Of a stretch of DNA of 64,000 bases, positions 1 through 64,000 are shown in pieces. Both the position numbers and the translations under genes were made by a program. Source of the DNA: a virus (lineage: Duplodnaviria > Caudoviricetes); the IMG/VR virus record IMGVR_UViG_2588253903_000005, positions 1-64,000 of that record; one strand, written 5' to 3'. How positions within the stretch are numbered: position 1 is the first letter of the stretch; each line of letters opens with the position of its first letter. Under the pieces are notes generated by a model. It was not told the origin of the DNA and did no database searches. It saw only the letters and a program-made list of their open reading frames with translations.

Positions 1-339
1 ATGAAAGACAACGCATTCCAGCGGCGGCGTGATATCGAGCGTATGCTGCTGTCGGGGAAAAAGCTGACCACATCGGAAATGATGAAGATGTACGGTGTCG
101 GCAGGAAAGCCATACGCCGGGATTTTGACATCATAGGCGAAGAACTTCCCGTTATCGCAAGACAGGGATATGATGGCGGCTATCTCCTTGCGGACGGTGT
201 GGGGCAGCACCAGAACACGCTCACGCAGGAACAGTTGGAATGCTTGGAAAAAATGGCTGTGACCTGTGGTTCAGAGGACAGGAAAATTGTTCTGTCAATC
301 ATACATGAATTTGGACCGTACTGCGGAAGTTTTACATAG
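1..339 (+). CDS. HTH domain protein (DeoR/HTH_11-like)
   Basis: N-terminal HTH (LTTSEMMKMYGVGRKAIRRDF, GYDGGY); paralogous to the next ORF. Confidence 0.65.
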   Translation: MKDNAFQRRRDIERMLLSGKKLTTSEMMKMYGVGRKAIRRDFDIIGEELPVIARQGYDGGYLLADGVGQHQNTLTQEQLECLEKMAVTCGSEDRKIVLSIIHEFGPYCGSFT

Positions 340-359
340 AAAATGACGGGAGGCGTGGC

Positions 360-689
360 ATGGACACTGCACACCGGAGAATGGAAATCATCAGCATTTT
401 ATCTGCCAAAGGGCACATGACAATGAGGGAGCTTGCATGGGAACTGGATGTTTCAAGGCGCACGATAATGAATGACATCATCGCATTGTCTTTTGATTAC
501 CCTGTTTACACAAAACCGGGCGAGGGCGGCGGGGTTTTTATCACGGAAAATTACAAGCCCTATGCCAATACCCTCACGCAGACGGAGTTTGAAACGCTTT
601 GCAGGCTGTACGGAAAATCAGAGGGAAAAGAGAAAGAAATACTGTTCCGTATCATTCACAAATACGGTGCGGACAAGCTGAAAATATAG
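360..689 (+). CDS. HTH domain protein (DeoR/HTH_11-like)
   Basis: RRMEIISIL...MRELAWELDVSRRTIMNDI...GEGGG; RBS GGAGG upstream. Confidence 0.7.
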   Translation: MDTAHRRMEIISILSAKGHMTMRELAWELDVSRRTIMNDIIALSFDYPVYTKPGEGGGVFITENYKPYANTLTQTEFETLCRLYGKSEGKEKEILFRIIHKYGADKLKI

Positions 690-867
690 GATAGACATAT
701 CAAAACTGAATACATAATCCCACACATGATTCTGCAATTCTTCCCGATTGTTTGCAGAAAAGTTTTTAAGGGATTCTGAATATTTATTATCATACACAGC
801 GCAAGGGCAGTCACAGACTTATGGGAAAAGTCTGGGCTGTCCTTTTTGTGCGTTTAAGGAGGCATTT

Positions 868-1639
868 ATGGCAAAGAGGTATTACTGGCTGAAACTGAAA
901 GCAGACTGGTTTTCAGACAAGCGCATCAAGAAATTACGCTCCATAGCGGGCGGCGACACGCACACGATTATTTATCTAAAAATGATGCTGCTGTCGCTGA
1001 AGGACGAGGGGAAACTTTACTTCGAGGGCGTGGAGGACAGCTTCGCTTCGGAGATTGCCCTTGCGCTTGATGAGGACGCGGAGAACGTAAAGCTGACGCT
1101 TGCATTTTTACAGCGACATGGGCTGATAGAAATCGGTGACGATGATGAGTACCAGCTTACGGAAGTGCCGACAATCATCGGCTCGGAAACAGCGTCAACC
1201 ATACGTTCAAGGGAGTGCAGGGAACGGAAAAAACAGCTTGCGCTTGGGCAGGAAGCGTTGCAATGCAACACAAATGAAACAGGCTGCAACAATCTGAAAC
1301 AGATTTGCCGCGTAGAGAGAGAGTTAGAGATAGAGAGAGAAAGATATAGAGAAAGAGGGAGAGAAAGACACGCCCGCCCCCGCCGCTTATGGAAAATTCT
1401 GTAATGTTTTTCTTGCTGATGCGGAGCTTGATGCCTTGAAAACAGAACTGCCCGGCAAATGGGAATATTACATTGACCGCTTATCCGTACATATTGCGTC
1501 AAGCGGGAGGAAATACAATAGCCATGCCGCCACGATTTACAAATGGGCGCAGGAGGACGCCGAAAAGACAGCAATCGCAGGAAATGCACTGAAAAAGGGA
1601 ATCCCCGATTATTCATACAGTGAGGAGGACAGCTTATGA
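868..1639 (+). pseudogene. Phage replisome organizer N-terminal domain protein, frameshifted
   Basis: KRYYWLKLKADWF...IYLKMMLLSL motif; frame stops at 1404 but another frame reads EKDIEKEGEKDTPAPAAYGKFCNVFL...KTELPGKWEYY to 1639; shift lies in the GA tract at ~1332-1341. Confidence 0.75.
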
Positions 1640-2487
1640 GTGGTAATTTAATGGATACGGTCTTGCAGATGGTAAACACGGATGCGGAGCCGGAGGATTA
1701 CAAAGGGGAGGACGGTTTACTGTATTGTGGGAAATGCCACAAGCCTAAAGAGGCATATTTCCCACAAGGCAAGGCTCTGTTCGGGCGTGACCGACACCCG
1801 TCTGAATGTGACTGCCGCAGAGCAGAACGTGAAAAGCGTGAGAAAAAAGATGCGGATGAAAAACACAATGCCGAAGTGGAGCGTCTGAAACGGGAAGGCT
1901 TTTCCAATCCAGCGATGCGGAACTGGACTTTTGAAAACGACAACGGGAAATGCACGCAGATAGAAAAAGCACATTCTTATGTGGAGTTATGGGAGCAGAT
2001 GAAAGCGGAGAATCACGGGCTGGTCTTGTGGGGGAATGTCGGATCGGGGAAAAGCTATTTTACAGGCTGCATCGCAAATGCCCTCATGGAGAGGGAAATA
2101 CCTGTCTGCATCACAAACTTTGCAACGATACTGGACAACCTTTTCTATGGGGCGGAAAACAGGAATGAGTACATCGTAAGGCTTTGTTCCTATCCCCTGC
2201 TCATTCTTGATGATTTCGGCATGGAGAGGGGTACGGAATACGGGCTTGAGCAGGTCTATAACGTGATAGACAGCAGGTATATCAGCAAAAAGCCGCTGAT
2301 TGCAACGACAAATCTCACGCCGGAGCAGCTAAAGAACCCGGAGGACGTTCCCCACGCACGCATTTATGGCAGGCTTCTTGAAATGTGTGTGCCTGTCCGC
2401 TTTACGGGTGGCGATTTCCGTAAAGTGGCAGCGCAGCAGAAAATGAAACGGTTAAAGGAACTTATGGAAGGAGGCGAAAGCCAATGA
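1636..2487 (+). CDS. DnaC/IstB-like AAA+ helicase loader
   Basis: CxxC zinc motif, Walker A GNVGSGKS, Walker B LLILDDFG, TTNL motif. Confidence 0.9.
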   Translation: MSGNLMDTVLQMVNTDAEPEDYKGEDGLLYCGKCHKPKEAYFPQGKALFGRDRHPSECDCRRAEREKREKKDADEKHNAEVERLKREGFSNPAMRNWTFENDNGKCTQIEKAHSYVELWEQMKAENHGLVLWGNVGSGKSYFTGCIANALMEREIPVCITNFATILDNLFYGAENRNEYIVRLCSYPLLILDDFGMERGTEYGLEQVYNVIDSRYISKKPLIATTNLTPEQLKNPEDVPHARIYGRLLEMCVPVRFTGGDFRKVAAQQKMKRLKELMEGGESQ

Positions 2488-2678
2488 AAGAAGTTCCGAT
2501 TTGGGAAAAGAGCAATTTAAGCCTTGAAGAAGCGGCGGCTTATTCAGGAATTGGTGTTAATAAGTTACGTGAGATTACCAATGAGAAAAACTGTCGGTTT
2601 GTTTTGTGGGTTGGCAATAAGCGGTTAATCAAACGCCGCCTGTTCGATCAGTATATCGAGCAGGAGTATTCTATCTGA
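2484..2678 (+). CDS. xis: Excisionase, Tn916 Xis-like
   Basis: PIWEK.NLSLEEAAAYSGIG.NKLR resembles Tn916 Xis; directly upstream of int. Confidence 0.85.
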   Translation: MKEVPIWEKSNLSLEEAAAYSGIGVNKLREITNEKNCRFVLWVGNKRLIKRRLFDQYIEQEYSI

Positions 2679-2791
2679 CATGGATAGTATTCTTTTAATT
2701 TTTGTGAATCTTGTGGTGTAAAATCGGCTTTGATATGGTACAATGAATGAGTCATATCAAGGCTCTTTCCACTACGGAAAGGAGTTTGAAA

Positions 2792-3991
2792 ATGTCTGAG
2801 AAACGGAAAGACAATAAAGGACGAATCTTAAAGACAGGGGAGAGCCAGAGAAAAGACCTGATTTATCAGTACCGCTACACGGATATCCGCGGAAAGCGGC
2901 AGACCATTTATTCCTCTGATTTGAAGGAACTGCGGGAAAAGGAGAAGATGATCCAGAAGCAACTTGATGAAGGGATTGACTATGCTGCTGGAGAAGTTAC
3001 CGTTATTTCCCTCTTGGAACGCTATATCAGTTTGAAGCAGGGTGTACGCTACAATACCAAAGTTGGATACAATTTTGTGCTGAATCTGATTAAGAAAGAA
3101 GATTTCGGTTACCGTCAGATAAGAGATATTAAGGTATCGGATGCACAACAGTGGATTATGAAGCTGCATAATGACGGTAAAGGGTACAGCACTATCACAA
3201 GTGTCAGAGGCGTTGTAAAGCCTGCTTTTCAAATGGCATACAATGAGGATATAATCCGCAGGAATCCTTTTGATTTCAAGCTGGTTGATGTTGTTCCCAA
3301 CGATTCACAAAAACGGATTGCCATGACTGAAGAACAGCAGGAACTTTGGATGAGATTTATTCGGGAGGATAAAACTTACTGCAAGTATTATGATGAGTTT
3401 GTTGTCCTGCTGGGAACAGGAATGCGTGTCAGCGAGTTTTGTGGCTTGACAAAAAGTGATCTTGACTTTGAAAGCCGGAAAATCCGTGTAGATCATCAGC
3501 TTGTCCGGGAACGGGGCGGAAAGTATTATGTTGAGAAAACCAAAACCGAATGCGGATGCCGCTTTATCCCTATGACAGAGGAAGTCTATCGGAGTCTGAA
3601 AAAAATCCTTATCCGCCGCAAGAGCTTGAAGACAGAAATGATTGTTGACGGGTACAGCAACTTTCTTCTGTTGGACAAGGATGATAAACCGAAAGTAGCG
3701 TTGCATATCGAAAATGAGATGCGGTGGGCAATGAAGAAATACAAGAAGCTGCATCCGGATAAACCATTGCCACACATCACTCCTCATGTGTTCCGTCATA
3801 CGTTCTGTACCAACATGGCAAACGCAGGCATGGAAATTAAGACCTTACAGTATGTAATGGGACATTCCGATGTAGGTGTTACGCTGAATGTGTATACTCA
3901 TGCCAGCTATGATCGGGCAGCGGAGCAGATGGCGAAAATTTTAGACTTCAAAGAAACTGATATGCAAGGGAAACAGAGAAAATCAGGTTGA
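2792..3991 (+). CDS. int: Tyrosine integrase, Tn916 family
   Basis: MSEKRKDNKGRILKTGESQRKD arm-binding domain; GMRVSE, HVFRHTF, MGHSD, VY catalytic motifs. Confidence 0.95.
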   Translation: MSEKRKDNKGRILKTGESQRKDLIYQYRYTDIRGKRQTIYSSDLKELREKEKMIQKQLDEGIDYAAGEVTVISLLERYISLKQGVRYNTKVGYNFVLNLIKKEDFGYRQIRDIKVSDAQQWIMKLHNDGKGYSTITSVRGVVKPAFQMAYNEDIIRRNPFDFKLVDVVPNDSQKRIAMTEEQQELWMRFIREDKTYCKYYDEFVVLLGTGMRVSEFCGLTKSDLDFESRKIRVDHQLVRERGGKYYVEKTKTECGCRFIPMTEEVYRSLKKILIRRKSLKTEMIVDGYSNFLLLDKDDKPKVALHIENEMRWAMKKYKKLHPDKPLPHITPHVFRHTFCTNMANAGMEIKTLQYVMGHSDVGVTLNVYTHASYDRAAEQMAKILDFKETDMQGKQRKSG

Positions 3992-4005
3992 GCAATGCAC
4001 CAATC

Positions 4006-4027
4006 TACTACACCAATTACTACACCA
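4006..4027. repeat. Direct repeats TACTACACCA x2, putative integrase arm-binding sites
   Basis: Copies at 4006-4015 and 4018-4027, just after int. Confidence 0.6.
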
Positions 4028-4154
4028 TTTGCCCGTAAATTTGCGTAGATTTATAACGGATTACACAGATTAAGGGTAAAAAACAAAAAATGAAAAAAGC
4101 GCCGGAAAGCTTGAAATATCAAGGTTTGAAGGCTTATGAAGGGATAGAAAAGAT

Positions 4155-4190
4155 ATGATTAAAATATTATTTGTCTGCCACGGCAACATC
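4155..4190 (+). other. att core: 5' fragment of an LMW protein-tyrosine-phosphatase gene
   Basis: ATG...ATC encodes MIKILFVCHGNI, the LMW-PTP P-loop start, broken before the expected CRS; stop at 4203-4205. Confidence 0.8.
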
Positions 4191-4247
4191 TTAACTTTTG
4201 GATGAAATCATTGATTTTACGGCATTTTTGATCGTTATAAACTTGAA

Positions 4248-4268
4248 TTTACTTCAAGTTTACTTCAA
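4248..4268. repeat. Direct repeats TTTACTTCAA x2, putative prophage arm-type sites
   Basis: Copies at 4248-4257 and 4259-4268, 58 bp inside the att core. Confidence 0.55.
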
Positions 4269-4351
4269 TTTTTTACAAATGATTTTGAATAGAGTGTTGC
4301 AAGCGGTTCTTTTAAAAATATGAATACGTGTCCATTACGCACCCATTATCG

Positions 4352-4383
4352 AGCCTATAACCGACTGTTATAGGTCTTTTTTT
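4352..4383 (+). terminator. Intrinsic terminator
   Basis: AGCCTATAAC/GTTATAGGTC hairpin followed by a T run. Confidence 0.65.
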
Positions 4384-4414
4384 ATTTTATAATAAATTCA
4401 TAGGAGGTATTTCT

Positions 4415-4621
4415 ATGAATTTAAGTTTTTTATCAAAAGAGCAGTCGGAAGAATACAAGCGAAAGATGAATTTGACGGAAGATGAAGAACAGATTTTTGA
4501 TATGCTGACAAAGAATTATTCTGTTGTCAAGATTGCTGGCGTTATGCAAATGTCAACTCGGACAGTTGATAGGCGCATTAAAAATATAAAAATAAAGATG
4601 GATATGGTTTCAACTTTATAA
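4415..4621 (+). CDS. Small LuxR/sigma-region-4-like HTH protein
   Basis: LTEDEEQIFDML...IAGVMQMSTRTVDRRIKNIK; strong RBS. Confidence 0.7.
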   Translation: MNLSFLSKEQSEEYKRKMNLTEDEEQIFDMLTKNYSVVKIAGVMQMSTRTVDRRIKNIKIKMDMVSTL

Positions 4622-4633
4622 TAAAAGAGCGGC

Positions 4634-4861
4634 TCACTGCCGCCCCTCTGGATCCTTCATTTTCTTAAATTTTGCAACACATTTTTTACAGAAATATTCT
4701 GGATGTGTATCAATGTCCTTTTCTCCGTAATCCGTAGTTTGAAAATTCCTAGGAACCATCCAATATCTAGGGGAACATAATGCATATCCGTTGTGGTAGC
4801 AATGTATCTTTGCGTTTCCATGTATTCTATACCCTGTTCCATTCAAAACATCATCTGTCAC
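4634..4861 (-). CDS. Hypothetical protein
   Basis: 75 aa ORF, CxxC near C-terminus, RBS AAGGAG. Confidence 0.55.
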   Translation of the reverse strand: MTDDVLNGTGYRIHGNAKIHCYHNGYALCSPRYWMVPRNFQTTDYGEKDIDTHPEYFCKKCVAKFKKMKDPEGRQ

Positions 4862-4904
4862 TGGAAGTTGCCATTCAATAATCTATTTGCTCATATCGCT
4901 CCTT

Positions 4905-5102
4905 TCACTTCCGACCCTTGTCGTGGGAGATATATTCCTCAATCGCTCTTATAATATAGGCATTTAGACTCATATCTTCCATTTCTGCCAAAGCCCTATA
5001 TCTTTCTTTATCTCCTTTTTGCATGGTCAATAGAAACTGGTCATAATTCTTTTTGTTCCATTTATTCTTTGCCTTAGTTGCCGGAGCTCCTTTATTTTCC
5101 AT
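4905..5102 (-). CDS. Ribbon-helix-helix (Arc-like) regulator
   Basis: KKNYDQFLLTMQKGDKE...SLNAYIIRAIEE. Confidence 0.7.
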   Translation of the reverse strand: MENKGAPATKAKNKWNKKNYDQFLLTMQKGDKERYRALAEMEDMSLNAYIIRAIEEYISHDKGRK

Positions 5103-5140
5103 ACCGCACCGCCTTTCTTTTTAATGGTAACATAATAGAT

Positions 5141-5242
5141 ATACTTATACAAGTATAAGTTTTACACAAAACATAGTTATATAAGTATGGTAATTTTTGT
5201 GAAGTATTCCGTCTTGCGGATATACTTATATAAGTATATAAT
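5141..5242. promoter_or_regulatory. Divergent control region with three palindromic operators and a sigmaA-type promoter
   Basis: ATA(C/G)TT-N4-AAGTAT at 5141, 5173 and 5222; TTGCGG(5214)-17-TATAAT(5237). Confidence 0.65.
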
Positions 5243-5274
5243 TAGACTTATCAAGGGAACGGAGGATATGGGAT

Positions 5275-5463
5275 ATGACAAGAACGGCATTAGCAAGAAA
5301 CAGCGCAACAAGAAATCTTAAGATTTTCCGCTCAAATGAATATAGAACACAGTCTGAATTTGCGCAGGATTTAAGAGGAAACGGATTTCGAGTTTTGAAA
5401 ATCTGGAACGGAAATAAGACAGATTCAGAAGTTGGCAGATGGGAGCTCTTGAACAGGAAATAA
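5275..5463 (+). CDS. Hypothetical protein
   Basis: RBS GGAGG; 62 aa. Confidence 0.6.
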   Translation: MTRTALARNSATRNLKIFRSNEYRTQSEFAQDLRGNGFRVLKIWNGNKTDSEVGRWELLNRK

Positions 5464-5511
5464 TCACACCACCCACCCGGCGGGGTTGCGCCGGGAGAAA
5501 GAAGGGAAGAT

Positions 5512-5691
5512 ATGAAAAAATTAGTAAATGCTTTAAGCAGACTTACTGAAAGAGACGTAAAATGCGTATTTGCATATGATTTGAAAGTGGGTGGATATAT
5601 TGATTATACCTATTATGATTCATGCGACAACATTGTAAGCGGAACATATCTCATAAATAATCCTGTTTCACTTGCAATTTTAACCGAGTAA
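5512..5691 (+). CDS. Hypothetical protein (59 aa, absent from ORF track)
   Basis: ATG at 5512 after GAAGGGAAG, open to TAA at 5691. Confidence 0.55.
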   Translation: MKKLVNALSRLTERDVKCVFAYDLKVGGYIDYTYYDSCDNIVSGTYLINNPVSLAILTE

Positions 5692-5752
5692 TTTCAGCGA
5701 TTCAAAAATATCCCGTCCCTGCCGGGTAATGCAGGGAGAAAGTGAGAAGGAT

Positions 5753-5953
5753 ATGACAATTAAATCATTTGAGAAAAAGGGTTTTATCATAAATAAACCG
5801 TTTGAGGTAAACGGAAAGAAATTTGAGGTTTCCCCCACTATGCACGGTTTTCACTATCGCTTATATTGTAACGGAGAATGTATCTTTACAAGAGCAAATC
5901 TTGACACTTGTTATAGCAAAATCATAGAATTAGTAGAACAGGCGGCAGGATAA
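5753..5953 (+). CDS. Hypothetical protein
   Basis: RBS AAGGA; start MTIKSF. Confidence 0.6.
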   Translation: MTIKSFEKKGFIINKPFEVNGKKFEVSPTMHGFHYRLYCNGECIFTRANLDTCYSKIIELVEQAAG

Positions 5954-6065
5954 CACCTACCACCCTTTTTCAGAAAAAATAATATATGTCGTAGATAAGT
6001 CGTAAACATGGCGTTTTCGGCTTATTTTTTTATGCGAAAATTTAAGCATAAGGAGGCAACAGCCT

Positions 6066-6254
6066 ATGTTTAACGATTTGATTTTAGAGAAAGTCTTCGC
6101 ACATGAGGAAATGCAGAAAATTCCTATCGGTTGCCAGAGTACAGCTGTCCATGTGTTTGAAGAAATCTTAGAAGATATATTGGAGGAAAACCCTTATGGC
6201 TCAATATCCGACCTATTCATTTCAACAACCGCAGATGAATCCATATCAGAATAG
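6066..6254 (+). CDS. Small acidic hypothetical protein
   Basis: RBS AAGGAGG; overlaps next gene. Confidence 0.55.
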   Translation: MFNDLILEKVFAHEEMQKIPIGCQSTAVHVFEEILEDILEENPYGSISDLFISTTADESISE

Positions 6255-6711
6255 CTATCAGCCTATACAAAATCCTTATATGGCGCAGATGAACCAGTAC
6301 CAACAGGGGGCACAGATGTTCCCGGTGCAGTCTCAAAACTCGAATATGGTTCAGCAACCGCCTGGGCTTATAGGGAAAATGGTAAATGACGTGTCCACGG
6401 TTTCCCCAAATGATGTTCCTATGGATGGCAACATCGCCATTTTCCCGAAGAATGATATGTCTGAAATCTACTGCAAACAGTGGAAACAGGACGGAACCAT
6501 TCAGACGGTCGTGTATAAGCCGATTTTAGACCAAAACCAGTCAGAGGGTACAAATATACCGCAGATGGATTTTAATGCCTTAAACGAGGATGTAAGGGCA
6601 CTTAGAGAGGATATAAAAGGCGTTCGGGATATGATTGAGAAATCTATGGCAGTTTCGGCGGCCAAAACATCCCAAAGAGGGAAGAAAGCAGAGGTAAATG
6701 CTGATGAATAG
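6196..6711 (+). CDS. Gln/Asn/Pro-rich N-terminal protein with a folded C-terminal domain
   Basis: QQPQMNPYQNSYQPIQNPYMAQMNQYQQ low complexity; RBS GGAGG. Confidence 0.75.
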   Translation: MAQYPTYSFQQPQMNPYQNSYQPIQNPYMAQMNQYQQGAQMFPVQSQNSNMVQQPPGLIGKMVNDVSTVSPNDVPMDGNIAIFPKNDMSEIYCKQWKQDGTIQTVVYKPILDQNQSEGTNIPQMDFNALNEDVRALREDIKGVRDMIEKSMAVSAAKTSQRGKKAEVNADE

Positions 6712-6982
6712 ACAGGCGCAGATACAGCAGATGATGGGGAACCCGCAGTTTCAACAGCAGTATCAACAGAGATTAAGAGGGATGAACCCGTCGCAGATTC
6801 TAGACCAAGTAGCAAGCAATCCGCAGATGATGGATAATCCAATCGTACAGAATGTGATGAAAATGCGGAAAGCAAACGATACAGAAGGCTTGACAGGTCT
6901 TGCAGAAAACATATTTGGAGAAAAAGGACAGAACTATTCTGACTTTGAGAAGAACGCAAAGCAGTTTTTGGGGTTTAATTAA
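6698..6982 (+). CDS. Gln/Met-rich small protein
   Basis: QQMMGNPQFQQQYQQ; overlaps previous stop. Confidence 0.7.
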   Translation: MLMNRQAQIQQMMGNPQFQQQYQQRLRGMNPSQILDQVASNPQMMDNPIVQNVMKMRKANDTEGLTGLAENIFGEKGQNYSDFEKNAKQFLGFN

Positions 6983-7134
6983 CCGGACCAGAAAACGGTC
7001 ATTTTTGACGGTCAATCCATGAAAAACCTTGATTTTATGCGGGTTTTTGACCGGACCATAACTTTGAACATATTGGGTTGTGCGCACAGAAAACCTAGGT
7101 TTCCCCTTTATGGAAAATAAAGGAGGAAAATAAT

Positions 7135-8061
7135 ATGTTTAACAGTGGAAATTCTACGCCTTTCACCATGCCAGTGACTCCTGCTTATGGAAATGGCGGC
7201 GGCATGGGCGGCTGGGGAAATGATTGGATTGCACTCGCAATCTTAGCCCTTATCTTCGGCGATGGCTGGGGAATGGGTGGCATGGGCGGTATGGGAATGT
7301 TCTGGCCGTTTATGATGATGAATGGAGGCTTCGGTGGATTTGGCGGCAATGGCTGTGGTTGCGGAAATGGCAATTCCAACGCAATTCAGGCTGATATTCA
7401 GCGTGGATTTGATACCCAGTCCATTATCGGAAAGTTAGACGGCATCAACAACGGCTTATGTGACGGCTTCTATGCAGTCAACACGTCCATTCTGAACGCA
7501 CAAAGTGGCATCCAGAACAGTTTGTGTCAGGGCTTTAACGGCTTGAATACAAACATCATGCAGGGCAACTTTGGCTTACAGCAGGCTATCAACAACGCTT
7601 CTGTTGCTAATATGCAGGGACAGAACGCTTTGCAGAGCCAGTTAGCAAGCTGCTGCTGCGAAACGCAGAGAGCCATTGACGGTGTAAACTACAATATGGC
7701 TACGAATACCTGCTCTATTACCAATCAGATGAACAACAACACGAGAGACATTATCGAAAGCAACAACGCAGGTACAAGGGCAATCCTTGACTATCTGTGT
7801 CAGGATAAGATTTCTACGCTCCAAAGCGAGAATCAGGCTCTTAGGCTTGCGGCAAGTCAGGCGAACCAGAACAACGTTCTTATGGCGGCTATGGATTCCA
7901 ACAAAGCAGAAATCCTTAGAAAGACTGGGGCAGAATGTCCGACCGCAGCTTATATCGTTCAGCCTCCGCAGCCTGTCACATTCCCGACAAACTGCTGCGG
8001 CGGTGTAAATTACGCTGGATATGGCAATAACGGATGTGGCTGCAACAGCGGCTGCTGCTAA
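7135..8061 (+). CDS. Gly/Asn/Gln/Cys-rich protein with hydrophobic N-terminal segment and coiled coil
   Basis: WIALAILALIFG segment, GGM repeats, SCCCE motif, GCGCNSGCC end; 16 Cys; strong RBS. Confidence 0.85.
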   Translation: MFNSGNSTPFTMPVTPAYGNGGGMGGWGNDWIALAILALIFGDGWGMGGMGGMGMFWPFMMMNGGFGGFGGNGCGCGNGNSNAIQADIQRGFDTQSIIGKLDGINNGLCDGFYAVNTSILNAQSGIQNSLCQGFNGLNTNIMQGNFGLQQAINNASVANMQGQNALQSQLASCCCETQRAIDGVNYNMATNTCSITNQMNNNTRDIIESNNAGTRAILDYLCQDKISTLQSENQALRLAASQANQNNVLMAAMDSNKAEILRKTGAECPTAAYIVQPPQPVTFPTNCCGGVNYAGYGNNGCGCNSGCC

Positions 8062-8153
8062 TGGCTGCGAAAGAAACTGATACTCTTGCCATTCTTGACG
8101 AGATTATCAGAAATCAGGAAGAAATACTAAGAAAACTCGCCAACATAAGTTAG
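8061..8153 (+). CDS. 30-aa amphipathic peptide
   Basis: TAATG stop/start coupling; MAAKETDTLAILDEIIRNQEEILRKLANIS. Confidence 0.45.
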   Translation: MAAKETDTLAILDEIIRNQEEILRKLANIS

Positions 8154-8265
8154 GCTGATTATTCCCCGCAACAAAGGCGGGTTGATTATAAGCGGAGGGG
8201 CGAGATGTAACAGTCTTGCCCTTTTGCGTTGCAAGTAAATGAATTTGAAATGGAGGTTAAACATT

Positions 8266-8673
8266 ATGGGAAGATGTAAAAATACCTGCCGTCTTTGCCC
8301 GAATCTGATTATATCGACAGCAGTAACCTTTACAGCCGGTACAGGTCTTGTGATTACAATTCCGGCAGGAAGTTACAACAATAACTGTAAATACTGCATT
8401 GTCGTGGGGCAGAACATTCCGGCAGAAACAACAATAACAGCACCAGTGTTTATTCAGATTGGAACAGGAGCAGTATTGTACCAGTTGACACAGCCTTGCT
8501 GTGAGCAGGTTACGGCTTGCGGAATTAAGACACGTACAAAGTATTGTACGAGGGTACACACAAGCGGCGATGCTGGCACATTTAGGCTTTTAGAAAGAGT
8601 TTGCTGTGTTACGGATAACTTGAAGGCATTAAACGGTGATGGTACGCCTGTTACGCCGACACCGGGAGCATAG
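8266..8673 (+). CDS. Cys-rich, probably beta-rich protein
   Basis: 11 Cys in 135 aa; RBS GGAGG. Confidence 0.8.
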   Translation: MGRCKNTCRLCPNLIISTAVTFTAGTGLVITIPAGSYNNNCKYCIVVGQNIPAETTITAPVFIQIGTGAVLYQLTQPCCEQVTACGIKTRTKYCTRVHTSGDAGTFRLLERVCCVTDNLKALNGDGTPVTPTPGA

Positions 8674-8688
8674 AGAGGAGGTAAAAGT

Positions 8689-9594
8689 ATGCATATTAAA
8701 AGAATCCATGAGATGGTCGAGGAATTAACAGAATGTACACTTTCTGCTATTAAAGCAAATGAAAGCCGTGTGGGTGATTTTGCGATTCCTGATGTGATTG
8801 ATATGATAAAAGACTTGTGTTGCGCAGAAAAGGACGCAAGAGAAGCTAAGGAAAAGGAAAAAGAAGAGGAAGATGAAAAGAAAGAAAACGAATACTTTCT
8901 GAAAATGCTGAAAGAGGAATACGGGGACGAAGAAGGAGAAAAAAGATTTTACAGCAGACAGCCGAGGAGCCGTACATCTGGTCGGTTTATGAGCCGCGGC
9001 GACGGTCGAAGAAGCAACAGCGGCAGGCGTGGGTACGAGGAAATGATGCCTATGGATTACCGTATGGACATTGAGGGCTACAAGATGTACCCGGCCGAAT
9101 ATTGGCGTGATGTTGATCGTGCATCAGGGCGCATGTATTTTAGCGGTGGCGGCTCTAGTGGCTCATCGGTCAATAGCGGTGGCACAAGCGGTCAGTCTGG
9201 AAGTTCTGGCATGAGTGGCGGAAATTCTGGCGGCAACTCTGGCGGTTCTTCCCGTGGTTACAGTGAGGGTTACTCTGACGGGCAGTCACACGGATATGAA
9301 GAAGGAAACCGAAGGGGATACAGCGAAGGATATGAGCAAGGCAACCGTGACGGCAGAAGTCAGGGCGGCAATTCCCGTTATGACAGAGCAAAACGAGGAT
9401 ATGAGGAATCAAAAGAAAAACATAAGGGGAATACGCCACAAGATAATTCGGAAAACATGAAAAACCTTGAAGAATTATTAAATTCGACAGGGGATGTTAT
9501 TGTCAAGGATTACGCTCCTAAAATGTCTCAATCCGAAAAGGCTATGGCGGCGCAGAAATTTGATACATGGTCTAAGATGTTGAAACAACAGTAA
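8689..9594 (+). CDS. Low-complexity protein with charged tract, Gly/Ser linker and GYxEG repeats
   Basis: GYSEGYSDGQSHGYEEGNRRGYSEGYEQG; RBS GGAGG. Confidence 0.85.
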   Translation: MHIKRIHEMVEELTECTLSAIKANESRVGDFAIPDVIDMIKDLCCAEKDAREAKEKEKEEEDEKKENEYFLKMLKEEYGDEEGEKRFYSRQPRSRTSGRFMSRGDGRRSNSGRRGYEEMMPMDYRMDIEGYKMYPAEYWRDVDRASGRMYFSGGGSSGSSVNSGGTSGQSGSSGMSGGNSGGNSGGSSRGYSEGYSDGQSHGYEEGNRRGYSEGYEQGNRDGRSQGGNSRYDRAKRGYEESKEKHKGNTPQDNSENMKNLEELLNSTGDVIVKDYAPKMSQSEKAMAAQKFDTWSKMLKQQ

Positions 9595-9615
9595 CTTGCG
9601 ATAATAAAACGGATT

Positions 9616-9637
9616 AGGGGCAGAAATGCCCCCTTTT
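9616..9637 (+). terminator. Intrinsic terminator
   Basis: AGGGGC-AGAAAT-GCCCCT plus TTT. Confidence 0.7.
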
Positions 9638-9683
9638 CCTGAATGTTCCTTGACAACCGAATATGGCTGATAGTTCGTGAGAT

Positions 9684-9833
9684 TTATTTGCTCTTTTGAG
9701 AAAGGTATTCCCTTAACAGTCTTTCTATCAATGCAGATAGGTTTGTCCGTTCGTCAATCGCCTGTTTTCTGGACGAAATGAGAACTTCTGGATTGAGCGA
9801 TATTGTGACTTTTTCTTTCTTGACCTTTTCCAT
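9684..9833 (-). CDS. RHH/CopG-like regulator (49 aa, absent from ORF track)
   Basis: MEKVKKEKVTISLNPEV...NLSALIERLLREYL; RBS AGGAGG. Confidence 0.65.
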   Translation of the reverse strand: MEKVKKEKVTISLNPEVLISSRKQAIDERTNLSALIERLLREYLSQKSK

Positions 9834-9850
9834 AAATACACCTCCTGTTT

Positions 9851-9918
9851 ATACCACTATACCACAATTAGCACTTGACTGCAAGCAGAAAATGTGGTAG
9901 TATATATGTAAAGTGGTA
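9851..9918. promoter_or_regulatory. Divergent promoter with TACCAC/GTGGTA operator half-sites
   Basis: TTGACT(9875)-17-TAGTAT with TG extension; four half-sites. Confidence 0.6.
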
Positions 9919-9921
9919 TAA

Positions 9922-10629
9922 ATGAAAGGAGATTTTGATATGTTTGAATGGAAAGTTGAAGAAATGGTGCTGATGAATAACCATGCAGATGTGTATGGCG
10001 GTAGATACAAAACTACTGTATACGCTTGTGAAAATTCCGCATCAAGGGAAGATAAGATTGCTTTTGTTGACAGCATGACAGATGGAAAATTGAGTTATCT
10101 TCTTTCTTTGATTGAAAAATTCAATGCAGACAAAGGTAGTCTTCCAAAGAAAGATAGTATGTTCGGAGAACCGGAAGTAAAAACCACATCTTTGAAAGCA
10201 TGGATAAAGCGGAATGACACGAATTATTCGCAAAAATTGATTGATGATTGGTTTAAGTATGGAAAATACAATCTTTTAGGTTGCGAGAGAAATATTCAGT
10301 CAAATACCAAAGGAACTTATGATTACTATGACGATTTGGTTGATGAAGTATTCCGCAGGCAGCTTATAGAGTGCGAAAGAGAAGAACATAAATATTTCCA
10401 CGACCATGACGAATATAGCATTTTGAAAAAGAAATTTGAAGAAAAGCAGAATCAATATCACACAACATTTGGGGCGGAAATTTGGATAGGTAGCGGCGGC
10501 GTACAAGTTGGAGATTCTGAAAAAAGAAGGAAACTGACTATTGACGAACTGAAAGAGCTTCTTTCCAAGTACGAACAGATTGACGCTCTTGTGGAAAAAC
10601 TCACAAAAGAAACCCACATTGTGTATTGA
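9922..10629 (+). CDS. Hypothetical protein
   Basis: 235 aa ORF; probable start at MFEWK after AAAGGAG. Confidence 0.75.
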   Translation: MKGDFDMFEWKVEEMVLMNNHADVYGGRYKTTVYACENSASREDKIAFVDSMTDGKLSYLLSLIEKFNADKGSLPKKDSMFGEPEVKTTSLKAWIKRNDTNYSQKLIDDWFKYGKYNLLGCERNIQSNTKGTYDYYDDLVDEVFRRQLIECEREEHKYFHDHDEYSILKKKFEEKQNQYHTTFGAEIWIGSGGVQVGDSEKRRKLTIDELKELLSKYEQIDALVEKLTKETHIVY

Positions 10630-10639
10630 GGTATTCCGC

Positions 10640-10816
10640 ATGACAATATGGAGAATCCGAGCATTGACCGGCTTATCGCAAGTGAAATTCTGCGAAAAAT
10701 ACCACATTCCGCTAAACACATTCGCAAGGTGGGAGCAGGGCAAGCGTGAGCCGCCGGATTATTTGGTGGAACTGTTGGAATTTAAGGTTAGAAAAGACAT
10801 GGAGGAAAGCCAATGA
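10640..10816 (+). CDS. XRE-family HTH protein
   Basis: IRALTGLSQVKFCEKYHIPLNTFARWEQGKREPP. Confidence 0.8.
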   Translation: MTIWRIRALTGLSQVKFCEKYHIPLNTFARWEQGKREPPDYLVELLEFKVRKDMEESQ

Positions 10817-11001
10817 AGAAAAAAGAGGATATATTAAAAGATTTGTATGCAACACTGGCAGAATTACAGGGGACTAACTGGACAGAAGAAAACAAAGGTC
10901 TTATGGAGTACCTGAAAATAAAATTATCTGTACTCTACGATATTTTAGGAGAAGAAGTTCCGGAGGAATATTGGGAACAGATAGAAGAATGGGCTGTATG
11001 A
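10813..11001 (+). CDS. Hypothetical protein
   Basis: RBS GGAGG; coupled to HTH gene. Confidence 0.6.
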   Translation: MKKKEDILKDLYATLAELQGTNWTEENKGLMEYLKIKLSVLYDILGEEVPEEYWEQIEEWAV

Positions 11002-11098
11002 ATTTAAAAATATGGAGGATTTGAAGAATGATAAATCTTAGAAACTATCAGCTAAACGGTTGGTAGTTTCTTTTATTTAACGGAAAGTTGGTGAGGGT

Positions 11099-11419
11099 AT
11101 GTTTGAAATTAATGGTGTTCGGTGGGATATTGTCTTTGTACCTCCAAATAGCCAAAATTTAAGACGTTCGGACGGGTCAATCACATTTGGGGTAACAGAT
11201 TGGAATGATAAGTGCGTGTACTTGTCACGAGCCATTCATGGGGCGTTTTTGGAGCGTGTATTGTGCCATGAGCTGACACATTGCGTCTGCTTTGCGTGGA
11301 ATATATCAATACCAATCGAAACCGAAGAATGGCTTTGTAATTTTATGGCAGACCACGGGAAAGAAGTGATTTACATTCTGGACGATTTACTTAGGGGAAT
11401 GGTAAGGAGGATAGCATGA
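11099..11419 (+). CDS. Small HExxH zinc metallopeptidase-like protein
   Basis: LCHELTHC...EEWLC zincin motif. Confidence 0.7.
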   Translation: MFEINGVRWDIVFVPPNSQNLRRSDGSITFGVTDWNDKCVYLSRAIHGAFLERVLCHELTHCVCFAWNISIPIETEEWLCNFMADHGKEVIYILDDLLRGMVRRIA

Positions 11420-11565
11420 GCATTGAATACATATTGGAATGTGTGAAAAAGACTAATCCAACCATGACAAGGGATAAGCTGATCGAGGAATTATTGAAGT
11501 GCCAATATTCTGCGATTGCGCTTTATATGGTGTGTGAGAGCGATAAGAAGTCTGCTTGCAAATAG
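11416..11565 (+). CDS. Small hypothetical protein (49 aa)
   Basis: ATGA overlap with the peptidase stop; RBS AAGGAGG. Confidence 0.5.
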   Translation: MSIEYILECVKKTNPTMTRDKLIEELLKCQYSAIALYMVCESDKKSACK

Positions 11566-11731
11566 TGGGCGGGCTTTTTATTATGCCCATACGCTTTCAT
11601 ATATGCCCTAAATTCGCATTGAAATTGATTTGACGATAATTTATAGGTTGAGAAGGCAAAACGCCTTAAATCGCAAAATACGAGGTCAGAGAGTGTTTCG
11701 GCACTCTTTTTTATTTTTTTGAAATTAGGGG

Positions 11732-11769
11732 TTGACATTAGCTAGCTAACATGATATATTTTAGCTAGC
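11732..11769 (+). promoter_or_regulatory. sigmaA promoter with TAGCTAGC operators
   Basis: TTGACA(11732)-17-TATATT(11755); TAGCTAGC at 11739 and 11762. Confidence 0.7.
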
Positions 11770-11789
11770 AACACAAAGGAGGTGTTGAG

Positions 11790-11966
11790 TTGGTTGCGAA
11801 AAGAAACACTTCCGATTACTTCAAAGAACGCCGAAAAACAATAGGTCAATTCAGTGTATCTGTAAAAAGAGAAAAGTTAGAATTACTGGATAAAGCACTG
11901 AAAAAGCAAGGGAAAACTAAGACCGCATGGCTTAACGAAAAGATTGATGAAGAAATCGGAAAGTAA
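11790..11966 (+). CDS. RHH-like regulator (TTG start, absent from ORF track)
   Basis: YFKERRKTIGQFSVSVKREKLELLDKAL...KTAWLNEKID; RBS AAGGAGG. Confidence 0.6.
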   Translation: MVAKRNTSDYFKERRKTIGQFSVSVKREKLELLDKALKKQGKTKTAWLNEKIDEEIGK

Positions 11967-12070
11967 TAAAAGCGGTAGCTGTGCCGACTGGTCATCTAAT
12001 CAGTTACCGCAATATCAAAACAAAATACATAAATATTACGCACTGTGTATATTTTTTTGGAAATTAGGAG

Positions 12071-12727
12071 GTGATTTCACTGGAAAACAAACTTTCAGTA
12101 AAGACGGTTGACTTCATGGGCGACGGATTGTTAGCGGCGCAGGACAGCAAGGGCGTTATATGGACTGGCATAAATTCATTCTGTCAAGGAATTGGATTGA
12201 ATAAGAATGAACGAGATAGACAAGTAAAGAATGTACAGTCTGATGAAGTGCTGAAAATGGGGTGCGTCAAATTTGACGCAGGGGTATTTGACCCCAACAA
12301 TGAAACTCTTGCACTGCAACTTGACTATGTTCCTCTTTGGCTTGCTAAAATCTCCATCACGCCAAACATGAAAGAGAACAATCCAGAATTAGTTGACAAA
12401 CTAGTGAAATATCAGTTAAAAGCCAAAGACGTATTGGCACAGGCTTTCTTACCACAAACAAAACCAATCAGAAGAAATTCCAAGCGGATAGGCAAAAAGA
12501 AAACAAAAATCACGCTTTACCGAGGGGAAAACTCGTATATTTTAATGATTGGAGATGATGTGTACGATTTGGAAGAAGATGAATATACAGAAATTGATTC
12601 ACTTATTCCAGAACTCGTGTTTATGAATGTGTCGCAAATAGCAAGTGTGGTAAAGGCACATCTTTCCATACACGAAAATAAAATCCAAAAATTAGAACGA
12701 GAGCAGACCATTGAATGTGATGAATAA
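12071..12727 (+). CDS. Antirepressor with P22 Ant N-terminal-like domain
   Basis: VDFMGDGLLAAQD...FCQGIGL...LWLAKISI...LVKYQLKAKDVLAQAF. Confidence 0.75.
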   Translation: MISLENKLSVKTVDFMGDGLLAAQDSKGVIWTGINSFCQGIGLNKNERDRQVKNVQSDEVLKMGCVKFDAGVFDPNNETLALQLDYVPLWLAKISITPNMKENNPELVDKLVKYQLKAKDVLAQAFLPQTKPIRRNSKRIGKKKTKITLYRGENSYILMIGDDVYDLEEDEYTEIDSLIPELVFMNVSQIASVVKAHLSIHENKIQKLEREQTIECDE

Positions 12728-12863
12728 CAAAAATAGAGCAATCGCTAGATTTGACGGTCAGACGATTGCCCTAACAATTAACCTAAGCCAACTTAGGTAC
12801 ACAAATATTATAGCACTGTGTACCTTTGTTTGGCAACCAAAAATCAAATGGAGGTATATTTTT

Positions 12864-13091
12864 ATGACATTTTTCAGAAAGAAAAAGGAACTCAAAGACA
12901 AGTTACAGAGTATTGACAAGGAATTTAAGAGCAGGACAGCCGAGGTATCAGACGATATTTGGGATTTAGGGGATTTCCTCATGCTTCTCAATATTGCGGA
13001 ATATTCCAAACCGTTAGGAAAATCAAAGGCTATTGTTTACGCCCTTAAAATCGGGTATCTGGCAGGAAGGGGCGGTGTCAATCATGAGTAA
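12864..13091 (+). CDS. Hypothetical protein
   Basis: RBS GGAGG; ALKIGYLAG motif. Confidence 0.55.
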   Translation: MTFFRKKKELKDKLQSIDKEFKSRTAEVSDDIWDLGDFLMLLNIAEYSKPLGKSKAIVYALKIGYLAGRGGVNHE

Positions 13092-13332
13092 TGATGGGAA
13101 AAGGGTAATGGAAAGCATTGTTAAGAGAATGTCTGATATCGAGAATGAAAATGTCATTAAAAGCATTGGTCTAATCATTGGGGATTGTGCGGTTGATGAT
13201 AATGGAAACGAAAGGGCAGACTGGATATTTCACATTATTTATCAGCTTGTAACAAATGCAGGAATGAACGAACTGAAAGCAATCTACTCTTTTTCGAGAG
13301 GACTTTGCAAAGCCGAGGAGGTATCGGCATGA
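13084..13332 (+). CDS. Hypothetical protein
   Basis: Coupled ORF in operon. Confidence 0.5.
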   Translation: MSNDGKRVMESIVKRMSDIENENVIKSIGLIIGDCAVDDNGNERADWIFHIIYQLVTNAGMNELKAIYSFSRGLCKAEEVSA

Positions 13333-13487
13333 GCGAGGAAGCAAAACAAGCCAACGAGCAGTACCGCAAGGAAATCCGCAGGATGATTGACAAGACGGAG
13401 GACACCCATGCTTTATGCTGTACCTACACCACGATATTGACGCACTTAAAAATTCTTGCAGAGAAAGGCGGTGTTTCTGATGAATGA
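13329..13487 (+). CDS. Small hypothetical protein
   Basis: RBS GAGGAGG; coupled ORF. Confidence 0.5.
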   Translation: MSEEAKQANEQYRKEIRRMIDKTEDTHALCCTYTTILTHLKILAEKGGVSDE

Positions 13488-14310
13488 CGTTCAAACCGCA
13501 ACCATGCAGACACCGATTGAAATTGCGTTAGGCATTGACGAAAACGGTATGGCAACAGCTAAGAAACTGTATGAGTTTCTTGAACTTAATCCTAAAAACT
13601 ATTCTCATTGGTGCAAAAGAAACATAACAGAGAATGAATTTGCAGAAGAAAATGTTGATTATTGGGCATTCGTCTTAAATGACGAATGGGGCGGACAGGC
13701 TACAACAGATTATAAATTAACTGCCCACTTTGCAAAGAAATTATCATGCAAAGGCAACGGAGAACGTGCGGAGCAGGCAAGGGAATATTTTTCCACTCTT
13801 GATGATAAAGTCAAAGAGATTGCCATAAACCGCAGTCAGCTTTCCCGAAGCACACAAGCATTGTTCGGTATCATTGAAAGCATGGCAAAGCAGGAGCTAG
13901 AACAGAAACGCCAAGCGGAGCAATTAAACCGTATTGAGCAAAAGCAGGAGGTCATATCTGATACCTTTACCCACACTTCGGATAATGAAGATTTCAAAGC
14001 GTGGGTAAACCGCTGTATTGCCAAGATTGCCGAAAGTCCGAATTATGCGAACGGTTCTGGCAGGTCGGAAAGGTATCAGAATGTCCGTACCGAGAGTTAC
14101 GACAGATTAAGGAAGAAATGGAACTGTAACCTCAATGATAGGGTTGCAAGGGCTAAAGGTCGGGCATTGGAAAACAAACCCAACATTACCAAAAAGGAAC
14201 TCGATTCCATCAACAAGTTATCTGTGATTTCAGAAGATAAGAGCCTTAAACCTGTCTATGAAACAGTCATCAAGGAAATGATGATTTGCTATTGCGTAAA
14301 CATTTCTTGA
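13480..14310 (+). CDS. AntA/AntB-type antirepressor
   Basis: TPIEIALGIDENGMATAKKLYEFLEL...YSHW...EENVDY...DYKLTAHFAKKL. Confidence 0.8.
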   Translation: MNDVQTATMQTPIEIALGIDENGMATAKKLYEFLELNPKNYSHWCKRNITENEFAEENVDYWAFVLNDEWGGQATTDYKLTAHFAKKLSCKGNGERAEQAREYFSTLDDKVKEIAINRSQLSRSTQALFGIIESMAKQELEQKRQAEQLNRIEQKQEVISDTFTHTSDNEDFKAWVNRCIAKIAESPNYANGSGRSERYQNVRTESYDRLRKKWNCNLNDRVARAKGRALENKPNITKKELDSINKLSVISEDKSLKPVYETVIKEMMICYCVNIS

Positions 14311-14336
14311 CGCATTTCTAACTCTCTACATCATTT

Positions 14337-14366
14337 AGGGCGGTAGTGGTCGGCTACTGCCCTTTA
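14337..14366. terminator. Terminator between convergent operons
   Basis: AGGGCGGTAG-TGGTCGG-CTACTGCCCT plus TT. Confidence 0.7.
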
Positions 14367-14388
14367 TTCTGTTTTCAAGGTACGGAAT

Positions 14389-14434
14389 TTGCGTTAGTCG
14401 GATTTGCACCAACTACAAGGCGACTAACACGCAA
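14389..14434 (-). ncRNA. T-loop-containing structured element
   Basis: AGUUGG-UGCAAAU-CCGACU arm plus UUGCG/CGCAA basal stem. Confidence 0.45.
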
Positions 14435-14522
14435 GTTTTAGTGGTAGCCTGCGGTTGCAGGCTTAATCTTCTTCCATTCCCTTCCCTTCAATGCGGCTTC
14501 TGTAACTGTCCAATCGAACCTA

Positions 14523-14648
14523 TCAGAAACCTTTTTTCAGCAATGCTTCTTTGTAGGTTTCCAAAGAATCTGTCATATGGATGTCGCAAAGTTCGATTGT
14601 TTCGTTAAGTTCCACAAAAATTTTTCCTTCTGACTTGTATAATTTCAA
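14523..14648 (-). CDS. Small ORF (41 aa, TTG start), possibly truncated
   Basis: RBS GGAGG; stops just after an A6 run. Confidence 0.35.
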   Translation of the reverse strand: MKLYKSEGKIFVELNETIELCDIHMTDSLETYKEALLKKGF

Positions 14649-14720
14649 AATATCGCCTCCATTTCAAAAATTATAATTCCGTTTCTGGCGCGCGTCAAGG
14701 CGGAAAGGGCGTGTTGACTT

Positions 14721-14999
14721 TTAAATCAGCCCATACTGCTCACAGATATATTCGAGCCATGATGTGTATTCCCTTATCCATTTTTGGGTGGTATTTTTTA
14801 CCATTTTCCCCTTGCTGTTCATCTTTTTAAGTGACACTTCGGAAAATTTAGTCCTCTTTTCGTCTAATTTTTCTATCCTTGCAGATACTCTTACATGGTC
14901 GTTTACCGCCGTATAAATTCCGTTGTTTTTATCTAAATGCAAAATCAACCTCTTTCCGTCATAAACATTTACATTGTTTCCGTTTCTTTTTATTTCCAT
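14721..14999 (-). CDS. Hypothetical protein (early leftward operon)
   Basis: RBS AAAGGA; 92 aa. Confidence 0.7.
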   Translation of the reverse strand: MEIKRNGNNVNVYDGKRLILHLDKNNGIYTAVNDHVRVSARIEKLDEKRTKFSEVSLKKMNSKGKMVKNTTQKWIREYTSWLEYICEQYGLI

Positions 15000-15044
15000 A
15001 TCCTTTTCTTTCTCCCCTTATCCCTGGGGGCTGGGAATTTTGAG

Positions 15045-15100
15045 AACTCCCGCCGGGACTTGCACCCGGCTGACCGCTTGACGGTGGTAGTTATGCGGGT
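15045..15100 (-). ncRNA. Three-way-junction element with UGCAAGU T-loop
   Basis: ACCG-UCAAG-CGGU and GCCGGG-UGCAAGU-CCCGGC arms closed by AACUACC/GGGAGUU. Confidence 0.55.
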
Positions 15101-15318
15101 TAAATGTTAAACATAACGATTTTTCCGTTATCATCGTAGATGTTTCCGCAAGTTCCCATGATAAAATATTTTCTGCCGTTTTCGATTCCCCTAACAGCGA
15201 AATGATACCCTTTTTCTTTTGCTTCTTTTTCGGACAATTCAGAAAAGGTTGTGTTCTCTCCCAATCCGTCATTGATAAAAAATCTTGTGATTTCCTCTGC
15301 ATTGTTAAATTTAGCCAT
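15100..15318 (-). CDS. Hypothetical protein (early leftward operon)
   Basis: Real start MAKFN after AAGGAGG. Confidence 0.7.
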   Translation of the reverse strand: MAKFNNAEEITRFFINDGLGENTTFSELSEKEAKEKGYHFAVRGIENGRKYFIMGTCGNIYDDNGKIVMFNI

Positions 15319-15350
15319 TTTTATATCCTCCTTAAATTTTATTGATAAAT

Positions 15351-15390
15351 GGCAGTCAAGGGGCTTGCACCATTGCGCCGCTGGTCTGCC
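15351..15390 (-). ncRNA. T-loop-containing structured element
   Basis: GGCAG/CUGCC basal stem; CAAUGG-UGCAAGC-CCCUUG arm. Confidence 0.45.
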
Positions 15391-15403
15391 TACCACGCAA
15401 ATT

Positions 15404-15583
15404 TTAACTGCGGGAAAATATTTCGAGAGCAACGGGATCAGCGAAAACATAATCCCCGATCATGCGCCCGTCCTTCCAAATGTTACCCCGGTACTCCCCA
15501 TCGTTGGGATAAAAAGAAATGTCGATTTTGTCGGCATCCTCTTTTTTATCCCCATACCACATATCAATCATAATCTTTGCCAT
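15404..15583 (-). CDS. Hypothetical protein (early leftward operon)
   Basis: Start MAKIM after AAGGAGG, immediately 3' of the twister ribozyme. Confidence 0.7.
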   Translation of the reverse strand: MAKIMIDMWYGDKKEDADKIDISFYPNDGEYRGNIWKDGRMIGDYVFADPVALEIFSRS

Positions 15584-15605
15584 CCTCTTTTCCTCCTTGT
15601 ACTTT

Positions 15606-15654
15606 CTGTCCTCTGCATCTTCCAGGCTTGGAACCGGCTGTGGCTGCATTACAT
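15606..15654 (-). ncRNA. Twister self-cleaving ribozyme (type P1)
   Basis: AUG-U^AA-UGCA-GC-CACA-GC-CGG-UUCC-AAGC-CUGG-AAGA-UGCA-GA-GGA-CAG; P2, P4, T1 (UCC/GGA) and T2 (GC/GC) all pair; P1 only 2 bp. Confidence 0.88.
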
Positions 15655-15671
15655 GGGCGGAACGTGTCCGC

Positions 15672-15959
15672 CTATGCCAAAATCGCCTTTACTGAAGTGT
15701 AAACATAATACCTGTTATGGCTGTGTGTGAGCCAATTTCCATTATTTACGATTGTATTATAGCTGTTTGGGTATTTCAGCTTAAAAACTGTTAAATAATC
15801 GTTCATTTCCTCGTCCGTTGCCTCAAGGCACTTTATAGCGCCCTCGATAATAGCCTTGTTGTCGTTCCAACCGATTTTCCCGCTAAATGTTTCGATTTTG
15901 CACATTTTCTTTTCTGCAAGCAGTTCCTCTAATTTCTTCATCAAATCTTTCTTTGTCAT
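15672..15959 (-). CDS. Hypothetical protein (early leftward operon)
   Basis: Start MTKKD after AGGTGGAAAG. Confidence 0.7.
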   Translation of the reverse strand: MTKKDLMKKLEELLAEKKMCKIETFSGKIGWNDNKAIIEGAIKCLEATDEEMNDYLTVFKLKYPNSYNTIVNNGNWLTHSHNRYYVYTSVKAILA

Positions 15960-16004
15960 ACTTTCCACCTTTTGAACTTTCTTTTTTGTTTCCCTTTCGG
16001 GCAG

Positions 16005-16044
16005 AGCCTGCGGCGGAATCGAACCGCCGTACACCGTTCAGGCT
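16005..16044 (-). ncRNA. T-loop-containing structured element
   Basis: AGCCUG/CAGGCU basal stem; CGGCGG-UUCGAUU-CCGCCG canonical T-arm. Confidence 0.55.
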
Positions 16045-16220
16045 GCTCTTGTTAAATCGCAATGTTCAAACGCCTTGCGACCGAACGTGTGGATTTTATC
16101 AGAAATTTTGTTGCTCCCAAGTAAAACTCTGTATGTCACAATATTTTCGTTTGCTGATAAAATTTCAAAACAAACATTGTTTACATTGCCCTTAAAAATC
16201 ATTCCTTTTTCAATTGTCAT
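16038..16220 (-). CDS. Hypothetical protein (early leftward operon)
   Basis: Start MTIEK after GGAGG, immediately 3' of the pistol ribozyme. Confidence 0.65.
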   Translation of the reverse strand: MTIEKGMIFKGNVNNVCFEILSANENIVTYRVLLGSNKISDKIHTFGRKAFEHCDLTRAA

Positions 16221-16245
16221 AATATTTTCCTCCATTTTTATTTGT

Positions 16246-16311
16246 TCCAACCCCGGCATTTCTGCCGGACGCTCCCAACTTAATGGACTTTTTAGAGCCG
16301 TTGGGACGGCT
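16246..16311 (-). ncRNA. Pistol self-cleaving ribozyme
   Basis: AGCCG-UCCCAA-CGGCU-CUAAAAAG-UCCA-UUAA-GUUGGG-AGCG-UCCGGC-AGAAAU-GCCGGG-G^U-UGGA; P1, pseudoknot, P2, P3 and the GU site are all in canonical order. Confidence 0.92.
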
Positions 16312-16515
16312 TTATATCGCGTCTTGCGCATAAACACCTTCCCAAAGCATTCTAAGATATTCACTTCCATTCCTCTCTTCTATCTTTTTCCGTTCCTGCT
16401 TCCCCCAATACTCAACAGTCGCAAATTTTTCTGTCCTTTTTACGATTTTTACGGTATCTCTGACCTCCCCGCTCAGTTTTGCCTGGTACTCTTTTCCTGC
16501 TTCGAATTTTATCAT
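16312..16515 (-). CDS. Hypothetical protein (first gene of leftward operon)
   Basis: Start MIKFE after AGGAGG. Confidence 0.7.
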   Translation of the reverse strand: MIKFEAGKEYQAKLSGEVRDTVKIVKRTEKFATVEYWGKQERKKIEERNGSEYLRMLWEGVYAQDAI

Positions 16516-16563
16516 ATCCGCGCCCTCCTGTTTGGTTTGTTGTTTGCTTGTTTCTATGCTCTT

Positions 16564-16592
16564 ATTATATATCATGTTATATATAATGTCAA
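16564..16592 (-). promoter_or_regulatory. Consensus sigmaA promoter of leftward operon
   Basis: TTGACA-17-TATAAT on the minus strand. Confidence 0.85.
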
Positions 16593-16674
16593 TAGGGAGT
16601 TTGAAAATATTTATATAATTTTTTATATGATGATTTATATATACATTTATATATGAAAACGCCCAAACGAAAAC

Positions 16675-16703
16675 TTGACAAGATATATAAAATGTTATAT
16701 ATT
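16675..16703 (+). promoter_or_regulatory. Divergent sigmaA promoter
   Basis: TTGACA-17-TATATT; ATATATAA boxes repeated across 16570-16700. Confidence 0.7.
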
Positions 16704-16736
16704 AAAAGAAATAAATCAGAAATGGAGGTTCTAAAA

Positions 16737-16949
16737 ATGGGAAAGACGCCAGAATACACAAAGAAGGCTGTGAATAACTATCGTGATAAGTTTGATTTTA
16801 TACAAGTCAGATTTCCAAAAGGAACAAGGGAAAGATTAGCAGACAAAGGAAATATAAATGATTATATATGCGGTCTTGTGCTGGATGATTTAGGGGAAGA
16901 AGCAGCCGAAAAAGAACAGAAAAAAACTAGCGCAGAATGTCCGTTTTAA
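16737..16949 (+). CDS. RHH (Arc-like) regulator
   Basis: AVNNYRDKFDFIQVRFPKGTRE...NINDYICGLV. Confidence 0.7.
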   Translation: MGKTPEYTKKAVNNYRDKFDFIQVRFPKGTRERLADKGNINDYICGLVLDDLGEEAAEKEQKKTSAECPF

Positions 16950-17300
16950 TTGCAAAAAGTTCTAATTCCCTATTGACAATTTATATAACATGATTTGAAG
17001 CTGTTAGACACCATAGCAAGAGCAAAGGGAGTTGAATAAACCAACTCCCCACACAACAGAACGGGCGGCGTAAAAACCGCCCCAACTGTAAAGCAGATTA
17101 TAGCACATAAGCCGCATGGATTTCAAGGGCGGTTTTTTGATGCAATAATATATCAACAAGAATTAAATACATATTGAATTACAGTAATGCAATATGATTG
17201 ATATAGGTATATAAATACATTAACTAAATAAGTATTGCAATCTGCAACGCAATATTATATAATTTCAGTACATCAATATGCAATAAGGAGGCGTTATATT

Positions 17301-17813
17301 ATGGCAAAAACAGACCAAGAATTATTGGAATCATATAAAGCGAGGATAAAACGGCAAAACAACAGGATAAAAAAGAATTACGACAAGGTAACAGCGGCAC
17401 TTCCAAAGGGCACCGTAGACCGAATCAGGGCATTAGGATTGACGGTAAACGGCGCAATTAACGAAAGCCTTATAGCGTTTTTGGAATGTCTGGAAGAACA
17501 AGACAAAACAGAATCTTCCCAGACCATCCACAACGTCCATGCAAGTTCAAAAACAGAAAAGCCGGAGAAACACACGCCGACACCGACAAAAGCCGAAATT
17601 GGGGCAAATACAACGCCATACCAGGGCGGAAAGGCAGAAGAATCGGGTTCCAACGAGAATAATCCTGTAAAAGCCGGATTTGACGGGCTGAAAGCCTGTG
17701 AATGGAACACGGAAGATCATAGCGGAGTTGTGCCGCATCCGCCAATGGGAACCCCAAATAATGCGATATGGGATTCCAGTATGGGCGAATGGTATGAGCC
17801 GCTGCCCTTTTAA
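17301..17813 (+). CDS. RHH-like N-terminal domain with disordered tail
   Basis: KKNYDKVTAALPKGTVDRIRALGLTVNGAI; RBS AAGGAGG. Confidence 0.65.
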   Translation: MAKTDQELLESYKARIKRQNNRIKKNYDKVTAALPKGTVDRIRALGLTVNGAINESLIAFLECLEEQDKTESSQTIHNVHASSKTEKPEKHTPTPTKAEIGANTTPYQGGKAEESGSNENNPVKAGFDGLKACEWNTEDHSGVVPHPPMGTPNNAIWDSSMGEWYEPLPF

Positions 17814-17869
17814 GGGATCCTGGAACCATAGTTAGCCGCCAGAAATGGCGGTTTTCTTATTCCTAAATT

Positions 17870-18300
17870 TATTCTTGACAAATTCCAGAAGTTGTGTTAT
17901 TTTATATAATCTTTATATCAACTAGATAAATATTATTTAATCTATATTAAGATATATACTGTATATATTATTATTAATCTCTATAAAGTAAAACATAACA
18001 TAGTGTACATTATAAACCATAGAGTATATTATACCAGTAATATATAACGTATATATAGCCATAGTGTATAGTATTAGCCAATACAGTATATATAGCCATA
18101 TATCACAGAGTATATTAATCCAATACAGTAAATCTTTAACCAATACAGTATAACATACACATATGCTGTAGTATATTAAATTATTATAATGCGCGCGGAT
18201 ATATATTATATACAGCTTATAGAATATATGTTCTGTAAATCCATAGTTGACAGATAAATAAATTTATGCTATGGTTTTAATAATTTAACAGTTTTACACA
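17870..18300. repeat. Very AT-rich non-coding region with short repeats
   Basis: CCAATACAGTA x3 (18078, 18120, 18140); TATATAGCCATA x2 (18052, 18089). Confidence 0.7.
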
Positions 18301-18315
18301 ACATTAACTTTTTTA

Positions 18316-18377
18316 GATGGAATTGTAGAGGGAAACTTGAAACCCGGAGGTCATGACGCTACCATGGCTTTCGGGTT
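18316..18377 (+). ncRNA. Structured leader element, copy 1
   Basis: 23 nt identical to 57843, then AACCCGGAG...TTCGGGTT stem with GACGCTA loop and U tract; promoter TTGACA at 18249. Confidence 0.65.
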
Positions 18378-18411
18378 ATTTTTATTTTTAGGCAGATTGG
18401 AGGTGTAGGGC

Positions 18412-19008
18412 GTGGAGCGGACGGACGAATACATACAGACTATCGCGAGTGTGGAGGATATGCCAGCAGTAGCTAAAGACATAGTATCTATGTACTGCAA
18501 AGAGAATGGTATTGACGAGAAAGATATATTCCCGTCTGTCTGGAATGATATTATAGATGAGCTGTATATTAAATTATTTAAACCCTGTAATAGATTATTA
18601 AAGACTGATAGTAATAAATATAACGAGTATGATAAAGAAAAGGTATTATATATATATAATAATATATACAGGAGATTGTGTAATAATCATTGCCAGGAGG
18701 TTTGTCAGAAGGGATTTATAGACATGATTGGGATAGATAAGCAGACGCTGTATAATTGGGCAAGCTCTGCAAGTTTCGACTTGCAAGAAAAAATCATGGA
18801 GGATAACGAGCAGTCTCTATTCGCCTTGATGAAAGACAGGCGAATGAACCCCATGAAGATGCTGCCCAAACTCAACCGCTATCATGGCTGGAACATGCCT
18901 GGAGCAAGAGGGGAGACGGACAAGAAAAAGGTTCTGACCGCTACGGAACTGCCAAAACTGGGCGGCGGTGAGGCTAAAGGGATAGATGTTGTGGTGGACG
19001 GGGAGTGA
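18412..19008 (+). CDS. Putative terminase small subunit / DNA-packaging protein
   Basis: Central HTH (IGIDKQTLYNW) and C-terminal KLNRYHGW motif reminiscent of gp3-like TerS; GTG start. Confidence 0.5.
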   Translation: MERTDEYIQTIASVEDMPAVAKDIVSMYCKENGIDEKDIFPSVWNDIIDELYIKLFKPCNRLLKTDSNKYNEYDKEKVLYIYNNIYRRLCNNHCQEVCQKGFIDMIGIDKQTLYNWASSASFDLQEKIMEDNEQSLFALMKDRRMNPMKMLPKLNRYHGWNMPGARGETDKKKVLTATELPKLGGGEAKGIDVVVDGE

Positions 19009-19430
19009 TACACAATATGTGGTGATTATGCGCTAATGAGGATATGATTAAATTTAAAATCATACGCATAAAGCTTTAAAGTAAAAATGCACAAAGGATT
19101 TTTAGGGGTAGATGCCTGATAAAAGGCGGCGTGGGGGTTTGTATGGAACGCCGCCGACCGCCTACTAAGCACTGTAAACTCCCGAAAAATCAAAAAGACC
19201 GCCCACTAAGGGCAGCCCTAAAAATTATTTTTTAAATAAAAAAAAGGGGTTACAAATATTATTATAAACCCATGCCGAACATTGATAATTACATACCTGT
19301 GTACTTGGATACAAGACGCAGGGAGGCGGCGACCCTAGGCATACTCTGGAATCGTAGCGGTTCGCCAGGTTGCAAATTGGTATGAGTTCTCGTAAGACCA
19401 ATCCCGTTTTTGGGGCAGGGAAAGGGGCGT

Positions 19431-19673
19431 CTACTCTGCGCCGCCCCTTTTAACAGCATCCCCCATCGTGAAAGTAAGTTTTGTATCTGTCTTGTACTCA
19501 ATCGTGAGATTGCATCCCATGAAGTCCAGAACAGAGATTAAGTCTTGAACAGACCAGCTATCCCTTTTGAACTTGGTATTGAGATTTTGTGGTCTCATTC
19601 CTAAATATTCAGCAAGCTCAACAGCTTTTATATTTTTTTCTTTCATGATTTGCTTTATTTTATCACTAATCAT
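19431..19673 (-). CDS. XRE-family HTH regulator
   Basis: IKQIMKEKNIKAVELAEYLGMRPQNLNTK; divergent from an antirepressor. Confidence 0.8.
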   Translation of the reverse strand: MISDKIKQIMKEKNIKAVELAEYLGMRPQNLNTKFKRDSWSVQDLISVLDFMGCNLTIEYKTDTKLTFTMGDAVKRGGAE

Positions 19674-19743
19674 GCGAATACCTCCTTTTTGGGTATTATA
19701 ATTCAAAATTCATTAAAAAGTCAATAAAAATAATTCAAAACGG

Positions 19744-19772
19744 TTGACTTATAATTGAAAATGAGTTATAAT
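19744..19772 (+). promoter_or_regulatory. sigmaA promoter
   Basis: TTGACT-17-TATAAT. Confidence 0.75.
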
Positions 19773-19805
19773 AAAACAAAAAATAATTCATGTGGAGGTA
19801 AAATC

Positions 19806-20654
19806 ATGAACGAAGTAAAAATGTTTGAAAACGAAGAAATCGGAATATTTGTAAGGACAGTACTGAATGATGACGGCAGTATTTCTGTCAACGCAGAAGA
19901 TACAGCCATTGGCCTTGGATGGGTTGACACATCACAAAGAGCCGCAGATGGCTCTCCGCTGGTTAAGGTCAGATGGGCGAGAATGAATGGATATTGTGAA
20001 GAATTTGGATTCACCAACAAACTGGGGAAAGATGATTACATCCCAGAAAGCCTGTTTTACATGCTTGCTATGAAAGCCAGTAATGCAAAGGCGGTTAGGT
20101 TTCAACAGTGGATTGCAATGAAAGTTGTACCATCTATTCGCAAGAACGGTTCGTACTCCTTGCAACAGAGGATTCCAGATTCATACACAATCGAAAATCC
20201 GGTTGAACGTGCTAAACGTTGGATTGAAGAGCAGGAGGAACACAATGAGCAGATTGCCGAGAAGGACAAGGTGATTGCTGAAAAAGACGAGAAGATAGCG
20301 GAGTTAGAACCGGACGCTGATTGTTTTAGAAAATTGTGCGACACACGTTCTCTGATATGCTTCCGTGATGCAGCTAACCTTCTGGGGATGAGCCAGACGC
20401 AGTTCACGGGTTATCTGGTGAGAGAGAAATATATTTACAAGAAGGGAAAAGAGGATTACAGACCGACCGAGCCGTATCGGAAAAGTGATTTGTTCAGAAC
20501 AAAATCTTATGTCAATCGCAACAGTGGATATTCTGGAATACAGACATGCCTGACGCCAAAAGGGTTACAGTATTTCAAACTGGCATTTGAAGCGCAAGGC
20601 ATCTTCCCAGACGCACTTCCAAAACACGGCGGCAGGAACACAAAGAAAAAGTAA
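19806..20654 (+). CDS. Antirepressor (BRO-like N-terminus, KilAC/ANT C-terminus)
   Basis: FENEEIG...YIPESLFYMLAMKA...FQQWI; LTPKG C-terminal motif. Confidence 0.8.
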   Translation: MNEVKMFENEEIGIFVRTVLNDDGSISVNAEDTAIGLGWVDTSQRAADGSPLVKVRWARMNGYCEEFGFTNKLGKDDYIPESLFYMLAMKASNAKAVRFQQWIAMKVVPSIRKNGSYSLQQRIPDSYTIENPVERAKRWIEEQEEHNEQIAEKDKVIAEKDEKIAELEPDADCFRKLCDTRSLICFRDAANLLGMSQTQFTGYLVREKYIYKKGKEDYRPTEPYRKSDLFRTKSYVNRNSGYSGIQTCLTPKGLQYFKLAFEAQGIFPDALPKHGGRNTKKK

Positions 20655-20680
20655 GATGCAAAAGACGGAGGAATTTGAAC

Positions 20681-21475
20681 ATGGCTACATACGCATATTA
20701 CAGAGTGTCAACAAGAACACAGGTAGAGAAGAACAGTACGGACATGCAGAAGAACGTCGTAAAGGAATATTGCGAAGAAAACGGTCTGGTGCTTGACGGA
20801 ACATTTGAAGATGACGGAATATCCGGCGCAATGGACGATATGGAGGATAGCATAGCGAGAAATGGTCTGATAGAACTTTTCTCAACCACACAAGAGGGTG
20901 ACACAATCATTGTGCAGAACACATCAAGGTTGTGGCGTTCTGATACGGCAAAGGTCATTATCCGTAGGGAAATTAAAAAGTGTGGGGCAAACTTAGTAAG
21001 TGTTGAACAGCCTAATTATGACATTTACAAGAAAGACCCTAACGACTTTCTAATAAACGGTCTTTTGGAGCTGCTTGACGAATACGACAAAATCTCAATC
21101 GCTGTCAAACTGGCAAAAGGCAGAAAGGCAAGAGCAAAGACAGGAAACAAACCTTGCGGTAATGCTCCGATAGGCTACCGCTGGAACGGAAACAAGATCG
21201 AAATTGACTATAACAATCACTTGATTGTACAGGATATATTCAATATGTGTTTAGAACGCAAAGGGAATTTAAGTCAGATTATGCGTGACTGTGCAGAAAA
21301 GGGATATAAGACCACTAGAGGAAAAGATTTCAGCGTACAGGCTATCAAGAATATTCTGACGAATGATTTTTATGTTGGTGTTGTAACCCATGCAGGAAAT
21401 AAGATAGCAGGAGAACATCAACCGATTATTGAAAAGCCGGTATTTGAAAAAGTCATTGAGATTTTGAGAGGGTAG
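20681..21475 (+). CDS. Serine recombinase (resolvase plus recombinase domain)
   Basis: YAYYRVST, DDGISG, QNTSRLWRS, PIGY, ILTNDFYVG. Confidence 0.9.
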   Translation: MATYAYYRVSTRTQVEKNSTDMQKNVVKEYCEENGLVLDGTFEDDGISGAMDDMEDSIARNGLIELFSTTQEGDTIIVQNTSRLWRSDTAKVIIRREIKKCGANLVSVEQPNYDIYKKDPNDFLINGLLELLDEYDKISIAVKLAKGRKARAKTGNKPCGNAPIGYRWNGNKIEIDYNNHLIVQDIFNMCLERKGNLSQIMRDCAEKGYKTTRGKDFSVQAIKNILTNDFYVGVVTHAGNKIAGEHQPIIEKPVFEKVIEILRG

Positions 21476-21484
21476 GTATACGGT

Positions 21485-21841
21485 ATGGTTTATGGGTATG
21501 TGAATAGGCGCAAAGGCGAAACAAAAGATTATTTACATGGCAGAGAATTTGACGAAATATTTTATCAAGACGGAGCAGAATACGATTTGTCTTTTCTGAA
21601 ACAAGGAGACACAATAATACTTTGCAAGCTAAAAAGTATAAGCGATAATTTGAAAGATATTCTCGTATTTGCTCAATACGCATTTGACAACGAGATAGAA
21701 GTCCGCTGTATGGATAAAAACGATGACAAATATATTGATTTCATAGATACAAGTACAGCAATGGGGAAATTGATAATAGGTCTATGGGCAGGAATAAATA
21801 GGCTAGACGATGAATACTACAGAAATTCAGAAAATAATTAA
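21485..21841 (+). CDS. Resolvase N-terminal-like protein lacking the catalytic serine
   Basis: YGYVNRR in place of YxRVS; retains LKQGDTIILCKL and IDTSTAMGKLI. Confidence 0.6.
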   Translation: MVYGYVNRRKGETKDYLHGREFDEIFYQDGAEYDLSFLKQGDTIILCKLKSISDNLKDILVFAQYAFDNEIEVRCMDKNDDKYIDFIDTSTAMGKLIIGLWAGINRLDDEYYRNSENN

Positions 21842-21993
21842 ATTTCTACAAAAGATAAAATCTCAACCCACTCCCGATTAAATCAATCAAAATGCCAAAG
21901 ATACCAACAACAAAATCAAATATAAGGCGGTGCATACACTTGTTCTGGAAAAAGAAAGAAATTCAGAAAAACGAAAAAGAGAATGAAACCGAA

Positions 21994-22335
21994 ATGAAGA
22001 AAGATTATCTCTATTGCGAAATTCCGATTTTGAAAAGAAAAACAAGACATGCAAAAACCATCATAGAAAATAAGCTGTATGATACCGAAAAAGCAGAAAT
22101 TATTTCCTCAACGGCAGATTGCAGGATTTTGTTTGTGACGAAAAAGGGAAATTATTTTTCTTGCAAAACAACAGATTATGATTATATGGAGAACGAAGAA
22201 AATAAAACATATCACATTTTTGAAACTGTATACCATGACATACGACCGGAACTATTAGAATACGCAATGTCCAATATTGGAAAATATGAACCAGAGAAAT
22301 ACATTGAACTATATGGCGAAGTCGAAGAAGCGTAA
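21994..22335 (+). CDS. Hypothetical protein, paralog of 25066-25431
   Basis: Shared KLYDTEKAE...KKGNYFSC...GExEEA. Confidence 0.7.
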   Translation: MKKDYLYCEIPILKRKTRHAKTIIENKLYDTEKAEIISSTADCRILFVTKKGNYFSCKTTDYDYMENEENKTYHIFETVYHDIRPELLEYAMSNIGKYEPEKYIELYGEVEEA

Positions 22336-22377
22336 AGGCGTTGATTAAGATACCAGTCCGCAAATCAAAGAGGGGAT

Positions 22378-22764
22378 ATAAGGAGGGAAATTAATGGTAA
22401 AATCATATCTGACGATTCATACAAAACACATGCATTTATTGATGATGTAGAAATAAGCGATAAAGCAACCAGTGTTCATTTTGAACAAAACGCTGGTGAA
22501 GTACCGATTTTCACATTTGAAACGGTAAATCTGCCAAACATAGAAATCGAAAATGCAAATATTCGTTTCAGATTCACGACGGAAACAATAGAGGATTCTA
22601 TGAAGGTTATTCGTCATAGTTTATTGACAGACAAAGTTTTATATGACGCCCTTGTTGCAAGCATAGAAAGTGCAATTTACGAAAATGGCGTGGTGCGTGA
22701 CATATCAGACCAACACGAACTTGCTTTGGAGATTGCGGATAGGATTATTGAGAGGGAAGAATGA
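22378..22764 (+). CDS. Hypothetical protein with probable ATA start (absent from ORF track)
   Basis: 128-codon open frame after GAGGGG; fills the gap between neighbours. Confidence 0.55.
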   Translation: MRREINGKIISDDSYKTHAFIDDVEISDKATSVHFEQNAGEVPIFTFETVNLPNIEIENANIRFRFTTETIEDSMKVIRHSLLTDKVLYDALVASIESAIYENGVVRDISDQHELALEIADRIIEREE

Positions 22765-22765
22765 A

Positions 22766-22930
22766 ATGAAAGTAAGAGTAACAATTATGACAGAGAACGA
22801 TAAGCCCATTTCTGTTTTGGGTGAAAATCCAGAAGAAAAAATAAAGATAGGATGGGAACTTGTGCTTGCTTTATTAAATGCTCAAAGCGAAGATAGGGCA
22901 ACGCTTGAAAGAGTAGAAATTGTTGAATAA
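22766..22930 (+). CDS. Small hypothetical protein
   Basis: Coupled ORF. Confidence 0.5.
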   Translation: MKVRVTIMTENDKPISVLGENPEEKIKIGWELVLALLNAQSEDRATLERVEIVE

Positions 22931-22935
22931 ATTTT

Positions 22936-23007
22936 AGGGATATCGCCAAACGGTAAGGCACAGGACTTTGACTGCTGTATTTCCGGGTTCGAATCCCGGT
23001 AGCCCAG
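22936..23007 (+). tRNA. tRNA-Gln(UUG), with stem mismatches
   Basis: CT-TTG-AC loop, GGTTCGAATCC T-arm; mismatches in acceptor and anticodon stems; no encoded CCA. Confidence 0.75.
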
Positions 23008-23055
23008 TTCAGCCGAAAGGCTATATAAAAATTAAAGTTTAGGAGGGATTTGTCT

Positions 23056-23697
23056 ATGACGACTGAAACCATGACCGTGCATAAGGCTCTGGCAGAATTA
23101 AAGCTGCTTGACATCCGGATTGAGAAAGCAATCGCAGAAGGTGTTTACTGCGTTGCGAACAAACATTCAAACGATAAGATAGGCGGCGTTCCGCTTGATG
23201 ATTACATTAAAATCATGCAGGGCGGATATGACAAGGCAACTGACTTTATCAACCGTCAAACGGCAATAAAACGAGCAGTCACACTTTCCAATGCTGTAAC
23301 CAAAGTCGAAATTTCTGGCGTGGAATATACAAGAGCAGAAGCCATTTGGATGAAAAATCACGGAATGGAATTTTGCAAAACACTTATGAATGCTATGCGG
23401 AGACAATATGATAAGGCTCAAATGCAAATCAATCTGGAAAACGGAAAAGACCTTGAACAGAGGGCAGAGCAGTATGTAACCGCAATCTACGGGCAGAAAG
23501 AAGGAAAGACAAATACTGCTGACATCGAAAAGGTCAAGGCAGACTTTTTAAAATCCAACCAGTACGAACTGGTTGACCCGCTCCACGTCCTTGACAAGAT
23601 TGAAGATTTGGAGAAGAAAATCAATGATTTCATGGCAGAAGTTGACAGCTCATTATCGGTCAGCAACGCCTTAACCGAAATCACGATTGAATATTAA
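23056..23697 (+). CDS. Coiled-coil protein, probable partner of the downstream ncRNA
   Basis: TVHKALAELKLLDIRI; SNA(V/L)T motif twice; VDPL; from memory loosely like DIP1984/DUF6847 proteins (unverified). Confidence 0.85.
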   Translation: MTTETMTVHKALAELKLLDIRIEKAIAEGVYCVANKHSNDKIGGVPLDDYIKIMQGGYDKATDFINRQTAIKRAVTLSNAVTKVEISGVEYTRAEAIWMKNHGMEFCKTLMNAMRRQYDKAQMQINLENGKDLEQRAEQYVTAIYGQKEGKTNTADIEKVKADFLKSNQYELVDPLHVLDKIEDLEKKINDFMAEVDSSLSVSNALTEITIEY

Positions 23698-23715
23698 AAA
23701 TTAAATGAATTTTAT

Positions 23716-24107
23716 CCACTGTTTACCGAAAACCCCAAACTACAATTCATACGTCTTTTGCAGATACAGACATATGTAAAACAATAAAGAAATCTGCAAA
23801 CTTCAATGGACGAAGATAATATGAATTGGTCTTGAAAACCAAATTTGCATAAACAATGTGTCGGCGGTTCGATTCCGTCCAAGTCTTCGGACTTGTAGCT
23901 CAGTCGGGAGAGCGATTGTAAAAACAAAACGCACTGTAAAGATTAAAGAGTAAAGCTCAAATCTTAAAGCTGAAAGGTCAAAGTTTATTTTCTTCAAAGT
24001 TGAAAGAGCAAAGGTAAAAGACAAAAGTTTTACAAAATCCTTGGGAAATGTTTATTCGGGCTAATTGTAATTGCTGATGGGTTTAACACAAGGCTGGTAA
24101 ATGGTGG
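23716..24107 (+). ncRNA. ~390-nt structured ncRNA with permuted tRNA module, anticodon-arm mimic and heptamer array
   Basis: 13-bp 5'/3' helix (23716-23728 with 24095-24107), nested AAACCC/GGGTTT and TACAATT/AATTGTA helices; no coding ORF on +. Confidence 0.85.
23937..24029 (+). repeat. 12 tandem heptamers, consensus NAAAGNN (7 + 5, split by a 9-nt U-rich linker)
   Basis: TAAAGAT TAAAGAG TAAAGCT CAAATCT TAAAGCT GAAAGGT CAAAGTT [TATTTTCTT] CAAAGTT GAAAGAG CAAAGGT AAAAGAC AAAAGTT. Confidence 0.9.
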
Positions 24108-24157
24108 GTTATATGAATTATCGGCGGCAGCTTGTTGGTCTCGTTGCCGCCGGTTTT

Positions 24158-24249
24158 GCAGATATAACCCTAACTGGTAAGGGAACGGTTTGCTAAACCG
24201 TCAGTAACCGTCAAATGACGGCGCGTAGGTTCAAGTCCTACTATCTGCG
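24158..24249 (+). tRNA. tRNA-Ser(GCU)
   Basis: GCAGATA/TATCTGC acceptor, ACGGT-TTGCTAA-ACCGT, long variable arm, T-arm. Confidence 0.92.
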
Positions 24250-24319
24250 TTATGGGGATGGTAAAGTCTATGGGTTGATTCCAAAAATAAACAAACTTTA
24301 CAAAAAGCATTCCCATTAT

Positions 24320-24411
24320 GCCGACGTACCCAAACGGTTATAAGGGCGCAGTCTTGAAAACTGATGTGCCATGGAGAACATGGTCTGTGGGTTCAAATCC
24401 TACCGTCGGCG
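24320..24411 (+). tRNA. tRNA-Ser(UGA)
   Basis: GCCGACG/CGTCGGC acceptor, CTTGAAA loop, long variable arm, GGTTCAAATCC. Confidence 0.92.
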
Positions 24412-24756
24412 TTTAGTGTCGAACATTCGTACCATTTGGCACTCCTTTCACCCCGTAGCGGAATGCTGTTAAGAGCCTTCGCAAGGCTTGCGGGGATTCG
24501 TCAAGGAAAAGACATTAAAACCCGCTTGCCAGAGCGTATAAGTGGCGATACTAAAGCCCGGCTACTGCTTGAGGGCAATATAAAAAAGAGCAGCGTGTAG
24601 ATTGGCGGTAAGACGATGCGAATCTCAAATAACCGCATTCTGGATGATGCCCACGTCATTGTATAATTGGTGATGCATACTAGTTTGGACAGAATCCGAT
24701 TGTCAGTAAAGACATGCAAAATCCTATGCAGTCCTCATAGACATAAATTGGACGGT

Positions 24757-24938
24757 GTTGCGTGGCGGAATAGATAAACGCTAAAGTGTAGCTCTTATAG
24801 ATTGGTTGGCATTACAAGGTGTAGCCGTAAAAGAACAATTACTGTATAACAAGTCATCTCCGAGCAGAGGGCGAATGAGCCACGGAAAGGCAGAAATGCA
24901 AACTCCAATCATGTGTGGTGCAAATCCACACCGCAACA
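24757..24938 (+). ncRNA. tRNA-like RNA with ~130-nt insert in the anticodon arm
   Basis: GTTGCG/CGCAAC acceptor, TGGCGGAATAGATAAACGC D-arm, TGTGG-TGCAAAT-CCACA T-arm, GATTGG/CCAATC closing the insert. Confidence 0.7.
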
Positions 24939-25065
24939 TTTAGTTAGGCCATTCCTAGCTAGACAGGAGTAAATCGGTCACTGCCCTGTCGAATCAAAAA
25001 TAACGCTGGCAGGAACATTCTTTCTGCCAGATAAACCGCAAAATGAAGTCAGGAGGGATTTTGTC

Positions 25066-25431
25066 ATGCACTCTCTTTTAAGAAAAACAAAATCTGGGAG
25101 CAACGGACTTGTATATCCTTTTCGTCAAGAGAGAAAGGTTTTACATGAAAAATCTATTATAAACGGCAAATTATATGACACAGAAAAAGCCGAGTTTTTA
25201 TGCCCATTTAAAGACGGAAGGATTCTACTAAAGACAAAGAAAGGGAATTACTTTTCTTGCGTGCAAGATATAAGGTCGGTCAACAAAGAAAAAATGGATG
25301 AAATCATTGAAGCTGTAACAATATCACATTACGACTTGCGGGAAGAAACCAAAGAAGAAGTAAAGGGGTATATGGGTATTCACGAATTGGATTTGTATAT
25401 AAAGATGTTTGGAGAGGCCGAGGAGGCGTAA
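25066..25431 (+). CDS. Hypothetical protein, paralog of 21994-22335
   Basis: KLYDTEKAE...KKGNYFSC. Confidence 0.65.
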   Translation: MHSLLRKTKSGSNGLVYPFRQERKVLHEKSIINGKLYDTEKAEFLCPFKDGRILLKTKKGNYFSCVQDIRSVNKEKMDEIIEAVTISHYDLREETKEEVKGYMGIHELDLYIKMFGEAEEA

Positions 25432-25701
25432 CGATCTAAAATCAATTTTAAGCGATTTTAACCCAACGCCTTAAATTTCCTCAATGAAACATAAAAGAGG
25501 GCGATTTGAGGCAAATAGGAGCGTTAGAGAGGTATTTCTGCTAAAAGCATACACCGTTGTTCAAGTCAACGGGGCAGATTTGGCGGTAACTTCGGAAATC
25601 GCTACATAAAATCCAACATGAGCGGACAAAAGTGAGAACAAAAACGCTTGAGGTATAAAAGTGAGTATTGCGTATTCTCACAAAGCAGTATTCGCTTTTA
25701 A

Positions 25702-25773
25702 GGCGATATAGCAAAACGGTTAAGGCGGCAGTCTGCAAAACTGCTATTATCAGTTCGATTCTGATTATCGCCT
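25702..25773 (+). tRNA. tRNA-Cys(GCA)
   Basis: GGCGATA/TATCGCC acceptor, GCAGT-CTGCAAA-ACTGC, T-arm; one D-stem mismatch. Confidence 0.9.
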
Positions 25774-25775
25774 TT

Positions 25776-25848
25776 AACAACGGGATAGCCCGACGGGGCG
25801 AAAAGCAAAACCGTGATTGCCTGTCCGTTGTTTCAACTAATATCACGG
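25776..25848 (+). ncRNA. Candidate pseudoknotted RNA
   Basis: Long stem 25776-25788/25821-25832; loop CCGTGAT complementary to ATCACGG at 25842. Confidence 0.45.
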
Positions 25849-25867
25849 GATTATCAACATGTAGGTA

Positions 25868-26470
25868 ATGAAAATGGATAAATTGTATCAATCATACGTT
25901 TTGACAGACGATAAAGAACCGTTTAGGTTTGAATTGAAAGAAATTACAGTGAAATCAATTTCTGAAAATGGGACAATAGAAACAAAATATCCATGTTTTT
26001 ATGGTGTAATGAAATGTACAAACCACATAAATGGTTCGGGAGAAATTAAAACAGATAAGGAATATTCTTCTGGACATAGCTATGCATATTATTCGATAAG
26101 CTATGAAAAATGTATGGAGTATCTTGCGAATAAAAGACAGGAACTATTTCAAAAATATCAAAAAATGTCGGAAGAAGTAAGCACATTTTATAAAAAGATA
26201 ATGGAAAGTGAAATAAAGAATCACGTAAATAACGCGACTGTTAAAAAATACTCTTTGTGGATGGAGGGATATTCTGCAACCGGACAAAGTTCAACAGCGG
26301 AATTTTTAGGAGTATTTGACGGAGTTTCGTTTAATGACGCTTGCGATAATTGGTCTAAAACTATTAAACAACCAGAATATTATAAGCCCGGAACCGATGA
26401 ACACAGACCGAGTTATTGGGCGTGTAAAATTTTTGACAATGAAATAGACGCAAGAAAATCATTTGGTTAA
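25868..26470 (+). CDS. Hypothetical protein
   Basis: 200 aa ORF. Confidence 0.7.
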   Translation: MKMDKLYQSYVLTDDKEPFRFELKEITVKSISENGTIETKYPCFYGVMKCTNHINGSGEIKTDKEYSSGHSYAYYSISYEKCMEYLANKRQELFQKYQKMSEEVSTFYKKIMESEIKNHVNNATVKKYSLWMEGYSATGQSSTAEFLGVFDGVSFNDACDNWSKTIKQPEYYKPGTDEHRPSYWACKIFDNEIDARKSFG

Positions 26471-26487
26471 TTTAATCTTGGTAAATT

Positions 26488-26538
26488 CAATAGGCTAGGG
26501 TAGCTCCCAAAAAGCGTCCTCCAACGCCTGCCTATTGT
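26488..26538 (+). promoter_or_regulatory. Three-way-junction leader upstream of the replication initiator
   Basis: CAATAGGC/GCCTATTG, GGG-TAGCT-CCC and GCGT-CCTCCA-ACGC helices. Confidence 0.45.
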
Positions 26539-26583
26539 TTTTATAAATTTGGAGGATTAGAAAAATGGATTGGAGGTCATTTT

Positions 26584-27618
26584 ATGAGTGAAACAGTAAA
26601 GAGAGAAAAGAAAGAGATAATCATATCAGAAAATAGAGATTTTAAGGGCGTTTGGACACCTCATAAACTTTATTTAGCGAGAAATTTGAGCGCAAGCAAG
26701 AAAAATTTACTTATTGAGATTCACAGCCTTACAAAGAACGGAAACAGAAAATGTTTTGCGAGCAACAAGCATTTTTCTGATTTTCTCGGTTTAAAAGAAA
26801 ATACCATAAAAAGAATGTTGTCTGATTTGGAAAAAGAAGGATACATAAAAAGAATTTATAAATATGTAGGAGACACAAAAGAATTTGAAAGCAGAATAAT
26901 TAAACTCACAAACAAATTCTATAATGAATTTATAAATGAGTATGAAGAAAGCGAAGATGATGAGGAAAATATAGGTGGTGGAGAAAAATCCACCCCCTCG
27001 TGGAATGAAATAGATGGGGTGGTGGATTTTATCCCACAGGATGGTGAAAAAGATTCCACAATAAGTAATACACCTTTTAAGAATAACAATCTAAGAGATA
27101 CAGATTTAAGTGATACAGAAAAAGGAGAAAACATTAACAAAGTTAATGGAGAGGCAAAAACATCTTCTTCTGAAAACCGAAAGAAGATGACTGCGCCTAA
27201 AACTGCCTTAGAAAAATATCTCGGCAAAAAAGCAGACGAGAGGGACATGATTGAACGATTGGCTGCAATATGCTCTGAAAATTACGACAACGATACTGCA
27301 AACGAAATTTTCATATCGTTGACGCACTACTTTGAAAGATTTAAGGAGAGATCCGGGAAGATACACCCGATTTTGAAAGACAGCACACTTTTAAGGTTTA
27401 TAGAAAAAATGGACTGTTTCTATGATGACAGATATAGTCACTTTGGCAGGCTTATAGGGCAAGATAACGCCTATATAAAAATGGTTGATATGTTTCTTGA
27501 TGGAGATTTCGGAGCGGTTAAAGGATATGAGACAAATTACCACCTTTCAGCATTTATGTCAGACGAGGTATTAAACAGAATGGCACAGAGATTATTTGAA
27601 TTGGGGGAGGTGGAATAA
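26584..27618 (+). CDS. Replication initiator with N-terminal winged HTH
   Basis: RDFKGVW...CFASNKHFSDFLGL...LEKEGYI; internal GC-rich inverted repeats. Confidence 0.75.
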   Translation: MSETVKREKKEIIISENRDFKGVWTPHKLYLARNLSASKKNLLIEIHSLTKNGNRKCFASNKHFSDFLGLKENTIKRMLSDLEKEGYIKRIYKYVGDTKEFESRIIKLTNKFYNEFINEYEESEDDEENIGGGEKSTPSWNEIDGVVDFIPQDGEKDSTISNTPFKNNNLRDTDLSDTEKGENINKVNGEAKTSSSENRKKMTAPKTALEKYLGKKADERDMIERLAAICSENYDNDTANEIFISLTHYFERFKERSGKIHPILKDSTLLRFIEKMDCFYDDRYSHFGRLIGQDNAYIKMVDMFLDGDFGAVKGYETNYHLSAFMSDEVLNRMAQRLFELGEVE

Positions 27619-27911
27619 TGGAATACTCAAACACACGTTTATGCAGCGGATATTTAAACAAACCAAAACCCTGTGAACATTTTGAAAGCTGCGACATGAA
27701 GATTGGGTTTCAGTGGGACGAGAACGGAAACGAGCATTACATAATCGGCAGGGGTTGTAATTCCATGAGCTGCAAGCGAGATAATCCAGATTACAAGCCA
27801 TTGACCAAGGAACAGTTCATAGAGATGTATAAGCAAATGCCGAACCGCACAAATATTTCTCTTTATGAGTTATTGGAGTGTGCGAGGATTGACGGAATGG
27901 TGGAGGGATAG
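27618..27911 (+). CDS. Cys-containing hypothetical protein
   Basis: TAATG coupling to the initiator. Confidence 0.6.
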   Translation: MEYSNTRLCSGYLNKPKPCEHFESCDMKIGFQWDENGNEHYIIGRGCNSMSCKRDNPDYKPLTKEQFIEMYKQMPNRTNISLYELLECARIDGMVEG

Positions 27912-27914
27912 CTT

Positions 27915-28286
27915 ATGAACCGCCAACAAAGACGCTATGCAGAGCGTAAAAACCAAAAATACAAAACCGCCACATACAACCTCACCAAGAGCCAGCTTGA
28001 TAATGCGGTTAAGGATTCCATCAATTCAGAACTGGAAAAAGCATATCAGGACGGCGTAAACGAGGGCGTAAATCAGGCAATGATTCTTCTGCTAACCTTG
28101 CCGCTTGAAGTCCTCATGGATTTTTACTGGAAGAAAAGTTATGCGAAGAAAATTCCGGAATTCACGCAACATGTTCTGGACTACTACACAGCATGGCAGA
28201 ACGGCGAACTGGACATGGACAAGCTGAAAGAGGATTTATGGGAGCGTGGAGGCGTGAGATTGGAGGAATCAGGGAATGGAGATTGA
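27915..28286 (+). CDS. Hypothetical phage protein
   Basis: MNRQQRR start; 123 aa. Confidence 0.7.
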   Translation: MNRQQRRYAERKNQKYKTATYNLTKSQLDNAVKDSINSELEKAYQDGVNEGVNQAMILLLTLPLEVLMDFYWKKSYAKKIPEFTQHVLDYYTAWQNGELDMDKLKEDLWERGGVRLEESGNGD

Positions 28287-28845
28287 TATTTTCAAACATA
28301 ATGACAACTGGCAGGATGTGAAAGATTCTGCAATGAATACAATAAACAAAAACACAGGGAAATATCCTGATTCAGAGTGGAAAAGAAAATTGCTTATGTC
28401 GGAACATTCGCCGATCAGAAGGATAAAATTCTACTGGAGATGGAGCGGAATTAAATCGTGGGTCAGCGTACATATGGTAAGGCACAAAATTGGCATTGAG
28501 CATTGGGTCTCAACGCAAAGACCAGACAGGACGGATAATCAGGATAAAGACAGGGATAAGTTGCCGCAAGGCGCTCCGGTAAATCATGCATGTGAAGCAA
28601 ACGCACAGGCATTGATAAACATCAGCAGAAAAAGATTGTGCGGATGCGCTGCAACGCAAACAAGGCTGGCATGGAAAGCAGTAAAAGAAAAAGTAGCAGA
28701 GACAGAGCCGGAACTTGCCAGCTGCATGGTGAGAGAGTGCATTTACCGTGGATTTTGCCCGGAAATGTTTTCGTGTGGATACTATAAAACTGATGAATAC
28801 AGAAAAGAATTGGAGGAATACAGGCATGGAATCAACGGAAACTAA
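28276..28845 (+). CDS. thyX: Flavin-dependent thymidylate synthase (ThyX-like)
   Basis: SEHSPI, HMVRHK...STQR, NAQALINISRKRLCGCA. Confidence 0.75.
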   Translation: MEIDIFKHNDNWQDVKDSAMNTINKNTGKYPDSEWKRKLLMSEHSPIRRIKFYWRWSGIKSWVSVHMVRHKIGIEHWVSTQRPDRTDNQDKDRDKLPQGAPVNHACEANAQALINISRKRLCGCAATQTRLAWKAVKEKVAETEPELASCMVRECIYRGFCPEMFSCGYYKTDEYRKELEEYRHGINGN

Positions 28846-29068
28846 AACAGATGAGATATGCCACCCGCCGCATTACTGCTTCGGAAAAAATGAGCCTGTA
28901 AAAGTGATACAGGACTGGAAACTTTCGTTCTGCCTTGGAAACGTATTGAAATATATCGCAAGAGCAGGTAGAAAAGAAGGGAACAGCAAACTGCAAGACC
29001 TGTTAAAGGCAAAGCAATATATTGAGTTTGAGATTGAGGGATTGGAAAATGAAAATAATCACGCTTGA
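28826..29068 (+). CDS. DUF3310 family protein
   Basis: HPPHY...FCLGNVLKYIARAGRK...DLLKAKQY. Confidence 0.85.
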   Translation: MESTETKTDEICHPPHYCFGKNEPVKVIQDWKLSFCLGNVLKYIARAGRKEGNSKLQDLLKAKQYIEFEIEGLENENNHA

Positions 29069-29444
29069 AACACTAAAGACCATGCCAAACGGAACGGCGT
29101 TCAGTATAATTAATGAATGGGGACTGAACGGCACAACTATTTTTATTTTGACAGGGGATGTCAAGGAACATACGTGTTTTGTCAAAGGAATAGAATTTCA
29201 CCTAAAGATAGCTGCAAACAATACGCAAGACATGTATGATATGATGGTTGACGAAGACGAAAACCTGATAACAGGAAAGAACATTCCAACTAAATACGGG
29301 AAGAAAGATAGAATGATGAGTTTTAAAGAAGATCAGTTATTTGCAGTATTCTCAAAAGCAGAGGTCAGAAAGATGATAAAATTCCTTCAATGGGCGTTGT
29401 CTGGTTTGGAAGATGATTTTGACACGGATGAGGTTTTGGAATGA
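29049..29444 (+). CDS. Hypothetical protein
   Basis: Coupled ORF with RBS. Confidence 0.65.
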   Translation: MKIITLETLKTMPNGTAFSIINEWGLNGTTIFILTGDVKEHTCFVKGIEFHLKIAANNTQDMYDMMVDEDENLITGKNIPTKYGKKDRMMSFKEDQLFAVFSKAEVRKMIKFLQWALSGLEDDFDTDEVLE

Positions 29445-29647
29445 TTTTCAGGAACAAGGATATTAAACCAGAAAAATCCGGCTATCTGATTTGTGATGAC
29501 TTGCTTGACACGGGTTTAGAGCCAATACCAAAAGAACTTCTTGAAAATATGCCAGCTCCACAAAGAGGAAATGTAATCAGCGGAACATTTGGAATGTTCA
29601 GAGCAAGTGAATTTGAAAAGAATGTGGGAGGATTGAAAAATGTGTGA
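29441..29647 (+). CDS. Hypothetical protein
   Basis: Coupled ORF. Confidence 0.55.
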   Translation: MIFRNKDIKPEKSGYLICDDLLDTGLEPIPKELLENMPAPQRGNVISGTFGMFRASEFEKNVGGLKNV

Positions 29648-29825
29648 CTTTTGCAAAGAAATCATAAAAGAAAATGATGACAGTAACAGAGAAGAACTCA
29701 TAATACAGAGAGATAACGGAAGATTTGATTTGTGCTGTCATGCGGGCGGTGGCGATTGGGGAGCAGTTGAAGATGTAGAATTTTGCCCGAAATGCGGAAG
29801 AAATTTGACGGAGGTATCAGAATGA
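29640..29825 (+). CDS. Small zinc-ribbon protein
   Basis: MCDFC...FCPKCGRNL. Confidence 0.7.
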   Translation: MCDFCKEIIKENDDSNREELIIQRDNGRFDLCCHAGGGDWGAVEDVEFCPKCGRNLTEVSE

Positions 29826-30034
29826 AACAATTCCTAAAATTCCTTACAAAGATAAAATCGTTCTGGAAATTCTACCAGAATTACGGATATGACGGAGAAG
29901 ATGTTGAATTTATCATAGACAACTATGAGAGGGTGCTTTGCAATCGAACAAAGACAATGAGCAAGCCAACGTATTACCTCGAAGATGTCTTGAGGGAACT
30001 TGACAACTGGTATGAGGACAGAATGGAGGAATAA
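29822..30034 (+). CDS. Hypothetical protein
   Basis: RBS GGAGG; coupled. Confidence 0.6.
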   Translation: MKQFLKFLTKIKSFWKFYQNYGYDGEDVEFIIDNYERVLCNRTKTMSKPTYYLEDVLRELDNWYEDRMEE

Positions 30035-30037
30035 GTT

Positions 30038-30316
30038 ATGTGGCTATTAAAATTACACTTTTCAATATCGGTATTATGTATGCTGACATTTATCGGGTTT
30101 AAGTCGCTTTATAAACAGCAGATGAAAGACAATGGATGGATTGACGACGAAAAGAAGAAAAAGAAAAGCATATTTGCGTATTTTATGTTTTTCGTGCCGA
30201 TAATGAATATTTTGTTTGTCATCATAATGTTTTTGATGATTGGCATGAAGAAAAAGGATTTTGACAAGATGTGTGATGATGCAAAGAAAGATAGGGAGGT
30301 ATCAACCCATGAATAA
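30038..30316 (+). CDS. Small membrane protein
   Basis: Two hydrophobic segments. Confidence 0.65.
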   Translation: MWLLKLHFSISVLCMLTFIGFKSLYKQQMKDNGWIDDEKKKKKSIFAYFMFFVPIMNILFVIIMFLMIGMKKKDFDKMCDDAKKDREVSTHE

Positions 30317-30449
30317 AACCGAACTTATGGAAAACTACACAGAGGAACAGCTTGCAGAGATGGTTGTTAAAAAAGGCATTGCGCTAGAACGGCTTGCAGA
30401 AACACACGCAAAAGCAGTAGGGGACGCATACAGAAAAATCAAATTTTAG
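30309..30449 (+). CDS. Small hypothetical protein, possibly truncated
   Basis: RBS GGGAGG; 46 aa. Confidence 0.4.
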   Translation: MNKTELMENYTEEQLAEMVVKKGIALERLAETHAKAVGDAYRKIKF

Positions 30450-30607
30450 AGGAAAACAACAGAAGACTGCAATCTAAACTTGATACATACAACAACTATC
30501 TTCTTCCGAGATGCACCAAAGAAGCAAAAGAAATGATAGACCATAATCATTTTACAGGGGTTATAATTGTCACACAGGAACAGTGGAATAATCGGGGAGG
30601 GAAAACT

Positions 30608-31240
30608 ATGAACATATCAGACATTCAGAAATGCCAAGAGGAATACGAAAAACTTTTGAAAGAAAGTCCTCTACATGGAACAATAGATAAAATCTGCAAA
30701 GATATTCTCGAACAGAAAAATAACGCTATGGCAATGGAGTTTACAAGGATAATCTGCGATTTGCTGAAAAGATATGGAGTGTATGTTCACTGCACGGAAA
30801 CAAAATTCGGAGAAAGGATAACAACAAATTCCATTGAAGATCAATATGGAATTGTATTTGACAGCATGGACTTTTCGCAACATGATAAGGAATTTATGGA
30901 CAAGATTAAGGAGTTGGAAAAGCAACTTGACCGTAGCCAGACCACCATAAACCAAATTGATGATATTCTGGAAAAGTTATTTGGCGTGCGGCATGATATG
31001 GTTGATAAGCCAGATGAATTTGAAAAGATTTTATCTGAAAGAGCAAAAGGGAATGTAACCGATTTCCTCCCAACAGAACCTATCAAAGTAGATGATATGC
31101 TGATAAACGCAAGCAAAAAGCGGACAAACTGCATGACGGGAAAGGAATATGATAAATACATATTTGGTAAATGGCAGTTAAGGCAGATAGCGGAACATTT
31201 ATTGGTTTATTGTAATCATAATGGGGAGGTGGAGGAATGA
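30608..31240 (+). CDS. Hypothetical coiled-coil protein
   Basis: RBS GGGAGG. Confidence 0.7.
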   Translation: MNISDIQKCQEEYEKLLKESPLHGTIDKICKDILEQKNNAMAMEFTRIICDLLKRYGVYVHCTETKFGERITTNSIEDQYGIVFDSMDFSQHDKEFMDKIKELEKQLDRSQTTINQIDDILEKLFGVRHDMVDKPDEFEKILSERAKGNVTDFLPTEPIKVDDMLINASKKRTNCMTGKEYDKYIFGKWQLRQIAEHLLVYCNHNGEVEE

Positions 31241-31488
31241 GAAGAATAAAAGAGTTTATATCGTTTTGGCTATATTATCCAAAATTATTGAGTTACTTGA
31301 AAGAAAAAGACCGCCATTCATTTGAAATTTTTAAGAAGATTGGCAGATTTCCATATGCAAAACAATACAGCAGAATAAAAATTGATTTCGAGAATTTTAA
31401 CAAAAGTGAATTACCGTGGGAAAGCGAAGATTTTTGCGAATGGAAATCTATTTATGACAAAGAGCCGATTGAAAGGTGTACAAAATGA
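31237..31488 (+). CDS. Hypothetical protein
   Basis: Coupled ORF. Confidence 0.6.
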   Translation: MRRIKEFISFWLYYPKLLSYLKEKDRHSFEIFKKIGRFPYAKQYSRIKIDFENFNKSELPWESEDFCEWKSIYDKEPIERCTK

Positions 31489-31673
31489 AAGTATTAGTCA
31501 ACAATTACCTATACGAAATGGGAAGAAAAGAATACAAGGGCGTTTTAAAAGTCGCAAGCAAACAAATCCAATGCGGAATATATGCGGTTGAAAAAGACGG
31601 ATTCTGCGAACTGAGGAAAGACACCTTTGACAGCAAAGAGGAATTAAAGAAAGCCGTTGCGGAATATGCGTAG
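31485..31673 (+). CDS. Hypothetical protein
   Basis: Coupled ORF. Confidence 0.6.
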   Translation: MKVLVNNYLYEMGRKEYKGVLKVASKQIQCGIYAVEKDGFCELRKDTFDSKEELKKAVAEYA

Positions 31674-31718
31674 AAAGGATTTAAGGCACATTATAATTCA
31701 TAAATTGGAGGATTTGAT

Positions 31719-32030
31719 ATGACAACATTTAAAACAGGAGATATGGTAATATGCAAAAAGCATAGCGTAGCGCAAAAACTTGTTTTCGATTCTAAGGGAA
31801 TGAGGATTGAAAATTATATTGATGATTATTTCTTTAATCGTGAAGCCGTTATCGAGTACACGCATAAAGAGCGCATGGACGAACGTTTTAAAAATGACTT
31901 ACACGAGGAATTTAAAGACAAAGAAGAATACGGAATTAGATTTTTAGATAGCAACGAAACTCTTGCATGGCTTAAAGCAGAAGAACTTGTCTTGAAGGTT
32001 CCAAAAGAACAGTTTATGGGCTTGGCTTAG
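31719..32030 (+). CDS. Hypothetical protein
   Basis: RBS GGAGG. Confidence 0.65.
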   Translation: MTTFKTGDMVICKKHSVAQKLVFDSKGMRIENYIDDYFFNREAVIEYTHKERMDERFKNDLHEEFKDKEEYGIRFLDSNETLAWLKAEELVLKVPKEQFMGLA

Positions 32031-32164
32031 GGAGAAAAACGAAATGGACAATAACTGCAACCTAACCACCTGCCGCTACAACCAATCCAGCACTTGCACG
32101 AATGAGGAAAAAGAAAAGAGTGCGTGGAGGTCAGTAAGAGGGTGTTGTGTTTGGAGGATAGAGA

Positions 32165-32692
32165 ATGAGAGATAAATCCCTAGAATTTGTCAAGAAAAGA
32201 ATTGAATCTGGTGTATGTAATGGCATGGAAAAAGATAAATATAATCATTTGTACGAAGTTGATTTTTTAAAAATTTCAGAACAGATAAAATTTAGCAATA
32301 CTGTTAAAGTTTCTGAAAATCTTTTGGAAGTTGAATTGCCATTTAAAGATAACAAAGGCACAACAATTTCAGTAACACGCAATACGGAAGCTGAATTTGA
32401 CTATATGACCGTTGAGAGATGCCGCTGTGATGGAACTTTTGTGTTTTTTATAGATTTATGCAAAAAAATACTTGAAAAGATATTAAAAGGAGAAACTTGT
32501 TACAGTCCAAAAATTCCAAAAGATGCAAAAGAAAAACTTTACAAATACAATATTCGGTTTGAGGTTGGAAATTTTATTTTTGCAGAAGAATATGGGGAAG
32601 ATTTTACAACAAAAGAAAAACCGTGGATGAAAAGCAGATTTACAGTTATGTTGCCAATAAAATGTGATTTTGCAGAAAAACAACTGGCGTAA
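32165..32692 (+). CDS. Hypothetical protein
   Basis: RBS GGAGG; 175 aa. Confidence 0.7.
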   Translation: MRDKSLEFVKKRIESGVCNGMEKDKYNHLYEVDFLKISEQIKFSNTVKVSENLLEVELPFKDNKGTTISVTRNTEAEFDYMTVERCRCDGTFVFFIDLCKKILEKILKGETCYSPKIPKDAKEKLYKYNIRFEVGNFIFAEEYGEDFTTKEKPWMKSRFTVMLPIKCDFAEKQLA

Positions 32693-32726
32693 AACGCAAA
32701 ATTTACCGCCTATCAGAAAGAGGGGG

Positions 32727-32921
32727 ATGAAACTTGCCGAATACATAGAAAGTATCTGTCAAGAGCATTTAAGTAAATATCAAAAAGCGTTCTTTGAAGA
32801 TGTGGAGCAAAAGTTAAAGAATGGATATGAAATATCCATGCCGCCACGAATAGGAAGGACATTGAGCATTCAGACAATATGGGCGATAGAGCAATGGAAA
32901 ATACTGGAGGTATTCAAGTGA
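32727..32921 (+). CDS. Small hypothetical protein
   Basis: RBS GAGGGG; ISMPPRIGRT echoes the terminase motif ISMPPG. Confidence 0.5.
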   Translation: MKLAEYIESICQEHLSKYQKAFFEDVEQKLKNGYEISMPPRIGRTLSIQTIWAIEQWKILEVFK

Positions 32922-33398
32922 GTTTATCAGAAGTAATTGAAGGCATAGAACGTGAAATGTTCGAGAGGGCGACAAAAGAGGAAAAACCAAAATACTGTGA
33001 TGATTGCAAAGTATATGAAGAAAGTAAAGATTGCCACGCTTGTATAAAACAAGAATTTAATGACAGGAGGCGCAAAAGTGAGTAAAGATAAAACAGAACT
33101 GAAAAATTCTGTCATTCAAAAGGCAGAAGAAATCGCAGAAGTGCTTTCAAAGAACAGTGACTGCGAACTACGAACATCTCCTAACGGCGTGGCGGTTATT
33201 AAAGTGAAAAAGGAAGTGGTTTCTAAATGATTTATGTAAAATGTCCGAATTGCGGAAAAGAACACATTTTAGACCCAGGAAACATAGAGCAACTGCTCAT
33301 TATGAAAATACTTAGATTTCGAAACTGCCATTGCGGGAAAAAGTTTTTTATAAAAGAGGAAGATGATTGCTATTTTGTGAAAATAGGAGAATGCGAAG

Positions 33399-34601
33399 AT
33401 GAGTGATTTAAAAATATTTACAGAAAACATAGAACCGCAGGCATTAAATCAGATTTACACGCTGATTAAGCAACCGGCATTTGCGGATTGCAAAGTGCGT
33501 ATCATGCCTGACGTACACGCCGGAGCTGGATGTGTTATCGGTTTTACTGCTGATTTGGGAGATAAGGTAATTCCAAACATCGTCGGAGTGGATATTGGCT
33601 GCGGCATGGAAACTGTAGAACTTGGCAACACAGACATAGACCTTGCAAAACTCGACGAGGTAATCAGAAAATATGTTCCGAATGGCAGAAATGTGCATGA
33701 AACAGAAGATAACTTTTCGGAAATCATCATCAATCAGCTTTATTGCGAAGACCGCCTAAAAAACGTGGATTGGTTGAAAAGAAGCTGCGGTACGCTTGGC
33801 GGAGGAAATCATTTTTGCGAAGTGGACATTGACGATGACGGAAATAAATACCTTGTCATTCATTCGGGAAGTCGGAACATTGGAAAGCAGGTTGCGGAAA
33901 TTTATCAGCAGATGGCGATTGACGATTTAAGCGGAGCGAACAGCCTTGAAGAAGAAACAAAGAAACTGATTGAAGATTACAAACGGACAGGCAGACACAA
34001 GGATATTCAGAGAGGGATTGCGGAGTTAAAACGGAAATTTCAGCCGAAAATTAGTGTGCCAAAAGAATTATCCTATCTGACAGGCGAACACAGGGAAATG
34101 TATCTGCACGACATGAAGTTGTGTCAGAAATTCGCAAGTGAAAATAGATACAGGATTGCAAAAGAAATATCTTATGGCATGGGCTGGGATATAGATAGAT
34201 TTTCAAATGGATTTGAAACAATCCACAACTACATTGAGCATGACACAAACATCGTCCGCAAGGGCGCAATATCGGCGAAAGAGGGCGAAACAGTCCTAAT
34301 TCCTATCAATATGCGTGACGGCTGTATTATCGGCAGGGGAAAAGGTAATGCAGACTGGAATTATTCAGCGCCGCATGGGGCAGGACGGATAATGAGCCGT
34401 AGCAAAGCAAAAGAAACGGTATCGCTGGAAGAATTTGAACAGTCCATGCAAGGAATTTATACAACATCTGTTAATCGGTCAACGATTGATGAAAGCCCTA
34501 TGGCATACAAGCCGATTGAGGAAATTGTAGCGAATATACAAGATACGGTTGAAATCATGAAGATTATCAAGCCGATTTATAATTTTAAGGCGAGTGAGTG
34601 A
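33399..34601 (+). CDS. rtcB: RNA ligase RtcB
   Basis: MPDVHAG, VGVDIGCG, GTLGGGNHF, HSGSR, HN, RKGA, HGAGR, DESPMAYK. Confidence 0.97.
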   Translation: MSDLKIFTENIEPQALNQIYTLIKQPAFADCKVRIMPDVHAGAGCVIGFTADLGDKVIPNIVGVDIGCGMETVELGNTDIDLAKLDEVIRKYVPNGRNVHETEDNFSEIIINQLYCEDRLKNVDWLKRSCGTLGGGNHFCEVDIDDDGNKYLVIHSGSRNIGKQVAEIYQQMAIDDLSGANSLEEETKKLIEDYKRTGRHKDIQRGIAELKRKFQPKISVPKELSYLTGEHREMYLHDMKLCQKFASENRYRIAKEISYGMGWDIDRFSNGFETIHNYIEHDTNIVRKGAISAKEGETVLIPINMRDGCIIGRGKGNADWNYSAPHGAGRIMSRSKAKETVSLEEFEQSMQGIYTTSVNRSTIDESPMAYKPIEEIVANIQDTVEIMKIIKPIYNFKASE

Positions 34602-34864
34602 GGTATGATGAAATGAGCGTTAAGAAATTGTTTTGTGACTTTATATACAAACACACTTCTTTTCCAAATGGATGCAAGCATGGGAATGAATTAAATTGGA
34701 TGCTTAAACATTGTTGCCCTGTTTGCATAAATGAACCTATTGAGAGTTTGAGCAACAAAGAATATCACGAAAAATATCCAGCACATAACAAGATTCGGCT
34801 TGGAGTGTTGACGTTTTATTTATGTGATTTGCATTTGGAAGAAATGAAGAAGGAATTAAAATAA
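34598..34864 (+). CDS. Hypothetical protein
   Basis: Coupled to rtcB; Cys-containing. Confidence 0.55.
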   Translation: MRYDEMSVKKLFCDFIYKHTSFPNGCKHGNELNWMLKHCCPVCINEPIESLSNKEYHEKYPAHNKIRLGVLTFYLCDLHLEEMKKELK

Positions 34865-34918
34865 CATATCTAACACCGCACATAAAGCGTTTGTGCGGAA
34901 TGAAAGGGATTTTGGAGA

Positions 34919-35371
34919 ATGGAAGATAATATCAACTGGAAAAGTTACTATCAACAAGAACCGATAGAACCTGATATATATTTCAAATTTGTTTGTTTTT
35001 ATCAAGCAATGACTGAATTATACGATAGGGAATTAACGGATGAAAGAAGTCCTTACGATAAAACAGAAGCATTTATTTCAGAAAATATAAGGGGAATCTG
35101 CGAAGCGTATTCGCAAAACTTATATGATTGCATTAGAGAATACATTTGGAGAAAAACAAAAGTTCCGTTTGATATTGAGCGGTGGAGAAAAGAAACTAGA
35201 CAAAGATATTCAGCTCAAGGATGGATAGACTTGTTTGAACATTTCAGAAAAGAAAAAGATGAAATCATTTTAGATATGATTGAAAATATATGGGAATATG
35301 GAAGAATAAGAAAAGATGATGAACAAAGGAAATATATTATTATAAAAAATCCATTTCTGGAAACAAAATAA
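34919..35371 (+). CDS. Hypothetical protein
   Basis: 150 aa ORF. Confidence 0.65.
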   Translation: MEDNINWKSYYQQEPIEPDIYFKFVCFYQAMTELYDRELTDERSPYDKTEAFISENIRGICEAYSQNLYDCIREYIWRKTKVPFDIERWRKETRQRYSAQGWIDLFEHFRKEKDEIILDMIENIWEYGRIRKDDEQRKYIIIKNPFLETK

Positions 35372-35456
35372 ATATCTAAGGCATGAGAGAAGGGTTCTCG
35401 TGTGTCAGCTAAAGCGTAGCTTACTTTTATTCGAAGGGAGGTTACGCTTTTCTTTT

Positions 35457-37181
35457 ATGGCAAGTCAAGAATTACTCAAAGAAATTTCCAATGCAGAAAA
35501 ATACATAGAAAGGCATGGAGTAGATATTGACGCTGTTAATGCGTTCCATACGTATGTCTTCTGGGCAGATGAAGAAGATAAGGACATAGAAACCGCCCTA
35601 AAAATATCACCAAGGGCAAAAGAACTGATGAACCAGTATGTCATAAACGGTGCTGGCGGCGACATATGGGAACTTGAAAAATTCTGCTTTGCCAACAAGA
35701 CAGGGCATGAAATGGTGGACAAGTGGTATGAGATATTGAAGTTGGAGGCTCCATATAAGTTTGAGAGTTATCTTTTGTATCTTGAAAAGAAAAGAGAGAT
35801 AAGCGAGCGGTTCTATTCACCGAAAAGAAAACAGTTAAATAAGCATGGGCTTATACAAGCAATGCAAGATTTGGAAGATGATAAGTACGATAGAATTTGC
35901 ATATCCATGCCGCCTGGTACGCAAAAAACTACTCTCGAAAAATTTTTCTGTTCATGGATAATTGGAAAATACCCAAAGGACTACAGCCTTTTCTTTTCTC
36001 ATAACAGCGACATAACAGAGAAATATTATAAGGGCGTACTTGACATTACAACAGACAACCTTGAATATACATGGTCTGAAATTTTTCCAGACGTGAAATT
36101 ACAAAGCACAAATGCAAAGTTGCAGGAGATAAATTTTGGAAAGTACAAGCCGTATTCAAGTATTCAGTGTTCTTCTATCGGTTCTAAAAATGCCGGAAAA
36201 GTAAGGACAAACCGTTATCTATATTGTGATGACCTAATAGGAACCATTGAGGAAGCTCTAAACCCGACTATCCTTGATAAAATTTGGAGGATATATGGCG
36301 TTGACCTAAAACAAAGAAAACTTAATCAACAAGTAAAAGAAGTAATCATTATGACACGCTGGTCTACAAAAGATGTTGTCGGACGAATTATCGAACTGTA
36401 TGGAAGTAGCGATAGAACAAAGATAATTTCCGTAGAAGACATAGATCCGATTACGGGCAAAAGCAACTTTGATTATGAGTACAACGGAATGACGGTTGAG
36501 TTTTTTAACGACCAAGCCCTTACAATGGATGATATTTCTTATAGGTGTCTGTATAAGCAACAGCCTATTGAGCGTGAAGGTTTGCTGTTTCCAGAAGGAA
36601 AGGTTATGCGATATGACGATGAAGAAATTAAAAAACTTAGAGAGAAACCGCCAGAACTTATTACAGGACAGTGCGATACCAAAGGAAAAGGAACAGATTT
36701 TTTTGTTTTACCATGCTTTGAAAAGTATGGAGATTACTATTACTGTACCGATTGCGTGTGTGATAATTCCCCAGATTATGAATTGCAGTATGAAAATTCT
36801 GCAAATCTGATTGTTGACAACGAAATGCAGGATTGTGTGTTTGAGAGCAACAATGGAGGCGACAGGGTAGCAGAAGAAGTGCAAAAACGAGTGGAAGAAA
36901 AGGGATGGATATGCAATATAACATCAGTGCCAACGGAATCAAACAAAGAGGCCAGGATTTATCAGTGCTCAAATTGGATATTGCAACACGTCAAATTTAA
37001 GGACAAGTCAATGTATGCGCCAAAAAGCCAATACGGAGTGATGATGGCGCAGTTGCTTAGTTATTCTGTATCTGGGAAAAACATAAATGATGACGTTGCC
37101 GATGTATTTGCTACATTTGCATTGAGAATAAAAAAAGGAAATGGAAGAAGGAAAACAATCATAATGCCAAGCCCAATCTAA
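35457..37181 (+). CDS. terL: Terminase large subunit
   Basis: ISMPPGTQKTT Walker A, YCDD Walker B, IMTRW coupling motif, nuclease DTKGKGTD...DDVAD. Confidence 0.93.
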   Translation: MASQELLKEISNAEKYIERHGVDIDAVNAFHTYVFWADEEDKDIETALKISPRAKELMNQYVINGAGGDIWELEKFCFANKTGHEMVDKWYEILKLEAPYKFESYLLYLEKKREISERFYSPKRKQLNKHGLIQAMQDLEDDKYDRICISMPPGTQKTTLEKFFCSWIIGKYPKDYSLFFSHNSDITEKYYKGVLDITTDNLEYTWSEIFPDVKLQSTNAKLQEINFGKYKPYSSIQCSSIGSKNAGKVRTNRYLYCDDLIGTIEEALNPTILDKIWRIYGVDLKQRKLNQQVKEVIIMTRWSTKDVVGRIIELYGSSDRTKIISVEDIDPITGKSNFDYEYNGMTVEFFNDQALTMDDISYRCLYKQQPIEREGLLFPEGKVMRYDDEEIKKLREKPPELITGQCDTKGKGTDFFVLPCFEKYGDYYYCTDCVCDNSPDYELQYENSANLIVDNEMQDCVFESNNGGDRVAEEVQKRVEEKGWICNITSVPTESNKEARIYQCSNWILQHVKFKDKSMYAPKSQYGVMMAQLLSYSVSGKNINDDVADVFATFALRIKKGNGRRKTIIMPSPI

Positions 37182-37195
37182 AGGAGGTTACATAC

Positions 37196-37630
37196 ATGGT
37201 AAGCAAGGAAATTTTGATACAGTATTCAGATTTGCAGGAAGAAATAAAGGAAGTCCGACAAAGAATAGAGCAGACGGAACGACAGATTGAACGAATTGAA
37301 AGCGAAAAGACCGTATGTGACAAGGTTAGGGGAGGAGAGGGTGGCTTGCAATCATTTAAAATTGAAGGTTTCCCATATCCAGAATACAGCCGAAAAAAAA
37401 CATTGCTATATTCAAGAAAGGCAACGTTGACAAGCCTTGAAATGGAGCTTCTTGAAACACTGAACAAAGTAGAGGAATTTATTGCAAGCATTTCTGACAG
37501 CCGTATGAGAAGGATTATCAATCTGCGGTTCATTGAAAATCTTTCATGGAATAAAGTAGCTGACCGAATTGGCGGAGGGAATACCGAGGATAGTATCAGA
37601 ATGGCTTTTAACAGATTTATGGAAAAATAA
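37196..37630 (+). CDS. Late transcriptional activator (ArpU/RinA/DUF1492-like)
   Basis: Coiled coil then RIINLRFIENLSWNKVADRIGG HTH. Confidence 0.75.
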   Translation: MVSKEILIQYSDLQEEIKEVRQRIEQTERQIERIESEKTVCDKVRGGEGGLQSFKIEGFPYPEYSRKKTLLYSRKATLTSLEMELLETLNKVEEFIASISDSRMRRIINLRFIENLSWNKVADRIGGGNTEDSIRMAFNRFMEK

Positions 37631-37632
37631 AA

Positions 37633-37672
37633 CTTGTTCGATATGTTCGGGAAAAATTTTTTATAATTATAA
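37633..37672 (+). promoter_or_regulatory. Putative late promoter
   Basis: TGTTCG direct repeats followed by TATAAT boxes just after the activator gene. Confidence 0.5.
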
Positions 37673-37787
37673 TTGAGATGAAATCTCGACAGAGTTTTTC
37701 GTTGACAAAATCCCCCGAATGAAAAGGCGTTGCCGCAACGGTAGCGTCTTTTTGCATGGGAAAAATCAGATTTAAGGAGGGGATTTC

Positions 37788-38018
37788 ATGAGCCGAACCA
37801 AAAACATAATCCCCGAATTTACAAAGGACGAGCAAGACTACATAAAGGAACACGCAAACTTTATGGAAGAAGAATTGCTTTTCTTTGAATTGCGAAATAA
37901 ACAGTATACTTATGAATACTGTGCAATGGAAATGGGCATGTGCGTGTCGGCAGTTAAGAAAGTATCAAAGAAAACTATCTCTAAGATTATGAGAGTGATA
38001 CGACATATGGATATTTGA
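37788..38018 (+). CDS. Small HTH protein related to 4415-4621
   Basis: FTKDEQDYIKEHANF...CAMEMGMCVSAVKK. Confidence 0.6.
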   Translation: MSRTKNIIPEFTKDEQDYIKEHANFMEEELLFFELRNKQYTYEYCAMEMGMCVSAVKKVSKKTISKIMRVIRHMDI

Positions 38019-38042
38019 TTTGCGGAGAAAGAGAGGGTAATT

Positions 38043-38261
38043 ATGGATTTTGTAGAAGATGTAGAAAAATCTAAGAAATTAAAAGAAATATTATTTGGAA
38101 AACCAAGTGATTGCAAACATTGTTGCGGTGTAAGTGCGGGAGCTTTCGGAGTACATTATGCTTGCATGAATGAAAATCATAAAAGATATGGAATGAATCC
38201 GCCACTATGTTTAAATTGCGATGGATATGAAAAAGAAGAACGGGAGATTACCGAGCAATAA
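38043..38261 (+). CDS. Cys-rich hypothetical protein
   Basis: CKHC and CLNC motifs. Confidence 0.55.
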   Translation: MDFVEDVEKSKKLKEILFGKPSDCKHCCGVSAGAFGVHYACMNENHKRYGMNPPLCLNCDGYEKEEREITEQ

Positions 38262-38647
38262 TCGGATGTTTCTTTTATTTTGGAGGGAATTATGAAATTT
38301 TGCGTACATGATTGGAAACGGATAGAAGAACCAAAACATTCTCATTTTAGTTATGACGGATTGGAAGTATTGACGGCTATGTGCGTGTGTAAGAAATGTG
38401 GGAAGAAAAAAGTCCGAAAATTTGCCGGAAAATATGTAGGACAGTTATTCGGTTAGGTGGTGAGACATGGCAATAAAAGTGATTGAGTACGGAAAGCGTA
38501 ATGTAAAGTGCAGTTATTGTGAAAGCAAGCTGCAATATGAAAAAGAAGATGTCAAAACCATGCAGACAGGCATGAACGAATGGCAGAGTTATATTGTATG
38601 CCCTGTTTGCGAAGAAAAGATATATGTAAATAATTAGGCGGTGTGGC

Positions 38648-38848
38648 ATGAAGAAATATAAACCAGTAAAAATATTCTGCCCACAATGCAATTCTCATGT
38701 AGGAACACATGATGGGCGGTCAACTATAGACAAAATAGTAAAATGTAAAAATTGCAATAAACTTGTAATTTACAGAACGCAAACCGGAAAAGCAGAGAAT
38801 AAGCCGGTTCCAAAAAGAAGCTGTAGTTCTGGCGTGACATTCATTTAA
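38648..38848 (+). CDS. Zinc-ribbon protein
   Basis: CPQC...CKNC upstream of portal. Confidence 0.65.
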   Translation: MKKYKPVKIFCPQCNSHVGTHDGRSTIDKIVKCKNCNKLVIYRTQTGKAENKPVPKRSCSSGVTFI

Positions 38849-38861
38849 AGGCGGTGACTAA

Positions 38862-40433
38862 ATGCAAATAGGCAGATTGGAAATCTTTACAGACGAGCCG
38901 GAAATCACAGAGAAAAATGTAATAAGGGTTTTGAGGAACGCACTGCCAAAGCATTTAATCAATGCCGCACGGTGCGATTTTTTGTTGAATTATGAAGCCG
39001 GGGAACAGCCGAATACAGCAATCAAAACAACCAGAAAAGACATTCAAAGTTTCTGCCCTGATAACTTAGCGCACAAAATCACGGAATTTAAGCTCGGATT
39101 TATCTGGGGTTTCCCAATAAGCATGGTGCAGAGAGGGGAAAAAGACAGTGGAGAAAAGAAAGACGAATCCACATCTATTGCACTGCTTAACGAGCAATAC
39201 GAAATGGCAAAGGTGAGAAAAAGGACACAGGAGCTTGCAAGGTTCATTGAGATATGTGGAACAGGGTTTAGTTACATAGATATAAACACGGAATATGAAG
39301 AAGGAGATAGCTACTTCGCATTAAACATACTAGACCCAAGAACAACATTTATTGTCAAGTCAAGATATTATCCAGACCATAGACCTTTGCTTGCAGTGTC
39401 TTACCGAGAAGATGAAATGGGAAACAAATATTTTACCTGCTTCACGAAACAGCAAAGATTTGAAATCTCCGGCGCACTGAAAATAAAAAACGGGAAAATA
39501 CAAAAAGATGATAATGGAGAGCCAATCACAAATTGGTTTGAAAGGGAGCGAAGCGGGGAAAAAAACCCGCTCGGAATGCTACCGATAATTGAGTGGATTC
39601 GTTCTTATGACAGAATGGGATGTTTTGAACACCAGATACCGGCAATGAACGACCTTAATGCTTTACGCTCGAATTTTATGAACTCGATACAGCAGAACAC
39701 AAATTCTCTCTGGCATTACAACGATGTGGACTTCCCTGTAGACGAAAACGGAAACGAAATAAACCCGAAGACAGGAGAGATTGTCAGGACGTTCACCACG
39801 CAGGACGGAAAATCCCCGACAATAAACCCTCTGACACTTGATTACAACTATGATGGGCTTTTAAATAAAATAGTTTATGACAGGTCGATCATTCTGGAAG
39901 AGTGCGACGTTCCGCAAAGAAGCGAAAATGTTTCAAATTCAACCGGAATAGCAACATCGGATGCTACAGGATGGAGCGCAGCGGAAAACGCAGCGAATAA
40001 GCAGCAAAACATTACAGAAGATTGCAAAATGGAAGAAGTGAGGGTTGTTTGCAGGGCAATGCAAATTTCTCCCTACATTCCACAGGACAGCCCGATTTTA
40101 GACATAAAATATTCGGACACAAAGCCAAACATAAAAAGGCAGAAAAATTATGAACTAACGATAAAGGCAAATTACATGGCAACGTTGCTGAATTTGGGAT
40201 TTTATGGAGAACACGTTATCAAAGGAGCAAATGCGTTTGACGACCCAGAGCAGGTATGGATTGACAGCCGGGAAATGATAGAGGCTATTCAGAAAAGTAA
40301 AATCACAAAACCAACGGCTAACGAAGGAACAGAAGAAACAAGGACAACAGACGGCGGAATAGAAGCGCAAATATCTAATTCGCCAATGCTTGACGGAATG
40401 TCAAAAGAAAACCCAGAGAAAGCGGAGGGATGA
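38862..40433 (+). CDS. Portal protein (SPP1-like)
   Basis: 523 aa; DNLAHKITEFKLGF.WG, LDPRTTF; first gene of head module. Confidence 0.85.
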   Translation: MQIGRLEIFTDEPEITEKNVIRVLRNALPKHLINAARCDFLLNYEAGEQPNTAIKTTRKDIQSFCPDNLAHKITEFKLGFIWGFPISMVQRGEKDSGEKKDESTSIALLNEQYEMAKVRKRTQELARFIEICGTGFSYIDINTEYEEGDSYFALNILDPRTTFIVKSRYYPDHRPLLAVSYREDEMGNKYFTCFTKQQRFEISGALKIKNGKIQKDDNGEPITNWFERERSGEKNPLGMLPIIEWIRSYDRMGCFEHQIPAMNDLNALRSNFMNSIQQNTNSLWHYNDVDFPVDENGNEINPKTGEIVRTFTTQDGKSPTINPLTLDYNYDGLLNKIVYDRSIILEECDVPQRSENVSNSTGIATSDATGWSAAENAANKQQNITEDCKMEEVRVVCRAMQISPYIPQDSPILDIKYSDTKPNIKRQKNYELTIKANYMATLLNLGFYGEHVIKGANAFDDPEQVWIDSREMIEAIQKSKITKPTANEGTEETRTTDGGIEAQISNSPMLDGMSKENPEKAEG

Positions 40434-40439
40434 TAAGAT

Positions 40440-41063
40440 GTGAGAGAAATTGACGAGTTAAACGACTTTTCAGAAGATGAAATATTAGACATAGATGCCT
40501 ATTTTGATGAAATGGAACTTTCAGAAGAGGGAAAGGAAGAAAGAAAGAAATTCGCAAAGGATATGAAAGAAATCATTCTTTTTCTTTTCTCTCTTTTTCT
40601 TGTGATGAAAGAAAAAAGTTATATGGATAAGCGGTTTATCGTATCGCAGATACAGTCAAGATATTCAGACTTGGTTGTTGAATATATGAAAATCGACAAA
40701 TACATTGAAGAACACATAAAGGAATTTTCAGAAGAAACAGTTGATACTACGCTAAAACACATTGACGAAGAATTTTATCTTTCGGAAGACAGAGGCGTAC
40801 TTATATCTGTCAACGAAGCAAACAGTACGCTAAATTACAAAGATTTTGCAAATGCGATAGCAGACGGAAAAACAGAAAAACAATGGATAACAGAAAAAGA
40901 CCAAAAGGTAAGGAAAACACACAAAAGGTTAGACAGTATGATAATTCCAATAGAAGATACGTTCGTTGTTGGAAATACGCTCATGCGATTCCCGCATGAC
41001 ACTTTTTATGGAATTGATTACAAGGAACTTTCGAATTGCCGCTGTACAGTGCGGTACATTTAA
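40440..41063 (+). CDS. Head morphogenesis (Mu F/gp7-like) protein
   Basis: KQWITEKDQKVRKTH...FPHD...NCRC. Confidence 0.85.
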   Translation: MREIDELNDFSEDEILDIDAYFDEMELSEEGKEERKKFAKDMKEIILFLFSLFLVMKEKSYMDKRFIVSQIQSRYSDLVVEYMKIDKYIEEHIKEFSEETVDTTLKHIDEEFYLSEDRGVLISVNEANSTLNYKDFANAIADGKTEKQWITEKDQKVRKTHKRLDSMIIPIEDTFVVGNTLMRFPHDTFYGIDYKELSNCRCTVRYI

Positions 41064-41227
41064 AACTAAATATTTTCAGCAATTAAGCACATGGAGAAAT
41101 CCGTGTGCTTTTATTTTGCGCTAGGGACAGCGCAATACAAGTTTCGCAAAACGATAGGGAAATCGAAAATCGCAAACCCAAAAATATTGTGAGGGAACAC
41201 ATTAAAACGCAGAAAGAGGTAAGAAGA

Positions 41228-41923
41228 ATGAGCAAAGAAAGCAGAAAAATCCCAATGAACCTACAGTTTTTTGCAGAGCCGGGAGAGCAAGACGGACAGC
41301 AGACACCGCCAGCAGATGACGGAAAAGAGCAAGACGGACAGCAGACACCGCCAACAGATGACGGAAAAGAGCAAGACGGCCAGCAGACACCGCCAGCAGA
41401 TGACGGAAAAGAGCCTACTGTTCAGGAACTTATGGTAGAACTCGCCAAGGTGAAAAAGGCACAGGAGCGCGCCGCAAGCGAGGCGGCAGAGTACAAGAAA
41501 AAGTACAACGCAAAGCTGTCTGAAAAAGAAAGGGTAGACGCAGAAAAGGCAGAGCGAGAAGCGGAAAGGGAAGAACAATTCCAGCAGCTTTTGAGGGAAA
41601 ACAAAATCAACAAACTGGAAAAGTATTACCTTGGCGAGCTTAAATACACGCCGGACGAAGCAAGCCAGATGGCGATCGCAGAGGTTGACGACGATTTTGA
41701 TGCAAAATTGAAAATCCAGCTTGCCGTAGACAAGAGGAAAAAGAAAGAGTATGAAGCGGAATTTATTAAATCAAGACCGCAGATGAATGCCGGAACGGGT
41801 GACGGAAAGGTTGTTACATTAGAACAGTTTACAAAGATGGGGGTAGCGGACAGGGTTAAACTCAAACGCTCCGACCCAGACGGATATGAAAGATTAAGGA
41901 AAGCAGAACAAGGAGGAAAATAA
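41228..41923 (+). CDS. Capsid scaffolding protein
   Basis: MNLQFFAE motif, coiled coil, position before capsid. Confidence 0.85.
   Translation: MSKESRKIPMNLQFFAEPGEQDGQQTPPADDGKEQDGQQTPPTDDGKEQDGQQTPPADDGKEPTVQELMVELAKVKKAQERAASEAAEYKKKYNAKLSEKERVDAEKAEREAEREEQFQQLLRENKINKLEKYYLGELKYTPDEASQMAIAEVDDDFDAKLKIQLAVDKRKKKEYEAEFIKSRPQMNAGTGDGKVVTLEQFTKMGVADRVKLKRSDPDGYERLRKAEQGGK
41285..41410 (+). repeat. Three 42-bp in-frame tandem repeats (EQDGQQTPP[A/T]DDGK)
   Basis: Direct reading of the sequence. Confidence 0.95.
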
Positions 41924-41926
41924 AGT

Positions 41927-42760
41927 ATGGCATTACCAGCAGGAGTTACAGGAATCGCAGATTTGTTCGACCCAGAGGTGGTCGGAGACCTTATTAACAA
42001 AAAGCTGATTGACGCAATTAGGTTTACGCCGCTTGCACTTGTAGATGATACGCTTGAAGGGCAGCCAGGGAGCAAGGTGAAACTTCCGTCATTTAATTAT
42101 GTAGGAAGCGCAGAGAAGGTAGCAGAAGATGAAGACCTGCCAATCAAGAAATTAACGCAGACCGAAGAAGAAGTTGAAATCATGGAGTATGGTCTTGGAA
42201 TTGAGATTACAGACAGAGGGGCTGTTATGGGATTTGGAGATCCTCTTGATGAAGCTGCAAGGCAGATTACGATTGCTGTTGCAGACGGGGTAGAGAGCAG
42301 TTTGATTGATGCAGCAAGCACAACAGCTTCTTTGGTCGGAACATCTACAGCTACAAAGGTTACAGACAGGATTGCAGAGGATTTGGAACTTTTCGGAGAG
42401 GAGATTGACGGAGAAAAAGTTCTTGTGGTTCCACCAAAAGTGCATACAGCATTAAGGAAATCATCTGACTGGATTCCAAATACGCAGATGGGTGCAGACA
42501 TCATTGTAAAGGGAACGGTTGGCATGATTTACGGCTGCCAGATTGTCACGTCCAACAGGCTGAAAACAAAGAATGAGGGATTTATCATCAAACCAGGCGC
42601 ACTGGCTATCATTTCAAAGAGAAATACGCTTGTAGAGTTTGACAGGGATATTCTTGGAAGAAAAACCCTGATTACAGGCTCCAAAATGTTTGCTCCGTAT
42701 GTTTACGACAAGAGCAAGTTAATCAAGATTAGCTTCGGTGGGGGAAACACCGGAGCATAA
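41927..42760 (+). CDS. Major capsid protein (N4-gp56-like, HK97 fold)
   Basis: LFDPEV...DDTLEGQPGSKVKLP, GTVGMIYGCQIV. Confidence 0.9.
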   Translation: MALPAGVTGIADLFDPEVVGDLINKKLIDAIRFTPLALVDDTLEGQPGSKVKLPSFNYVGSAEKVAEDEDLPIKKLTQTEEEVEIMEYGLGIEITDRGAVMGFGDPLDEAARQITIAVADGVESSLIDAASTTASLVGTSTATKVTDRIAEDLELFGEEIDGEKVLVVPPKVHTALRKSSDWIPNTQMGADIIVKGTVGMIYGCQIVTSNRLKTKNEGFIIKPGALAIISKRNTLVEFDRDILGRKTLITGSKMFAPYVYDKSKLIKISFGGGNTGA

Positions 42761-42772
42761 GGAGGAAACGTT

Positions 42773-43024
42773 ATGGGAATGATTTACCACAAAAAAAGAA
42801 TGTGGTCTAAGCTGAAAGAAAAGGAAGGGGAAACTCTTCCTTTTTCTGATTCTGATATTGAATTTGAAGAAAGGCCAGAGGAGCAGCAATATACCAAGAC
42901 CGACATTCAGCGCATGAGTAAAGATGACCTTGTTTCACTTGCGTCAGAAGTCGGAATTGAGGGAGCAGGAGAAATGAATGGAGCAGACCTTAAAAGGGAA
43001 CTGATAGAACATTTTGAACTTTAG
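42773..43024 (+). CDS. Small HeH/Rho-N-like protein
   Basis: RMSKDDLVSLASEVGIE...LKRELI. Confidence 0.7.
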   Translation: MGMIYHKKRMWSKLKEKEGETLPFSDSDIEFEERPEEQQYTKTDIQRMSKDDLVSLASEVGIEGAGEMNGADLKRELIEHFEL

Positions 43025-43027
43025 GAG

Positions 43028-43372
43028 GTGGGCGGTATGCTGACCTTAGAATATGAGCTATTGGAAGATTTGAAAGAGGAATTATCCGCAACAGACCCCA
43101 AGTTTAAGCCTGAACTTATAAAGCTAAAAATCAAAAATGCAATAAGGGAAGTGAAACGGGCAAGGAACTACCCGAAACACTATACAGAAAGCGCAATCGT
43201 GGAAGATTTGGAAAACTACTATTCCAACATCCGAAACATTGCGCTTTTTGATTACAACATGATAGGTGCAGAGGGGCAGTCGTCATCATCCGAAAATGGA
43301 ACATCGAGGAATTTCATAGACCGGGATAAGCTGTTTAGCGGCATTATACCGTTGTCAAGGACAGGGAGGTAA
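43028..43372 (+). CDS. Head-tail connector
   Basis: GAEGQSSSSENGTSRNF; position after capsid. Confidence 0.75.
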   Translation: MGGMLTLEYELLEDLKEELSATDPKFKPELIKLKIKNAIREVKRARNYPKHYTESAIVEDLENYYSNIRNIALFDYNMIGAEGQSSSSENGTSRNFIDRDKLFSGIIPLSRTGR

Positions 43373-43376
43373 TAAA

Positions 43377-44210
43377 TTGAAATATCTTGAATTTGATATA
43401 AAAAATATGGCAATCAGCCGAACAGCAGGAGATAAAACCGCGCTTATCAGCGGCGCAGTTAATTATTTTGGACTGCACTTTAATTTTGGTGATGAATTTG
43501 CAGAAATCCCAGGCACAAAATCGGTTGAGTTTTACAAAAACCGCAACAAAATCAGGGTTGACCTTGTTGACAATCAGTGCGCCGTTCCTAATGAATTGCT
43601 GACTGATAACAAAAATTTTGAAATGCGAGTTATCAGTGGAAATACAATCGGCACAACATGGACAAGCGTAGGTATCACAGAAAGTGGAATCGTCATGCCA
43701 GAAGAACCAGAAGAAGAAGCACCGTCTGGCATGGAATATGTAAAAACCGCAAGCGGCGAAAATGCCGCTCCATATCTTCGAGCGAGCACAAACGGTCTTG
43801 AATATTCTCAAAATGGTGAAGACTGGAATAGCGGCGTATCAGGCGTACCAGAAGTGCCGTCAAGACCAAAAGGTTCAGTATACCTTCGCAAAAATGGGGA
43901 CTGGGTAAATGCAGAAGAATATCTTGCGGAAAACGGCGGAGAAACAAATGTCATTAACGAAGTACAGGTTGACGGAACTGCACTGCCAGTCACGGACAAA
44001 TCAGTAAACATTGACCTGTCTGCATATGCAAAAACAGCCGACCTTGCAAGCGAATATGCCACAAAAACGGAGGTTGCGGCATTGCAGACCTTGACAGGCA
44101 CAGCGGAAACGGTAACAGATGTTGATTACAGCACAACGGATATATCTGATGTTATAACATCATACAACGCATTACTTTCTGCATTACGTGCAAGAGGGGT
44201 AATTGCATAA
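43377..44210 (+). CDS. Structural/fibre protein with BppU-like N-terminus
   Basis: GAVNYFGLHFNF N-terminus; YNALLSALRARGVIA head-fibre-like end. Confidence 0.55.
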   Translation: MKYLEFDIKNMAISRTAGDKTALISGAVNYFGLHFNFGDEFAEIPGTKSVEFYKNRNKIRVDLVDNQCAVPNELLTDNKNFEMRVISGNTIGTTWTSVGITESGIVMPEEPEEEAPSGMEYVKTASGENAAPYLRASTNGLEYSQNGEDWNSGVSGVPEVPSRPKGSVYLRKNGDWVNAEEYLAENGGETNVINEVQVDGTALPVTDKSVNIDLSAYAKTADLASEYATKTEVAALQTLTGTAETVTDVDYSTTDISDVITSYNALLSALRARGVIA

Positions 44211-44343
44211 CAAGCGATTTTGGAAGATTGCGCGTGGCTTTAACCGTGTGTATTTCCATACGGTTAGGGTTGCAGGGCATCCGCCATCAGGTGGTGGAGG
44301 GCAGGCGGATTAAAATTCTATTTGCGGAAAGGATTGAGCAAAT

Positions 44344-44682
44344 ATGACAGCAACAACAGTAAGTGTTATTGCGGCGGTTATAAGCGCATTATCGCTTTTA
44401 TCAATGATTTACTTTAACTTTAAGAGCGGAAAGCGAACAGAAACGAAAGACACAGAGGAATACACAAAAGAACGAATTGAGGAAATCAAGGAACGCACTA
44501 AAGAAAACGCAATGATAAGCGGAAAACTTGACCTCATCAATTTGAGCAATCAGGAGATTAAGGAGCAGATTTCTTCTCTTGTAAAAAAAGTTGATGCTCA
44601 CGGAGACAGGCTAACCAAGGTAGAGGAAAGCCTTGTTACAGCATGGAAGCGGATTGATGAAATTATTGAAAAGATTGAATAA
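44344..44682 (+). CDS. Membrane-anchored coiled-coil lysis-associated protein (XhlA-like)
   Basis: N-terminal TM then coiled coil; precedes holin. Confidence 0.6.
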   Translation: MTATTVSVIAAVISALSLLSMIYFNFKSGKRTETKDTEEYTKERIEEIKERTKENAMISGKLDLINLSNQEIKEQISSLVKKVDAHGDRLTKVEESLVTAWKRIDEIIEKIE

Positions 44683-44697
44683 GGAGGACGACGAATA

Positions 44698-44901
44698 ATG
44701 AGTGACAAAACAAAGAGGTGGATTAAGGCAGCAGGAATCCGGGCCGGAAAAACTGCGGCACAGGTAGCCTTGTCAATGCTGACGGTAGGGCAGGCGGTTA
44801 TGGATGTGAACTGGATAAATGTATTATCAGTATCAGCAGTGGCAGCGGTTATTTCTATCCTGACAAGCATTGCAGGGTTGCCAGAGGTTAAGGAGGACTG
44901 A
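44698..44901 (+). CDS. Holin (r1t type)
   Basis: AAGIRAGKTAAQVA...VNW...ILTSIAGLPEV. Confidence 0.9.
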   Translation: MSDKTKRWIKAAGIRAGKTAAQVALSMLTVGQAVMDVNWINVLSVSAVAAVISILTSIAGLPEVKED

Positions 44902-45100
44902 CGATGATTGAAATAATCACAAAAGGCGGAAGAATCTTTACATACGATAAAAATGAATATGAGTGTCAGTACGACAAGAAGGCTGTCTTGATATTCAAAA
45001 ACGGAGAAATTGTTGCCCTTTACAATTTAGACGTTGTGGCAACGCTTTCTGTTAAATAGGGGGCGATTTTATAAGAACCCTCCTAAAAAACAAGCAATCC

Positions 45101-45544
45101 ATGAAATACGCCCTCCAAATCGGAGAAGTGCCAATCTACAACCGTGACGAAAACGGCGAAATCATCTATGAACACTACGAGGACAGCGACGGGAACATTA
45201 TTTATTACGAAGATGAAAACGGAAATAAGATACCGTCTGAAACTGGGGAATATGAGATAGACTATAGCGAGCCCGTCTCTTTTTTATCCAGTTTAGCAAT
45301 GAGTGGCGGAGAGGCGGAGGCGCAGGAATTTGGCTTGTCGACCTCTGACTATAACGCCACTCTGCTATGCCAAAAAGGTGCTTATCCAATCGTTGAGGGT
45401 AGCCTTATTTGGACGAAAAGCGAGGTAGGGTACAAAGATATCAATAATGAGATTATCGACCCTATATCGGCAGATTATGAGATTATAAAGGTGTCTGAAA
45501 GTCTTAACTTTGTGAAGTATGTGTTAAAGGCTGTGGTTAAATAA
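45101..45544 (+). CDS. Head-closure / head-tail adaptor
   Basis: AQEFGLSTSDY...SLIW...ADYEIIKV; position. Confidence 0.65.
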   Translation: MKYALQIGEVPIYNRDENGEIIYEHYEDSDGNIIYYEDENGNKIPSETGEYEIDYSEPVSFLSSLAMSGGEAEAQEFGLSTSDYNATLLCQKGAYPIVEGSLIWTKSEVGYKDINNEIIDPISADYEIIKVSESLNFVKYVLKAVVK

Positions 45545-45573
45545 AATAGACAGGCAGAAAGGAAGATAGAAAG

Positions 45574-45888
45574 ATGATTTTACAGTATTCAAATAATGGA
45601 ACGGATTGTTACGAAGAATCGCAATCAATATGTTTTTTGCAAGTTCCGTTTACAAAAAATGATGACATTGTAAGCATAATGGAAAGAGCAGAAAAACAAG
45701 TTTCTACAGTATGGGGAAAACCTACTTTTGAGCTTAGGTCAGATAACATGTTTCCAGAAAATGCAAAGTTTGCAAAAATTGCAATACTAAGCGAAAGAAA
45801 CAGAGGAAAGTCAAGAGCGTTGATGTTTGGAGAAAAGACGGTTTTGTATTTGCTAAATGAAAACGGAAAAACTTTGAAAATGTTCTAA
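45574..45888 (+). CDS. Hypothetical protein
   Basis: 104 aa ORF. Confidence 0.55.
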   Translation: MILQYSNNGTDCYEESQSICFLQVPFTKNDDIVSIMERAEKQVSTVWGKPTFELRSDNMFPENAKFAKIAILSERNRGKSRALMFGEKTVLYLLNENGKTLKMF

Positions 45889-45889
45889 G

Positions 45890-46225
45890 GTGGTGTTTGA
45901 CATGGACAAGAAAACAGTAAATATTCTTGGAGCGGATTACACGATTGAAACAGATGAAGAAATACTAAAAGACGGCGCAGACGGTATCTGCCATCCATAC
46001 TCCAACCGAATAAGGATAAGACCAAAAGAAAATATGCTCGGTGACGGAGATACAAAAGAAGAAAAAGAGAAGTGTTATAAGGAAACGCTGTCTCACGAAT
46101 GTATTCATGCATATTTTAGGGAAAGCGGACTGTACAGCTACATGAAGGACGAGGTTCTTGTAGATTGGATTGCAACGCAATTTCCAAAAATGGAAAAGAC
46201 ATTTAGGGAATTGGATATTTTGTAG
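45890..46225 (+). CDS. Small HExxH metallopeptidase-like protein
   Basis: LSHECIHAY...DEVLVDWIA. Confidence 0.7.
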   Translation: MVFDMDKKTVNILGADYTIETDEEILKDGADGICHPYSNRIRIRPKENMLGDGDTKEEKEKCYKETLSHECIHAYFRESGLYSYMKDEVLVDWIATQFPKMEKTFRELDIL

Positions 46226-46386
46226 GAGGTAGAAAATGGAAGATTTGTTTTACAAAGACAATACAAAATTATGCGGAACACTTCAAGATGGTGTATTTTT
46301 CCCTTGCACCACTCTAATTCCAGAGTGGTTGAAGAAATCAGTAGAGAAATCTCTGAAATTTAATTTGTTAAACACAGAGATGGGTC

Positions 46387-46920
46387 ATGGCAAAGAAAAC
46401 CCTTAAAGCCGACCTGTCTATTTCGTCAATCCGTAATCTCCAAAAGGAATTGGAAAAATACCGCAACAGTCTAACCTACAAAGCCAGACTGCTTGCAGAA
46501 AAACTTAGCGAGCGCGGCGTAGAAATCGCCAGAGTGCAGATAGCCGACCTCGACGCAATCTTTACGGGCGAACTGATACAGAGCTTGCACAGCGAGTACA
46601 AGGCAAGTATGCCATACGGGGCGATATTTGCGGTAGTTACAGACTCCAAGCACTGTGCCTTTGTTGAGTTCGGCACAGGACAACGTGGCGAGGACAAACC
46701 ATACCCCTATCCTCTTCCAGAGGGTGTAAGCTGGGATTACAATGTCGGAAAGACGATAAGACAGAACGCAACCACGGGAAGATATTACTGGTTTTATCCG
46801 GGGCAGGACGGGAAATGGCATTATACAGAGGGAATGCCGTCTCGTCCTTTTATGTACCTTACAAGCATGGAACTGATAAGGGAAGTTCCGAAGATAGCTA
46901 AAGAAGTATTCGGGAAGTGA
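46387..46920 (+). CDS. Tail completion protein (HK97 gp10-like)
   Basis: FVEFGTG...GMPSRPFM. Confidence 0.8.
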   Translation: MAKKTLKADLSISSIRNLQKELEKYRNSLTYKARLLAEKLSERGVEIARVQIADLDAIFTGELIQSLHSEYKASMPYGAIFAVVTDSKHCAFVEFGTGQRGEDKPYPYPLPEGVSWDYNVGKTIRQNATTGRYYWFYPGQDGKWHYTEGMPSRPFMYLTSMELIREVPKIAKEVFGK

Positions 46921-46976
46921 GAGGGGATCCTCTCTTTTTTAATTTAACAAAATAAATCATCAGGAGGCATGAATTT

Positions 46977-47657
46977 ATGTTAGTAGAAATCATTGGAAAA
47001 AGAAACGAAGAAAGGCTTATCACTACAAGCCTTAAAATTGCTGAAAAGTTCGGTAAGGAACATGCCCATGTCCTTAGAGATATTCGGGATATGGAATGTA
47101 GCGATATGTTTAGAGAATCCAATTTTGGATTGTCCTCTTATAAGTCTGCACAAGGCAAGACATTGCCAATGTATGAAGTGACAAGGGATGGGTTCACCTT
47201 GCTGGCTATGGGATATACCGGAAAAGAAGCAATGAAGTTCAAAGAGGACTACATCAATGCGTTTAACGCAATGGAAAACGAATTAAAACGCATTTACACC
47301 GAGCGTCAACAATGGAAGATAGAGCGTGACAAAGGCGTTGTTATTCGTCACATCCTCACAGACACAATCAAGATGAAGATTGCAGACAGCCCACACAAGC
47401 GGTTCGCATATCCAAATTATACAAATCTGATTTACCGAACTTTGTTTGGAAAAACTGCAAAAGAACTTGAACAGGAATGTGGCGTAAAGGCGAGAGAAAA
47501 TTTAAGGGATTATTTTACCGGGAATGCCTTGGCACAGGTACAGAGCATGGAAATGCTGGTTTCAAGCCTTATCGGGTGTGGCTGGGGATATGAAAAAATA
47601 AAAGAATTTGTGTCTGAAAACTGCAAATATAAGATTGAGGAGGAAAATCATGGTTAA
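46977..47657 (+). CDS. Rha family regulator
   Basis: TTSLKIAEKFGKEHAHVLRDI...MYEVTRDGFTLLAMGYTGKEA. Confidence 0.9.
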   Translation: MLVEIIGKRNEERLITTSLKIAEKFGKEHAHVLRDIRDMECSDMFRESNFGLSSYKSAQGKTLPMYEVTRDGFTLLAMGYTGKEAMKFKEDYINAFNAMENELKRIYTERQQWKIERDKGVVIRHILTDTIKMKIADSPHKRFAYPNYTNLIYRTLFGKTAKELEQECGVKARENLRDYFTGNALAQVQSMEMLVSSLIGCGWGYEKIKEFVSENCKYKIEEENHG

Positions 47658-47967
47658 AACAAAAATCACTGAAACAACAGAAAAATACGACAAGGACGGA
47701 AAGCTTGTTGAAAAGGTTGCAAGAGAGGAAAATTCGGAAGATGATACAGTTTACACACCAGCCTATTTGAATCCAAACCTTAGTGGAACGTTGATTCATA
47801 CAAACCCACCTTACTACTCATATTGCGGACAAAGAGAAAATTCGGAAAGTAATTTCGGAGGAAGAATCGAGACCGGAACTGTACCATACGACAGAATCAA
47901 AACGGGAGAAATTACAGAGGGATTAGATTTTTCTGGCTTAAAAAATAAAGGAGAAACTACCATTTAA
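47650..47967 (+). CDS. Hypothetical protein
   Basis: RBS GAGGAGG; start MVKTK. Confidence 0.55.
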   Translation: MVKTKITETTEKYDKDGKLVEKVAREENSEDDTVYTPAYLNPNLSGTLIHTNPPYYSYCGQRENSESNFGGRIETGTVPYDRIKTGEITEGLDFSGLKNKGETTI

Positions 47968-47982
47968 AGGCAGGTGGTCTAA

Positions 47983-48378
47983 ATGCTTGACAGCATAGAA
48001 ACGCAAGTGTTTTCGCTGATAAAAGCGAAGTTTTCCGCAAAGATAAAAGCGAAATACAAAGACCTCAATTTTACCACAAGCGACAGGTCATCAACAAAAC
48101 CTAAATTTCCAACAGTGTACATACACATGGTTGATTCACAGGAAGCAGGTTCGGATTTGGAGGGAACATCAATACCAGGAGTTAATGCAGCGTTCCAAGT
48201 TGACGTTTCTGACAATCAAAACAACAACAGGACAGATGAAGTGGCGAGAGAGGTTTTAAGGATAATGAAAAGCATGAGATTTAAACCAATGCCTATGCCA
48301 ATGCACAATAACACTGGGGATGTATACATCACCACGGCGAGATACAAAAGAGTAATAGGTGACGGAGACATATTGTAA
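47983..48378 (+). CDS. Tail terminator-like protein
   Basis: FPTVYIH...FQVDV; precedes tail tube. Confidence 0.7.
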   Translation: MLDSIETQVFSLIKAKFSAKIKAKYKDLNFTTSDRSSTKPKFPTVYIHMVDSQEAGSDLEGTSIPGVNAAFQVDVSDNQNNNRTDEVAREVLRIMKSMRFKPMPMPMHNNTGDVYITTARYKRVIGDGDIL

Positions 48379-48438
48379 CAGAAGCAAAGAGCAGAAACGC
48401 TCTTATTTTTATGCAAATTTTTAAGGAGGAATGAAATT

Positions 48439-48936
48439 ATGGCAGATACCAGTTATCTTGCAAGAGTAATCATAAAAGAGTTTGAGGGGGACATACATAG
48501 CGCAATCGATTTTAGTGGCGAGTACAAACTATTGGTAAGGGCTAAGTCAATCCCAAGCCCTGTATCAGCCCCCAATACGGTTGAAAGCACAACGCTTGAA
48601 GATGATACGCAGACGTTTGAAATGGGAATTAAAACAGCGGATACAAGAGAAATAACAGGAAATCTTGAAAAGGAATACCTGCAAGCAATCAATAAGCTGA
48701 ATGGAAAGAAACTCTGCATTTTTCATCTATACGGGACGCAGGGGATTGGAGGAACCGCAAAATATGCCTACGTAGGGCAGGCAACGGCAACGCCAAATGA
48801 CGTTGGTGGAGTTGATGAAATCCTTGAAATGACAGTAACGGTTATTCCGAACACATCTGCCATCGAATGCACAGACGATTTTACCGTGGTTGATAACGGC
48901 GACGGAACATTCAATGTAACAAAGACGGGAGCATAA
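48439..48936 (+). CDS. Major tail tube protein
   Basis: PNTVESTTLED...GIK; position. Confidence 0.8.
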   Translation: MADTSYLARVIIKEFEGDIHSAIDFSGEYKLLVRAKSIPSPVSAPNTVESTTLEDDTQTFEMGIKTADTREITGNLEKEYLQAINKLNGKKLCIFHLYGTQGIGGTAKYAYVGQATATPNDVGGVDEILEMTVTVIPNTSAIECTDDFTVVDNGDGTFNVTKTGA

Positions 48937-48958
48937 TTCAAAGAAAGGAAAGTAAAAC

Positions 48959-49411
48959 ATGAAATTAAAAATCGGAGAAAAAGAATACAGCATCAAGTTT
49001 GCATACAAGCCAACGCTGAAAGAGCGTATCATATCAAAATTTGTAAAGTTTGCAGATTTGTCAAACGGAGACAAGGAAGCATATTTTGAGAAAGTTGAAG
49101 ATTTGCTCCTGTTTTTACCAGAAGCAGTGCTTGTCGGCTTGCAGGTACACTACCCGGAATTCAAATACAACTGCGACACAGGCGAGGGCAAGGAAGAGAA
49201 ACTTGAAAAGGCATTTGCGCTTGTTGAGGAATACATGGACAGCGAGGGAGCAGACGTTATGGCGTTCTTCAATCAGATTCAGGAGGCGTTGTTGGAAGAT
49301 TCTTTTTTGAGAAGCCTGTTCCAGAAGGAGCAGAAGAAAGAGGAACAAGTAGAAGAAACAGTTCAACCAAGACTGGAAGTAATTCAGAACGGGAAAATAG
49401 TAGAGATTTAA
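48959..49411 (+). CDS. Tail assembly chaperone
   Basis: Follows tail tube; ends with a slippery site. Confidence 0.8.
   Translation: MKLKIGEKEYSIKFAYKPTLKERIISKFVKFADLSNGDKEAYFEKVEDLLLFLPEAVLVGLQVHYPEFKYNCDTGEGKEEKLEKAFALVEEYMDSEGADVMAFFNQIQEALLEDSFLRSLFQKEQKKEEQVEETVQPRLEVIQNGKIVEI
49391..49397 (+). promoter_or_regulatory. -1 programmed frameshift site GGGAAAA
   Basis: In-frame GGG AAA A; the -1 frame is open into 49444-49767. Confidence 0.8.
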
Positions 49412-49443
49412 CATGGGAAATATACTGTGAGGAAATACGACCT

Positions 49444-49767
49444 TTGTTAATGCTTGCAACAAAAGGGTATGGTCTTTCTGTTGACTATATTGATTGGTCA
49501 AGCCCTGCCGAGATGGATCCATATCTAAAAGCGTATAAGTTAAAAAGAAATGAGAAAGACGTTCTTCAATGGCAGTTAGGTCAATATGTGGCGGCTGCTA
49601 TAAGCTGCGTATTACCAAAAGGAAAATATCTTAAAAAACCAATGTTCCAGATAGAAGAAAACATAGGAGAAATTACTGAAAGAGATATAGAAAAGGCAAT
49701 TTTAACAGAGCAACGGTATATGGCAATGTCAGCCAATAAAGGATTGCCAGAAACAATCATAGCTTAG
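49444..49767 (+). CDS. Tail chaperone C-terminal extension (gpT-like)
   Basis: -1 frame relative to the chaperone. Confidence 0.7.
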   Translation: MLMLATKGYGLSVDYIDWSSPAEMDPYLKAYKLKRNEKDVLQWQLGQYVAAAISCVLPKGKYLKKPMFQIEENIGEITERDIEKAILTEQRYMAMSANKGLPETIIA

Positions 49768-49777
49768 GAGGAATTTT

Positions 49778-50764
49778 ATGAGCAGAAATATCAACGAACT
49801 TCACCCAAGATTACAAGAAAAAGTTTCGGAGTTGCAGAAACTTTGCGAAAATAACGGTTTGATTATCGGAATCGGCGAGTGCTTAAGAACGGTAGCAGAA
49901 CAAGAAGAACTGTACGCACAGGGCAGGGATAAGCCTGGAAACATTGTCACAAATGCAAGAGGGACTTCTTATTCCAGCCAACACCAGTGGGGGATTGCGT
50001 TTGACTTTTATCGAAATGATGGAACAGGCGCATACAATGAATCTGGGAACTTCTTTGAAAGAGTCGGGAGCCTTGCGAAATCTATCGGTTTAGGATGGGG
50101 AGGCGACTGGACAAGTATCAAAGACCGTCCGCACCTGTACCTTCCTGACTGGGGAAGCACTGCAACAAAATTAAAAAATCAGTATGGAACCCCAGAAAAA
50201 TTCATGAAGACGTGGGGGGATTCAGGGAATGAAACCCATGCTCCGACCCATACTTCTGATAACAGAAGGACGTATCTGAAAAGAGGGGATAAGGGACAGA
50301 ACGTAAAAGATATGCAACTTATGTTGATTGGCTGCGGGTATTCCTGCGGAAAATCTGGCGCAGATGGAATTTTTGGTTCTGGAACCGAAAAAGCACTCCT
50401 GAAATTCCAACGCGACAATGGGCTGAAAGAAGACGGATTGTATGGAAACGCTTCTAAGGCAAAACTTGAGAAGGTATATTCCAACAGAACGCAGATTGAA
50501 AAGGCGGATTACAAAGTAGGAAGCACCTATACCTTGCAGACAGAAATGAAAGTACGTGAGTGTGCAGGGACAACATACAGGGCAAAGAAACACAGTGATC
50601 TTACAGAGGACGGAAGAAAGCACGATGCAGACAGAGACGGATGCCTTGACAAAGGTACAAAGGTAACTTGTAAAGAGGTAAAGAAAGTCGGAGATGATAC
50701 ATGGATTCGCACTCCCTCTGGATGGATTGCGGCGGTTTATGATGGAAAAGTATATGTAAAATAA
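49778..50764 (+). CDS. Endolysin: M15 (L-Ala-D-Glu) peptidase plus PG-binding and SH3-like domains
   Basis: RTVAEQEELYAQGR, SQHQWGIAFD, WGGDW...DRPH, LKRGDKG...DGIFG. Confidence 0.88.
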   Translation: MSRNINELHPRLQEKVSELQKLCENNGLIIGIGECLRTVAEQEELYAQGRDKPGNIVTNARGTSYSSQHQWGIAFDFYRNDGTGAYNESGNFFERVGSLAKSIGLGWGGDWTSIKDRPHLYLPDWGSTATKLKNQYGTPEKFMKTWGDSGNETHAPTHTSDNRRTYLKRGDKGQNVKDMQLMLIGCGYSCGKSGADGIFGSGTEKALLKFQRDNGLKEDGLYGNASKAKLEKVYSNRTQIEKADYKVGSTYTLQTEMKVRECAGTTYRAKKHSDLTEDGRKHDADRDGCLDKGTKVTCKEVKKVGDDTWIRTPSGWIAAVYDGKVYVK

Positions 50765-50767
50765 AAT

Positions 50768-50805
50768 CAAGGACAGCATGGGTTCAAATCCTGCTGTCTT
50801 TTTCT
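50768..50805 (+). terminator. Intrinsic terminator
   Basis: AAGGACAGCA...TGCTGTCTT plus T run. Confidence 0.65.
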
Positions 50806-50815
50806 TTGAAAGGAA

Positions 50816-53800
50816 GTGGCAAGAATGGCAACGATAGACAGATTGGATATACAAATAGAAGGTTCTGCACAAAAAGCAAATGTCGCAATAAATGACCTTA
50901 TAAAAAATCTCGACAGACTTGCCAATTCCTTAAAAATAGACACAAGCGGATTAGAGAAAATCGGAAAATCTTTGAATTTAAGTGGCATTGATAAGGCTGC
51001 TAAAAATATGCAATCCCAAACGCAGAAAGTATCAAAATCCCTGTCTCAAATTACGGAGCAGTACAAGGATTTGGGCAAAGGATTTGAAATAAAAGGCTCT
51101 ACGCAACAGATACAGAAGCAAATTGACAGCCTTACAAACAAACTTGCAAATGCAAAACTGGCGAAAGATGATTTTGAAGCGTCCGGGAAGGCCAATTTAG
51201 GTGGTTACGAAACAGCAGTTAAAAATGTAATAAAGTATACAAACCAGATTGAAAGCCTGAAAAAGCAACTTGAGGGATTGCAGACAGCACAGCCGAAACT
51301 TGATTTCAATGTAGCTGGCGCGGAAAGCCAAACAAAATATCTAGTTGAATACAAAAAGCAATTAATAGATTTCAAAAATGATATGAAATCCATAGGTGAT
51401 GTTTATGGCGGGTTGCAGAATGTTCCAAAAGGAGGACTAGATACTCTAATTCAAAATTTAAAGCAATCCATAGAAGAATTAAAGCAATCCTACCCGCAGG
51501 CAACGAATGTTATTTCCGCATTTGAAAAAGAGTTGCAAAAGCTACAAGGTATTTCTTCTGGACTGACAAAAGAACCAATTAGAGCCAATATTGATACAAG
51601 CTCTATTGACAAAGTAAGTGAAAAAATAGCAGAGCTAAAAAACAGGTTTGAAAAAGTTGGATCAGATTTTAAGTTTACCGGGAATTTTGAACAGTTAAAT
51701 ATTGAAATAGAAAAAGTTTATTCCAAGCTGAACGAATTAAGAACCAAAGAACAGGAAATGATTTCTGCCGGACAGGTAAATACATCTGGATTTGAACAGT
51801 TGCAGGAATCACTTGCAAGAGTTGGAAATAAGTTCGGAATAATGCAGGATTTAAGGGACAGAACAGAAGCATTTAACCAATCCTTGCAACAATTAAGAGT
51901 TCCAGAAATCCGAGAAGAAAATCTTACAAAACTTCAAAATTCCTTAAGAAAAACAGAAGCAGACACAGAAAAGCTAAGAACAAAACTTTCTAATGCAATA
52001 ACAATGGGAAGGATTGTTCCAAACATAGACGACAGCGGATTCCGAAAACTTACGGAGCAAATTGCGTTATCAGAAAAACAGGCAGAAGCATTAAGGCAGA
52101 AAATACAGGAAGTGGGAGGCGATACAAGCGGAACCGGAAGCATAATGGACAGGCTGAAATCTTCTCTGTCAAATGTTTCGAGCCAGTCAAGCAAAACATC
52201 TTCTGCGACAAACATATTATCAAAAAATATAAAAAACCTTTCCTCAACAATGAGCGGATTCAGCAAGTCAGCAGGAAAAGCGGTCACAGGGCTGAAATCA
52301 TTCGCAAGACAAGCATTGTCTGCTATGGGGATATATCTTGGGGTTTATGGGGCGGTAAGGGGGCTTAAATCATCGTTAGAAAGCTCCATGAATTACATAG
52401 AAATCCTTAATTATTTCAATGCCGCATTTGGACAGGTGGCAGAAAAGGCAGATTACAGTAAGTTTGAAGAAATGGGATATGATTCAGCAGAAGCATATTA
52501 CAATTCTTTTTCTGAAAGGGCAAAAGAATTAACAGAAAAAATGTCCGGGTTTACAATGAACGAAAGCGGGATGTTGGAATCCGGAGGAATGAAAAGCCTT
52601 GGAATTGACCCTACGAAACTTATGAACTATCAGGCGATGTTTGGGCAGATGTCTAGCTCTATGGGAGCGACAAGCGAAAATGCATTAAGGCTGTCAACAG
52701 TCCTTACGGAAATTGGGGCTGACCTGGCTTCTGTAAAGAACATGAAGTTTGAAAAAGTCTGGAACGATATGGCTTCCGGGCTTGCGGGAATGAGCCGGAC
52801 ACTGGATAAGTATGGGGCAAATATCCGAAACGTGAACTTGCAGCAGAAGTTAAACGAACTTGGAATCAGTGCAAACATATCCGCATTAAACCAGAATGAC
52901 AAGGCTCTTTTACGTACAATTATTCTTCTTGACAGTACGAGATATGCATGGGGTGATTTGGCAAAAACAATCAATCAACCTGCTAACCAGTTAAGGTTGC
53001 TCCAATCAAATTTCAGCAACCTTGGGAGGGCTATAGGAAACATATTTTTGCCAATCGTTGCAAAGGTTTTACCATACATAAATATGCTTGTGCAGGCATT
53101 GACGAGGCTTGCAGAATGGCTTGTAAAACTCCTTGGATTCGAGGGATTCGACTGGGGAGGTGGCGGGGGCGGAAACTCTACCCCGGATATACTTGGTGAC
53201 ATATACGACAATGCAGAGGATGCATCTGGCGCATTGGATAAAGTATCTGAATCCGCAAAAAAAGCGAAGGCAGGTCTTAGGGGATTTGATGAGTTAAAAA
53301 CAATCAACATGCCAGAATCCAATGAACCAGACGATGGAGCAGGGGGAGCGGGAACTGGAGGAATTGACAGCGGACTTCTGCAAGGAGCATTAGATAGCAT
53401 ACTGGACGAATATCAGGCGGCATGGGACAAGGCTTTTTCCGAAATGGAAAACAGGGCTAATACATTCGCTGATAACGTGGCGAAAGCGTTTAAAGAAAAA
53501 GGTCTCTATGGTGTTGGGGAATATTTCAGTAAAAGCATAACAAGCGCATTGGAGAGCATACCCTGGGATTCTGTATATGAGGGAGCAAGAATGTTTGGAA
53601 GCGGTTTAGCTTCCTTTTTAAATGGGTTGATTTCCCCGGATCTGTTCGGTGCACTTGGGAAAACGATTGCAGGCGCGTTGAACACAGCGTTGCATTTCCT
53701 TGATTCATTTGGGGAAACATTTGATTTTACCAATTTCGGCGTTTCCATAGGAGCCGGGATAAATTCTGCATTAGGAGGGATTGACTGGAAAACCGCGCTT

Positions 53801-56800
53801 TCAGCGGCTAAGAAATGGGGTACTGGAATTGGAAACGCTATCAATGGATTTTTCAGAAAAACGGATTTTTCCACCGTTGGAAGCACGTTGGCAAATGCCT
53901 TAAACACTGCGATACAGCTTGCACTATCATCAGGGAAAAAGATAGATTTTGAGTTAATAGGAAAGAAAATTTCAGACGGAATCAATGGATTTTTCAAGAC
54001 GTTCAGGGCTGATAAATTAGCGAAAGCCATAAATGTTTGGATGAAGGGCGCGCTGAAAACAGTTTCTACATTACTAAAGAAAACGGATTTTGATATGATT
54101 GGGAAGAAAATAGGAAAATTCCTTGCAGAACTTGATTTGACAGGAGCATTGAAAGGGCTGGCGAGCGTTGTATGGGAGGCGATAAAGGGAGCGTTTAACT
54201 TATTATCGGGAATTTTTAAATCCGCACCAATTGAAGCGTCTTTGCTTGTTGCATTTTCGTTCCTGAAATTTACAAAGGTTGGGCAGATTTTTACTTCCAA
54301 TCTTTTTTCTATTTTAAAAGGCGGGGCAACACAATCTTTAAATAAGTTTGCAAGTTTCTTCAATGGGGGATTGCTTGGAGTTATCGGAACAGCGGTAGCA
54401 GCATTTGCAGAATTTAGCGTTGTTTCTGATTCAATAGAGAATTTAACGCTCGGAACAGGAGATTTTATAGCAGAAATAGGTAAAATAGCAGGGGTTGTAG
54501 GGATTGCTTGGGCAGGAATGTCCGCTATACTTGGATTCCCAGCAGGAACCATAGCTACTGCAATTGTTGGTATAGTAGGAGCGATAAAAGGGATAAGCGA
54601 TGCATTTAAGGATATAAAAGCTGAATCCGCAATGCAATCAATAGCGAACGCATTGAAAAAACCAGGTGGAACACCGATTGAAGATTTGACAGAGTTGTAT
54701 TCGGATACAATTGGAAAAATAAAAAGCGGATTTGATGACATAAATGTAAAGTCAGAAGAACTTAAAACAACACAGACTAATGCAGAAAAAACAAGCAAAA
54801 AAATTGACCTCATAAAGTTTTCGATAGAAAACGGCTCAAAGGCTACGAAAGAAAAAACAACAGAAATAAAACAGGCGTTCGACAGTCTATTAAGCGATTC
54901 AAAAAGCATTTTTGAACAAGAATACGACGTTATCATGACGGGAATATCTGGTTCGTTGCAGCAATCGTTGACGGATGCTGGATATTCTGTTGAGCAGATT
55001 GTCGGAGTGATGGATTCGCTAAAAACGGAACATCAGAAAGAGATAGAGGAAATAGAGAAAAATAACGAGAAGTTGAAAACCAGTTTTGAAAATGGGAAAA
55101 TTTCTATCCAAGAGTATGCTGCAAAAATGCTAGAAAATTACGAAAAACTGGGCGAGATAACGGGAAAGACAGACGAGTATTCATCTGCCATTGAAAAGGT
55201 ATCAGAGGCGGCGAAAGGCGTTGACTTAAGCGGAATAGTAAACAAAGACAATACAATTAACACAGGTCTTTTAGCAGAACAGTTCAAGGGGTTAAGCACA
55301 ACCGCTACCGAGGCTAAGCAATCAATAAACGATTCATCTGCGGGGTTAACTGCGGCACTAAATGATTATGCAAAAGAAGCAGAAAGAACCAAAAATTCAG
55401 AAGCCGCAACAGCGATTAGCGATATGCTATCAGCAGAAGAAGCGAATGTGAAATCAGCAACGGAAAGTGTAAACAATCAGTTAACAGAATACGGAAACCA
55501 AGTACAATATGCAGTTTTGGAAAAAATTCCAAGCGTGGTAGACGAAGCGGTTGCAGATTATGAGAACAAAAGCCCTATATACAAATTCTTTAATTCAGAA
55601 GAAAGCCATGTGCAATCCGCATTAGAGGAATACCAAAAAAATGTAATAGACCCGTCTACGGAAGAATTAGAACGTTTATATTCGGAAGCAGGAATTGAGG
55701 GGGCTACTTTTTCCTCTAATGCTGGGAAAGAAATAATAGATGCAATGTTTGATGAAAACATAGTGTCAAGCGGGGAGCTTACCTACTATTCAAAGACATT
55801 GAAAAGCAATTATACAAAAGTAGTTAATAATGCTGTTGATGAAATAAAGAAGGATGCTAAGAAAAAATCTAAGCAAATAGGAAAAAATGTAGATGAAGGT
55901 ACGAGGGATGGAGTAAACGAAAACCTTGGACTTGCAACTGGAGCAATAGGCGGCATGGCAAACCAAATGCTTAGAAAGGCAAGGGAAACCCTTGGAGTGC
56001 ATAGCCCATCTACAAAATTTAAAGAAATCGGTGGATATGTCGTAGAAGGAATGAAGGGAGGGATTTCTGGAAAATGGGGAGAATTCAGCGAGTTTTGGGC
56101 AAAGAAGCATGATTACATTATAAATAAATTTAATGGAATAAAAGAAAAATTCGGGACAAAAGGAAAGGATATAATATCAGGAATCCGGTCTGGAATATCT
56201 GATAAATGGAACGATTTCAGTACGTTTTGGGGAGAAAAGAAAAGTAGTATCATAGATAAATTCAATGATATAAAAGAAAAATTTAATACAAAAGGTGGAA
56301 ATATAATTTCTGGCATAAGGTCTGGCATATCTGGGAAATGGGGTGAATTTAATTCTTATTGGACAGAAAGAAAAAATTCTATAGTAGAGAAGTTTAAAAA
56401 TATCAAAGAATCATTCCAGGGAAAGGGTGGCGATATTATATCTGGGCTAAAAAGCGGTATTTCCAGTAACTGGGATGGTTTTGTTGGATGGTGGGCAGAA
56501 AAAATCAAGGCAATGGTGAATGGGATACTGGATGGAATAAACTGGGTTCTTAAAAAAGTTGGCTCTAGTACACAGCTAGACCCATGGGAGCCAAAAGGAT
56601 TTGCAAAAGGAGCCAACGGACTTCCGCAAGACACCATAGGAATCGTAAACGACCAGAAAGGAAGCACATACAAAGAACTTATCGTGCCGCCACATGGAAA
56701 GCCATTCATCCCAGAGGGCAGGAATGTCATGCTTCCCATGAAAAAAGGGACAAAAATCATGCCAGCCCGCCAGACGAAGGACTTCATGGAGAAAATGAAC

Positions 56801-57766
56801 AATATGCCGCATTTTGCCGGAGGTATTGGTGATTTCTTTAAAGGTGCATGGGCAAAGATATCAGAGTTTACCGGGAATATCTGGGACTACATTTCAAACC
56901 CAGGGAAGATTTTGCAGATTGCATTTGACAAATTCACGGATTTATCCGGGATGCTTGAACCCGTGCTTTCCATAGCTACAGGGGCTGCAAAAACGCTTCT
57001 GGATGGCGCAACAGGTTTTATAAAGAAAATGTTCGACGAAAACCTTACGGTGCAGTATAACCCGTCCCAAGGAGTGGAACAGTGGCGCGGTCTTGCGACA
57101 AAGGCGTTGCAGATTACAAACCAGTTCACAGCACCAAACTTAACCGCCTTGCTAACACAAATGCAGCATGAATCCAGTGGAAATCCAAAGGCAATCAATC
57201 TATGGGATTCTAATGCAAAGAAGGGAACCCCATCCAAAGGACTTATGCAGGTCATTGACCCGACGTTCCGGGCGTATGCATTAGCACCACACAATAAAGA
57301 TATATGGGACCCGCTTTCAAACATGATTGCGGCCATCCGGTACACAGTATCGCATTATGGCAGCTTATATTCCGGATGGACTGCGAGAGGATATAAAGGT
57401 TATGCCTCTGGAATAGGAAAAATAAACCTTGCAGACCTGATACCAAAATACAGGGCAGGCGGGTTCCCGGAAGATGGATTGTTCTATGCAAACCATACAG
57501 AACTTGTTGGAAGATTCAGTAACGGACAGACAGCAGTAGCGAATAACGGGCAGATTACGCAGGGGATTGCAGAAGCAATATACCCAGCGGTATACAATGC
57601 GGTTTCTTCTGCAATGAGAAATAATGGAACATCTGGAAGTGTGGACATATCTCTACAATTAAACCTGGACGGGGATGCAGTTTATAAAAATGTTGTGAAA
57701 CGGACAAGGGAAGGGAGGGATAGGAATATAGGTGGTAGACTTGTTCTTGCGGAAGAGGTTTATTAA
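50816..57766 (+). CDS. Tape measure protein with C-terminal lytic transglycosylase (SLT) domain
   Basis: 2316 aa; Trp-periodic 40-aa repeats; QHESSGNPKAINLWDSNAKKGTPSKGLMQ. Confidence 0.93.
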   Translation: MARMATIDRLDIQIEGSAQKANVAINDLIKNLDRLANSLKIDTSGLEKIGKSLNLSGIDKAAKNMQSQTQKVSKSLSQITEQYKDLGKGFEIKGSTQQIQKQIDSLTNKLANAKLAKDDFEASGKANLGGYETAVKNVIKYTNQIESLKKQLEGLQTAQPKLDFNVAGAESQTKYLVEYKKQLIDFKNDMKSIGDVYGGLQNVPKGGLDTLIQNLKQSIEELKQSYPQATNVISAFEKELQKLQGISSGLTKEPIRANIDTSSIDKVSEKIAELKNRFEKVGSDFKFTGNFEQLNIEIEKVYSKLNELRTKEQEMISAGQVNTSGFEQLQESLARVGNKFGIMQDLRDRTEAFNQSLQQLRVPEIREENLTKLQNSLRKTEADTEKLRTKLSNAITMGRIVPNIDDSGFRKLTEQIALSEKQAEALRQKIQEVGGDTSGTGSIMDRLKSSLSNVSSQSSKTSSATNILSKNIKNLSSTMSGFSKSAGKAVTGLKSFARQALSAMGIYLGVYGAVRGLKSSLESSMNYIEILNYFNAAFGQVAEKADYSKFEEMGYDSAEAYYNSFSERAKELTEKMSGFTMNESGMLESGGMKSLGIDPTKLMNYQAMFGQMSSSMGATSENALRLSTVLTEIGADLASVKNMKFEKVWNDMASGLAGMSRTLDKYGANIRNVNLQQKLNELGISANISALNQNDKALLRTIILLDSTRYAWGDLAKTINQPANQLRLLQSNFSNLGRAIGNIFLPIVAKVLPYINMLVQALTRLAEWLVKLLGFEGFDWGGGGGGNSTPDILGDIYDNAEDASGALDKVSESAKKAKAGLRGFDELKTINMPESNEPDDGAGGAGTGGIDSGLLQGALDSILDEYQAAWDKAFSEMENRANTFADNVAKAFKEKGLYGVGEYFSKSITSALESIPWDSVYEGARMFGSGLASFLNGLISPDLFGALGKTIAGALNTALHFLDSFGETFDFTNFGVSIGAGINSALGGIDWKTALSAAKKWGTGIGNAINGFFRKTDFSTVGSTLANALNTAIQLALSSGKKIDFELIGKKISDGINGFFKTFRADKLAKAINVWMKGALKTVSTLLKKTDFDMIGKKIGKFLAELDLTGALKGLASVVWEAIKGAFNLLSGIFKSAPIEASLLVAFSFLKFTKVGQIFTSNLFSILKGGATQSLNKFASFFNGGLLGVIGTAVAAFAEFSVVSDSIENLTLGTGDFIAEIGKIAGVVGIAWAGMSAILGFPAGTIATAIVGIVGAIKGISDAFKDIKAESAMQSIANALKKPGGTPIEDLTELYSDTIGKIKSGFDDINVKSEELKTTQTNAEKTSKKIDLIKFSIENGSKATKEKTTEIKQAFDSLLSDSKSIFEQEYDVIMTGISGSLQQSLTDAGYSVEQIVGVMDSLKTEHQKEIEEIEKNNEKLKTSFENGKISIQEYAAKMLENYEKLGEITGKTDEYSSAIEKVSEAAKGVDLSGIVNKDNTINTGLLAEQFKGLSTTATEAKQSINDSSAGLTAALNDYAKEAERTKNSEAATAISDMLSAEEANVKSATESVNNQLTEYGNQVQYAVLEKIPSVVDEAVADYENKSPIYKFFNSEESHVQSALEEYQKNVIDPSTEELERLYSEAGIEGATFSSNAGKEIIDAMFDENIVSSGELTYYSKTLKSNYTKVVNNAVDEIKKDAKKKSKQIGKNVDEGTRDGVNENLGLATGAIGGMANQMLRKARETLGVHSPSTKFKEIGGYVVEGMKGGISGKWGEFSEFWAKKHDYIINKFNGIKEKFGTKGKDIISGIRSGISDKWNDFSTFWGEKKSSIIDKFNDIKEKFNTKGGNIISGIRSGISGKWGEFNSYWTERKNSIVEKFKNIKESFQGKGGDIISGLKSGISSNWDGFVGWWAEKIKAMVNGILDGINWVLKKVGSSTQLDPWEPKGFAKGANGLPQDTIGIVNDQKGSTYKELIVPPHGKPFIPEGRNVMLPMKKGTKIMPARQTKDFMEKMNNMPHFAGGIGDFFKGAWAKISEFTGNIWDYISNPGKILQIAFDKFTDLSGMLEPVLSIATGAAKTLLDGATGFIKKMFDENLTVQYNPSQGVEQWRGLATKALQITNQFTAPNLTALLTQMQHESSGNPKAINLWDSNAKKGTPSKGLMQVIDPTFRAYALAPHNKDIWDPLSNMIAAIRYTVSHYGSLYSGWTARGYKGYASGIGKINLADLIPKYRAGGFPEDGLFYANHTELVGRFSNGQTAVANNGQITQGIAEAIYPAVYNAVSSAMRNNGTSGSVDISLQLNLDGDAVYKNVVKRTREGRDRNIGGRLVLAEEVY

Positions 57767-57842
57767 ATACAGAAGAAAACAAGATTGACATTTCATGTAG
57801 ATTGTGGTAGATTGAATAAAATTTGATACGCTATTACAAACT

Positions 57843-57908
57843 GATGGAATTGTAGAGGGAAACTTGGAACCCGGAGAGTCTGGACGCTATGCCAGATTTC
57901 TTCGGGTT
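57843..57908 (+). ncRNA. Structured leader element, copy 2
   Basis: Homolog of 18316-18377; promoter TTGACA at 57785. Confidence 0.65.
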
Positions 57909-57981
57909 TGTTTATTTTCGGGAAAATACCAAAGATAAACACTGTGAAGTTGCGGGAAAACCAAATATCGGAGGTATCATT

Positions 57982-58680
57982 ATGAAACTAAGACTTGTGA
58001 AGCAGGGAGATTTCTTAGGAACAAAGTGTGATTTTTATGTGGATGAGGATAACAACATCTACATGAGCAGGACACAGATAGGGTATGCGCTGGAATATAA
58101 AGACCCGTCTAATGCGGTCAAGAATATTCACAACAAATATCAAGAAAGATTTGACAGATTTTCAGTTGAAGTATCGGGTGCTCAGTTTGTACCCCCGATA
58201 AACAAGAATAAAAATTCCCCTAAGATTTATATGTATGCGGAAAAGGGAATTTATGAGGTTTGCCGGAGGTCAAGACAGACGGTTGCGGACAAATTCTATG
58301 ACTGGGCATATGATACCATTTCAGAAATTAAGAAGAATGGATTTTATATCGCCAACGGTAAAGATGAAAAATGGATAGGAATAAGGCGGGAAACAAAGCA
58401 AGTCCGAAAGAACGAAACGGACATGATACAGAAATTTGTAGACTATGCCATATCGCAAGGAAGCCAAAACGCAAAAAGATACTACACGCATTTGACAAAC
58501 CTTGCAAATAAGCGTTGCGGCATTAAGACGGGCGAGCGTGACAAGGCAGACCAGAAAACATTGCTTCGGCTGAAATCCTTGGAAACGCTGATTGATATGA
58601 GGTTAGAAACACTTATGAATAACAATATCCCATATAAAGAGGTGTTTTCTGATGTTAAGGACATGATTGAGGGGATTTAA
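57982..58680 (+). CDS. BRO-family antirepressor-like protein
   Basis: IYMSRTQIGYALEY...YAEKGIYEVCRRSRQ...FYDW. Confidence 0.8.
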   Translation: MKLRLVKQGDFLGTKCDFYVDEDNNIYMSRTQIGYALEYKDPSNAVKNIHNKYQERFDRFSVEVSGAQFVPPINKNKNSPKIYMYAEKGIYEVCRRSRQTVADKFYDWAYDTISEIKKNGFYIANGKDEKWIGIRRETKQVRKNETDMIQKFVDYAISQGSQNAKRYYTHLTNLANKRCGIKTGERDKADQKTLLRLKSLETLIDMRLETLMNNNIPYKEVFSDVKDMIEGI

Positions 58681-58896
58681 TAGACAGGAGGATTCTTTCC
58701 ATACCTTTAATGAAAATTGGTGTATGGAATTTAGTTTATTATAAAGAAAAATACAGAAGAGCTGGCATACCTAACTATGAAGAAAAGCTTGTTAATGTTG
58801 GTTACATCTGGGGATAGGCTGACGAGCCGAAAAGTACAAGCCTTAGTACCTGCCCCGGTTTGACATAAGGCAGTTTGCGGAAAGGCGGTAAAGAGC

Positions 58897-59658
58897 ATGA
58901 ATGAGATAATCAAAATCAACAACCACGATGTAGAAGTAAAAGAGTACAAGGGTCAAAGAGTGGTAACATTCAAAGATATTGATACAGTACATGAAAGACC
59001 GGCTGGGACGGCAAAGAGGAATTTCAACGACAACAAGAAGCACTTTATTGAGGGCGAGGACTTCTTTGCAATTCCCTATTCGGAGTTCTGTACGGAATTC
59101 GTACCCAACCCACCAAAGGGCGGAAATCCGAACGTTCCAGTAAATTTAATGACGGAGCAAGGCTACCTCATGTTGGTAAAATCCCTTACAGATGATTTGG
59201 CGTGGAAGGTGCAGAGGGAGCTTGTCAATGGGTATTTTAGGGCTAAAAAGGCAAAATCAGCCATAGAGGAATTACAGGAGCTTCAAAGCAGGGCAATACT
59301 TGAAGTAAATGAAAAAGTAGGAGAAGTAGAGAACAGGATAACCAGGCTTGAAAACAACATGACAATAACCCATGAGCAGATACAGATAATCAAGAATCGG
59401 GTAAACGCAAGAATTGTAAATGATGTTCTTGGCGGTTACGAGAGTAACGCATACAACGATGTTCATTTGAGAAGCAAGGTTTACAGCCGGTTCAACAAAG
59501 ATTATTGCGATTACTTCCGCATCAATGCAAGGACAAACACATTAGCTTCAAAATTTGATGAAGCTCTGCGATATATTGATATGTGGGAGCCTGACACGAA
59601 TATGAAGTTGATGATACAGAACGCAAATGCACAAATGAAAATAGAGGATATAGCATAG
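58897..59658 (+). CDS. ORF6N/ORF6C antirepressor-like protein
   Basis: KEYKGQRVVTFKDIDTVH...TEQGYLMLVKSLTDDLAWKVQRELV; FDEALRYI..W. Confidence 0.85.
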   Translation: MNEIIKINNHDVEVKEYKGQRVVTFKDIDTVHERPAGTAKRNFNDNKKHFIEGEDFFAIPYSEFCTEFVPNPPKGGNPNVPVNLMTEQGYLMLVKSLTDDLAWKVQRELVNGYFRAKKAKSAIEELQELQSRAILEVNEKVGEVENRITRLENNMTITHEQIQIIKNRVNARIVNDVLGGYESNAYNDVHLRSKVYSRFNKDYCDYFRINARTNTLASKFDEALRYIDMWEPDTNMKLMIQNANAQMKIEDIA

Positions 59659-59693
59659 GACGGAAACAACCGTCCTATTGTTTTGCAAAAATC

Positions 59694-59746
59694 TTTAATT
59701 TTCCTCTTGACTTTTTGTCGAAACTTATCTTATTTTGTGGTATAAT
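59694..59746 (+). promoter_or_regulatory. Moron promoter, copy 1
   Basis: TTTGTCGAAACTTATC box plus extended -10 TGnTATAAT; repeated at 60185-60235. Confidence 0.6.
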
Positions 59747-59798
59747 ATGGTATTATGCGAAAGGTATTATGAAAAGGATTCTAATTTTAGAAAGGAAG

Positions 59799-60122
59799 AT
59801 GAATGTGGATAATTTCAAAATCATGTACAAAATTCTCCGAGAGTTAGAGAAAAACATGGGGAACGAAAGATTTAACATAGAAACCGTATCGGCAGAAAAG
59901 CTGAAAATATCCTTCGAGAAATGGGAACAGCTTTTAATTCTCATGCAGGACGAGGGGTATATCAAAGGCTTGGTTCTGTCAAAAGACCTTGGGCAGATGT
60001 ATAGGCACATTGCAGAGCCGATAAAGCCGCAGATTACCATTAGAGGGCTTGAATACCTTGCAGGGAACAGTTTTATGGGGAAAGCAAAGGAAGCGTTGAA
60101 GATGGCGGGAGAGATAATTTAG
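59799..60122 (+). CDS. YjcQ-family winged-helix protein
   Basis: DNFKIMYKILRELE...LMQDEGYIKG...PQITIRGLEYL. Confidence 0.8.
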   Translation: MNVDNFKIMYKILRELEKNMGNERFNIETVSAEKLKISFEKWEQLLILMQDEGYIKGLVLSKDLGQMYRHIAEPIKPQITIRGLEYLAGNSFMGKAKEALKMAGEII

Positions 60123-60184
60123 TAAAAACAAAGGCAGTTGGTCAACTTGGCGTTGCCCAATGTGGGTATCGCCTTTTAAAATAT

Positions 60185-60235
60185 TTTAATTTCCTCTTAA
60201 CTTTTGTCGAAACTTATCCCATTTTATGTTATAAT
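60185..60235 (+). promoter_or_regulatory. Moron promoter, copy 2
   Basis: Near-duplicate of 59694-59746. Confidence 0.6.
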
Positions 60236-60267
60236 TTACCAAAACACAAATGAAGGGAGAAATACTT

Positions 60268-61146
60268 ATGAGCAGGAGAGAAGGGAAAATATCAATAATT
60301 GTGGCTGTGATAGGTTTAATTGGAGTTATAGGGGCAGCAATCATCGGTGCAAAGTGGGGTAAGGAGAATGTAACAGTAATAGTTCAGTTGGACGGAAAGA
60401 ATGTGGTTCTTAATAATGAGGATGTTAAGAAAATGGCGAAAGAAAATGAGCAGTTAAATAATGAAATTTCTGAATATAAAGAAGAAATAGAAAAATTACA
60501 GGGTCAGGGCAAGGAATTAGCAACAAAATTAGGGGCTGCAAATGGAGAACTCAACGATGTTCCGTCCATTGAATATAGAAACTTTGGGCTTTCCATAGAT
60601 GGGAAAGAAATGGCTGTAAATAAAGACAAATCAGCTGTTTTGATAAATGGCAGGAAATATTATTCAAAAGATTTTGTTGATAATTTGCTGCCATCCGATA
60701 AAGCAGCGGTAGAAAAGGATGATATGCTTTATGTCGGAAAGGTGGTAAAAGAGAAATCTAATTTATTTGACAGGCAATTAATAGGAAAATCGAATGATGG
60801 TTCACAAGTAAGTATAGAAACAAATGTTAAAGATACATATGGGAATATGCATGATAAAGCAGTTGTGTTTTCTTTGTACAATAACAGCATAACGTTTAAT
60901 GCAAATAAAGAATATTCTAAATTTAAATGCATATTAAATGTTTTAGATGGGAACCCAGGAGGCGGGATTATTCAAATAGAATCGGAACAAGGAATTCTAT
61001 ATACATCAGAAGAAGTTTTAAGCACAACAGAACCAGTTTTAGTCGATATACCAATAAACTATGCTTCTTCCATAACAATAATGAAAATAGGAAATGAAAA
61101 TACGAAGAATATGGTAACAGATGCAGTTCTTTACAATGAAGAATAG
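60268..61146 (+). CDS. Membrane-anchored exported protein
   Basis: N-terminal TM, coiled coil, beta-rich C-terminal domains. Confidence 0.75.
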   Translation: MSRREGKISIIVAVIGLIGVIGAAIIGAKWGKENVTVIVQLDGKNVVLNNEDVKKMAKENEQLNNEISEYKEEIEKLQGQGKELATKLGAANGELNDVPSIEYRNFGLSIDGKEMAVNKDKSAVLINGRKYYSKDFVDNLLPSDKAAVEKDDMLYVGKVVKEKSNLFDRQLIGKSNDGSQVSIETNVKDTYGNMHDKAVVFSLYNNSITFNANKEYSKFKCILNVLDGNPGGGIIQIESEQGILYTSEEVLSTTEPVLVDIPINYASSITIMKIGNENTKNMVTDAVLYNEE

Positions 61147-61209
61147 TGGATAAGAAAATTTTTTATCAATGATTGGATTCTGCAACATTTTATTAAAAGG
61201 AGAAAACTT

Positions 61210-62013
61210 ATGGAGAAACAAACGAAAACCAAGAAACTTTTAACCCTTGCCGCAATCATTCTGTCTTTGCTGGTATTATTCCCAACCAGCGTGAATGCCG
61301 CAGGAAAAACCAAGCTGAACGCCATAAAGAAAACAGTCAATGTGGGTGATTCCTGCACTGTGAAGCTACTGAACAACAAAAAGAAAGTGAAATGGTCTGT
61401 ATCGAACAAAAACATCAAGATTGTGAGCAAAAGCAACAAGCAAGTAAAAATTAAGGGCATTAAGAAAGGAACGTCATACCTGAAAGCGAAGGTTGGGAGC
61501 AAGACTTATAAGTGCAAGGTGACGGTGAAGGAGAAAAGTAAAGGGAATGGAACCAAAAAGAATCCGTATTCTGCGTATGATACATATACAACAGATATAT
61601 TTGGAGCAAGGTATTACGGTCAAGCAAAAGTCAAGCTGATTGATTATAAAGATGGAAAAGAAGCGTTAAATTATCTTAAGAAAAATGGGCTAAAGAAAAA
61701 TCCAGGGAAATCAAAAGAATATGTATATTTAAAATTTAAAATTGATTATTTTTATGGTCGGGAAGAAATACCAGCACTTTTAACGATAGGTAGATTTTAC
61801 ACGTCAAATTCCACAAAGGAAATACCTTGGAATGAAATAAAGTGCAATGATGGAATTAAAGACTTTTACACAGAAAGTATGTTGCCGGGAAATAGTGTGA
61901 CATGCAAAATTATATTTTTAATAAATTCAAAAGAAAAGCCAGTAACTTATAAAATTGATGGTTATGACGATGACTGGAACCCAACCGAAACATGGTTTAC
62001 AACGAAGAAATAG
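61210..62013 (+). CDS. Secreted Ig-like (Big_2) domain protein
   Basis: Signal peptide ending VNA; KVKWSVSNKNI...KGTSYLKAKVG...KCKVTV. Confidence 0.8.
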   Translation: MEKQTKTKKLLTLAAIILSLLVLFPTSVNAAGKTKLNAIKKTVNVGDSCTVKLLNNKKKVKWSVSNKNIKIVSKSNKQVKIKGIKKGTSYLKAKVGSKTYKCKVTVKEKSKGNGTKKNPYSAYDTYTTDIFGARYYGQAKVKLIDYKDGKEALNYLKKNGLKKNPGKSKEYVYLKFKIDYFYGREEIPALLTIGRFYTSNSTKEIPWNEIKCNDGIKDFYTESMLPGNSVTCKIIFLINSKEKPVTYKIDGYDDDWNPTETWFTTKK

Positions 62014-62036
62014 TAGAGATAAAGGGGAAAATTCAA

Positions 62037-62825
62037 ATGAAAAAATATAAAAATGTAATTATGATTTCTATACTTTTAGCATTGCATATTTCTTTAAATG
62101 TAAAAGCAGAATGCATTCATGAATGGACGGAATGGAAAACACTTATAGAGCCTACTTGTTCCGAAGAAGGGTACCAAACAAGAGAATGTTTGAAGTGCTA
62201 TGAAAGCGATAGTAGATACATACCAGAAACTGGTATTCATACATGGACAGAATGGAAGGCAGATGATGTTTTATGCGCTGATGGAAAATACACGAGGGAA
62301 TGTAAAGAATGTTATAAAACGGAAACAAAATTTAGGAAAGGTAATGGAAACCATAGATATTCTAAATGGTATGTAATTACAGAAGCAAATTGCACAAATA
62401 ATGGAAAAAAAGAAAGAGAGTGCCTGGATTGCTTTTATTATGAATATGAAATTATTCCATCAAATTCTTCCCTGCATGAATGGTCGAGTTGGAGTTCTAT
62501 AGTTTATGCAACAGCATTAAAAACTGGAAAATCAGAACGGGAATGTTATGTATGTCACACAGTTGAAGTGAAAAAAACAAAAAAACTTAAAGCTAAAATA
62601 ACCCTTTCTTTAAAAAAGAAAATTTTGAAAGTTGGAAAGTCCTTCACGCTTGGGTTAAAGAGATATACATATGGAGATAAAATTTCTAAGTTTTTGTCTA
62701 GCAATAAAAAAGTTGCTACAGTAAATAAAAAAGGAAGGGTTACTGCAAAAAAGAAAGGGAAAGCAAAGATAACAGTTAGGATGAAAAGCGGATGTAAAGC
62801 AACGTGCAATGTAACAGTAAAATAG
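62037..62825 (+). CDS. Secreted protein with Cys/His repeats and C-terminal Big_2 domain
   Basis: HxWxEW...CxxxG...RxCxxC repeats; SSNKKVATVNKKGRVTAKKKG. Confidence 0.8.
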   Translation: MKKYKNVIMISILLALHISLNVKAECIHEWTEWKTLIEPTCSEEGYQTRECLKCYESDSRYIPETGIHTWTEWKADDVLCADGKYTRECKECYKTETKFRKGNGNHRYSKWYVITEANCTNNGKKERECLDCFYYEYEIIPSNSSLHEWSSWSSIVYATALKTGKSERECYVCHTVEVKKTKKLKAKITLSLKKKILKVGKSFTLGLKRYTYGDKISKFLSSNKKVATVNKKGRVTAKKKGKAKITVRMKSGCKATCNVTVK

Positions 62826-62950
62826 GTTTGAGGATTTAGAGCCTAAAGGCTCTATTTCTTTTTATCTTTTAATTTTGTTAGTTGAAATTAAATGAAATAT
62901 ATCTTCTTTGATGGTATAATATAGCATTATACGAAAGGGGATAAGGTGCT

Positions 62951-64000
62951 ATGGGGAAACTATCTGATTGGATAAAGAAAAACATATTAAATGAAAATCA
63001 AGCTGAAAATATAGAAAGAAATGAATATAATGCAGTTGATGAAAAGAAAAGCGAAGAAAATATTTCTGAAATAAAGGAAGAAAAACCAAAAGAGAAAATT
63101 TATATTAGCCACATGGATGCCTATTTTTGGGAGGCAGGGGAATTTGTCATTGAAAAGAATAAAGGTTCTATAGGTTTAATTCAGATGAATTTTAAAATAG
63201 GATTTAATCGCGCTTCAAAAATAATGGATGAATTATGTGAAGCTGGGGTTGTTGGAGAAGAAAATGGAATAGAACCGAGAAAAGTTTTAATGAGCAAAGA
63301 AGAATTTGAAGAATTACATAATAACGATATAGATATGATAGAGATAGGAAAAAAAGTAGACTTTGAAAAGTCAAACAGAATAGACATGTATAACAACAAA
63401 ATCGACTACATGACAGGGGAAGATTTTGAATTATATGTTGCTCAACTATTAGGGAATATAGGGTTTTACAACATACATACCACAAAAGGAAGCGGCGACC
63501 AAGGCGTTGATATTCTTGCAGAAAAAGAGGGAATGAAATATGCTTTTCAGTGCAAAAGATATGATAAACCAGTTGGTAATAATGCTGTACAGGAGGTTTT
63601 TGCAGGAAAATTCTTTTATCACTGTCATGTGGCGATAGTTGTGACAAATAACTATTTTACAAAATCAGCTAAAGATTTAGCAAATGAAAACGGGGTTGTT
63701 CTGTGGGATAGGAATTATTTGCAAAAATTTATCGGCACAACAAATGGAGTTGCCATAGAAAAATCTCCAAATTCTATCATAGAAAAATATTATTATATAA
63801 ATGGAGACTTTACAACTTTTTCTTTGAAAAAAGAAAATAAAATTGAAATTTTAGCAATTTGTAAGAATAATATAAATGCGGCCAATTTGTATCTTTCCTA
63901 TTCTGTTAAATTGAAGGAAGAATGGATTGGAAAAGTAGATTTTGCGGTTGCTGTTAATTTTGGAAATGCAGTAGCAATCTGCACAAATGAAAATGGGGAA
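62951..64000 (+). CDS. FtsK-gamma domain fused to an Mrr-like restriction endonuclease (3' partial; absent from ORF track)
   Basis: SIGLIQMNFKIGFNRASKIMDELCEAGVVG; MTGEDFE...GDQGVDILA...QCKRY...AVQEV; open to the window end. Confidence 0.85.
   Translation, partial: MGKLSDWIKKNILNENQAENIERNEYNAVDEKKSEENISEIKEEKPKEKIYISHMDAYFWEAGEFVIEKNKGSIGLIQMNFKIGFNRASKIMDELCEAGVVGEENGIEPRKVLMSKEEFEELHNNDIDMIEIGKKVDFEKSNRIDMYNNKIDYMTGEDFELYVAQLLGNIGFYNIHTTKGSGDQGVDILAEKEGMKYAFQCKRYDKPVGNNAVQEVFAGKFFYHCHVAIVVTNNYFTKSAKDLANENGVVLWDRNYLQKFIGTTNGVAIEKSPNSIIEKYYYINGDFTTFSLKKENKIEILAICKNNINAANLYLSYSVKLKEEWIGKVDFAVAVNFGNAVAICTNENGE

Follow-up and report, generated by a model that had tools for sequence, protein, structure and literature searches.

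Organisation of the leftward operon

The analysed window spans 64 kb from the start of a phage contig of 75,652 nt, which was recognised as phage by matches to terminase, portal, integrase and anti-repressor proteins and which also encodes, within the window, a serine recombinase and a replication-initiator. A leftward operon of small genes diverges from a regulatory region and is headed by a promoter, P_L (Table 1). Read along the transcript, the order is gene A, the pistol ribozyme, gene B, a minihelix with a hairpin, gene C, a hairpin with the twister, gene D, minihelix 2, gene E, minihelix 3, gene F, a promoter-like site, gene G and a T-loop hairpin. Of the six junctions between genes, five are occupied by an RNA module (the pistol, minihelix 1, the twister, minihelix 2 and minihelix 3), and the sixth, which holds the promoter-like site, is the sole junction without one. 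The P_L region is homologous to the promoter region that lies immediately 5' of gene C in relatives. A longer open reading frame of gene A, starting from 16575, would overlap P_L.

Pfam searches gave no match for genes A to F, and the single PHROG match among them, that of gene F, was weak (E 0.001) and to a family without known function. Likewise, a blastn search of positions 14000-18000 against an annotated phage collection gave no match, and no relatives of gene B were found in IMG/VR.

Table 1. Features of the leftward operon and rtcB, in window coordinates.
Feature	Position	Strand	Description
Promoter P_L	16564..16592	-	TTGACA-17-TATAAT, 12/12 matches; leftward, transcription start ~16557
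Gene A, 67 aa	16312..16515	-	ATG after AGGAGGG ribosome-binding site; no Pfam or PHROG match
Pistol ribozyme	16246..16311	-	Rfam RF02679, 54.4 bits
Gene B, 60 aa	16038..16220	-	Own Shine-Dalgarno sequence; function not assigned
Minihelix 1	16005..16044	-	tRNA-like; overlaps the stop codon of gene B
Small hairpin, GAAA-capped	15992..16001	-	CCCGAAAGGG; 3 nt past minihelix 1
Gene C, 95 aa	15672..15959	-	Own Shine-Dalgarno sequence; large small-protein family of phages and prophages
Stem-loop	15651..15677	-	Inner GGCGGA/UCCGCC, outer GCAU/AUGU; flush with the predicted twister cut site
Twister-like ribozyme, type P1 without P3	15605..15655	-	RF03160, 40 bits, below gathering score
Gene D, 59 aa	15404..15583	-	Ribosome-binding site ~20 nt past the twister body
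Minihelix 2	15351..15390	-	GGCAG...CAAUGG-UGCAAGC-CCCUUG...CUGCC
Gene E, 72 aa	15100..15318	-	Open reading frame
Minihelix 3	15045..15092	-	AACUACC...GCCGGG-UGCAAGU-CCCGGC-GGGAGUU
Gene F, 92 aa	14721..14999	-	Open reading frame
Internal promoter-like site	14670..14698	-	TTGACG-17-TATAAT, 11/12 matches; gene F-G junction
Minihelix 4 or long hairpin	14389..14434	-	GGUGCAAAUCC loop; fold ambiguous; near the 3' end of the operon
rtcB, 400 aa	33399..34601	+	Pfam 8.3e-60; PHROG 1075 1.3e-130

Ribozymes and tRNA-like minihelices at the gene junctions

On sequence grounds, the assignment of the pistol ribozyme is solid. The match clears the Rfam gathering score of 34.5 (E 3.8e-7 window-wide), begins 1 nt past the stop codon of gene A and has its stems P1, P2 and P3 all paired in the Rfam alignment. 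In the pseudoknot, the P1 loop UCCCAAC is complementary at 7/7 positions to GUUGGGA (16279-16273), and at the equivalent positions of a relative, L043, UUGCGGC and GCCGCAA are found, a fully compensatory exchange that again pairs at 7/7 positions. The published cleavage site of pistol ribozymes is the P2/P3 junction (PMC4604425), and since this two-nucleotide junction is G16251-U16250 in the alignment, the cut is predicted between G16251 and U16250 and would leave a downstream product with a 5'-OH at U16250. The initial annotation had named this very end for the pistol product, and as a predicted cut it is borne out by the Rfam alignment together with the published site.

The element that follows gene C is called twister-like, or a probable twister, because its score lies under the Rfam gathering threshold of 67.2; at relaxed thresholds the match has an E value of 5.9e-7 in a 1.4-kb scan and of 2.7e-5 window-wide. 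The shortfall in score coincides with the complete absence of stem P3, which amounts to 16 deleted model positions. The core is present in the alignment, namely the UAA at the cut site, GCC, the GGUxCCAAGCC loop region, GAGG, P2 and P4. P2 is formed by UGCA/UGCA and P4 by CCG/UGG with a single G-U pair (in L056, P4 is Watson-Crick throughout), and P1 has two standard pairs in this phage (UG/CA) and three in L055 and L056 (CUG/CAG). The consensus CCC...GGG is replaced by UCC...GGA, with U in place of C in the loop and A in place of G in GAGGG; this double change would keep the T1 pseudoknot paired if, as we take it from crystal structures of twister, the P4 loop pairs with the strand after P2. 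The same element lies 3' of gene C in two relatives, scoring 46.9 bits in L056 and 40.8 bits in L055, and it is probably an active twister. The U-A step of the conserved UAA places the predicted cut between U15651 and A15650, in agreement with the 3' end at 15651 that had been proposed earlier.

The two predicted cuts delimit a segment, 16250-15651, that is exactly 600 nt long and lies on one leftward transcript. The initial annotation had placed two open reading frames with their ribosome-binding sites in this segment and an rtcB gene at 33399; the former, genes B and C, are confirmed by their coordinates and Shine-Dalgarno sequences and the latter by its Pfam and PHROG matches. Minihelix 1 also lies inside the segment, between the two open reading frames.

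Minihelix 1 consists of an acceptor stem, AGCCUG/CAGGCU, a 10-nt linker and a T arm, GGCGG-UUCGAUU-CCGCC, and three further elements of this type are found in the operon. They share a design in which an acceptor stem of 6-7 bp is stacked on a T stem of 5-6 bp whose 7-nt loop follows the T-loop consensus, and have neither D nor anticodon arms. The design is kept by covariation, since the acceptor stems read AGCCUG/CAGGCU, AGCAAG/CUUGCU and GCUUGC/GCAAGC and the T stems GGCGG, CGGGG and GCUGG. A small hairpin stands 2-4 nt past each minihelix, and an equivalent hairpin is found in relatives. When minihelices were aligned with MAFFT, the T arm and the 3' strand aligned and the 5' acceptor strands did not, owing to the variable length of the linker; no covariance model was built, and a descriptor scan with a Markov control was used in its place. 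The strict descriptor matched four sites in the genome, where Markov-simulated sequence led us to expect 0.27; one of these sites is part of a genuine tRNA-Ser gene at 24319-24412. A relaxed descriptor that allowed one mismatch was discarded for its many obvious false positives. In the lineage L052-54, one minihelix has a weak match to the Rfam mascRNA family (RF01684, 26.7 bits). We also considered minihelix 1 as an attP remnant of a tRNA gene and rejected this as the main reading, because its 5' acceptor strand is complementary and covaries across lineages.

The substrate requirements of RNase P and RNase Z are established, and on this basis the minihelices are most likely cut by tRNA-processing enzymes of the host.

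Gene C and its flanking elements in related phages

The family of gene C comprises 334 clusters at 90% identity in the protein database, all of them unnamed, and one relative of gene C is from an Eubacteriales genome. In IMG/VR, the single-sequence search gave 19 loci and a search with an alignment recovered exactly these, and the wider sampling used the protein database and the encoding contigs, with about ten lineages examined. The AlphaFold2 model of gene C (pLDDT 94.6) shows five helices and a small hairpin; a Foldseek search with it against PDB and BFVD gave nothing at E 0.001 or better, and the best VIA-align comparison (Z 4.3 over 57 residues) is uninformative for a helical protein.

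Table 2. Elements on the two sides of gene C in related phages; identity is that of gene C.
Lineage	Identity	5' side	3' side
L056	91%	Minihelix 1 element, behind a different gene	Twister
L055	87%	Promoter and a further gene, then a pistol reduced to its 3' half	Twister
L042-46	86%	Pistol, immediately 5'	Hairpin as in this phage, then the first ten nucleotides of a twister that lacks its core
L049	77%	Promoter	Copy of minihelix 2 of this phage, directly 3'
L050/51	75%	Weak type II hammerhead	Minihelix in L051; L050 contig ends just past gene C
L002/3	74%	None recognised	Minihelix
L004-L020, one clade	~52%	Hammerhead at 6 loci, promoter at 9	Type II hammerhead from the stop codon, 17/17
L013 (in L004-L020)		Hammerhead two genes upstream of gene C	
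L007 (in L004-L020)		Uncharacterised hairpin only	
L052-54	42-44%	Hammerhead	Minihelix

Inspection of the relatives revealed that the elements around gene C are interchangeable (Table 2). The slot after its stop codon is occupied by a twister in this phage and two relatives, by a type II hammerhead at the 17 loci L004-L020, or by a minihelix, and its 5' side carries, depending on the lineage, a pistol, hammerhead or minihelix, or simply a promoter. The 17 hammerhead loci form one closely related clade, and we therefore count about ten independent lineages and not about thirty. L055 has a homologue of gene D after its twister. The pistol of L042 and L044 is chimeric, with a pseudoknot that pairs at 3/7 positions. 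Judged from these motifs, what is conserved is the presence of a cleavage-type module at the boundaries of gene C, above all right after its stop codon; a particular ribozyme, a particular pair and an end chemistry that is compatible with RtcB are not conserved.

RtcB is distributed differently from these modules. The initial annotation had pointed to co-occurrence of paired ribozymes and rtcB in related phages as a check of its proposal, and this is not what we observe: RtcB is encoded in one of 15 related phage records, in one of the eight that are at least 90% complete and in one of the seven in which ribozymes flank gene C, or its block, on either side, and the pair is broken in the nearest relatives. 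In this phage the gene lies 17 kb from the ribozymes on the opposite strand, just 5' of the terminase and portal genes, and RtcB is most simply explained by a separate function, for example the repair of tRNAs or of further RNAs whose ends are like those that the ribozymes would leave. The host may also have an RtcB.

Probable message cutting at gene boundaries and its relation to known systems

Taken together, these data suggest that interchangeable modules cleave the polycistronic early message into mRNAs that are each stabilised on their own, a reading to which we assign a probability of about 0.65. The leftward early transcript from P_L would present small genes separated by such RNA-cleavage modules, which we infer to be active in vivo. 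A pistol cut one gene into the transcript would leave the gene A message with the folded ribozyme at its 3' end, and the gene B message would start from a 5'-OH located 30 nt ahead of its start codon. A twister cut 21 nt past the stop codon of gene C would end that message in the flush hairpin with a 2',3'-cyclic phosphate, and the gene D message would start with a 5'-OH and the compact twister fold. The minihelices would serve this purpose at the remaining junctions. RNase Z, cutting after the discriminator base, is the best candidate there because CCA is encoded in none of them, and such a cut would place the small hairpin at the new 5' end of the next message. The net outcome would be single-gene messages with protected ends, in which the stability and translation of each gene are insulated from its neighbours. 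Stabilisation by protected ends is expected from general knowledge of bacterial mRNA decay.

The occurrence of different module classes in the same slots of gene C suggests that boundary cleavage itself is the selected feature, rather than a particular ribozyme, pair or end chemistry, and selection of this kind would favour message processing and insulation over the production of circular RNA. Some observations weigh against this reading. The twister scores below the gathering threshold and has a P1 of only 2 bp, and a cut at minihelix 1 by RNase P, and not by RNase Z, would remove the stop codon of gene B. Furthermore, the truncated and chimeric ribozymes in relatives indicate that some copies are dispensable.

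A different fate for the 600-nt RNA is that pistol and twister act as a pair and that phage RtcB joins the excised fragment into an exonuclease-resistant, circular two-gene mRNA, as had been proposed initially. The end chemistry is suitable, as 5'-OH and 2',3'-cyclic phosphate ends are those that RtcB joins (established biochemistry; PMC8782182), both cuts are on one transcript of a genome that encodes rtcB, each open reading frame has its own ribosome-binding site, and the arrangement of ribozyme, two genes and ribozyme is also found in a more distant lineage, L013. The ends, however, show no special complementarity: their best duplex has an energy of -8.8 kcal/mol, which is equalled or bettered by 32% of random pairs of 30-nt windows from the same transcript, and the expected number of end-to-end pairs in the fragment is 0.69. 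Folded at minimum energy, the fragment leaves its first 31 nt unpaired while a local hairpin ties up its 3' end, and neither folding nor the duplex test gave a ligation stem at the fragment ends like those of engineered systems. If minihelix 1, a likely processing element within the fragment, is cut by RNase P or RNase Z, neither sub-fragment has both of the ends that RtcB needs. The relatives also speak against joining as the purpose of the pair, since a truncated pistol accompanies an intact-looking twister in L055, a pistol accompanies a truncated twister in L042-46, and at 9 of the 17 loci of the L004-L020 clade and in L049 a promoter stands directly 5' of gene C, which would give a 5'-triphosphate end that is not compatible with RtcB. 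Several lineages have a minihelix on the 3' side, and a cut there by RNase P or RNase Z would leave a 3'-OH. Neither the sporadic occurrence of RtcB in the related records nor the position of rtcB far off on the other strand, adjoining packaging genes, ties the ligase to the ribozymes, and circular products of the hammerhead clusters of prophages have been sought and none found (Perreault et al., PMC3088659). Paired excision followed by RtcB joining is thus very unlikely, and so is the specific claim that, in this RtcB-encoding phage, all or part of the RNA between the pistol and twister cuts is closed into a circle that can be translated; were it true, a circular phage mRNA would be the natural bacterial counterpart of the engineered circular RNA systems that combine ribozymes with RtcB. 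The segmentation of mRNA that formed the first half of the initial proposal is well supported by the operon anatomy and the relatives, whereas its second half, a circular mRNA made by pistol, twister and RtcB, gained no support in the tests that we ran.

The modules might instead chiefly mark the borders of exchangeable gene modules, as recombination linkers or passengers of mobile cassettes, with cleavage of little consequence for expression. Gene C indeed has many different neighbours, and breakpoints fall inside the elements, as in L055, where only the 3' half of the pistol is left, and in L042-46, where only the first part of the twister is left; the chimeric pistol of L042 and L044 pairs at 3/7 positions and those of this phage and L043 at 7/7 with different sequences. 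Homology-driven exchange, however, offers no explanation for the presence of unrelated classes of element in the same slot, the cores and stems are kept by compensatory changes (the pistol pseudoknot, UCC/GGA in T1 of the twister and the minihelix stems), and the elements are placed precisely relative to stop codons, ribosome-binding sites and capping hairpins. As the principal explanation this is unlikely, but the truncated and chimeric copies do support a secondary reading in which the elements double as boundaries of recombination modules. It is also conceivable, if quite improbable, that cleavage is conditional and that conditions or factors tune the processing to shift the ratio of early proteins as the phage chooses between lysis and lysogeny. 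The region from which the operon diverges is regulatory, and the equivalent operon in L042-46 diverges from an HTH repressor beside a serine recombinase; weak variants do occur, such as the twister with its 2-bp P1 here and hammerheads with CCGAUGA cores in relatives; and regulated cleavage has been suggested for phage hammerheads (PMC3088659). Against such tuning, no ligand-binding or switch element is evident beside either ribozyme.

Cutting of the message at gene boundaries, the reading that we prefer, has been put forward before for ribozymes that flank prophage genes, which were interpreted in 2011 as processing transcripts into single-gene mRNAs, with spliced or circular products raised as an alternative and none detected (Perreault et al., PMC3088659). 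Later work extended the gene association to twister and pistol (cited in PMC4604425 and PMC6765202). Processing of polycistronic messages by bacterial ribozymes is considered suggested but unproven in a review, which also regards the biological role of the thousands of phage self-cleaving ribozymes as formally unknown (PMC6765202), and in the literature we found no paper that shows circular mRNAs from phage ribozyme pairs. The locus described here has the layout of the 2011 clusters, with at least two same-strand self-cleaving-ribozyme motifs that enclose one or two small phage genes without assigned function, and the proposed role, the cutting of a long phage transcript to gene-length mRNAs, is the same; the pistol class itself was discovered near such ribozyme-associated phage genes. 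It differs from these clusters in that two classes, pistol and twister, bracket the block and that they share their operon with minihelices, which fill the same slots in relatives. The locus therefore belongs to the known ribozyme-flanked phage gene blocks and adds no new mechanism to them. Its value lies in a clean comparative argument, in which one small gene family has different boundary modules by lineage, and a useful addition is that minihelices and three ribozyme classes are interchangeable around this one family. With two ribozyme classes and four minihelices within 2.2 kb, the operon is also a compact test bed.

Three other systems use similar parts. Tornado (Litke and Jaffrey 2019) reportedly relies on twister ribozymes and cellular RtcB to express circular RNA. 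As in Tornado, the two ends of a single RNA would come from two ribozymes, the upstream one giving the 5'-OH and the downstream one the 2',3'-cyclic phosphate, both predicted here, and an RtcB gene is present; unlike in Tornado, where engineered complementary stems hold the ends together, this phage has no such stems, and the ribozyme pair and RtcB are not kept together in its relatives. Signals that resemble tRNAs and are cut by RNase P and RNase Z are found in tRNA punctuation, in the t-elements of plant mitochondria and in the mascRNA of MALAT1. The minihelices share with them the placement of acceptor-stem and T-arm mimics between coding regions, but in contrast to these signals they occur in a bacterial phage, are mixed with self-cleaving ribozymes and are without D and anticodon arms, their processing being putative. 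Finally, in synthetic ribozyme insulators such as RiboJ, a ribozyme and a hairpin give the downstream message a defined, protected 5' end. The junctions of this operon, which would act as natural insulators, resemble them in having a self-cleaving ribozyme with a hairpin between a promoter or upstream gene and a ribosome-binding site, whereas the elements here are natural, belong to several classes and are arranged in series along the operon.

The gene C family and its flanking ribozymes

Gene C, a 95-aa ORF of the leftward operon (window 15672-15959, minus strand), founds a large unnamed family of phage and prophage proteins of roughly 90-95 aa (334 clusters), in which Cys44, Asp49, His79 and Asn82-Arg83 are invariant (proteins P0001-P0120). 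Its fold is predicted with confidence, and no clear structural match to the predicted fold was found. Family members are almost always bracketed by putative RNA cleavage modules. Many of the type II hammerheads adjoining gene C carry a CCGAUGA core in place of the canonical CUGAUGA, the altered position being U4, and by their sequence these may be slow or inactive variants.

Recombination breakpoints lie within the ribozyme sequences of gene C relatives (loci L042, L044 and L055). The lineage with 86% identity (L042-L047, the contigs with P0094) has its pistol/gene C operon divergent from an HTH_26 repressor gene, which is adjoined by a large serine recombinase. This arrangement resembles the regulatory region of a prophage or of a small integrated element.

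Coordinates of RNA elements in the window and at loci of gene C relatives
Element	Location	Strand	Remark
Type II hammerheads, CCGAUGA core	L004, L011, L015, L016, L018-L020, about 3320-3335
Type II hammerheads, CCGAUGA core	L052, L053		upstream of gene C
Pistol	L042 and L044, 2900-2965		chimeric, pseudoknot unpaired
Pistol	L055, about 343-385		cut down to 3' half
Twister	L042, 3288-3330		cut down to first ten nucleotides
T-loop minihelix-like	25537-25578	+
T-loop minihelix-like	24900-24935	+
T-loop minihelix-like	50768-50800	+
int-alpA RNA	25778-25848	+	over gathering score
int-alpA RNA	26488-26555	+	over gathering score
int-alpA RNA	58807-58871	+	over gathering score
RAGATH-27 RNA	23715-23917 (RAGATH-27 and YrlA matches)	+	92.1 bits, over threshold
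YrlA (Y RNA-like, tRNA-mimic), partial	23855-23917	+	36.3 bits, under threshold

Other structured RNAs and the role of RtcB

Among three further minihelix-like (tRNA-like acceptor/T-arm) elements, one lies immediately 5' of tRNA-Cys and matches the strict descriptor, the loop of one is GGUGCAAAUCC, and one, the hairpin GGGUUCAAAUCC with a U tail, directly precedes a 2316-aa gene. Two of the three int-alpA RNA matches flank the gene at 25868-26470.

The RAGATH-27 RNA is followed by the partial YrlA match, both within the phage tRNA cluster. The initial annotation proposed that the phage RNA ligase RtcB could circularise ribozyme-cut RNA; RtcB may instead be linked to these RAGATH-27/YrlA-like RNAs or to tRNA repair, since in some bacteria rtcB adjoins genes for Y-like RNAs.

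Follow-up and report, generated by a model that had tools for sequence, protein, structure and literature searches.

Two promoter-leader-terminator cassettes in a mouse-gut Lachnospiraceae phage as candidate sites of conditional read-through

Long operons that are headed by a strong promoter with an intrinsic terminator close behind it are known from the PR'-qut-tR' region of lambda with its regulator Q (6S RNA), and from Stx phages, in which the sRNA StxS is made from PR'-tR' (PMC7547250). In the lambda Q and Stx systems a short RNA is the default product, the operon needs read-through, and internal terminators lie downstream. The site at which Q binds promoter DNA is fixed in position, and Q also requires a sigma-dependent pause. 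The lambda genome has two nut sites, nutL and nutR, which work with N; both lie downstream of a promoter, and in both a conserved linear element precedes a hairpin whose stem covaries and whose loop is conserved; among lambdoid phages, nut/N specificities are exchangeable. In the BglG/SacY/LicT RAT, PyrR, TRAP and ANTAR attenuators the recognition sequence and the terminator 5' arm overlap, and in RAT-type and other protein-dependent attenuators it is binding that decides whether the terminator forms. Cis-acting RNAs that lie past a promoter and give read-through include putL and putR, the two copies in HK022, with their two-hairpin fold, and, in Gram-positive mobile elements, conAn2 of pLS20-type plasmids, a cis RNA of about 300 nt that acts with a partner protein in terminator read-through (PMC8191782). 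In Pseudomonas aeruginosa, the small regulator AlpA makes polymerase bypass terminators just past two target promoters (PMC7969949). The AlpA site lies between the -35 and the -10.

We analysed a window of 64 kb, which is the whole stretch of DNA under study, from a mouse-gut Lachnospiraceae phage whose record is 75.6 kb long and 82% complete. The phage has two promoter-leader-terminator cassettes, one upstream of packaging and lytic genes and one upstream of an antirepressor-like gene. An earlier note on this DNA had described a duplicated leader RNA, each copy of which follows a TTGACA promoter and ends in a U tract before a gene (TerS-like in one case and BRO in the other), and these claims held up. 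The window has exactly two perfect copies of the 24-mer GATGGAATTGTAGAGGGAAACTTG, which lie on the + strand at 18316-18339 and 57843-57866. Allowing up to 3 mismatches gave no third match, and 100 shuffles gave none either. Between the two copies, this block and the 5' arm of the hairpin behind it are identical at 33 of 34 positions, compared with 34/86 in the upstream region and 28/45 in the rest. On sequence grounds, this is a pattern of selective conservation and not of recent duplication.

All features of both copies are on the + strand. The copy 1 promoter (18247-18275) consists of TTGACA, a 17-nt spacer and a TG-extended TATGGT, with a predicted start at about 18282, and is kept together with about 20 nt 5' of it in the relatives L002, L003, L069, L086 and L184. 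It is followed by a variable 5' leader (18282-18315) that is U-rich immediately 5' of the block and differs in length between the copies. The invariant block (18316-18339) is predicted to be single-stranded. The terminator hairpin behind it (18341-18377) has 15 bp, the 5' arm AACCCGGA, the loop ACGCTAC at 18356-18362 and a folding energy of -21.9 kcal/mol. The U tract (18378-18389) gives a predicted 3' end at about 18386 and hence an RNA of about 105 nt, and from there it is 10 nt to the RBS (GGAGG, 18399-18403) of a TerS-like ORF (18412-19008) with a GTG start at 18412. This ORF has a weak GP3_package match, and its relatives are annotated as DNA-packaging protein. The copy 2 promoter (57785-57813) begins 19 nt past the tape-measure stop and again has TTGACA and a 17-nt spacer, here with a TG-extended TAGATT (predicted start at about 57820). 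The exact 24-mer (57843-57866) precedes a hairpin at 57868-57908 with 16 bp, one bulge, the loop ACGCTATG at 57884-57891 and -22.8 kcal/mol. The U tract follows at 57909-57919 (predicted 3' end at about 57917, RNA of about 98 nt), and then the RBS and the Bro-N (antirepressor-like) gene (57970-58680), which starts with ATG at 57982.

Nine close-to-diverged relatives of the leader were compared, all of them from gut Lachnospiraceae, where they lie in phages, prophages or a plasmid-like contig (L094); eight copies form a close set and L104 is a diverged type. Among the eight close copies the block is invariant at 21 of 21 positions and the lower 5' arm AACCCGGA at 8 of 8; the inner stems have only 3/8 and 2/9 invariant columns, and the flanks 0/5. 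The inner stem occurs in five covarying versions, and the loop retains its core CGCT in the homologues. The earlier observation that the inner stems differ and still pair extends to the nine homologues, in which 4 of the 15 pairs are altered on both sides, 92.6% of cells are paired and 0 of 500 shuffles reach the covariation score, although with nine distinct sequences in the family these statistics are thin. Drift in the lower stem is confined to the 3' arm (G-C/G-U), so that the 5' arm is constrained beyond pairing. Moreover, the G-U pairs of the hairpin would be A-C mismatches if read on the other strand. Together with the compensatory changes at 4 pairs, this indicates that the hairpin acts at the RNA level and on the + strand. 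In all nine copies the hairpin folds at -18 to -24 kcal/mol, its base is CCC/GGG and the U-rich tail measures 5-11 nt; by these features hairpin and U tract are a predicted intrinsic (Rho-independent) terminator in every copy. The distance from the -10 to the block is 29, 34 or 40 nt among the copies, and the linker between block and hairpin is 4-5 nt, or 9-10 nt in the diverged L104 type. Such variable spacing fits an RNA element better than promoter geometry. We infer that the block is read as RNA.

Several other readings of the same letters were rejected. Pairing of GUAG in the block with CUAY in the loop (a pseudoknot) fails in L003 and L104. The three-codon ORF AUG GAA UUG UAG in the block, in the third codon of which the block variants UCG and ACG fall, lacks an SD and was treated as coincidence, and an ORF that starts with UUG and crosses the hairpin is lacking from L002 and L071. 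An ECF-type promoter (AAC...CGCT) would have a spacer of 13-14 nt, which is too short.

The cassette is portable. The conserved stretch begins at the -35 and, past the U tract, takes in the RBS and start codon, and the gene behind is exchanged: we found three TerS types (including a P22-gp3-like one), a RinA/sigma-r4-like regulator, an Xre HTH gene, BRO and Rha. The leader core itself is exchanged in L184/L185, between kept promoter and U tract-RBS arms. Two complete relatives, G411 and G412, have no block in common between the TerS leader and the leader after the tape-measure gene, so that a common regulon would be specific to the present phage, perhaps also G004. The leader core of G411 and G412 is of the L184 type, that of G000 and G001 of the A type. 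The cassette marks the most conserved nucleotide stretch of the phage group, and host CRISPR arrays match this stretch repeatedly. Relatives of the TerS-like gene that have unrelated leaders also show a promoter, a structured leader and a terminator 5' of the gene. For the unrelated 'type B' leader, BLAST found no second copy in five carrier phages. The leader had no match in the GenBank phage collection. A 16-mer scan gave 55 chance matches besides the known copies, a search of 150 Lachnospiraceae genomes gave only G004 and two false terminator matches, and a search with the TerS-like protein in 401 Lachnospiraceae genomes gave no match.

Copy 2 lies directly after the tape-measure gene and inside the late operon, with tail-fibre-like genes downstream on the same strand (G000 69445-74605). 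An unconditional terminator of -22.8 kcal/mol at this place would cut the late operon, and we therefore read termination as conditional. Because the terminator separates the only nearby promoter from the gene, the downstream gene would be transcribed only by read-through. Further intergenic terminators on the + strand of the late region were found at 41085-41110, 46919-46936 and about 50770-50801, the last of them just before the tape-measure start, and no promoter excess was found in this region. In assembled RNA contigs, a depth peak at 18142-18409 is a pile-up of related-phage contigs sharing the leader, from which ends and levels are unreadable. Public runs that carry this prophage come from mouse-gut isolates and communities.

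In its strong promoter, nearby terminator, predicted short default RNA, dependence of the operon on read-through and downstream internal terminators, the cassette resembles the lambda Q and Stx systems. However, its element lies at +24 to +58 and abuts the terminator, its distance from the promoter is variable, and no Q-family gene was found. The block lies past the -10 in all spacings given above, unlike the AlpA site. The phage has no Phage_AlpA match; a Xis-like HTH_17 gene adjoins the integrase. Like nut, the cassette is present twice in its genome, downstream of a promoter each time, and has the linear element before a covarying hairpin with conserved loop, but here the hairpin is itself a terminator of 15-17 bp with a U tract, the host is a Firmicute, the linear part is without a boxA consensus, and an arginine-rich N-like ORF with an RBS was not found. 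Like put and conAn2 the element lies past a promoter; unlike the two-hairpin fold of put, the block is short and predicted to be unstructured. No conserved multi-helix fold was found 5' of the terminator, where the MFE structures differ between the copies and are weak (-8 to -15 kcal/mol). The recognition sequence overlapping the 5' arm of the terminator recalls the RAT, PyrR, TRAP and ANTAR attenuators. In contrast to RAT, no alternative (antiterminator) hairpin shared between the copies was found, CAT_RBD (PF03123) is absent from the phage, and the setting is a phage leader instead of a sugar or nucleotide operon.

The phage encodes no NusG paralogue, the families Q (PF06530, PF03589) and AlpA (PF05930) are absent from the 75.6-kb record (82% complete), and in the 64-kb window a crude search of all six translated frames with a two-motif regex gave no CsrA-like ORF. 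BRO was rejected as the common factor, being missing from the complete motif-bearing relative G001. Candidate regulators in the phage are RHH-like proteins (16737-16949 and 17301-17813) and the sigma-r4-like protein at 37196-37630. G000 and G001 share most genes, and their comparison does not discriminate which gene co-varies with the leader. A search of Rfam 15, which the earlier note had proposed as a check, matched neither copy to a known family at gathering thresholds (the best sub-threshold matches, snoR27 and carA, have E>0.5, which is chance level), and the cassette is thus uncatalogued. Among the mechanisms that the note had listed, an attenuator or antiterminator-utilisation site is favoured by a strong promoter that leads to a terminator abutting the RBS, by an invariant block that enters the 5' arm, and also by the location of copy 2. 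The riboswitch-like motif on the same list is not supported, since there is neither a conserved alternative fold or pseudoknot nor an Rfam match; in addition, the terminator is the sole helix, and what follows it are genes for regulators and for packaging.

We tentatively favour the reading that each cassette serves a putative factor as a site of antitermination or attenuation, and give it a little less than an even chance. Each copy would serve by itself as a checkpoint of transcription: from a sigma-A promoter that is strong and probably constitutive, polymerase would pass a variable leader of 24-35 nt and then the purine-rich block that is continuous with the terminator 5' arm. By default, the transcript would stop at the U tract and give an RNA of about 100 nt, which may be a by-product or a second product. 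In lytic growth, the putative factor, which may be a protein of the phage or of the host or, possibly, polymerase itself, would recognise the block and 5' arm in the nascent RNA and would either block hairpin formation or render polymerase terminator-resistant. Read-through at copy 1 would lead to the TerS-like gene and the long rightward operon, and at copy 2 to the BRO gene and the tail genes beyond; one factor would probably serve both copies. The conserved CGCT loop is left unexplained by the read-through model. It is possible, if doubtful, that the cassette is moreover the cis half of a new antitermination system of Firmicute gut phages. Either RNA polymerase itself or a new RNA-binding protein would then recognise a short single-stranded RNA word, with the core AUUG..GAGGGA running into CCCGGA of the 5' arm, plus the CGCU loop. 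The leader core would be an exchangeable specificity module between the conserved promoter and RBS arms, and the terminated RNA of about 100 nt could double as a regulatory RNA in lysogens.

The short terminated transcript could also be a trans-acting sRNA of about 100 nt in its own right, with the block as seed, the hairpin as terminator and stabiliser, and the genes behind expressed by leak or from elsewhere. Its own strong promoter, unstructured conserved 5' segment and intrinsic terminator are the classic layout, two copies lie in one genome and another on the plasmid-like contig L094, and StxS is a precedent (PMC7547250). We nevertheless consider this unlikely: phage targets are limited to chance-level 9-11-mers, conservation does not stop at the U tract but reaches the RBS and start codon of any following gene, as is typical of a cis leader, and the invariance of the 5' arm exceeds pairing needs. 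No complementary trans RNA was found in the window, and RAGATH-27 matches over 9 nt, as expected by chance. An sRNA would be compatible with the switch, as in StxS. The conserved CGCTA(T) loop and the fixed distance from block to hairpin would be accounted for if the block were a DNA site for a phage activator or repressor, the hairpin an insulating terminator against transcription from upstream, and a regulated promoter nested within, with a -35-like TTGAAA/TTGGAA at the junction of block and hairpin, 17 nt, and a -10-like TAnnnT in the loop and 3' inner arm; transcripts would start inside the 3' arm and so escape termination. A promoter scan flags TTGAAA-17-TACCAT at 18337-18365, TTGxAA is present in 6 of 9 copies, as is a TAnnnT-type hexamer at proper spacing (6/9), and a sigma-r4/RinA-like regulator is encoded at 37196-37630. 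What makes this improbable to us is that the -35-like hexamer is missing in the close copies L002 and L071 and in L104, that in L104 the GAGGGA core stands 4-5 nt farther from the hairpin, which would break the phasing, that the block is neither palindromic nor repeated, and that the consensus promoter upstream, kept in every copy, would be purposeless.

Another reading is that there is no dedicated regulation, and that a portable promoter with a leaky terminator sets low expression and insulates modules, its conservation being that of a recombination linker. The mosaic pattern, in which kept arms (promoter and U tract-RBS) surround swapped cargo and in L184/L185 a swapped core, points this way, and a terminator precedes the RBS in nearly all TerS relatives. 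A linker, however, would explain neither an invariant block beside a much-changed stem and flanks nor the compensatory nature of the stem changes, and we regard this reading as decidedly improbable. Direct repeats with a core identical at 33/34 positions could finally suggest recombination or attachment cores (attL/attR-like) or packaging sites around the 39.5-kb segment, the more so with a serine recombinase gene fragment at 20675-21841 and with copy 1 located before a TerS-like gene, a place that could hint at a pac site. This is hardly credible, since both flanks of copy 1 are contiguous in single-copy relatives, each copy has its own promoter, compensated RNA hairpin and U tract, and the motif also stands before unrelated TerS types and non-packaging genes.

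To our knowledge, late-gene control in temperate gut-Clostridia phages is almost unstudied, and we know of no antitermination system for temperate phages of gut Clostridia. The conserved, CRISPR-targeted leader may be useful for linking phages to hosts, and the cassette is possibly a compact regulatory part for Lachnospiraceae genetics. Being small, sharply defined and portable, it would offer a clean test of terminator read-through in gut-Clostridia phages, in which the invariant block may serve as bait for capturing the putative factor.

Within the window, which makes up the initial 64 kb of an IMG/VR provirus record of 75.6 kb, the duplicated leader proposed in the earlier note was recovered as an exact 24-mer (the block) that occurs twice on the + strand, at 18316 (copy 1) and 57843 (copy 2). 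No third match was found in the window at three or fewer mismatches, and none in shuffled sequence. The TTGACA promoter described before each copy is indeed there; its -35 is a perfect TTGACA, separated by 17 nt from a TG-extended -10 hexamer (TATGGT at 18270 and TAGATT at 57808, both on the + strand), and a variable leader of about 24-35 nt lies between promoter and block. A long hairpin on the + strand follows the block after 1 nt in copy 1 (18341-18377, -21.9 kcal/mol) and after 2 nt in copy 2 (57868-57908, -22.8 kcal/mol), and in both copies the U tract before a gene was present 3' of it. At copy 1 the predicted transcript is about 105 nt long, at copy 2 about 98 nt. Copy 1 is followed 10 nt downstream by GGAGG and the GTG start of a 198-aa ORF. 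For copy 2 the next gene encodes a Bro-N protein, with its RBS about 50 nt away. The Rfam search gave no family at copy 1 or copy 2; its matches elsewhere in the window were a pistol ribozyme, RAGATH-27, three int-alpA motifs and four tRNAs.

We gathered relatives by pattern scans and two covariance models. Seven further close copies were obtained (L001=L002, L003, L069, L071, L086 and L094); L001=L002 comes from G001, a complete phage of 108.9 kb, L003 belongs to G002, and L069 and L071 belong to Lachnospiraceae MAGs. A diverged type was found at four loci (L104, L177, L179 and L180). The leader motif is rare: it was not found among GenBank phages and was present in one of the 151 Lachnospiraceae genomes sampled. 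Public runs containing the window's phage were mouse-gut samples.

Across eight close copies, the 21 aligned block positions were unchanged, as were the eight in the lower 5' arm (AACCCGGA). The 5' flank had 0 of 5 invariant columns and the two sides of the inner stem 3 of 8 and 2 of 9, and the tail varied too. Between copy 1 and copy 2, identity was 33/34 in the block and 5' arm compared to 34/86 in the promoter and 5' leader region. The inner stems, which the earlier note had reported to differ and still pair, occurred in five versions, every one of them paired. In the relatives' alignment 92.6% of cells were paired, with changes on both sides at 4 of 15 pairs, a level of covariation that was reached by no shuffle and no slid register. 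The hairpin is assigned to the + strand RNA because of its G-U pairs. Drift in the lower stem was confined to the 3' side (G-C to G-U), and six wobble-neutral changes possible in the 5' arm were unused; we infer from these sequences that the 5' arm is recognised as sequence, beyond its role in pairing. Of the ACGCTA loop named in the earlier note, CGCT is kept in all copies. The diverged type retains AUUG, GAGGGA, CCCGGAGG, an identical hairpin top and the U tract, with a distance from GAGGGA to the stem that is 4-5 nt longer. Two block variants, one from a CRISPR spacer (GGAATCGTA) and one from a metagenomic contig (GGAAACGTA), differ from the block at the TT dinucleotide only. A three-codon ORF without SD (AUG GAA UUG UAG) can be read inside the block at 18318-18329 and 57845-57856; both known block variants alter only its third codon (UCG, ACG), the stretch aligned to it in L104 is AUU AAA CAU UGA, and the ORF is probably a coincidence.

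CRISPR arrays at L074:1421-7197 (Lachnospiraceae bacterium 62-35), L089:3241-4336 and L092:86-712 (reverse strand) target the block with spacers, and these arrays are of differing type (two with I-C-like repeats, one Cas12a-type). The L074 array has 86 spacers, of which numbers 1, 5, 9 and 17 fall within the leader (~130 nt) of differing phage variants, all four on one strand and adjoining GAA or GAG (TTC/CTC PAM); priming may explain this cluster. In the rest of the window L074 has just one spacer match, at 6553, and L089 has a second target at 43075. The spacers are informative about host range and suggest that the leader is the most conserved stretch.

The conserved part of the cassette extends from about 20 nt 5' of the -35 to the start codon, RBS included, with varying cargo behind it. 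Relatives of P22-gp3-like TerS follow copy 1, L003, L069 and L086; a TerS of different type follows L002; a RinA/sigma-r4-like regulator at the head of the structural genes follows L071; a 61-aa Xre protein follows L094, whose contig is plasmid-like and also carries genes for ParA and Phd/YoeB as well as a Rep-like gene; BRO follows copy 2, and Rha the diverged type. Two complete phages (G411 and G412) have a TerS cassette with the same promoter and U tract-RBS and another leader and hairpin, and hence the cassette arms can carry a different core. Copy 2 occupies the position that the diverged type has in its own phages, each beginning within a few bases of a tape-measure stop codon, and the tape-measure 3' end can be aligned between their phages. 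This slot (window 57766-58680; L177:7020-7960; L104, reverse strand, about 600-1640) is recurrently filled by a promoter-leader-terminator and antirepressor-like gene cassette, with BRO in the window's phage; in four further phages or prophages the slot holds Rha. Other TerS-like relatives (type B) have unrelated leaders, in which the gene is again preceded by promoter, structured leader and terminator, and with covarying pairing of a loop with a downstream stretch. This uncatalogued type B leader (L105-L112) lies about 250 to 30 nt 5' of the TerS match, e.g. L105:1290-1480; the conserved loop GCGCCC of a covarying-stem hairpin pairs, pseudoknot-like and with one compensated pair, with a downstream GGGCGC, and a terminator follows. 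By BLAST it was single copy in five phages.

Copy 1 heads a rightward run of co-oriented genes comprising the TerS-like gene, an antirepressor, a recombinase fragment and tRNAs, then a DnaD-like initiator (26584) and RtcB, later TerL (35400), portal, scaffold and major head protein, and finally an endolysin-like protein and a 2316-aa tape measure. Tail-fibre-like genes lie 3' of copy 2 (69445-74605 of the record). The TerS-like gene (18412-19008) is 16 kb from TerL (compared region 34919-37181), with an antirepressor, a split serine recombinase, four tRNAs, RAGATH-27, the DnaD-like initiator, a Thy1-like fragment and RtcB in between; a 150-aa ORF directly 5' of TerL had no family match and may be the working small terminase. 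Amid the structural genes, a Rha-like regulator gene (46977-47657) with a short terminator before it (46919-46936) encodes a protein 48% identical to the Rha behind the diverged cassette of L104. The accessory-gene island between tape measure and tail-fibre genes is broken by a transposase-like ORF of 449 aa that runs on the opposite strand (64655-66004 of the full record G000; L169:655-2004, reverse strand). Copy 1 has an AT-rich repeat field of 370 bp and a pair of RHH-like genes directly 5' of it. The field (17875-18250) is ORF-free, opens with another TTGACA promoter (17875), and contains one perfect palindrome, TATATACTGTATATA at 17953, together with several CCAATACAGTA-type repeats; L002 and L094 have Rep-like wHTH genes just 5'. 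The two genes encode paralogous small proteins (phrog_31631; 16737-16949 and 17301-17813) with an RHH-like N-terminus (KNYDK..PKGT..RI) and a C-terminal end CPF or LPF; relatives are found in type B phages (L012:468-698, ending GKCPFMD) and, in G001, 5' of the cassette. The two proteins may regulate the conserved promoter region.

The leader is a real, conserved, uncatalogued feature at the RNA level. An unconditional terminator is untenable, because the TerS-type cassettes have no room for a promoter between U tract and RBS and because copy 2 places a strong terminator within the late operon, 5' of tail genes. Regulated read-through is the simplest reading, and we take a conditional terminator or antitermination leader as the most likely explanation, at slightly less than an even chance. 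A factor would recognise the element in nascent RNA and not a Q/AlpA-type DNA site in the promoter, since the promoter-to-block distance varies, the block-to-hairpin linker accommodates insertions and the invariant stretch continues into the 5' arm. The data fit either a factor that would block hairpin formation (attenuator type) or one that would convert the polymerase (processive type). The late region has further + strand intergenic terminators, one of them with its end 15 nt short of the tape-measure start, and no excess of promoter-like sites; these internal terminators speak for the processive type. The window's phage encodes no known antiterminator family. Looked for and not found were an N-like protein, a complementary RNA and, by a two-motif scan of the window in six frames, a CsrA-like protein; the switch factor could be a host protein.

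Three rival explanations were weighed against regulated read-through. The conserved loop, which has no explanation under read-through, is the main argument for a DNA operator in the form of a weak promoter nested in the hairpin, but such a promoter fails on three copies and on spacing. StxS acts in trans, and the short terminated RNA may do so too, as an sRNA. The remaining rival is a plain leaky promoter-terminator cassette. Under regulated read-through, the cassette would be a functional analogue of lambda PR'-tR', of nut or of a RAT-type attenuator, but in membership it fits none of these, and its leader sequence family is new.

The int-alpA motifs (Rfam RF02996; 25778-25848, 26488-26555 and 58807-58871) each lie directly 5' of a gene, the third 900 nt past copy 2 and before an ORF6N/ORF6C antirepressor. 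The window's phage employs several repeated cis RNA elements 5' of accessory genes.

Follow-up and report, generated by a model that had tools for sequence, protein, structure and literature searches.

ROOL and GOLLD are large, pseudoknotted RNAs that reside in prophages, beside or around tRNA genes, and whose function is unknown (PMC5737381). tmRNA (ca. 360 nt) combines paired ends, several pseudoknots, tRNA-like parts and an internal single strand with a small dedicated protein, SmpB. YrlA-type Y RNAs, which tether the Ro (Rsr) ring to a partner, carry a module of T arm, closed acceptor stem and D arm within an RNA whose ends pair; in the Salmonella locus rsr-yrlA-rtcBA, RtcB is encoded near Ro and YrlA. 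Short RNA repeats of fixed spacing are exemplified by the 11 (G/U)AG repeats of TRAP and by the two sets of three NAG units of HutP, which are spaced by 4 nt (a 7-nt period). Both kinds of repeat are located in mRNA leaders, where they control attenuation, and both proteins are beta-rich rings. Autoregulation by molecular mimicry is known from ribosomal proteins, ThrRS, and the RegA and gp32 proteins of phage T4. Finally, the Rfam family RAGATH-27 is an orphan candidate sRNA of 86 positions; a literature search found no paper naming it, and the main text of Weinberg 2017 contains no RAGATH entry.

The DNA analyzed in this study (hereafter “the window”) was a stretch of 64,000 nt that forms part of a 75.6-kb provirus of a gut bacterium. 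The provirus encodes an integrase, a BRO/antirepressor protein, a serine recombinase, a replication initiator, RtcB, a terminase and a portal protein. Within it lies a cassette of two parts, a gene for a helical protein and a structured RNA that begins 18 nt past the stop codon of that gene; the features are collected in Table 1. ARAGORN called four tRNAs around the cassette, i.e. those for Gln, Ser(GCU), Ser(UGA) and Cys. Between position 23698 and the tRNA-Ser(GCU) gene, the plus strand contained no ORF of 40 aa or longer, and a promoter/terminator scan of the window detected no promoter-like or terminator-like site adjoining the RNA. The setting recurs elsewhere: at 31 of 36 homologous loci, the cassette is flanked by tRNAs of the same strand, and in many of them, as well as in Dulem virus 39 and a Klebsiella phage, a tRNA starts 7–17 nt past the 3′ strand of the closing helix. 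From the flanking same-strand tRNAs and the lack of an adjoining promoter or terminator, we infer that the RNA would be cotranscribed with the neighboring tRNAs and released by tRNA-processing enzymes. The transcription, ends and abundance of the RNA are likewise presumptive.

Table 1. Coordinates of the cassette and its neighbors in the window. Paired strands are separated by a slash.
Feature	Position	Strand	Remarks
tRNA-Gln	22935–23008		Just upstream of the protein gene
Heptamer unit in the leader of the protein gene	23031–23037	+	ATTAAAG, followed by TTT and then the RBS AGGAGGG (23041–23047)
Partner protein gene	23056–23697	+	213 aa, helical; ATG at 23056, stop TAA at 23695–23697; PHROG 1491
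Whole RNA	23715–24108	+	394 nt, from the P1 5′ strand to the P1 3′ strand
RAGATH-27 (RF03100) part	23715–23798	+	First 84 nt; model positions 1–86; 92.1 bits (gathering score, 76.1)
P1, 5′ strand	23715–23727	+	Pairs with 24096–24108 (13 bp); 98.9% paired; 13/13 pairs changed on both sides
Junction GAAAAC	23728–23733	+	Conserved; G14, A16 and A17 are invariant columns
P2, 5′ strand	23730–23735	+	Pairs with 24079–24084; core 3 bp covary
P3, 5′ strand	23741–23747	+	Pairs with 24063–24069; 88.5% paired; 7/7 pairs covarying
H-type pseudoknot	23748–23797	+	Stem a, 23748–23755/23769–23776; stem b, 23760–23765/23792–23797
Anticodon-arm mimic	23826–23842	+	TTGGT-CTTGAAA-ACCAA; loop of tRNA-Ser (UGA)
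Permuted tRNA-like module	23853–23919	+	ACAAT; T arm, 23863–23879; acceptor, 23880–23895, closed by TTCG; D arm, 23898–23913; ATTGT
Heptamer array 1	23935–23983	+	Seven N-U-Y-A-A-A-G units
U-rich spacer between the arrays	23984–23992	+	
Heptamer array 2	23993–24027	+	Five units
3′ knot domain	24039–24093	+	P4, P6 and P5, with the 3′ strands of P3 and P2 inside
P4	24039–24043/24089–24093	+	Covariation scoring
P6	24049–24052/24085–24088	+	4 bp, stacked under P4; blind mutual-information scan, columns 585–588/622–625
P5	24057–24059/24074–24076	+	Covariation scoring
P1, 3′ strand	24096–24108	+	
tRNA-Ser(GCU)	Starts at 24157		Next tRNA after the RNA; tRNA-Ser(UGA) and tRNA-Cys follow
RtcB	33399–34601		Pfam E = 8e-60

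The fold of the RNA was assessed by covariation. A structure of 48 pairs was written down from the RNA of the window (P1 with its 13 bp, P2, P3, P4, P5, and stems a and b of the H-type pseudoknot) and was scored on an alignment (A2) of 36 non-redundant homolog RNAs. In these RNAs, 89.2% of the cells were paired, compared to 36–43% when the partners were slid by 1–3 columns. Compensatory changes on both sides were observed in 44 of the 48 pairs, and the covariation score was 0.66 (0.10–0.15 in the slid controls), a value that was equaled in none of 500 shuffles. A blind mutual-information scan ranked the same helices at the top and added P6. P1 was also present in the MFE fold of the RNA (z = -3.1). 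Because the conserved G-U pairs of P1 (e.g. in 28 of the 36 RNAs at columns 7/639) would be A-C mismatches on the other strand, the plus strand is fixed as that of the RNA. That the RNA is real is practically certain.

Two single-stranded arrays and one variable arm project from a compact core that comprises the 13-bp closing helix, a knotted 5′ domain and a knotted 3′ domain. The hairpin loop and the tail of the 3′ domain pair back to the 5′ end of the RNA; specifically, the 3′ strand of P3 is the loop of hairpin P5, which generates a pseudoknot. P2 and P3 are crossed by P4, P5 and P6, and stem b by stem a, which gives the RNA three pseudoknot-type crossings. Much of this architecture had been anticipated. 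The original prediction had called a gene for a 213-aa helical protein, an RNA starting 18 nt after its stop (394 nt by the present count), a 13-bp helix of the RNA ends, two further nested helices and a 12-unit heptamer array, the whole embedded among real tRNAs in a phage carrying RtcB. All of these were recovered: the AF2 model of the protein was mostly helical, the end helix was paired in nearly every cell with compensatory changes in all of its pairs, both P2 and P3 are real, the array comprises 12 units in strict register (seven and five), and the tRNAs and RtcB were called by ARAGORN and Pfam, respectively. The pseudoknotting of P4, P5 and P6 across P2 and P3 goes beyond what had been described.

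The RNA was compared to catalogued families. Its first 84 nt match the RAGATH-27 model from end to end and above its gathering score, as do the RNAs of three homologous loci (L001, L002 and L208). This part contains the 5′ strands of P1, P2 and P3 together with the H-type pseudoknot. The Rfam model, by contrast, describes the 5′ fifth of the RNA only and has one hairpin annotated (stem b only); its conserved “unpaired” 5′ stretch corresponds to the 5′ strands of P1, P2, P3 and stem a. It also misses the distant members from T5-like, Vibrio, Klebsiella, Erwinia, Lactococcus and Bacillus phages. The RAGATH-27 part is all that Rfam has catalogued, and the remainder of the RNA is uncatalogued. The literature that was searched, including T5 transcriptomes and work on tRNA-mimic decoys, offered nothing on the full RNA, the partner protein, the arrays, the 3′ domain or a function. 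The claim that no such system had been described must be amended for the 5′ 84 nt, which are Rfam's RAGATH-27. Two abundant RNAs encoded beside tRNAs in phage K (lnc001 and lnc002; PMC9241854) were considered as candidates and rejected, as they are without the end-pairing and array signature.

To describe the distribution of the cassette, 85 IMG/VR loci with protein homologs at 44–66% identity were collected. The RNA signature was defined as a 13-nt strand followed by GAAAAY, 0–283 nt from the stop codon, with a complementary 13-mer 315–470 nt downstream; it was found in 84 of the 85. In the apparent exception (L182), the RNA is located ca. 900 nt downstream. With the window included, all 86 loci carry the RNA downstream of the protein gene. 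It starts 6–53 nt past the stop codon in most of them, and one or two ORFs intervene between gene and RNA in 10. A single-protein scan of genome contigs yielded two more loci, in two bacterial genomes. The pair was also located in Dulem virus 39, T5_ev219, Bacillus JBP901, Vibrio River4, Klebsiella VLCpiM5a, Lactococcus P1048 and Erwinia Simmy50, and the linkage persists down to ca. 30% protein identity. Dulem virus 39 is the closest phage record (78% identity in the protein, 88% in the RNA core). With a strict end-pairing script, an 11-bp closing helix was detected in neither Pseudomonas PE09 nor Bacillus JBP901, although that of JBP901 is visible by eye. A degenerate scan of viral contigs for the 5′ motif returned mostly chance matches and was not used. 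The predicted linkage of a structured RNA to the helical-protein gene is therefore borne out in all 86 loci, and the gene and the RNA very likely constitute a functional pair.

Alternatively, the RNA might be a cis-acting operon element, namely a 3′ UTR or processing platform that stabilizes the upstream mRNA or controls the read-through or maturation of the downstream tRNAs. The short distance from the stop codon to the RNA in most loci, the tRNA that often follows within 7–17 nt, and the failure to detect a promoter belonging to the RNA are all compatible with such a role. However, such elements need far less than ca. 400 nt, three pseudoknots and 12 phased units, ORFs separate gene and RNA in 10 loci, and the downstream genes differ from locus to locus. 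This reading is considered improbable.

The partner protein belongs to a family with 2258 representatives at 50% identity. Using tblastn, the protein was located in 742 phage records, and a copy with 96% identity occurs in a Lachnospiraceae MAG. The AF2 model has a pLDDT of 96.4. A Pfam search with the protein from the window gave no match, and no known RNA-binding domain was found in it using Pfam and NCBIfam (the latter gave nothing meaningful). The match to PHROG 1491 spans the full length (E = 3e-50; residues 3–212 on profile positions 2–210 of 211). This PHROG bears the label “tail fiber protein”, which has been passed on into GenBank records. The label is doubtful, because the gene belongs to the early/tRNA region and the protein was modeled as a helical bundle without a fiber-like fold.

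The closest structural neighbors of the AF2 model were uncharacterized phage proteins (TM 0.7–0.87). A search of the PDB by sequence found no match to the protein, and Foldseek against the PDB gave none with E below 0.001. The best neighbor of solved structure was 3kdq_A, a protein of unknown function from Corynebacterium (Z of 10.8, the next best being 7.1; 151/152 residues; rmsd 7.7; Foldseek E, 0.016). In accordance with this, PF20935 (DIP1984/DUF6847) matched weakly in 4 of 60 family members (best E, 0.019) and not at all in the protein of the window; the Atlas lead score for DIP1984/DUF6847 was 0.86. The protein is likely remote kin of DIP1984/DUF6847, for which a literature search returned nothing relevant. 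It is acidic (pI 5.36; family median 5.6). This acidity and the lack of a known RNA-binding domain are points against a protein-RNA particle.

The heptamer arrays were gapless across all 36 aligned RNAs, in the invariable order of seven units, a U-rich spacer and five units. The pooled unit was N, U (65%), Y (87%), A (98%), A (97%), A (76%), G (67%). Some RNAs contain a hairpin inserted before the last heptamer unit. In the mutual-information scan of the 36 RNAs, no array column covaried with a pairing partner. Taken together, the register, the sequence conservation and the absence of a covarying partner indicate that the arrays are conserved as single-stranded sequence, and they carry what reads as the signature of repeated recognition sites. 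The short single-stranded units, the fixed period and the division into two blocks are shared with the repeats of TRAP and HutP, an analogy that suggests one protein subunit per unit. Unlike those repeats, the present ones are part of a knotted RNA that stands alone; its partner protein is predicted to be a helical bundle, and binding is putative.

An additional copy of the unit was identified immediately before the RBS of the protein gene itself (Table 1). Among 51 distinct leaders of homologous genes, 29 contained T[CT]AAAG starting at -40 to -17, whereas the motif was found in 9 of 152 control leaders (those of other ORFs at the same loci) and in 2.8 of 51 leaders after composition-preserving shuffling. 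The positions of the leader heptamers peaked at -25 to -22, and several leaders contained two to four units in a 7-nt register. The units of T5_ev219 are YAAAC-like, and CTCAAACTTC occurs both in its leader and in the phage's own array. The leader copy points to a shared binder and to autoregulation. An array-unit copy at the RBS of the putative binder is the classic layout of autoregulation by mimicry, in which a copy of the unit of a structural RNA is located at the RBS of the binder's mRNA, and it is the main reason for favoring a protein-RNA particle. In contrast to the established cases, the layout here is drawn from sequence statistics only. Both the arrays and the leader might instead be recognized by a host factor with affinity for A/U-rich leaders. 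On balance, a slight preference is given to the view that the protein reads the heptamers.

The leader copy also bears on whether the RNA might act alone. In this alternative, the RNA would be a machine or cage similar to ROOL and GOLLD, functioning singly or as a homo-oligomer; the A-rich arrays would make RNA-RNA tertiary contacts, and the protein would serve separately. ROOL and GOLLD are the nearest RNAs in genomic habit, and PMC5737381 and PMC12286853 place such RNAs in prophages, beside tRNAs, and sometimes with whole tRNAs embedded in them. The complex pseudoknotted core and the acidity of the protein accord with this idea as well. However, Rfam searches found no ROOL or GOLLD match at the gathering score over the whole window, and none at E up to 5 over 22900–25900. 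The present RNA is smaller than these, has a dedicated and strictly linked protein gene, and contains phased single-stranded heptamer arrays. The unbroken linkage at the 86 loci, which extends to ca. 30% protein identity, also speaks against an RNA acting without the protein, and the leader copy of the heptamer would be left unexplained. An RNA-only machine is thought unlikely.

The variable arm carries tRNA-derived elements. The original prediction had recognized a Ser(UGA) anticodon arm and a circularly permuted tRNA. Both are present, the former with the loop CTTGAAA; the latter runs from the T arm through an acceptor stem that TTCG closes to the D arm. The anticodon-arm mimic and the corresponding arm of the tRNA-Ser(UGA) encoded by the phage have 11 nt (GTCTTGAAAAC) in common. 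Two homologous loci (L208 and L001) keep the permuted module with compensatory changes, namely C-G to U-A in the T stem and CAGAA/TTCTG in the closing stem. A pairing of GGACG with CGTCC in place of the T stem was rejected, as the C-G to U-A change in L208 keeps the T stem and breaks the alternative. A linear, tRNA-Sec-like reading of 23811–23889 was also discarded (24.6 bits compared to a cut-off of 47). ARAGORN and the tRNA model (RF00005) called only the four flanking tRNAs and not the permuted module.

Anticodon-arm-like hairpins, defined by a stem of at least 5 bp and a loop of the form Y-U-NNN-R-N, were sought in the variable arms of the 36 RNAs. There were 23, compared to 2.8 +/- 1.7 in shuffles. 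Ser anticodons (UGA, GCU, GGA) occurred in 9 of the 19 such hairpins that are not T loops, and one RNA (L162) contained two hairpins in tandem. The mimicked anticodons were not uniform, with Ser, Ile, Lys, Thr and Leu being represented. The variable arm of T5_ev219 contains CAGC-CTTTTAA-GCTG, the loop of tRNA-Lys(UUU). The Erwinia jumbo phage Simmy50, at ca. 30% protein identity, has a similar permuted tRNA module (44.5 bits with the YrlA model) and a CTTGAAA loop, and two whole tRNAs are embedded in the RNA of another locus (L185). The tRNA-derived insert is not random, and such inserts recur in the variable arms of distant phages. In Dulem virus 39, however, the arm is only ca. 36 nt long and has neither the anticodon arm nor the permuted tRNA; the T loop is absent in most homologs. 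The tRNA mimic is therefore real but an accessory insert. Thus, when homologous loci were examined as had been proposed, the end-pairing and the heptamers proved to be kept (linkage in all loci, arrays in 36 of 36 RNAs) and the tRNA module proved to be absent from most; the display of a tRNA mimic as a conserved function could not be upheld, as the mimic is missing from the closest phage and from most homologs.

A second suggestion, that of a Y-RNA-like tether, fared no better. Under it, the RNA would be a YrlA-type Y RNA that links a partner to a Ro/Rsr ring, RtcB being encoded nearby. The YrlA model (RF02553) matches 23855–23917 in its positions 23–85, i.e. the tRNA-like domain only, with 36.3 bits and E = 1.3e-5; the ends of the RNA pair, and the phage encodes RtcB. 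This match is under the gathering score of 69. No TROVE/Ro gene (PF05731) was found in the 75.6-kb provirus or in either of two host genomes (G001 and G002, which are possibly incomplete), while control genomes were positive. Moreover, the module is optional in this family, being absent from most members, and RtcB lies 9 kb from the RNA in a separate gene block. A Y RNA is disfavored to the point of being scarcely credible.

The mimics and the arrays might alternatively be connected with each other. In a “tRNA rack” or sponge, the arrays would be codon-like docking sites for anticodon loops, whether of tRNAs or of the mimics within the RNA, and the protein would stabilize the contacts. The units present UCA/UUA, CAA/UAA, AAA/AAG and AGC triplets, triplets of the unit consensus can pair with most of the mimic anticodons (UGA, GCU, UUU, UAA), and Gln(UUG), Leu(UAA), Ser and Lys tRNAs abound in the tRNA clusters that house the cassette. 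Against this, the complementarity amounts to just 3–5 bp, phage tRNA sets are A/U-biased in any case, and many members have no mimic. The loops and arrays do not covary, and the leader copy is better suited to a protein operator. The rack is judged quite improbable.

The RNA was also considered as a ribozyme or as the RNA subunit of a tRNA-acting enzyme (processing, repair or modification) with the protein as its cofactor. Its size resembles that of RNase P, the pseudoknotted core has invariant junction nucleotides, and a small protein partner and residence in tRNA operons would be in keeping with this role. Yet no known ribozyme model was matched, 84 nt of repetitive single strand would be unusual in a catalytic core, and no sign of a substrate was seen; a catalytic role is very improbable. 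Nor is the RNA a tmRNA, despite the resemblance in size, paired ends, pseudoknots, tRNA-like parts, internal single strand and dedicated protein. Neither ARAGORN nor Rfam reported a tmRNA. The terminal helix is not an acceptor stem with a T arm, and the 7-nt period is not a reading frame.

The reading preferred here is that the 213-aa helical protein and the 394-nt RNA form a protein-RNA particle; the case for this two-part phage cassette is about evenly balanced, and if it holds, the particle is probably an undescribed one. The cassette would be transcribed with the surrounding tRNA genes, and tRNA-processing enzymes would cut the RNA out. The protein, as an oligomer or in many copies, would then read the heptamers, yielding a stable protein-RNA particle, and free protein would bind the leader heptamer and thereby repress its own translation. 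The variable arm, which would show a tRNA-Ser anticodon arm and a tRNA “elbow” here and other tRNA pieces in other phages, would most likely engage a tRNA-binding host factor, for example by baiting an anticodon nuclease.

Phage tRNA clusters are now regarded as counter-defense loci, e.g. through tRNAs that resist anticodon nucleases (PMC11455837). Defense nucleases of E. coli cut tRNA-Lys, and T5 counters with a resistant tRNA-Lys (PMC11455837), which makes a bait role plausible. That the variable arm is a tRNA-mimic bait against tRNA-targeting defense is nevertheless a tentative proposal, and a decoy role, if any, is accessory. Equally speculative is a particle with two roles, in which the knotted core and the heptamer-bound protein would be the chassis and the variable arm a swappable display of tRNA pieces that baits or blocks host tRNA-targeting nucleases. 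If true, such a particle would be a new RNA-based class of anti-defense, hidden in phage tRNA clusters.

The cassette is a conserved, unannotated resident of the tRNA clusters of hundreds of phages, including bench-tractable relatives of T5. In the databases, its protein is mislabeled “tail fiber protein”, and its RNA is left blank or overlaid by spurious small ORFs. No counterpart has been described for an RNA of this size (ca. 400 nt) that combines three pseudoknots and twelve phased single-stranded units with a partner protein dedicated to it. Solving the cassette would provide bacterial and phage RNA biology with a new protein-RNA particle and would explain the orphan motif RAGATH-27, and the recurrent tRNA mimics offer a concrete, testable link to tRNA-targeting immunity.

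Copies of the RNA at other loci carried tRNA-derived inserts of several kinds. One of these RNAs (L185) enclosed a tRNA-Ile(GAU) gene and a tRNA-Gln(UUG) gene, both complete, in its variable arm; this arrangement resembles that of GOLLD, in which embedded tRNAs are known. The same cassette of gene and RNA was located in Simmy50 (NC_041974.1), an Erwinia jumbo phage with a proteobacterial host. Its RNA had a permuted tRNA module like that of the window RNA (44.5 bits with the YrlA model of Y RNAs, Rfam RF02553) and a CTTGAAA loop, and the heptamer TATAAAG was present at position -27 of its partner-protein gene. The tRNA targeted by PrrC and RloC is tRNA-Lys. A copy was found in the T5 relative Escherichia phage T5_ev219 (NC_134263.1), and its hairpin CAGC-CTTTTAA-GCTG is a mimic of the tRNA-Lys(UUU) anticodon loop. 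The E. coli nuclease PARIS AriB also targets tRNA-Lys (PMC11455837).

In the window's partner protein, the motif S-N-A occurred at residues 78-80 and again at 203-205. Both copies were near-invariant in the protein alignment (A1), with N79 and N204 being invariant. Because each copy was situated where a long helix ends and was followed directly by a short strand, an internal duplication yielding two equivalent sites is suggested. The protein was labeled "tail fiber protein" in many GenBank records, and three small "hypothetical protein" coding sequences were annotated over the RNA in Dulem virus 39 (PP511791.1), the closest phage record; these annotations look like artifacts.

Other elements were noted in the window (see table). 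The G+C-rich hairpin (GGCGGCA...TGCCGCC, then GGTTTTG), positioned between the 3' end of the RNA and tRNA-Ser(GCU), is a candidate for a weak terminator or processing signal. It was missing from Dulem virus 39, where the tRNA began ca. 10 nt after P1 (the closing helix of the RNA). In the ca. 650 nt following tRNA-Ser(UGA) (24413-25065), no open reading frame longer than 78 aa was detected on either strand, nor was any Rfam match; another non-coding element could reside there. One of the three int-alpA motifs was immediately 3' of tRNA-Cys, and the motif was also present once each in two homologous loci (L001 and L002).

Positions of RNA copies and other RNA elements (bits; Rfam gathering score in parentheses)
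Feature	Position	Strand	Score
RNA copy, T5_ev219	L204:2151-2501		
RNA cassette, Simmy50	L214:1465-1905		
RNA copy with two tRNA genes	L185:753-1225		
RNA region, Dulem virus 39	L123:4020-4477		
Pistol self-cleaving ribozyme	window 16246-16311	-	54.4 (34.5)
G+C-rich hairpin	window 24119-24157	+	
int-alpA motif (RF02996)	window 25778-25848	+	48.6 (35.8)
int-alpA motif (RF02996)	window 26488-26555	+	45.1 (35.8)
int-alpA motif (RF02996)	window 58807-58871	+	42.9 (35.8)

The triplets within the heptamer consensus (window 23935-24027) were UCA/UUA, CAA/UAA, AAA/AAG, and AGC, and most anticodons of the arm mimics (UGA, UAA, UUU, and GCU) read codons present among them. Further, UUCAA of unit 8 was complementary to UUGAA in the loop of the window's anticodon-arm mimic (23831-23837). 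These correspondences may be coincidental, or they may reflect a docking contact between heptamers and mimics.

Follow-up and report, generated by a model that had tools for sequence, protein, structure and literature searches.

Comparison of related loci indicates that a stem-loop carrying the anticodon loop of tRNA-Ser(UGA) is selectively maintained, yet optional, in a phage non-coding RNA, and its core hairpin is probably a selected mimic of that anticodon loop. The best explanation overall, which we advance tentatively, is that this maintained, optional mimic may serve as a decoy for a factor by which the loop of tRNA-Ser(UGA) is read. The stretch of DNA analysed (64,000 nt, hereafter the window) comes from an IMG/VR provirus record from mouse gut (75.6 kb, 82% complete).

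The hairpin and its parent RNA

The parent non-coding RNA is about 400 nt long, begins 18 bases past the ORF of a 215-aa protein and is located in the tRNA cluster of the phage; RtcB is encoded at 33483-34589. The features concerned are listed below.

23050-23697, + strand: gene of the 215-aa helical protein (phrog_1491), always 5' of the RNA
23715-23798, + strand: RAGATH-27 motif, the 5' part of the RNA (RF03100, 92.1 bits, cut-off 76.1)
23801-23815, + strand: small hairpin CTTC-AATGGAC-GAAG, between RAGATH-27 and the probable anticodon-loop mimic
23819-23850, + strand: full stem-loop, with a lower helix (23819-23825/23844-23850), a bulged A (23843) and the core hairpin on top
23826-23842, + strand: core hairpin, the probable anticodon-stem-loop mimic (5-bp stem TTGGT/ACCAA, loop CTTGAAA at 23831-23837)
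23852-23918, + strand: circularly permuted tRNA-like module (partial alignment to Rfam YrlA, RF02553)
23937-24029, + strand: AAAG heptad array, conserved in alignments A1 and A3
24030-24112, + strand: 3' domain of the parent RNA, in which GGTAAATGGTGG pairs with CCACTGTTTACC at the 5' end of the RNA
24319-24412, + strand: phage tRNA-Ser(UGA) called by ARAGORN, with the arm GCAGT-CTTGAAA-ACTGA (same loop as the mimic, other stem)

The first-pass annotation had described a Ser(UGA)-type anticodon arm at 23826-23842, and the sequence bears this out: TTGGT-CTTGAAA-ACCAA forms five Watson-Crick pairs around a 7-nt loop, C-U-UGA-A-A. When compared with real tRNA-Ser(UGA) genes, the core hairpin has the anticodon stem-loop of this tRNA, with the loop C32-U33-U34-G35-A36-A37-A38 on a 5-bp stem. 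The same heptamer is found at 24353-24359 of the phage tRNA-Ser(UGA), as had been claimed. In contrast to the anticodon stem-loop of a bacterial tRNA-Ser(UGA), with which it shares the CUUGAAA loop and the 5-bp stem, the hairpin is not inside a tRNA and has neither a D arm nor its own acceptor and T arm, and its stem is extended past a bulge by a 7-bp helix. ARAGORN and Rfam found four true tRNAs across the window and none at the hairpin, and no tRNA was called by ARAGORN within 23800-23930. The hairpin is not a tRNA by RF00005 or ARAGORN, the best result being a tRNA-Sec alignment of 24.6 bits against a cut-off of 47.

The heptamer CTTGAAA is itself common, with 30 copies across the 75.6-kb record. 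By chance, 0.02 copies per window would be enclosed by a perfect 5-bp stem, and first-order Markov resampling of the window produced such a hairpin 2 times in 100; the expectation rises to about 0.08 if the loop of any of the four phage tRNAs is allowed. Given the comparative sequence data presented below, a chance origin of the hairpin is untenable.

The parent RNA is a member of RAGATH-27, and the hairpin lies outside the RAGATH-27 model, 28 bases downstream of the end of the match. The catalogued motif covers the 5' 86 positions of the transcript and stops at 23798, whereas the hairpin, the tRNA mimic, the heptads and the 3' domain of the same transcript lie beyond it. A full-text literature search for RAGATH-27 returned no match. 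The small hairpin is kept with altered stems in relatives, namely in clade B (ATTCG/CGAAT; clades are defined below) and in Dulem virus 39. The fold of the full RNA in the window has a z-score of -4.2; full-length minimum free energy (MFE) folds are unreliable for this RNA, the hairpin appearing in that of the clade B locus L004 and not in that of the window. The hairpin is spanned uncut by the RNA-library contig X16 (23728-24012, 0 differences from the window) and with neither a break nor a difference by X15 (23620-24007), contigs that are uninformative on RNA ends or levels and come from a kind of library that can contain DNA. The RNA runs X16 and X18 cover the non-coding RNA only and not the flanking gene; since this coverage consists of contigs, it is no evidence of RNA ends or abundance.

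For the 215-aa protein, no Pfam family was found and a PDB profile search was empty. Its AlphaFold model is helical (pLDDT 83) and had no Foldseek match at E <= 0.001. The protein is widely labelled 'tail fiber protein' (phrog_1491, T5.085; 742 phage records), a PHROG label that we found unsupported and that looks inherited and wrong. A link to the T5 anti-defence island was also considered and dropped, as Rad is a different protein and ORF72/73 could not be tied to T5.085.

Elsewhere in the window, a pistol ribozyme and three int-alpA RNAs scored over the Rfam cut-offs (16246-16311, 25778-25848, 26488-26555 and 58807-58871). A T-arm-like hairpin, CGTTG-TTCAAGT-CAACG, was seen at 25555-25571, outside any called tRNA and near tRNA-Cys (25701-25774) and the int-alpA RNA at 25778-25848.

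Distribution and conservation of the hairpin

Searches anchored on the protein recovered 85 viral and 72 genomic loci, T5 included. The RAGATH-27 part, the heptads and the 3' domain are common to all of these loci, and the middle of the RNA is a variable slot. Viral and metagenome contigs were also searched with a pattern of the T loop, the start of the D arm and the start of the heptads, in which the hairpin was not required, and the permuted tRNA-like module was thereby recovered in three clades. Clade A (the window, L110 and L112, to which L131 was added later) has TTGGT-CTTGAAA-ACCAA; clade B (L004/L005, L109, L113 and L117; 58% protein identity) has GCAGA-CTTGAAA-TCTGT at the corresponding position; and clade C has the permuted module without a CTTGAAA hairpin. 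L155, from an Oscillospiraceae bin, carries ATACT-CTTGAAA-AGTAT 5' of a whole embedded tRNA-like element, one example that is biased since it was found via a search for the loop. Two scans of viral contigs for CTTGAAA plus heptads gave chance hits only, clade B excepted. L131, from a phage nearly identical to that of the window, is in a Lachnospiraceae genome bin, where the protein copy is 96% identical and the hairpin the same.

The hairpin is not carried throughout. L118 and L114, of clade A, have kept the tRNA mimic and are missing a segment of about 30 bases in which the hairpin would lie, and Dulem virus 39 (L001, PP511791; 79% protein identity), which was the sole relative in the phage collection searched and is without the insert, has neither the hairpin nor the mimic. 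These absences indicate that the hairpin is accessory and dispensable for the core role of the RNA. In the Dulem virus 39 record, three small 'hypothetical protein' CDSs on both strands (3020-3477) lie over the conserved RNA and are probably spurious calls.

The loop CUUGAAA is invariant, at 7/7 positions, in the nine sequences (8 distinct) from three lineages, while the core stem is 100% paired across these lineages and 5/5 of its pairs have changed on both sides. Conservation of the loop as an anticodon-type 7-mer, on which the first-pass annotation had staked its proposal, was thus upheld. Pairing continues into the bases on either side of the 5-bp stem, giving a full stem-loop of 12 bp with one bulged base on the 3' side. 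In the alignment of hairpin carriers, 93.8% of the cells of this 12-bp helix were paired and both-sided change was seen in 10 of 12 pairs, compared with 19-41% paired in slid controls. The annotation had also called the arm stand-alone, and this description is supported, since the covarying flanking helix is incompatible with a cloverleaf arm. Clades A and B each have zero variable columns over the 17 nt of the core hairpin, compared with 17% and 14% variable columns elsewhere (joint P ~0.003). As a separate observation, the clade B stem GCAGA/TCTGT (L004, 2269-2285) repeats the RAGATH-27 stem GCAGAT/ATCTGC (2194-2232), and the two stems might exchange pairing partners or have arisen by duplication.

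The bin of L131 contains a tRNA-Ser(UGA) arm, CTGGT-CTTGAAA-ACCAG, that is identical to the window hairpin in 15 of 17 bases, so that the hairpin is closer to this gene than to the tRNA-Ser(UGA) of the phage itself; the host assignment is tentative, as it rests on metagenome binning. A host-like stem holds as a rule in clade A and fails in L155, the stem of which is unlike the tRNA-Ser(UGA) of its bin, which leaves the loop alone as the general feature. We also rejected a tie between the hairpin and a phage tRNA-Ser(UGA) gene, because the presence of the two does not track: Dulem virus 39 has the gene and no hairpin, and a look through the stretches retrieved for L110 and L112 and, by pattern scan, through the 50-kb contig of L004 yielded none in these hairpin carriers.

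The tRNA-like module and the wider RNA family

The full stem-loop stops one base (23851) short of the closing helix of the module, and the core hairpin lies 9 bases upstream of this helix. From 5' to 3', the module consists of the closing helix, a 5-nt variable loop (GTGTC), a T arm, a TTCG-capped acceptor hairpin, TA, a D arm, G and the closing helix again. The first-pass annotation had placed the hairpin just 5' of a tRNA mimic lacking an anticodon loop, and alignment to the YrlA model confirmed this position. The closure ACAAT/ATTGT (23852-23856/23914-23918; CAGAA/TTCTG and GTAAAT/ATTTAC in other clades), together with the class-I type variable loop, indicates that the module has its own equivalent of the anticodon stem.

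Positions 23-85 of the YrlA model align to 23855-23917 at 36.3 bits, below the cut-off of 69, with model ends 1-22 and 86-114 unmatched in the window; the match in L004 (35.9 bits) is likewise below this gathering cut-off. The module has the order of T arm, closed acceptor and D arm that characterizes the tRNA-like domain of YrlA, a bacterial Y RNA (RF02553; PMC4201824), and is likewise joined to the remaining RNA via the position of the anticodon stem. In contrast to YrlA, no Ro-binding helix was matched, and no TROVE/Rsr gene (PF05731) was found in the 75.6-kb record, which is 82% complete. The absence of this gene indicates that the locus is not a Y RNA locus; with the sub-cut-off Rfam score, it led us to reject the Y RNA reading and to retain the topological likeness. 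The description of YrlA reports no separate anticodon-loop hairpin (PMC4201824).

A competing fold was seen in the window, where CGAAGAU (23811-23817) and GUCUUCG (23883-23889) form a perfect 7-bp pairing. This pairing would fold the hairpin, the linker and the T arm into a D-armless cloverleaf, in competition with the UUCG-capped acceptor hairpin, and the D-armless cloverleaf is what the local MFE of the window gives. In L004, RF00005 matches over the small hairpin, the mimic and the T arm (35.8 bits, cut-off 29). The idea that the hairpin is the anticodon arm of a hidden tRNA in normal order was nevertheless rejected as the principal fold, because the 7-bp pairing is weakened in relatives that have UGCG instead of UUCG and because the long hairpin covaries; the covarying flanking helix argues against both the RF00005 alignment of L004 and the D-armless cloverleaf of the window.

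A survey of the family for 5-bp hairpins with C-U-NNN-A-A loops covered 134 distinct RNA regions (44 kb). Sixteen distinct hairpins were found on the sense strand, compared with 1 on the antisense strand and 1.5 in shuffles, and coding controls (72.6 kb) gave 0-2. Of the 16, six form the anticodon arm within a complete tRNA-like element that occupies the slot, mostly in cyanobacterial chromosomal copies and with varying loops; two are a shortened RAGATH-27 hairpin; and the other eight are free-standing, with the triplets UGA, GAU, GUU, UAA and UUU. No free-standing T arms were seen in the same RNA family, which argues against random tRNA debris.

The free-standing hairpins in the same slot of L137/L138, L142, L132, L036 and L055-L057 have the loops CTGATAA, CTGTTAA, CTTAAAA and CTTTTAA; CTGATAA recurs in three distant lineages, and L142 has two such hairpins. 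Cyanobacterial chromosomal copies (L157, L159, L161, L164, L187 and L194-L196) hold in the slot a whole tRNA-like element in normal order, about 40-180 bases 3' of the protein gene, at loci beside tRNA arrays. The arm of this element is CATGA-N7-TCATG, with loops that depend on the species (TTTCCAG, TTGAAAA, CTATCAA, CTACCCA). In L144 (about 2252-2417), the slot holds tandem tRNA-like elements, an Asn-like one followed by a type-II Ser-like one, the latter with the arm CAGA-CGTGAAA-TCTG and a G at position 33. The near identity of this arm to the clade B hairpin points to an origin from captured tRNA genes, and the tandem is a possible intermediate toward the permuted module and the isolated hairpin.

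Possible functions of the hairpin

With the hairpin placed in the variable slot beside a mimic of the tRNA body, the RNA may be regarded as displaying parts of a tRNA. We infer that the hairpin would be read by a factor that normally reads the anticodon loop of tRNA-Ser(UGA), most likely a host nuclease that belongs to an anti-phage system and is directed at anticodon loops. The RNA, if abundant as this proposal supposes, would be a decoy or competitive substrate for the nuclease, and the phage tRNA-Ser genes with altered stems would meanwhile sustain translation. Such a putative role as decoy or competitor is possible, if doubtful. It is favoured because the tRNA cluster and RtcB fit a setting of tRNA conflict, because presence/absence and triplet variation are typical of arms-race modules, and because of two published findings: tRNA-Ser is cleaved by the HNH nuclease of a type I-A retron, a defence system (PMC12475279), and anticodon stem-loops on their own can be substrates of an immune nuclease (PMC13692257). 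The same retron, however, depletes all four tRNA-Ser isoacceptors (PMC12475279), which suggests that the anticodon is not read and counts against the decoy. The identical loop could, in addition, stem from separate captures of tRNA-Ser genes, which counts against it as well.

Alternatively, the hairpin may be all that is left of a tRNA-Ser(UGA)-like gene, once whole in an insertion-tolerant slot and now tolerated without a function. Whole tRNA-like elements in the same slot of other lineages agree with this reading, as do the Ser-like arm embedded in L144, the RF00005 match of L004 and the presence or absence of the hairpin among close relatives. Decay, however, should erode the loop at least as fast as the stem; the loop has remained invariant, the stems have changed at all pairs with pairing kept, within-clade variation is zero, and the flanks have become a covarying lower helix incompatible with a cloverleaf, so that we regard a functionless remnant as rather unlikely. 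A docking site for other RNA is improbable. YUNR is the U-turn motif of antisense recognition loops, and the C-U-U-G of the loop fits it, so that a U-turn loop would make UUGAA available for kissing over a few bases; the proposed partners are UUCAA, located in the small hairpin (23802-23806) or in a heptad strand of the same RNA, and UCA-containing mRNA sites, and loops of the same type recur across the RNA family. Against such docking, chance alone should supply a 5-nt complement in an A/U-rich RNA of 400 nt, the invariant loop permits no covariation test, and other triplets, such as the GAU of L137, lack an evident partner in the heptads of the RNA that carries them.

Two further readings would place the hairpin before the tRNA machinery. 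MiaA has as its determinant A36-A37-A38 in a 7-nt loop, and anticodon minihelices are MiaA substrates. The hairpin presents A36-A37-A38 on a helical stem and might be a landing pad by which MiaA, another tRNA-modifying enzyme or some other anticodon-loop binder is titrated or recruited, and the tRNA-like domains of YrlA are modified by tRNA enzymes (PMC4201824). The other triplets of the family would, however, need different enzymes, and this reading, too, seems improbable. It is highly improbable that the hairpin and the T/acceptor/D module together imitate a whole tRNA that enters the ribosome or binds SerRS. The single base between the long hairpin and the closing helix in the window could allow the two to stack, but the stacked arm would be 17 bp rather than 5, the spacing in clade B is 14 bases, the capped acceptor stem cannot be charged, and in L118 the module is present and the hairpin absent. 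The features recognized by SerRS are the long variable arm and the acceptor stem, not the anticodon; the SerRS-facing role suggested in the first-pass annotation is therefore unlikely.

Among the known kinds of element, the hairpin is a new variant of tRNA mimicry. It shares with the phage tRNAs that counter tRNA-cleaving defences (PMC10264068; bioRxiv 10.1101/2023.03.15.532788) the setting of a phage tRNA cluster and the anticodon loop as target. Those tRNAs are full and functional and replace the cleaved ones, whereas the hairpin is an isolated loop that cannot decode. The operator of E. coli thrS contains an anticodon-arm mimic that is bound by ThrRS in a cis-regulatory mRNA leader. Both that element and the present one are stand-alone hairpins with a long stem and a loop that copies an anticodon loop, and the thrS one is read by a tRNA-binding protein; unlike SerRS, however, ThrRS recognizes the anticodon, and the hairpin described here is in a non-coding RNA.

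For the family as a whole, the RAGATH-27 RNA and the phrog_1491 protein might form a widespread phage and bacterial particle in which the variable slot would be a display rack of interchangeable tRNA parts, countering or sensing host tRNA-targeting immune nucleases, a proposal that we consider unlikely as it stands. The parts would be tRNA-body mimics and isolated anticodon stem-loops with lineage-specific triplets, Ser UGA in the window and Ile, Asn, Leu and Lys elsewhere.

The anticodon loops of tRNAs are a major battleground between bacteria and phages, in which phages are known to respond with replacement tRNAs, repair enzymes and protein inhibitors. A copy of an anticodon loop, isolated and maintained by selection in an RNA that is represented in RNA libraries, would differ in kind from these responses. 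Since the pattern is wider than one phage, it offers a testable handle on what is done by an orphan RNA family that is found in gut phages, T5 and cyanobacterial chromosomes. Even if inert, the hairpin remains a record of tRNA genes being captured, permuted and pared down in a structured RNA; if the display-rack proposal is true, the family would represent an RNA-based counter-defence that evolves through loop swaps.
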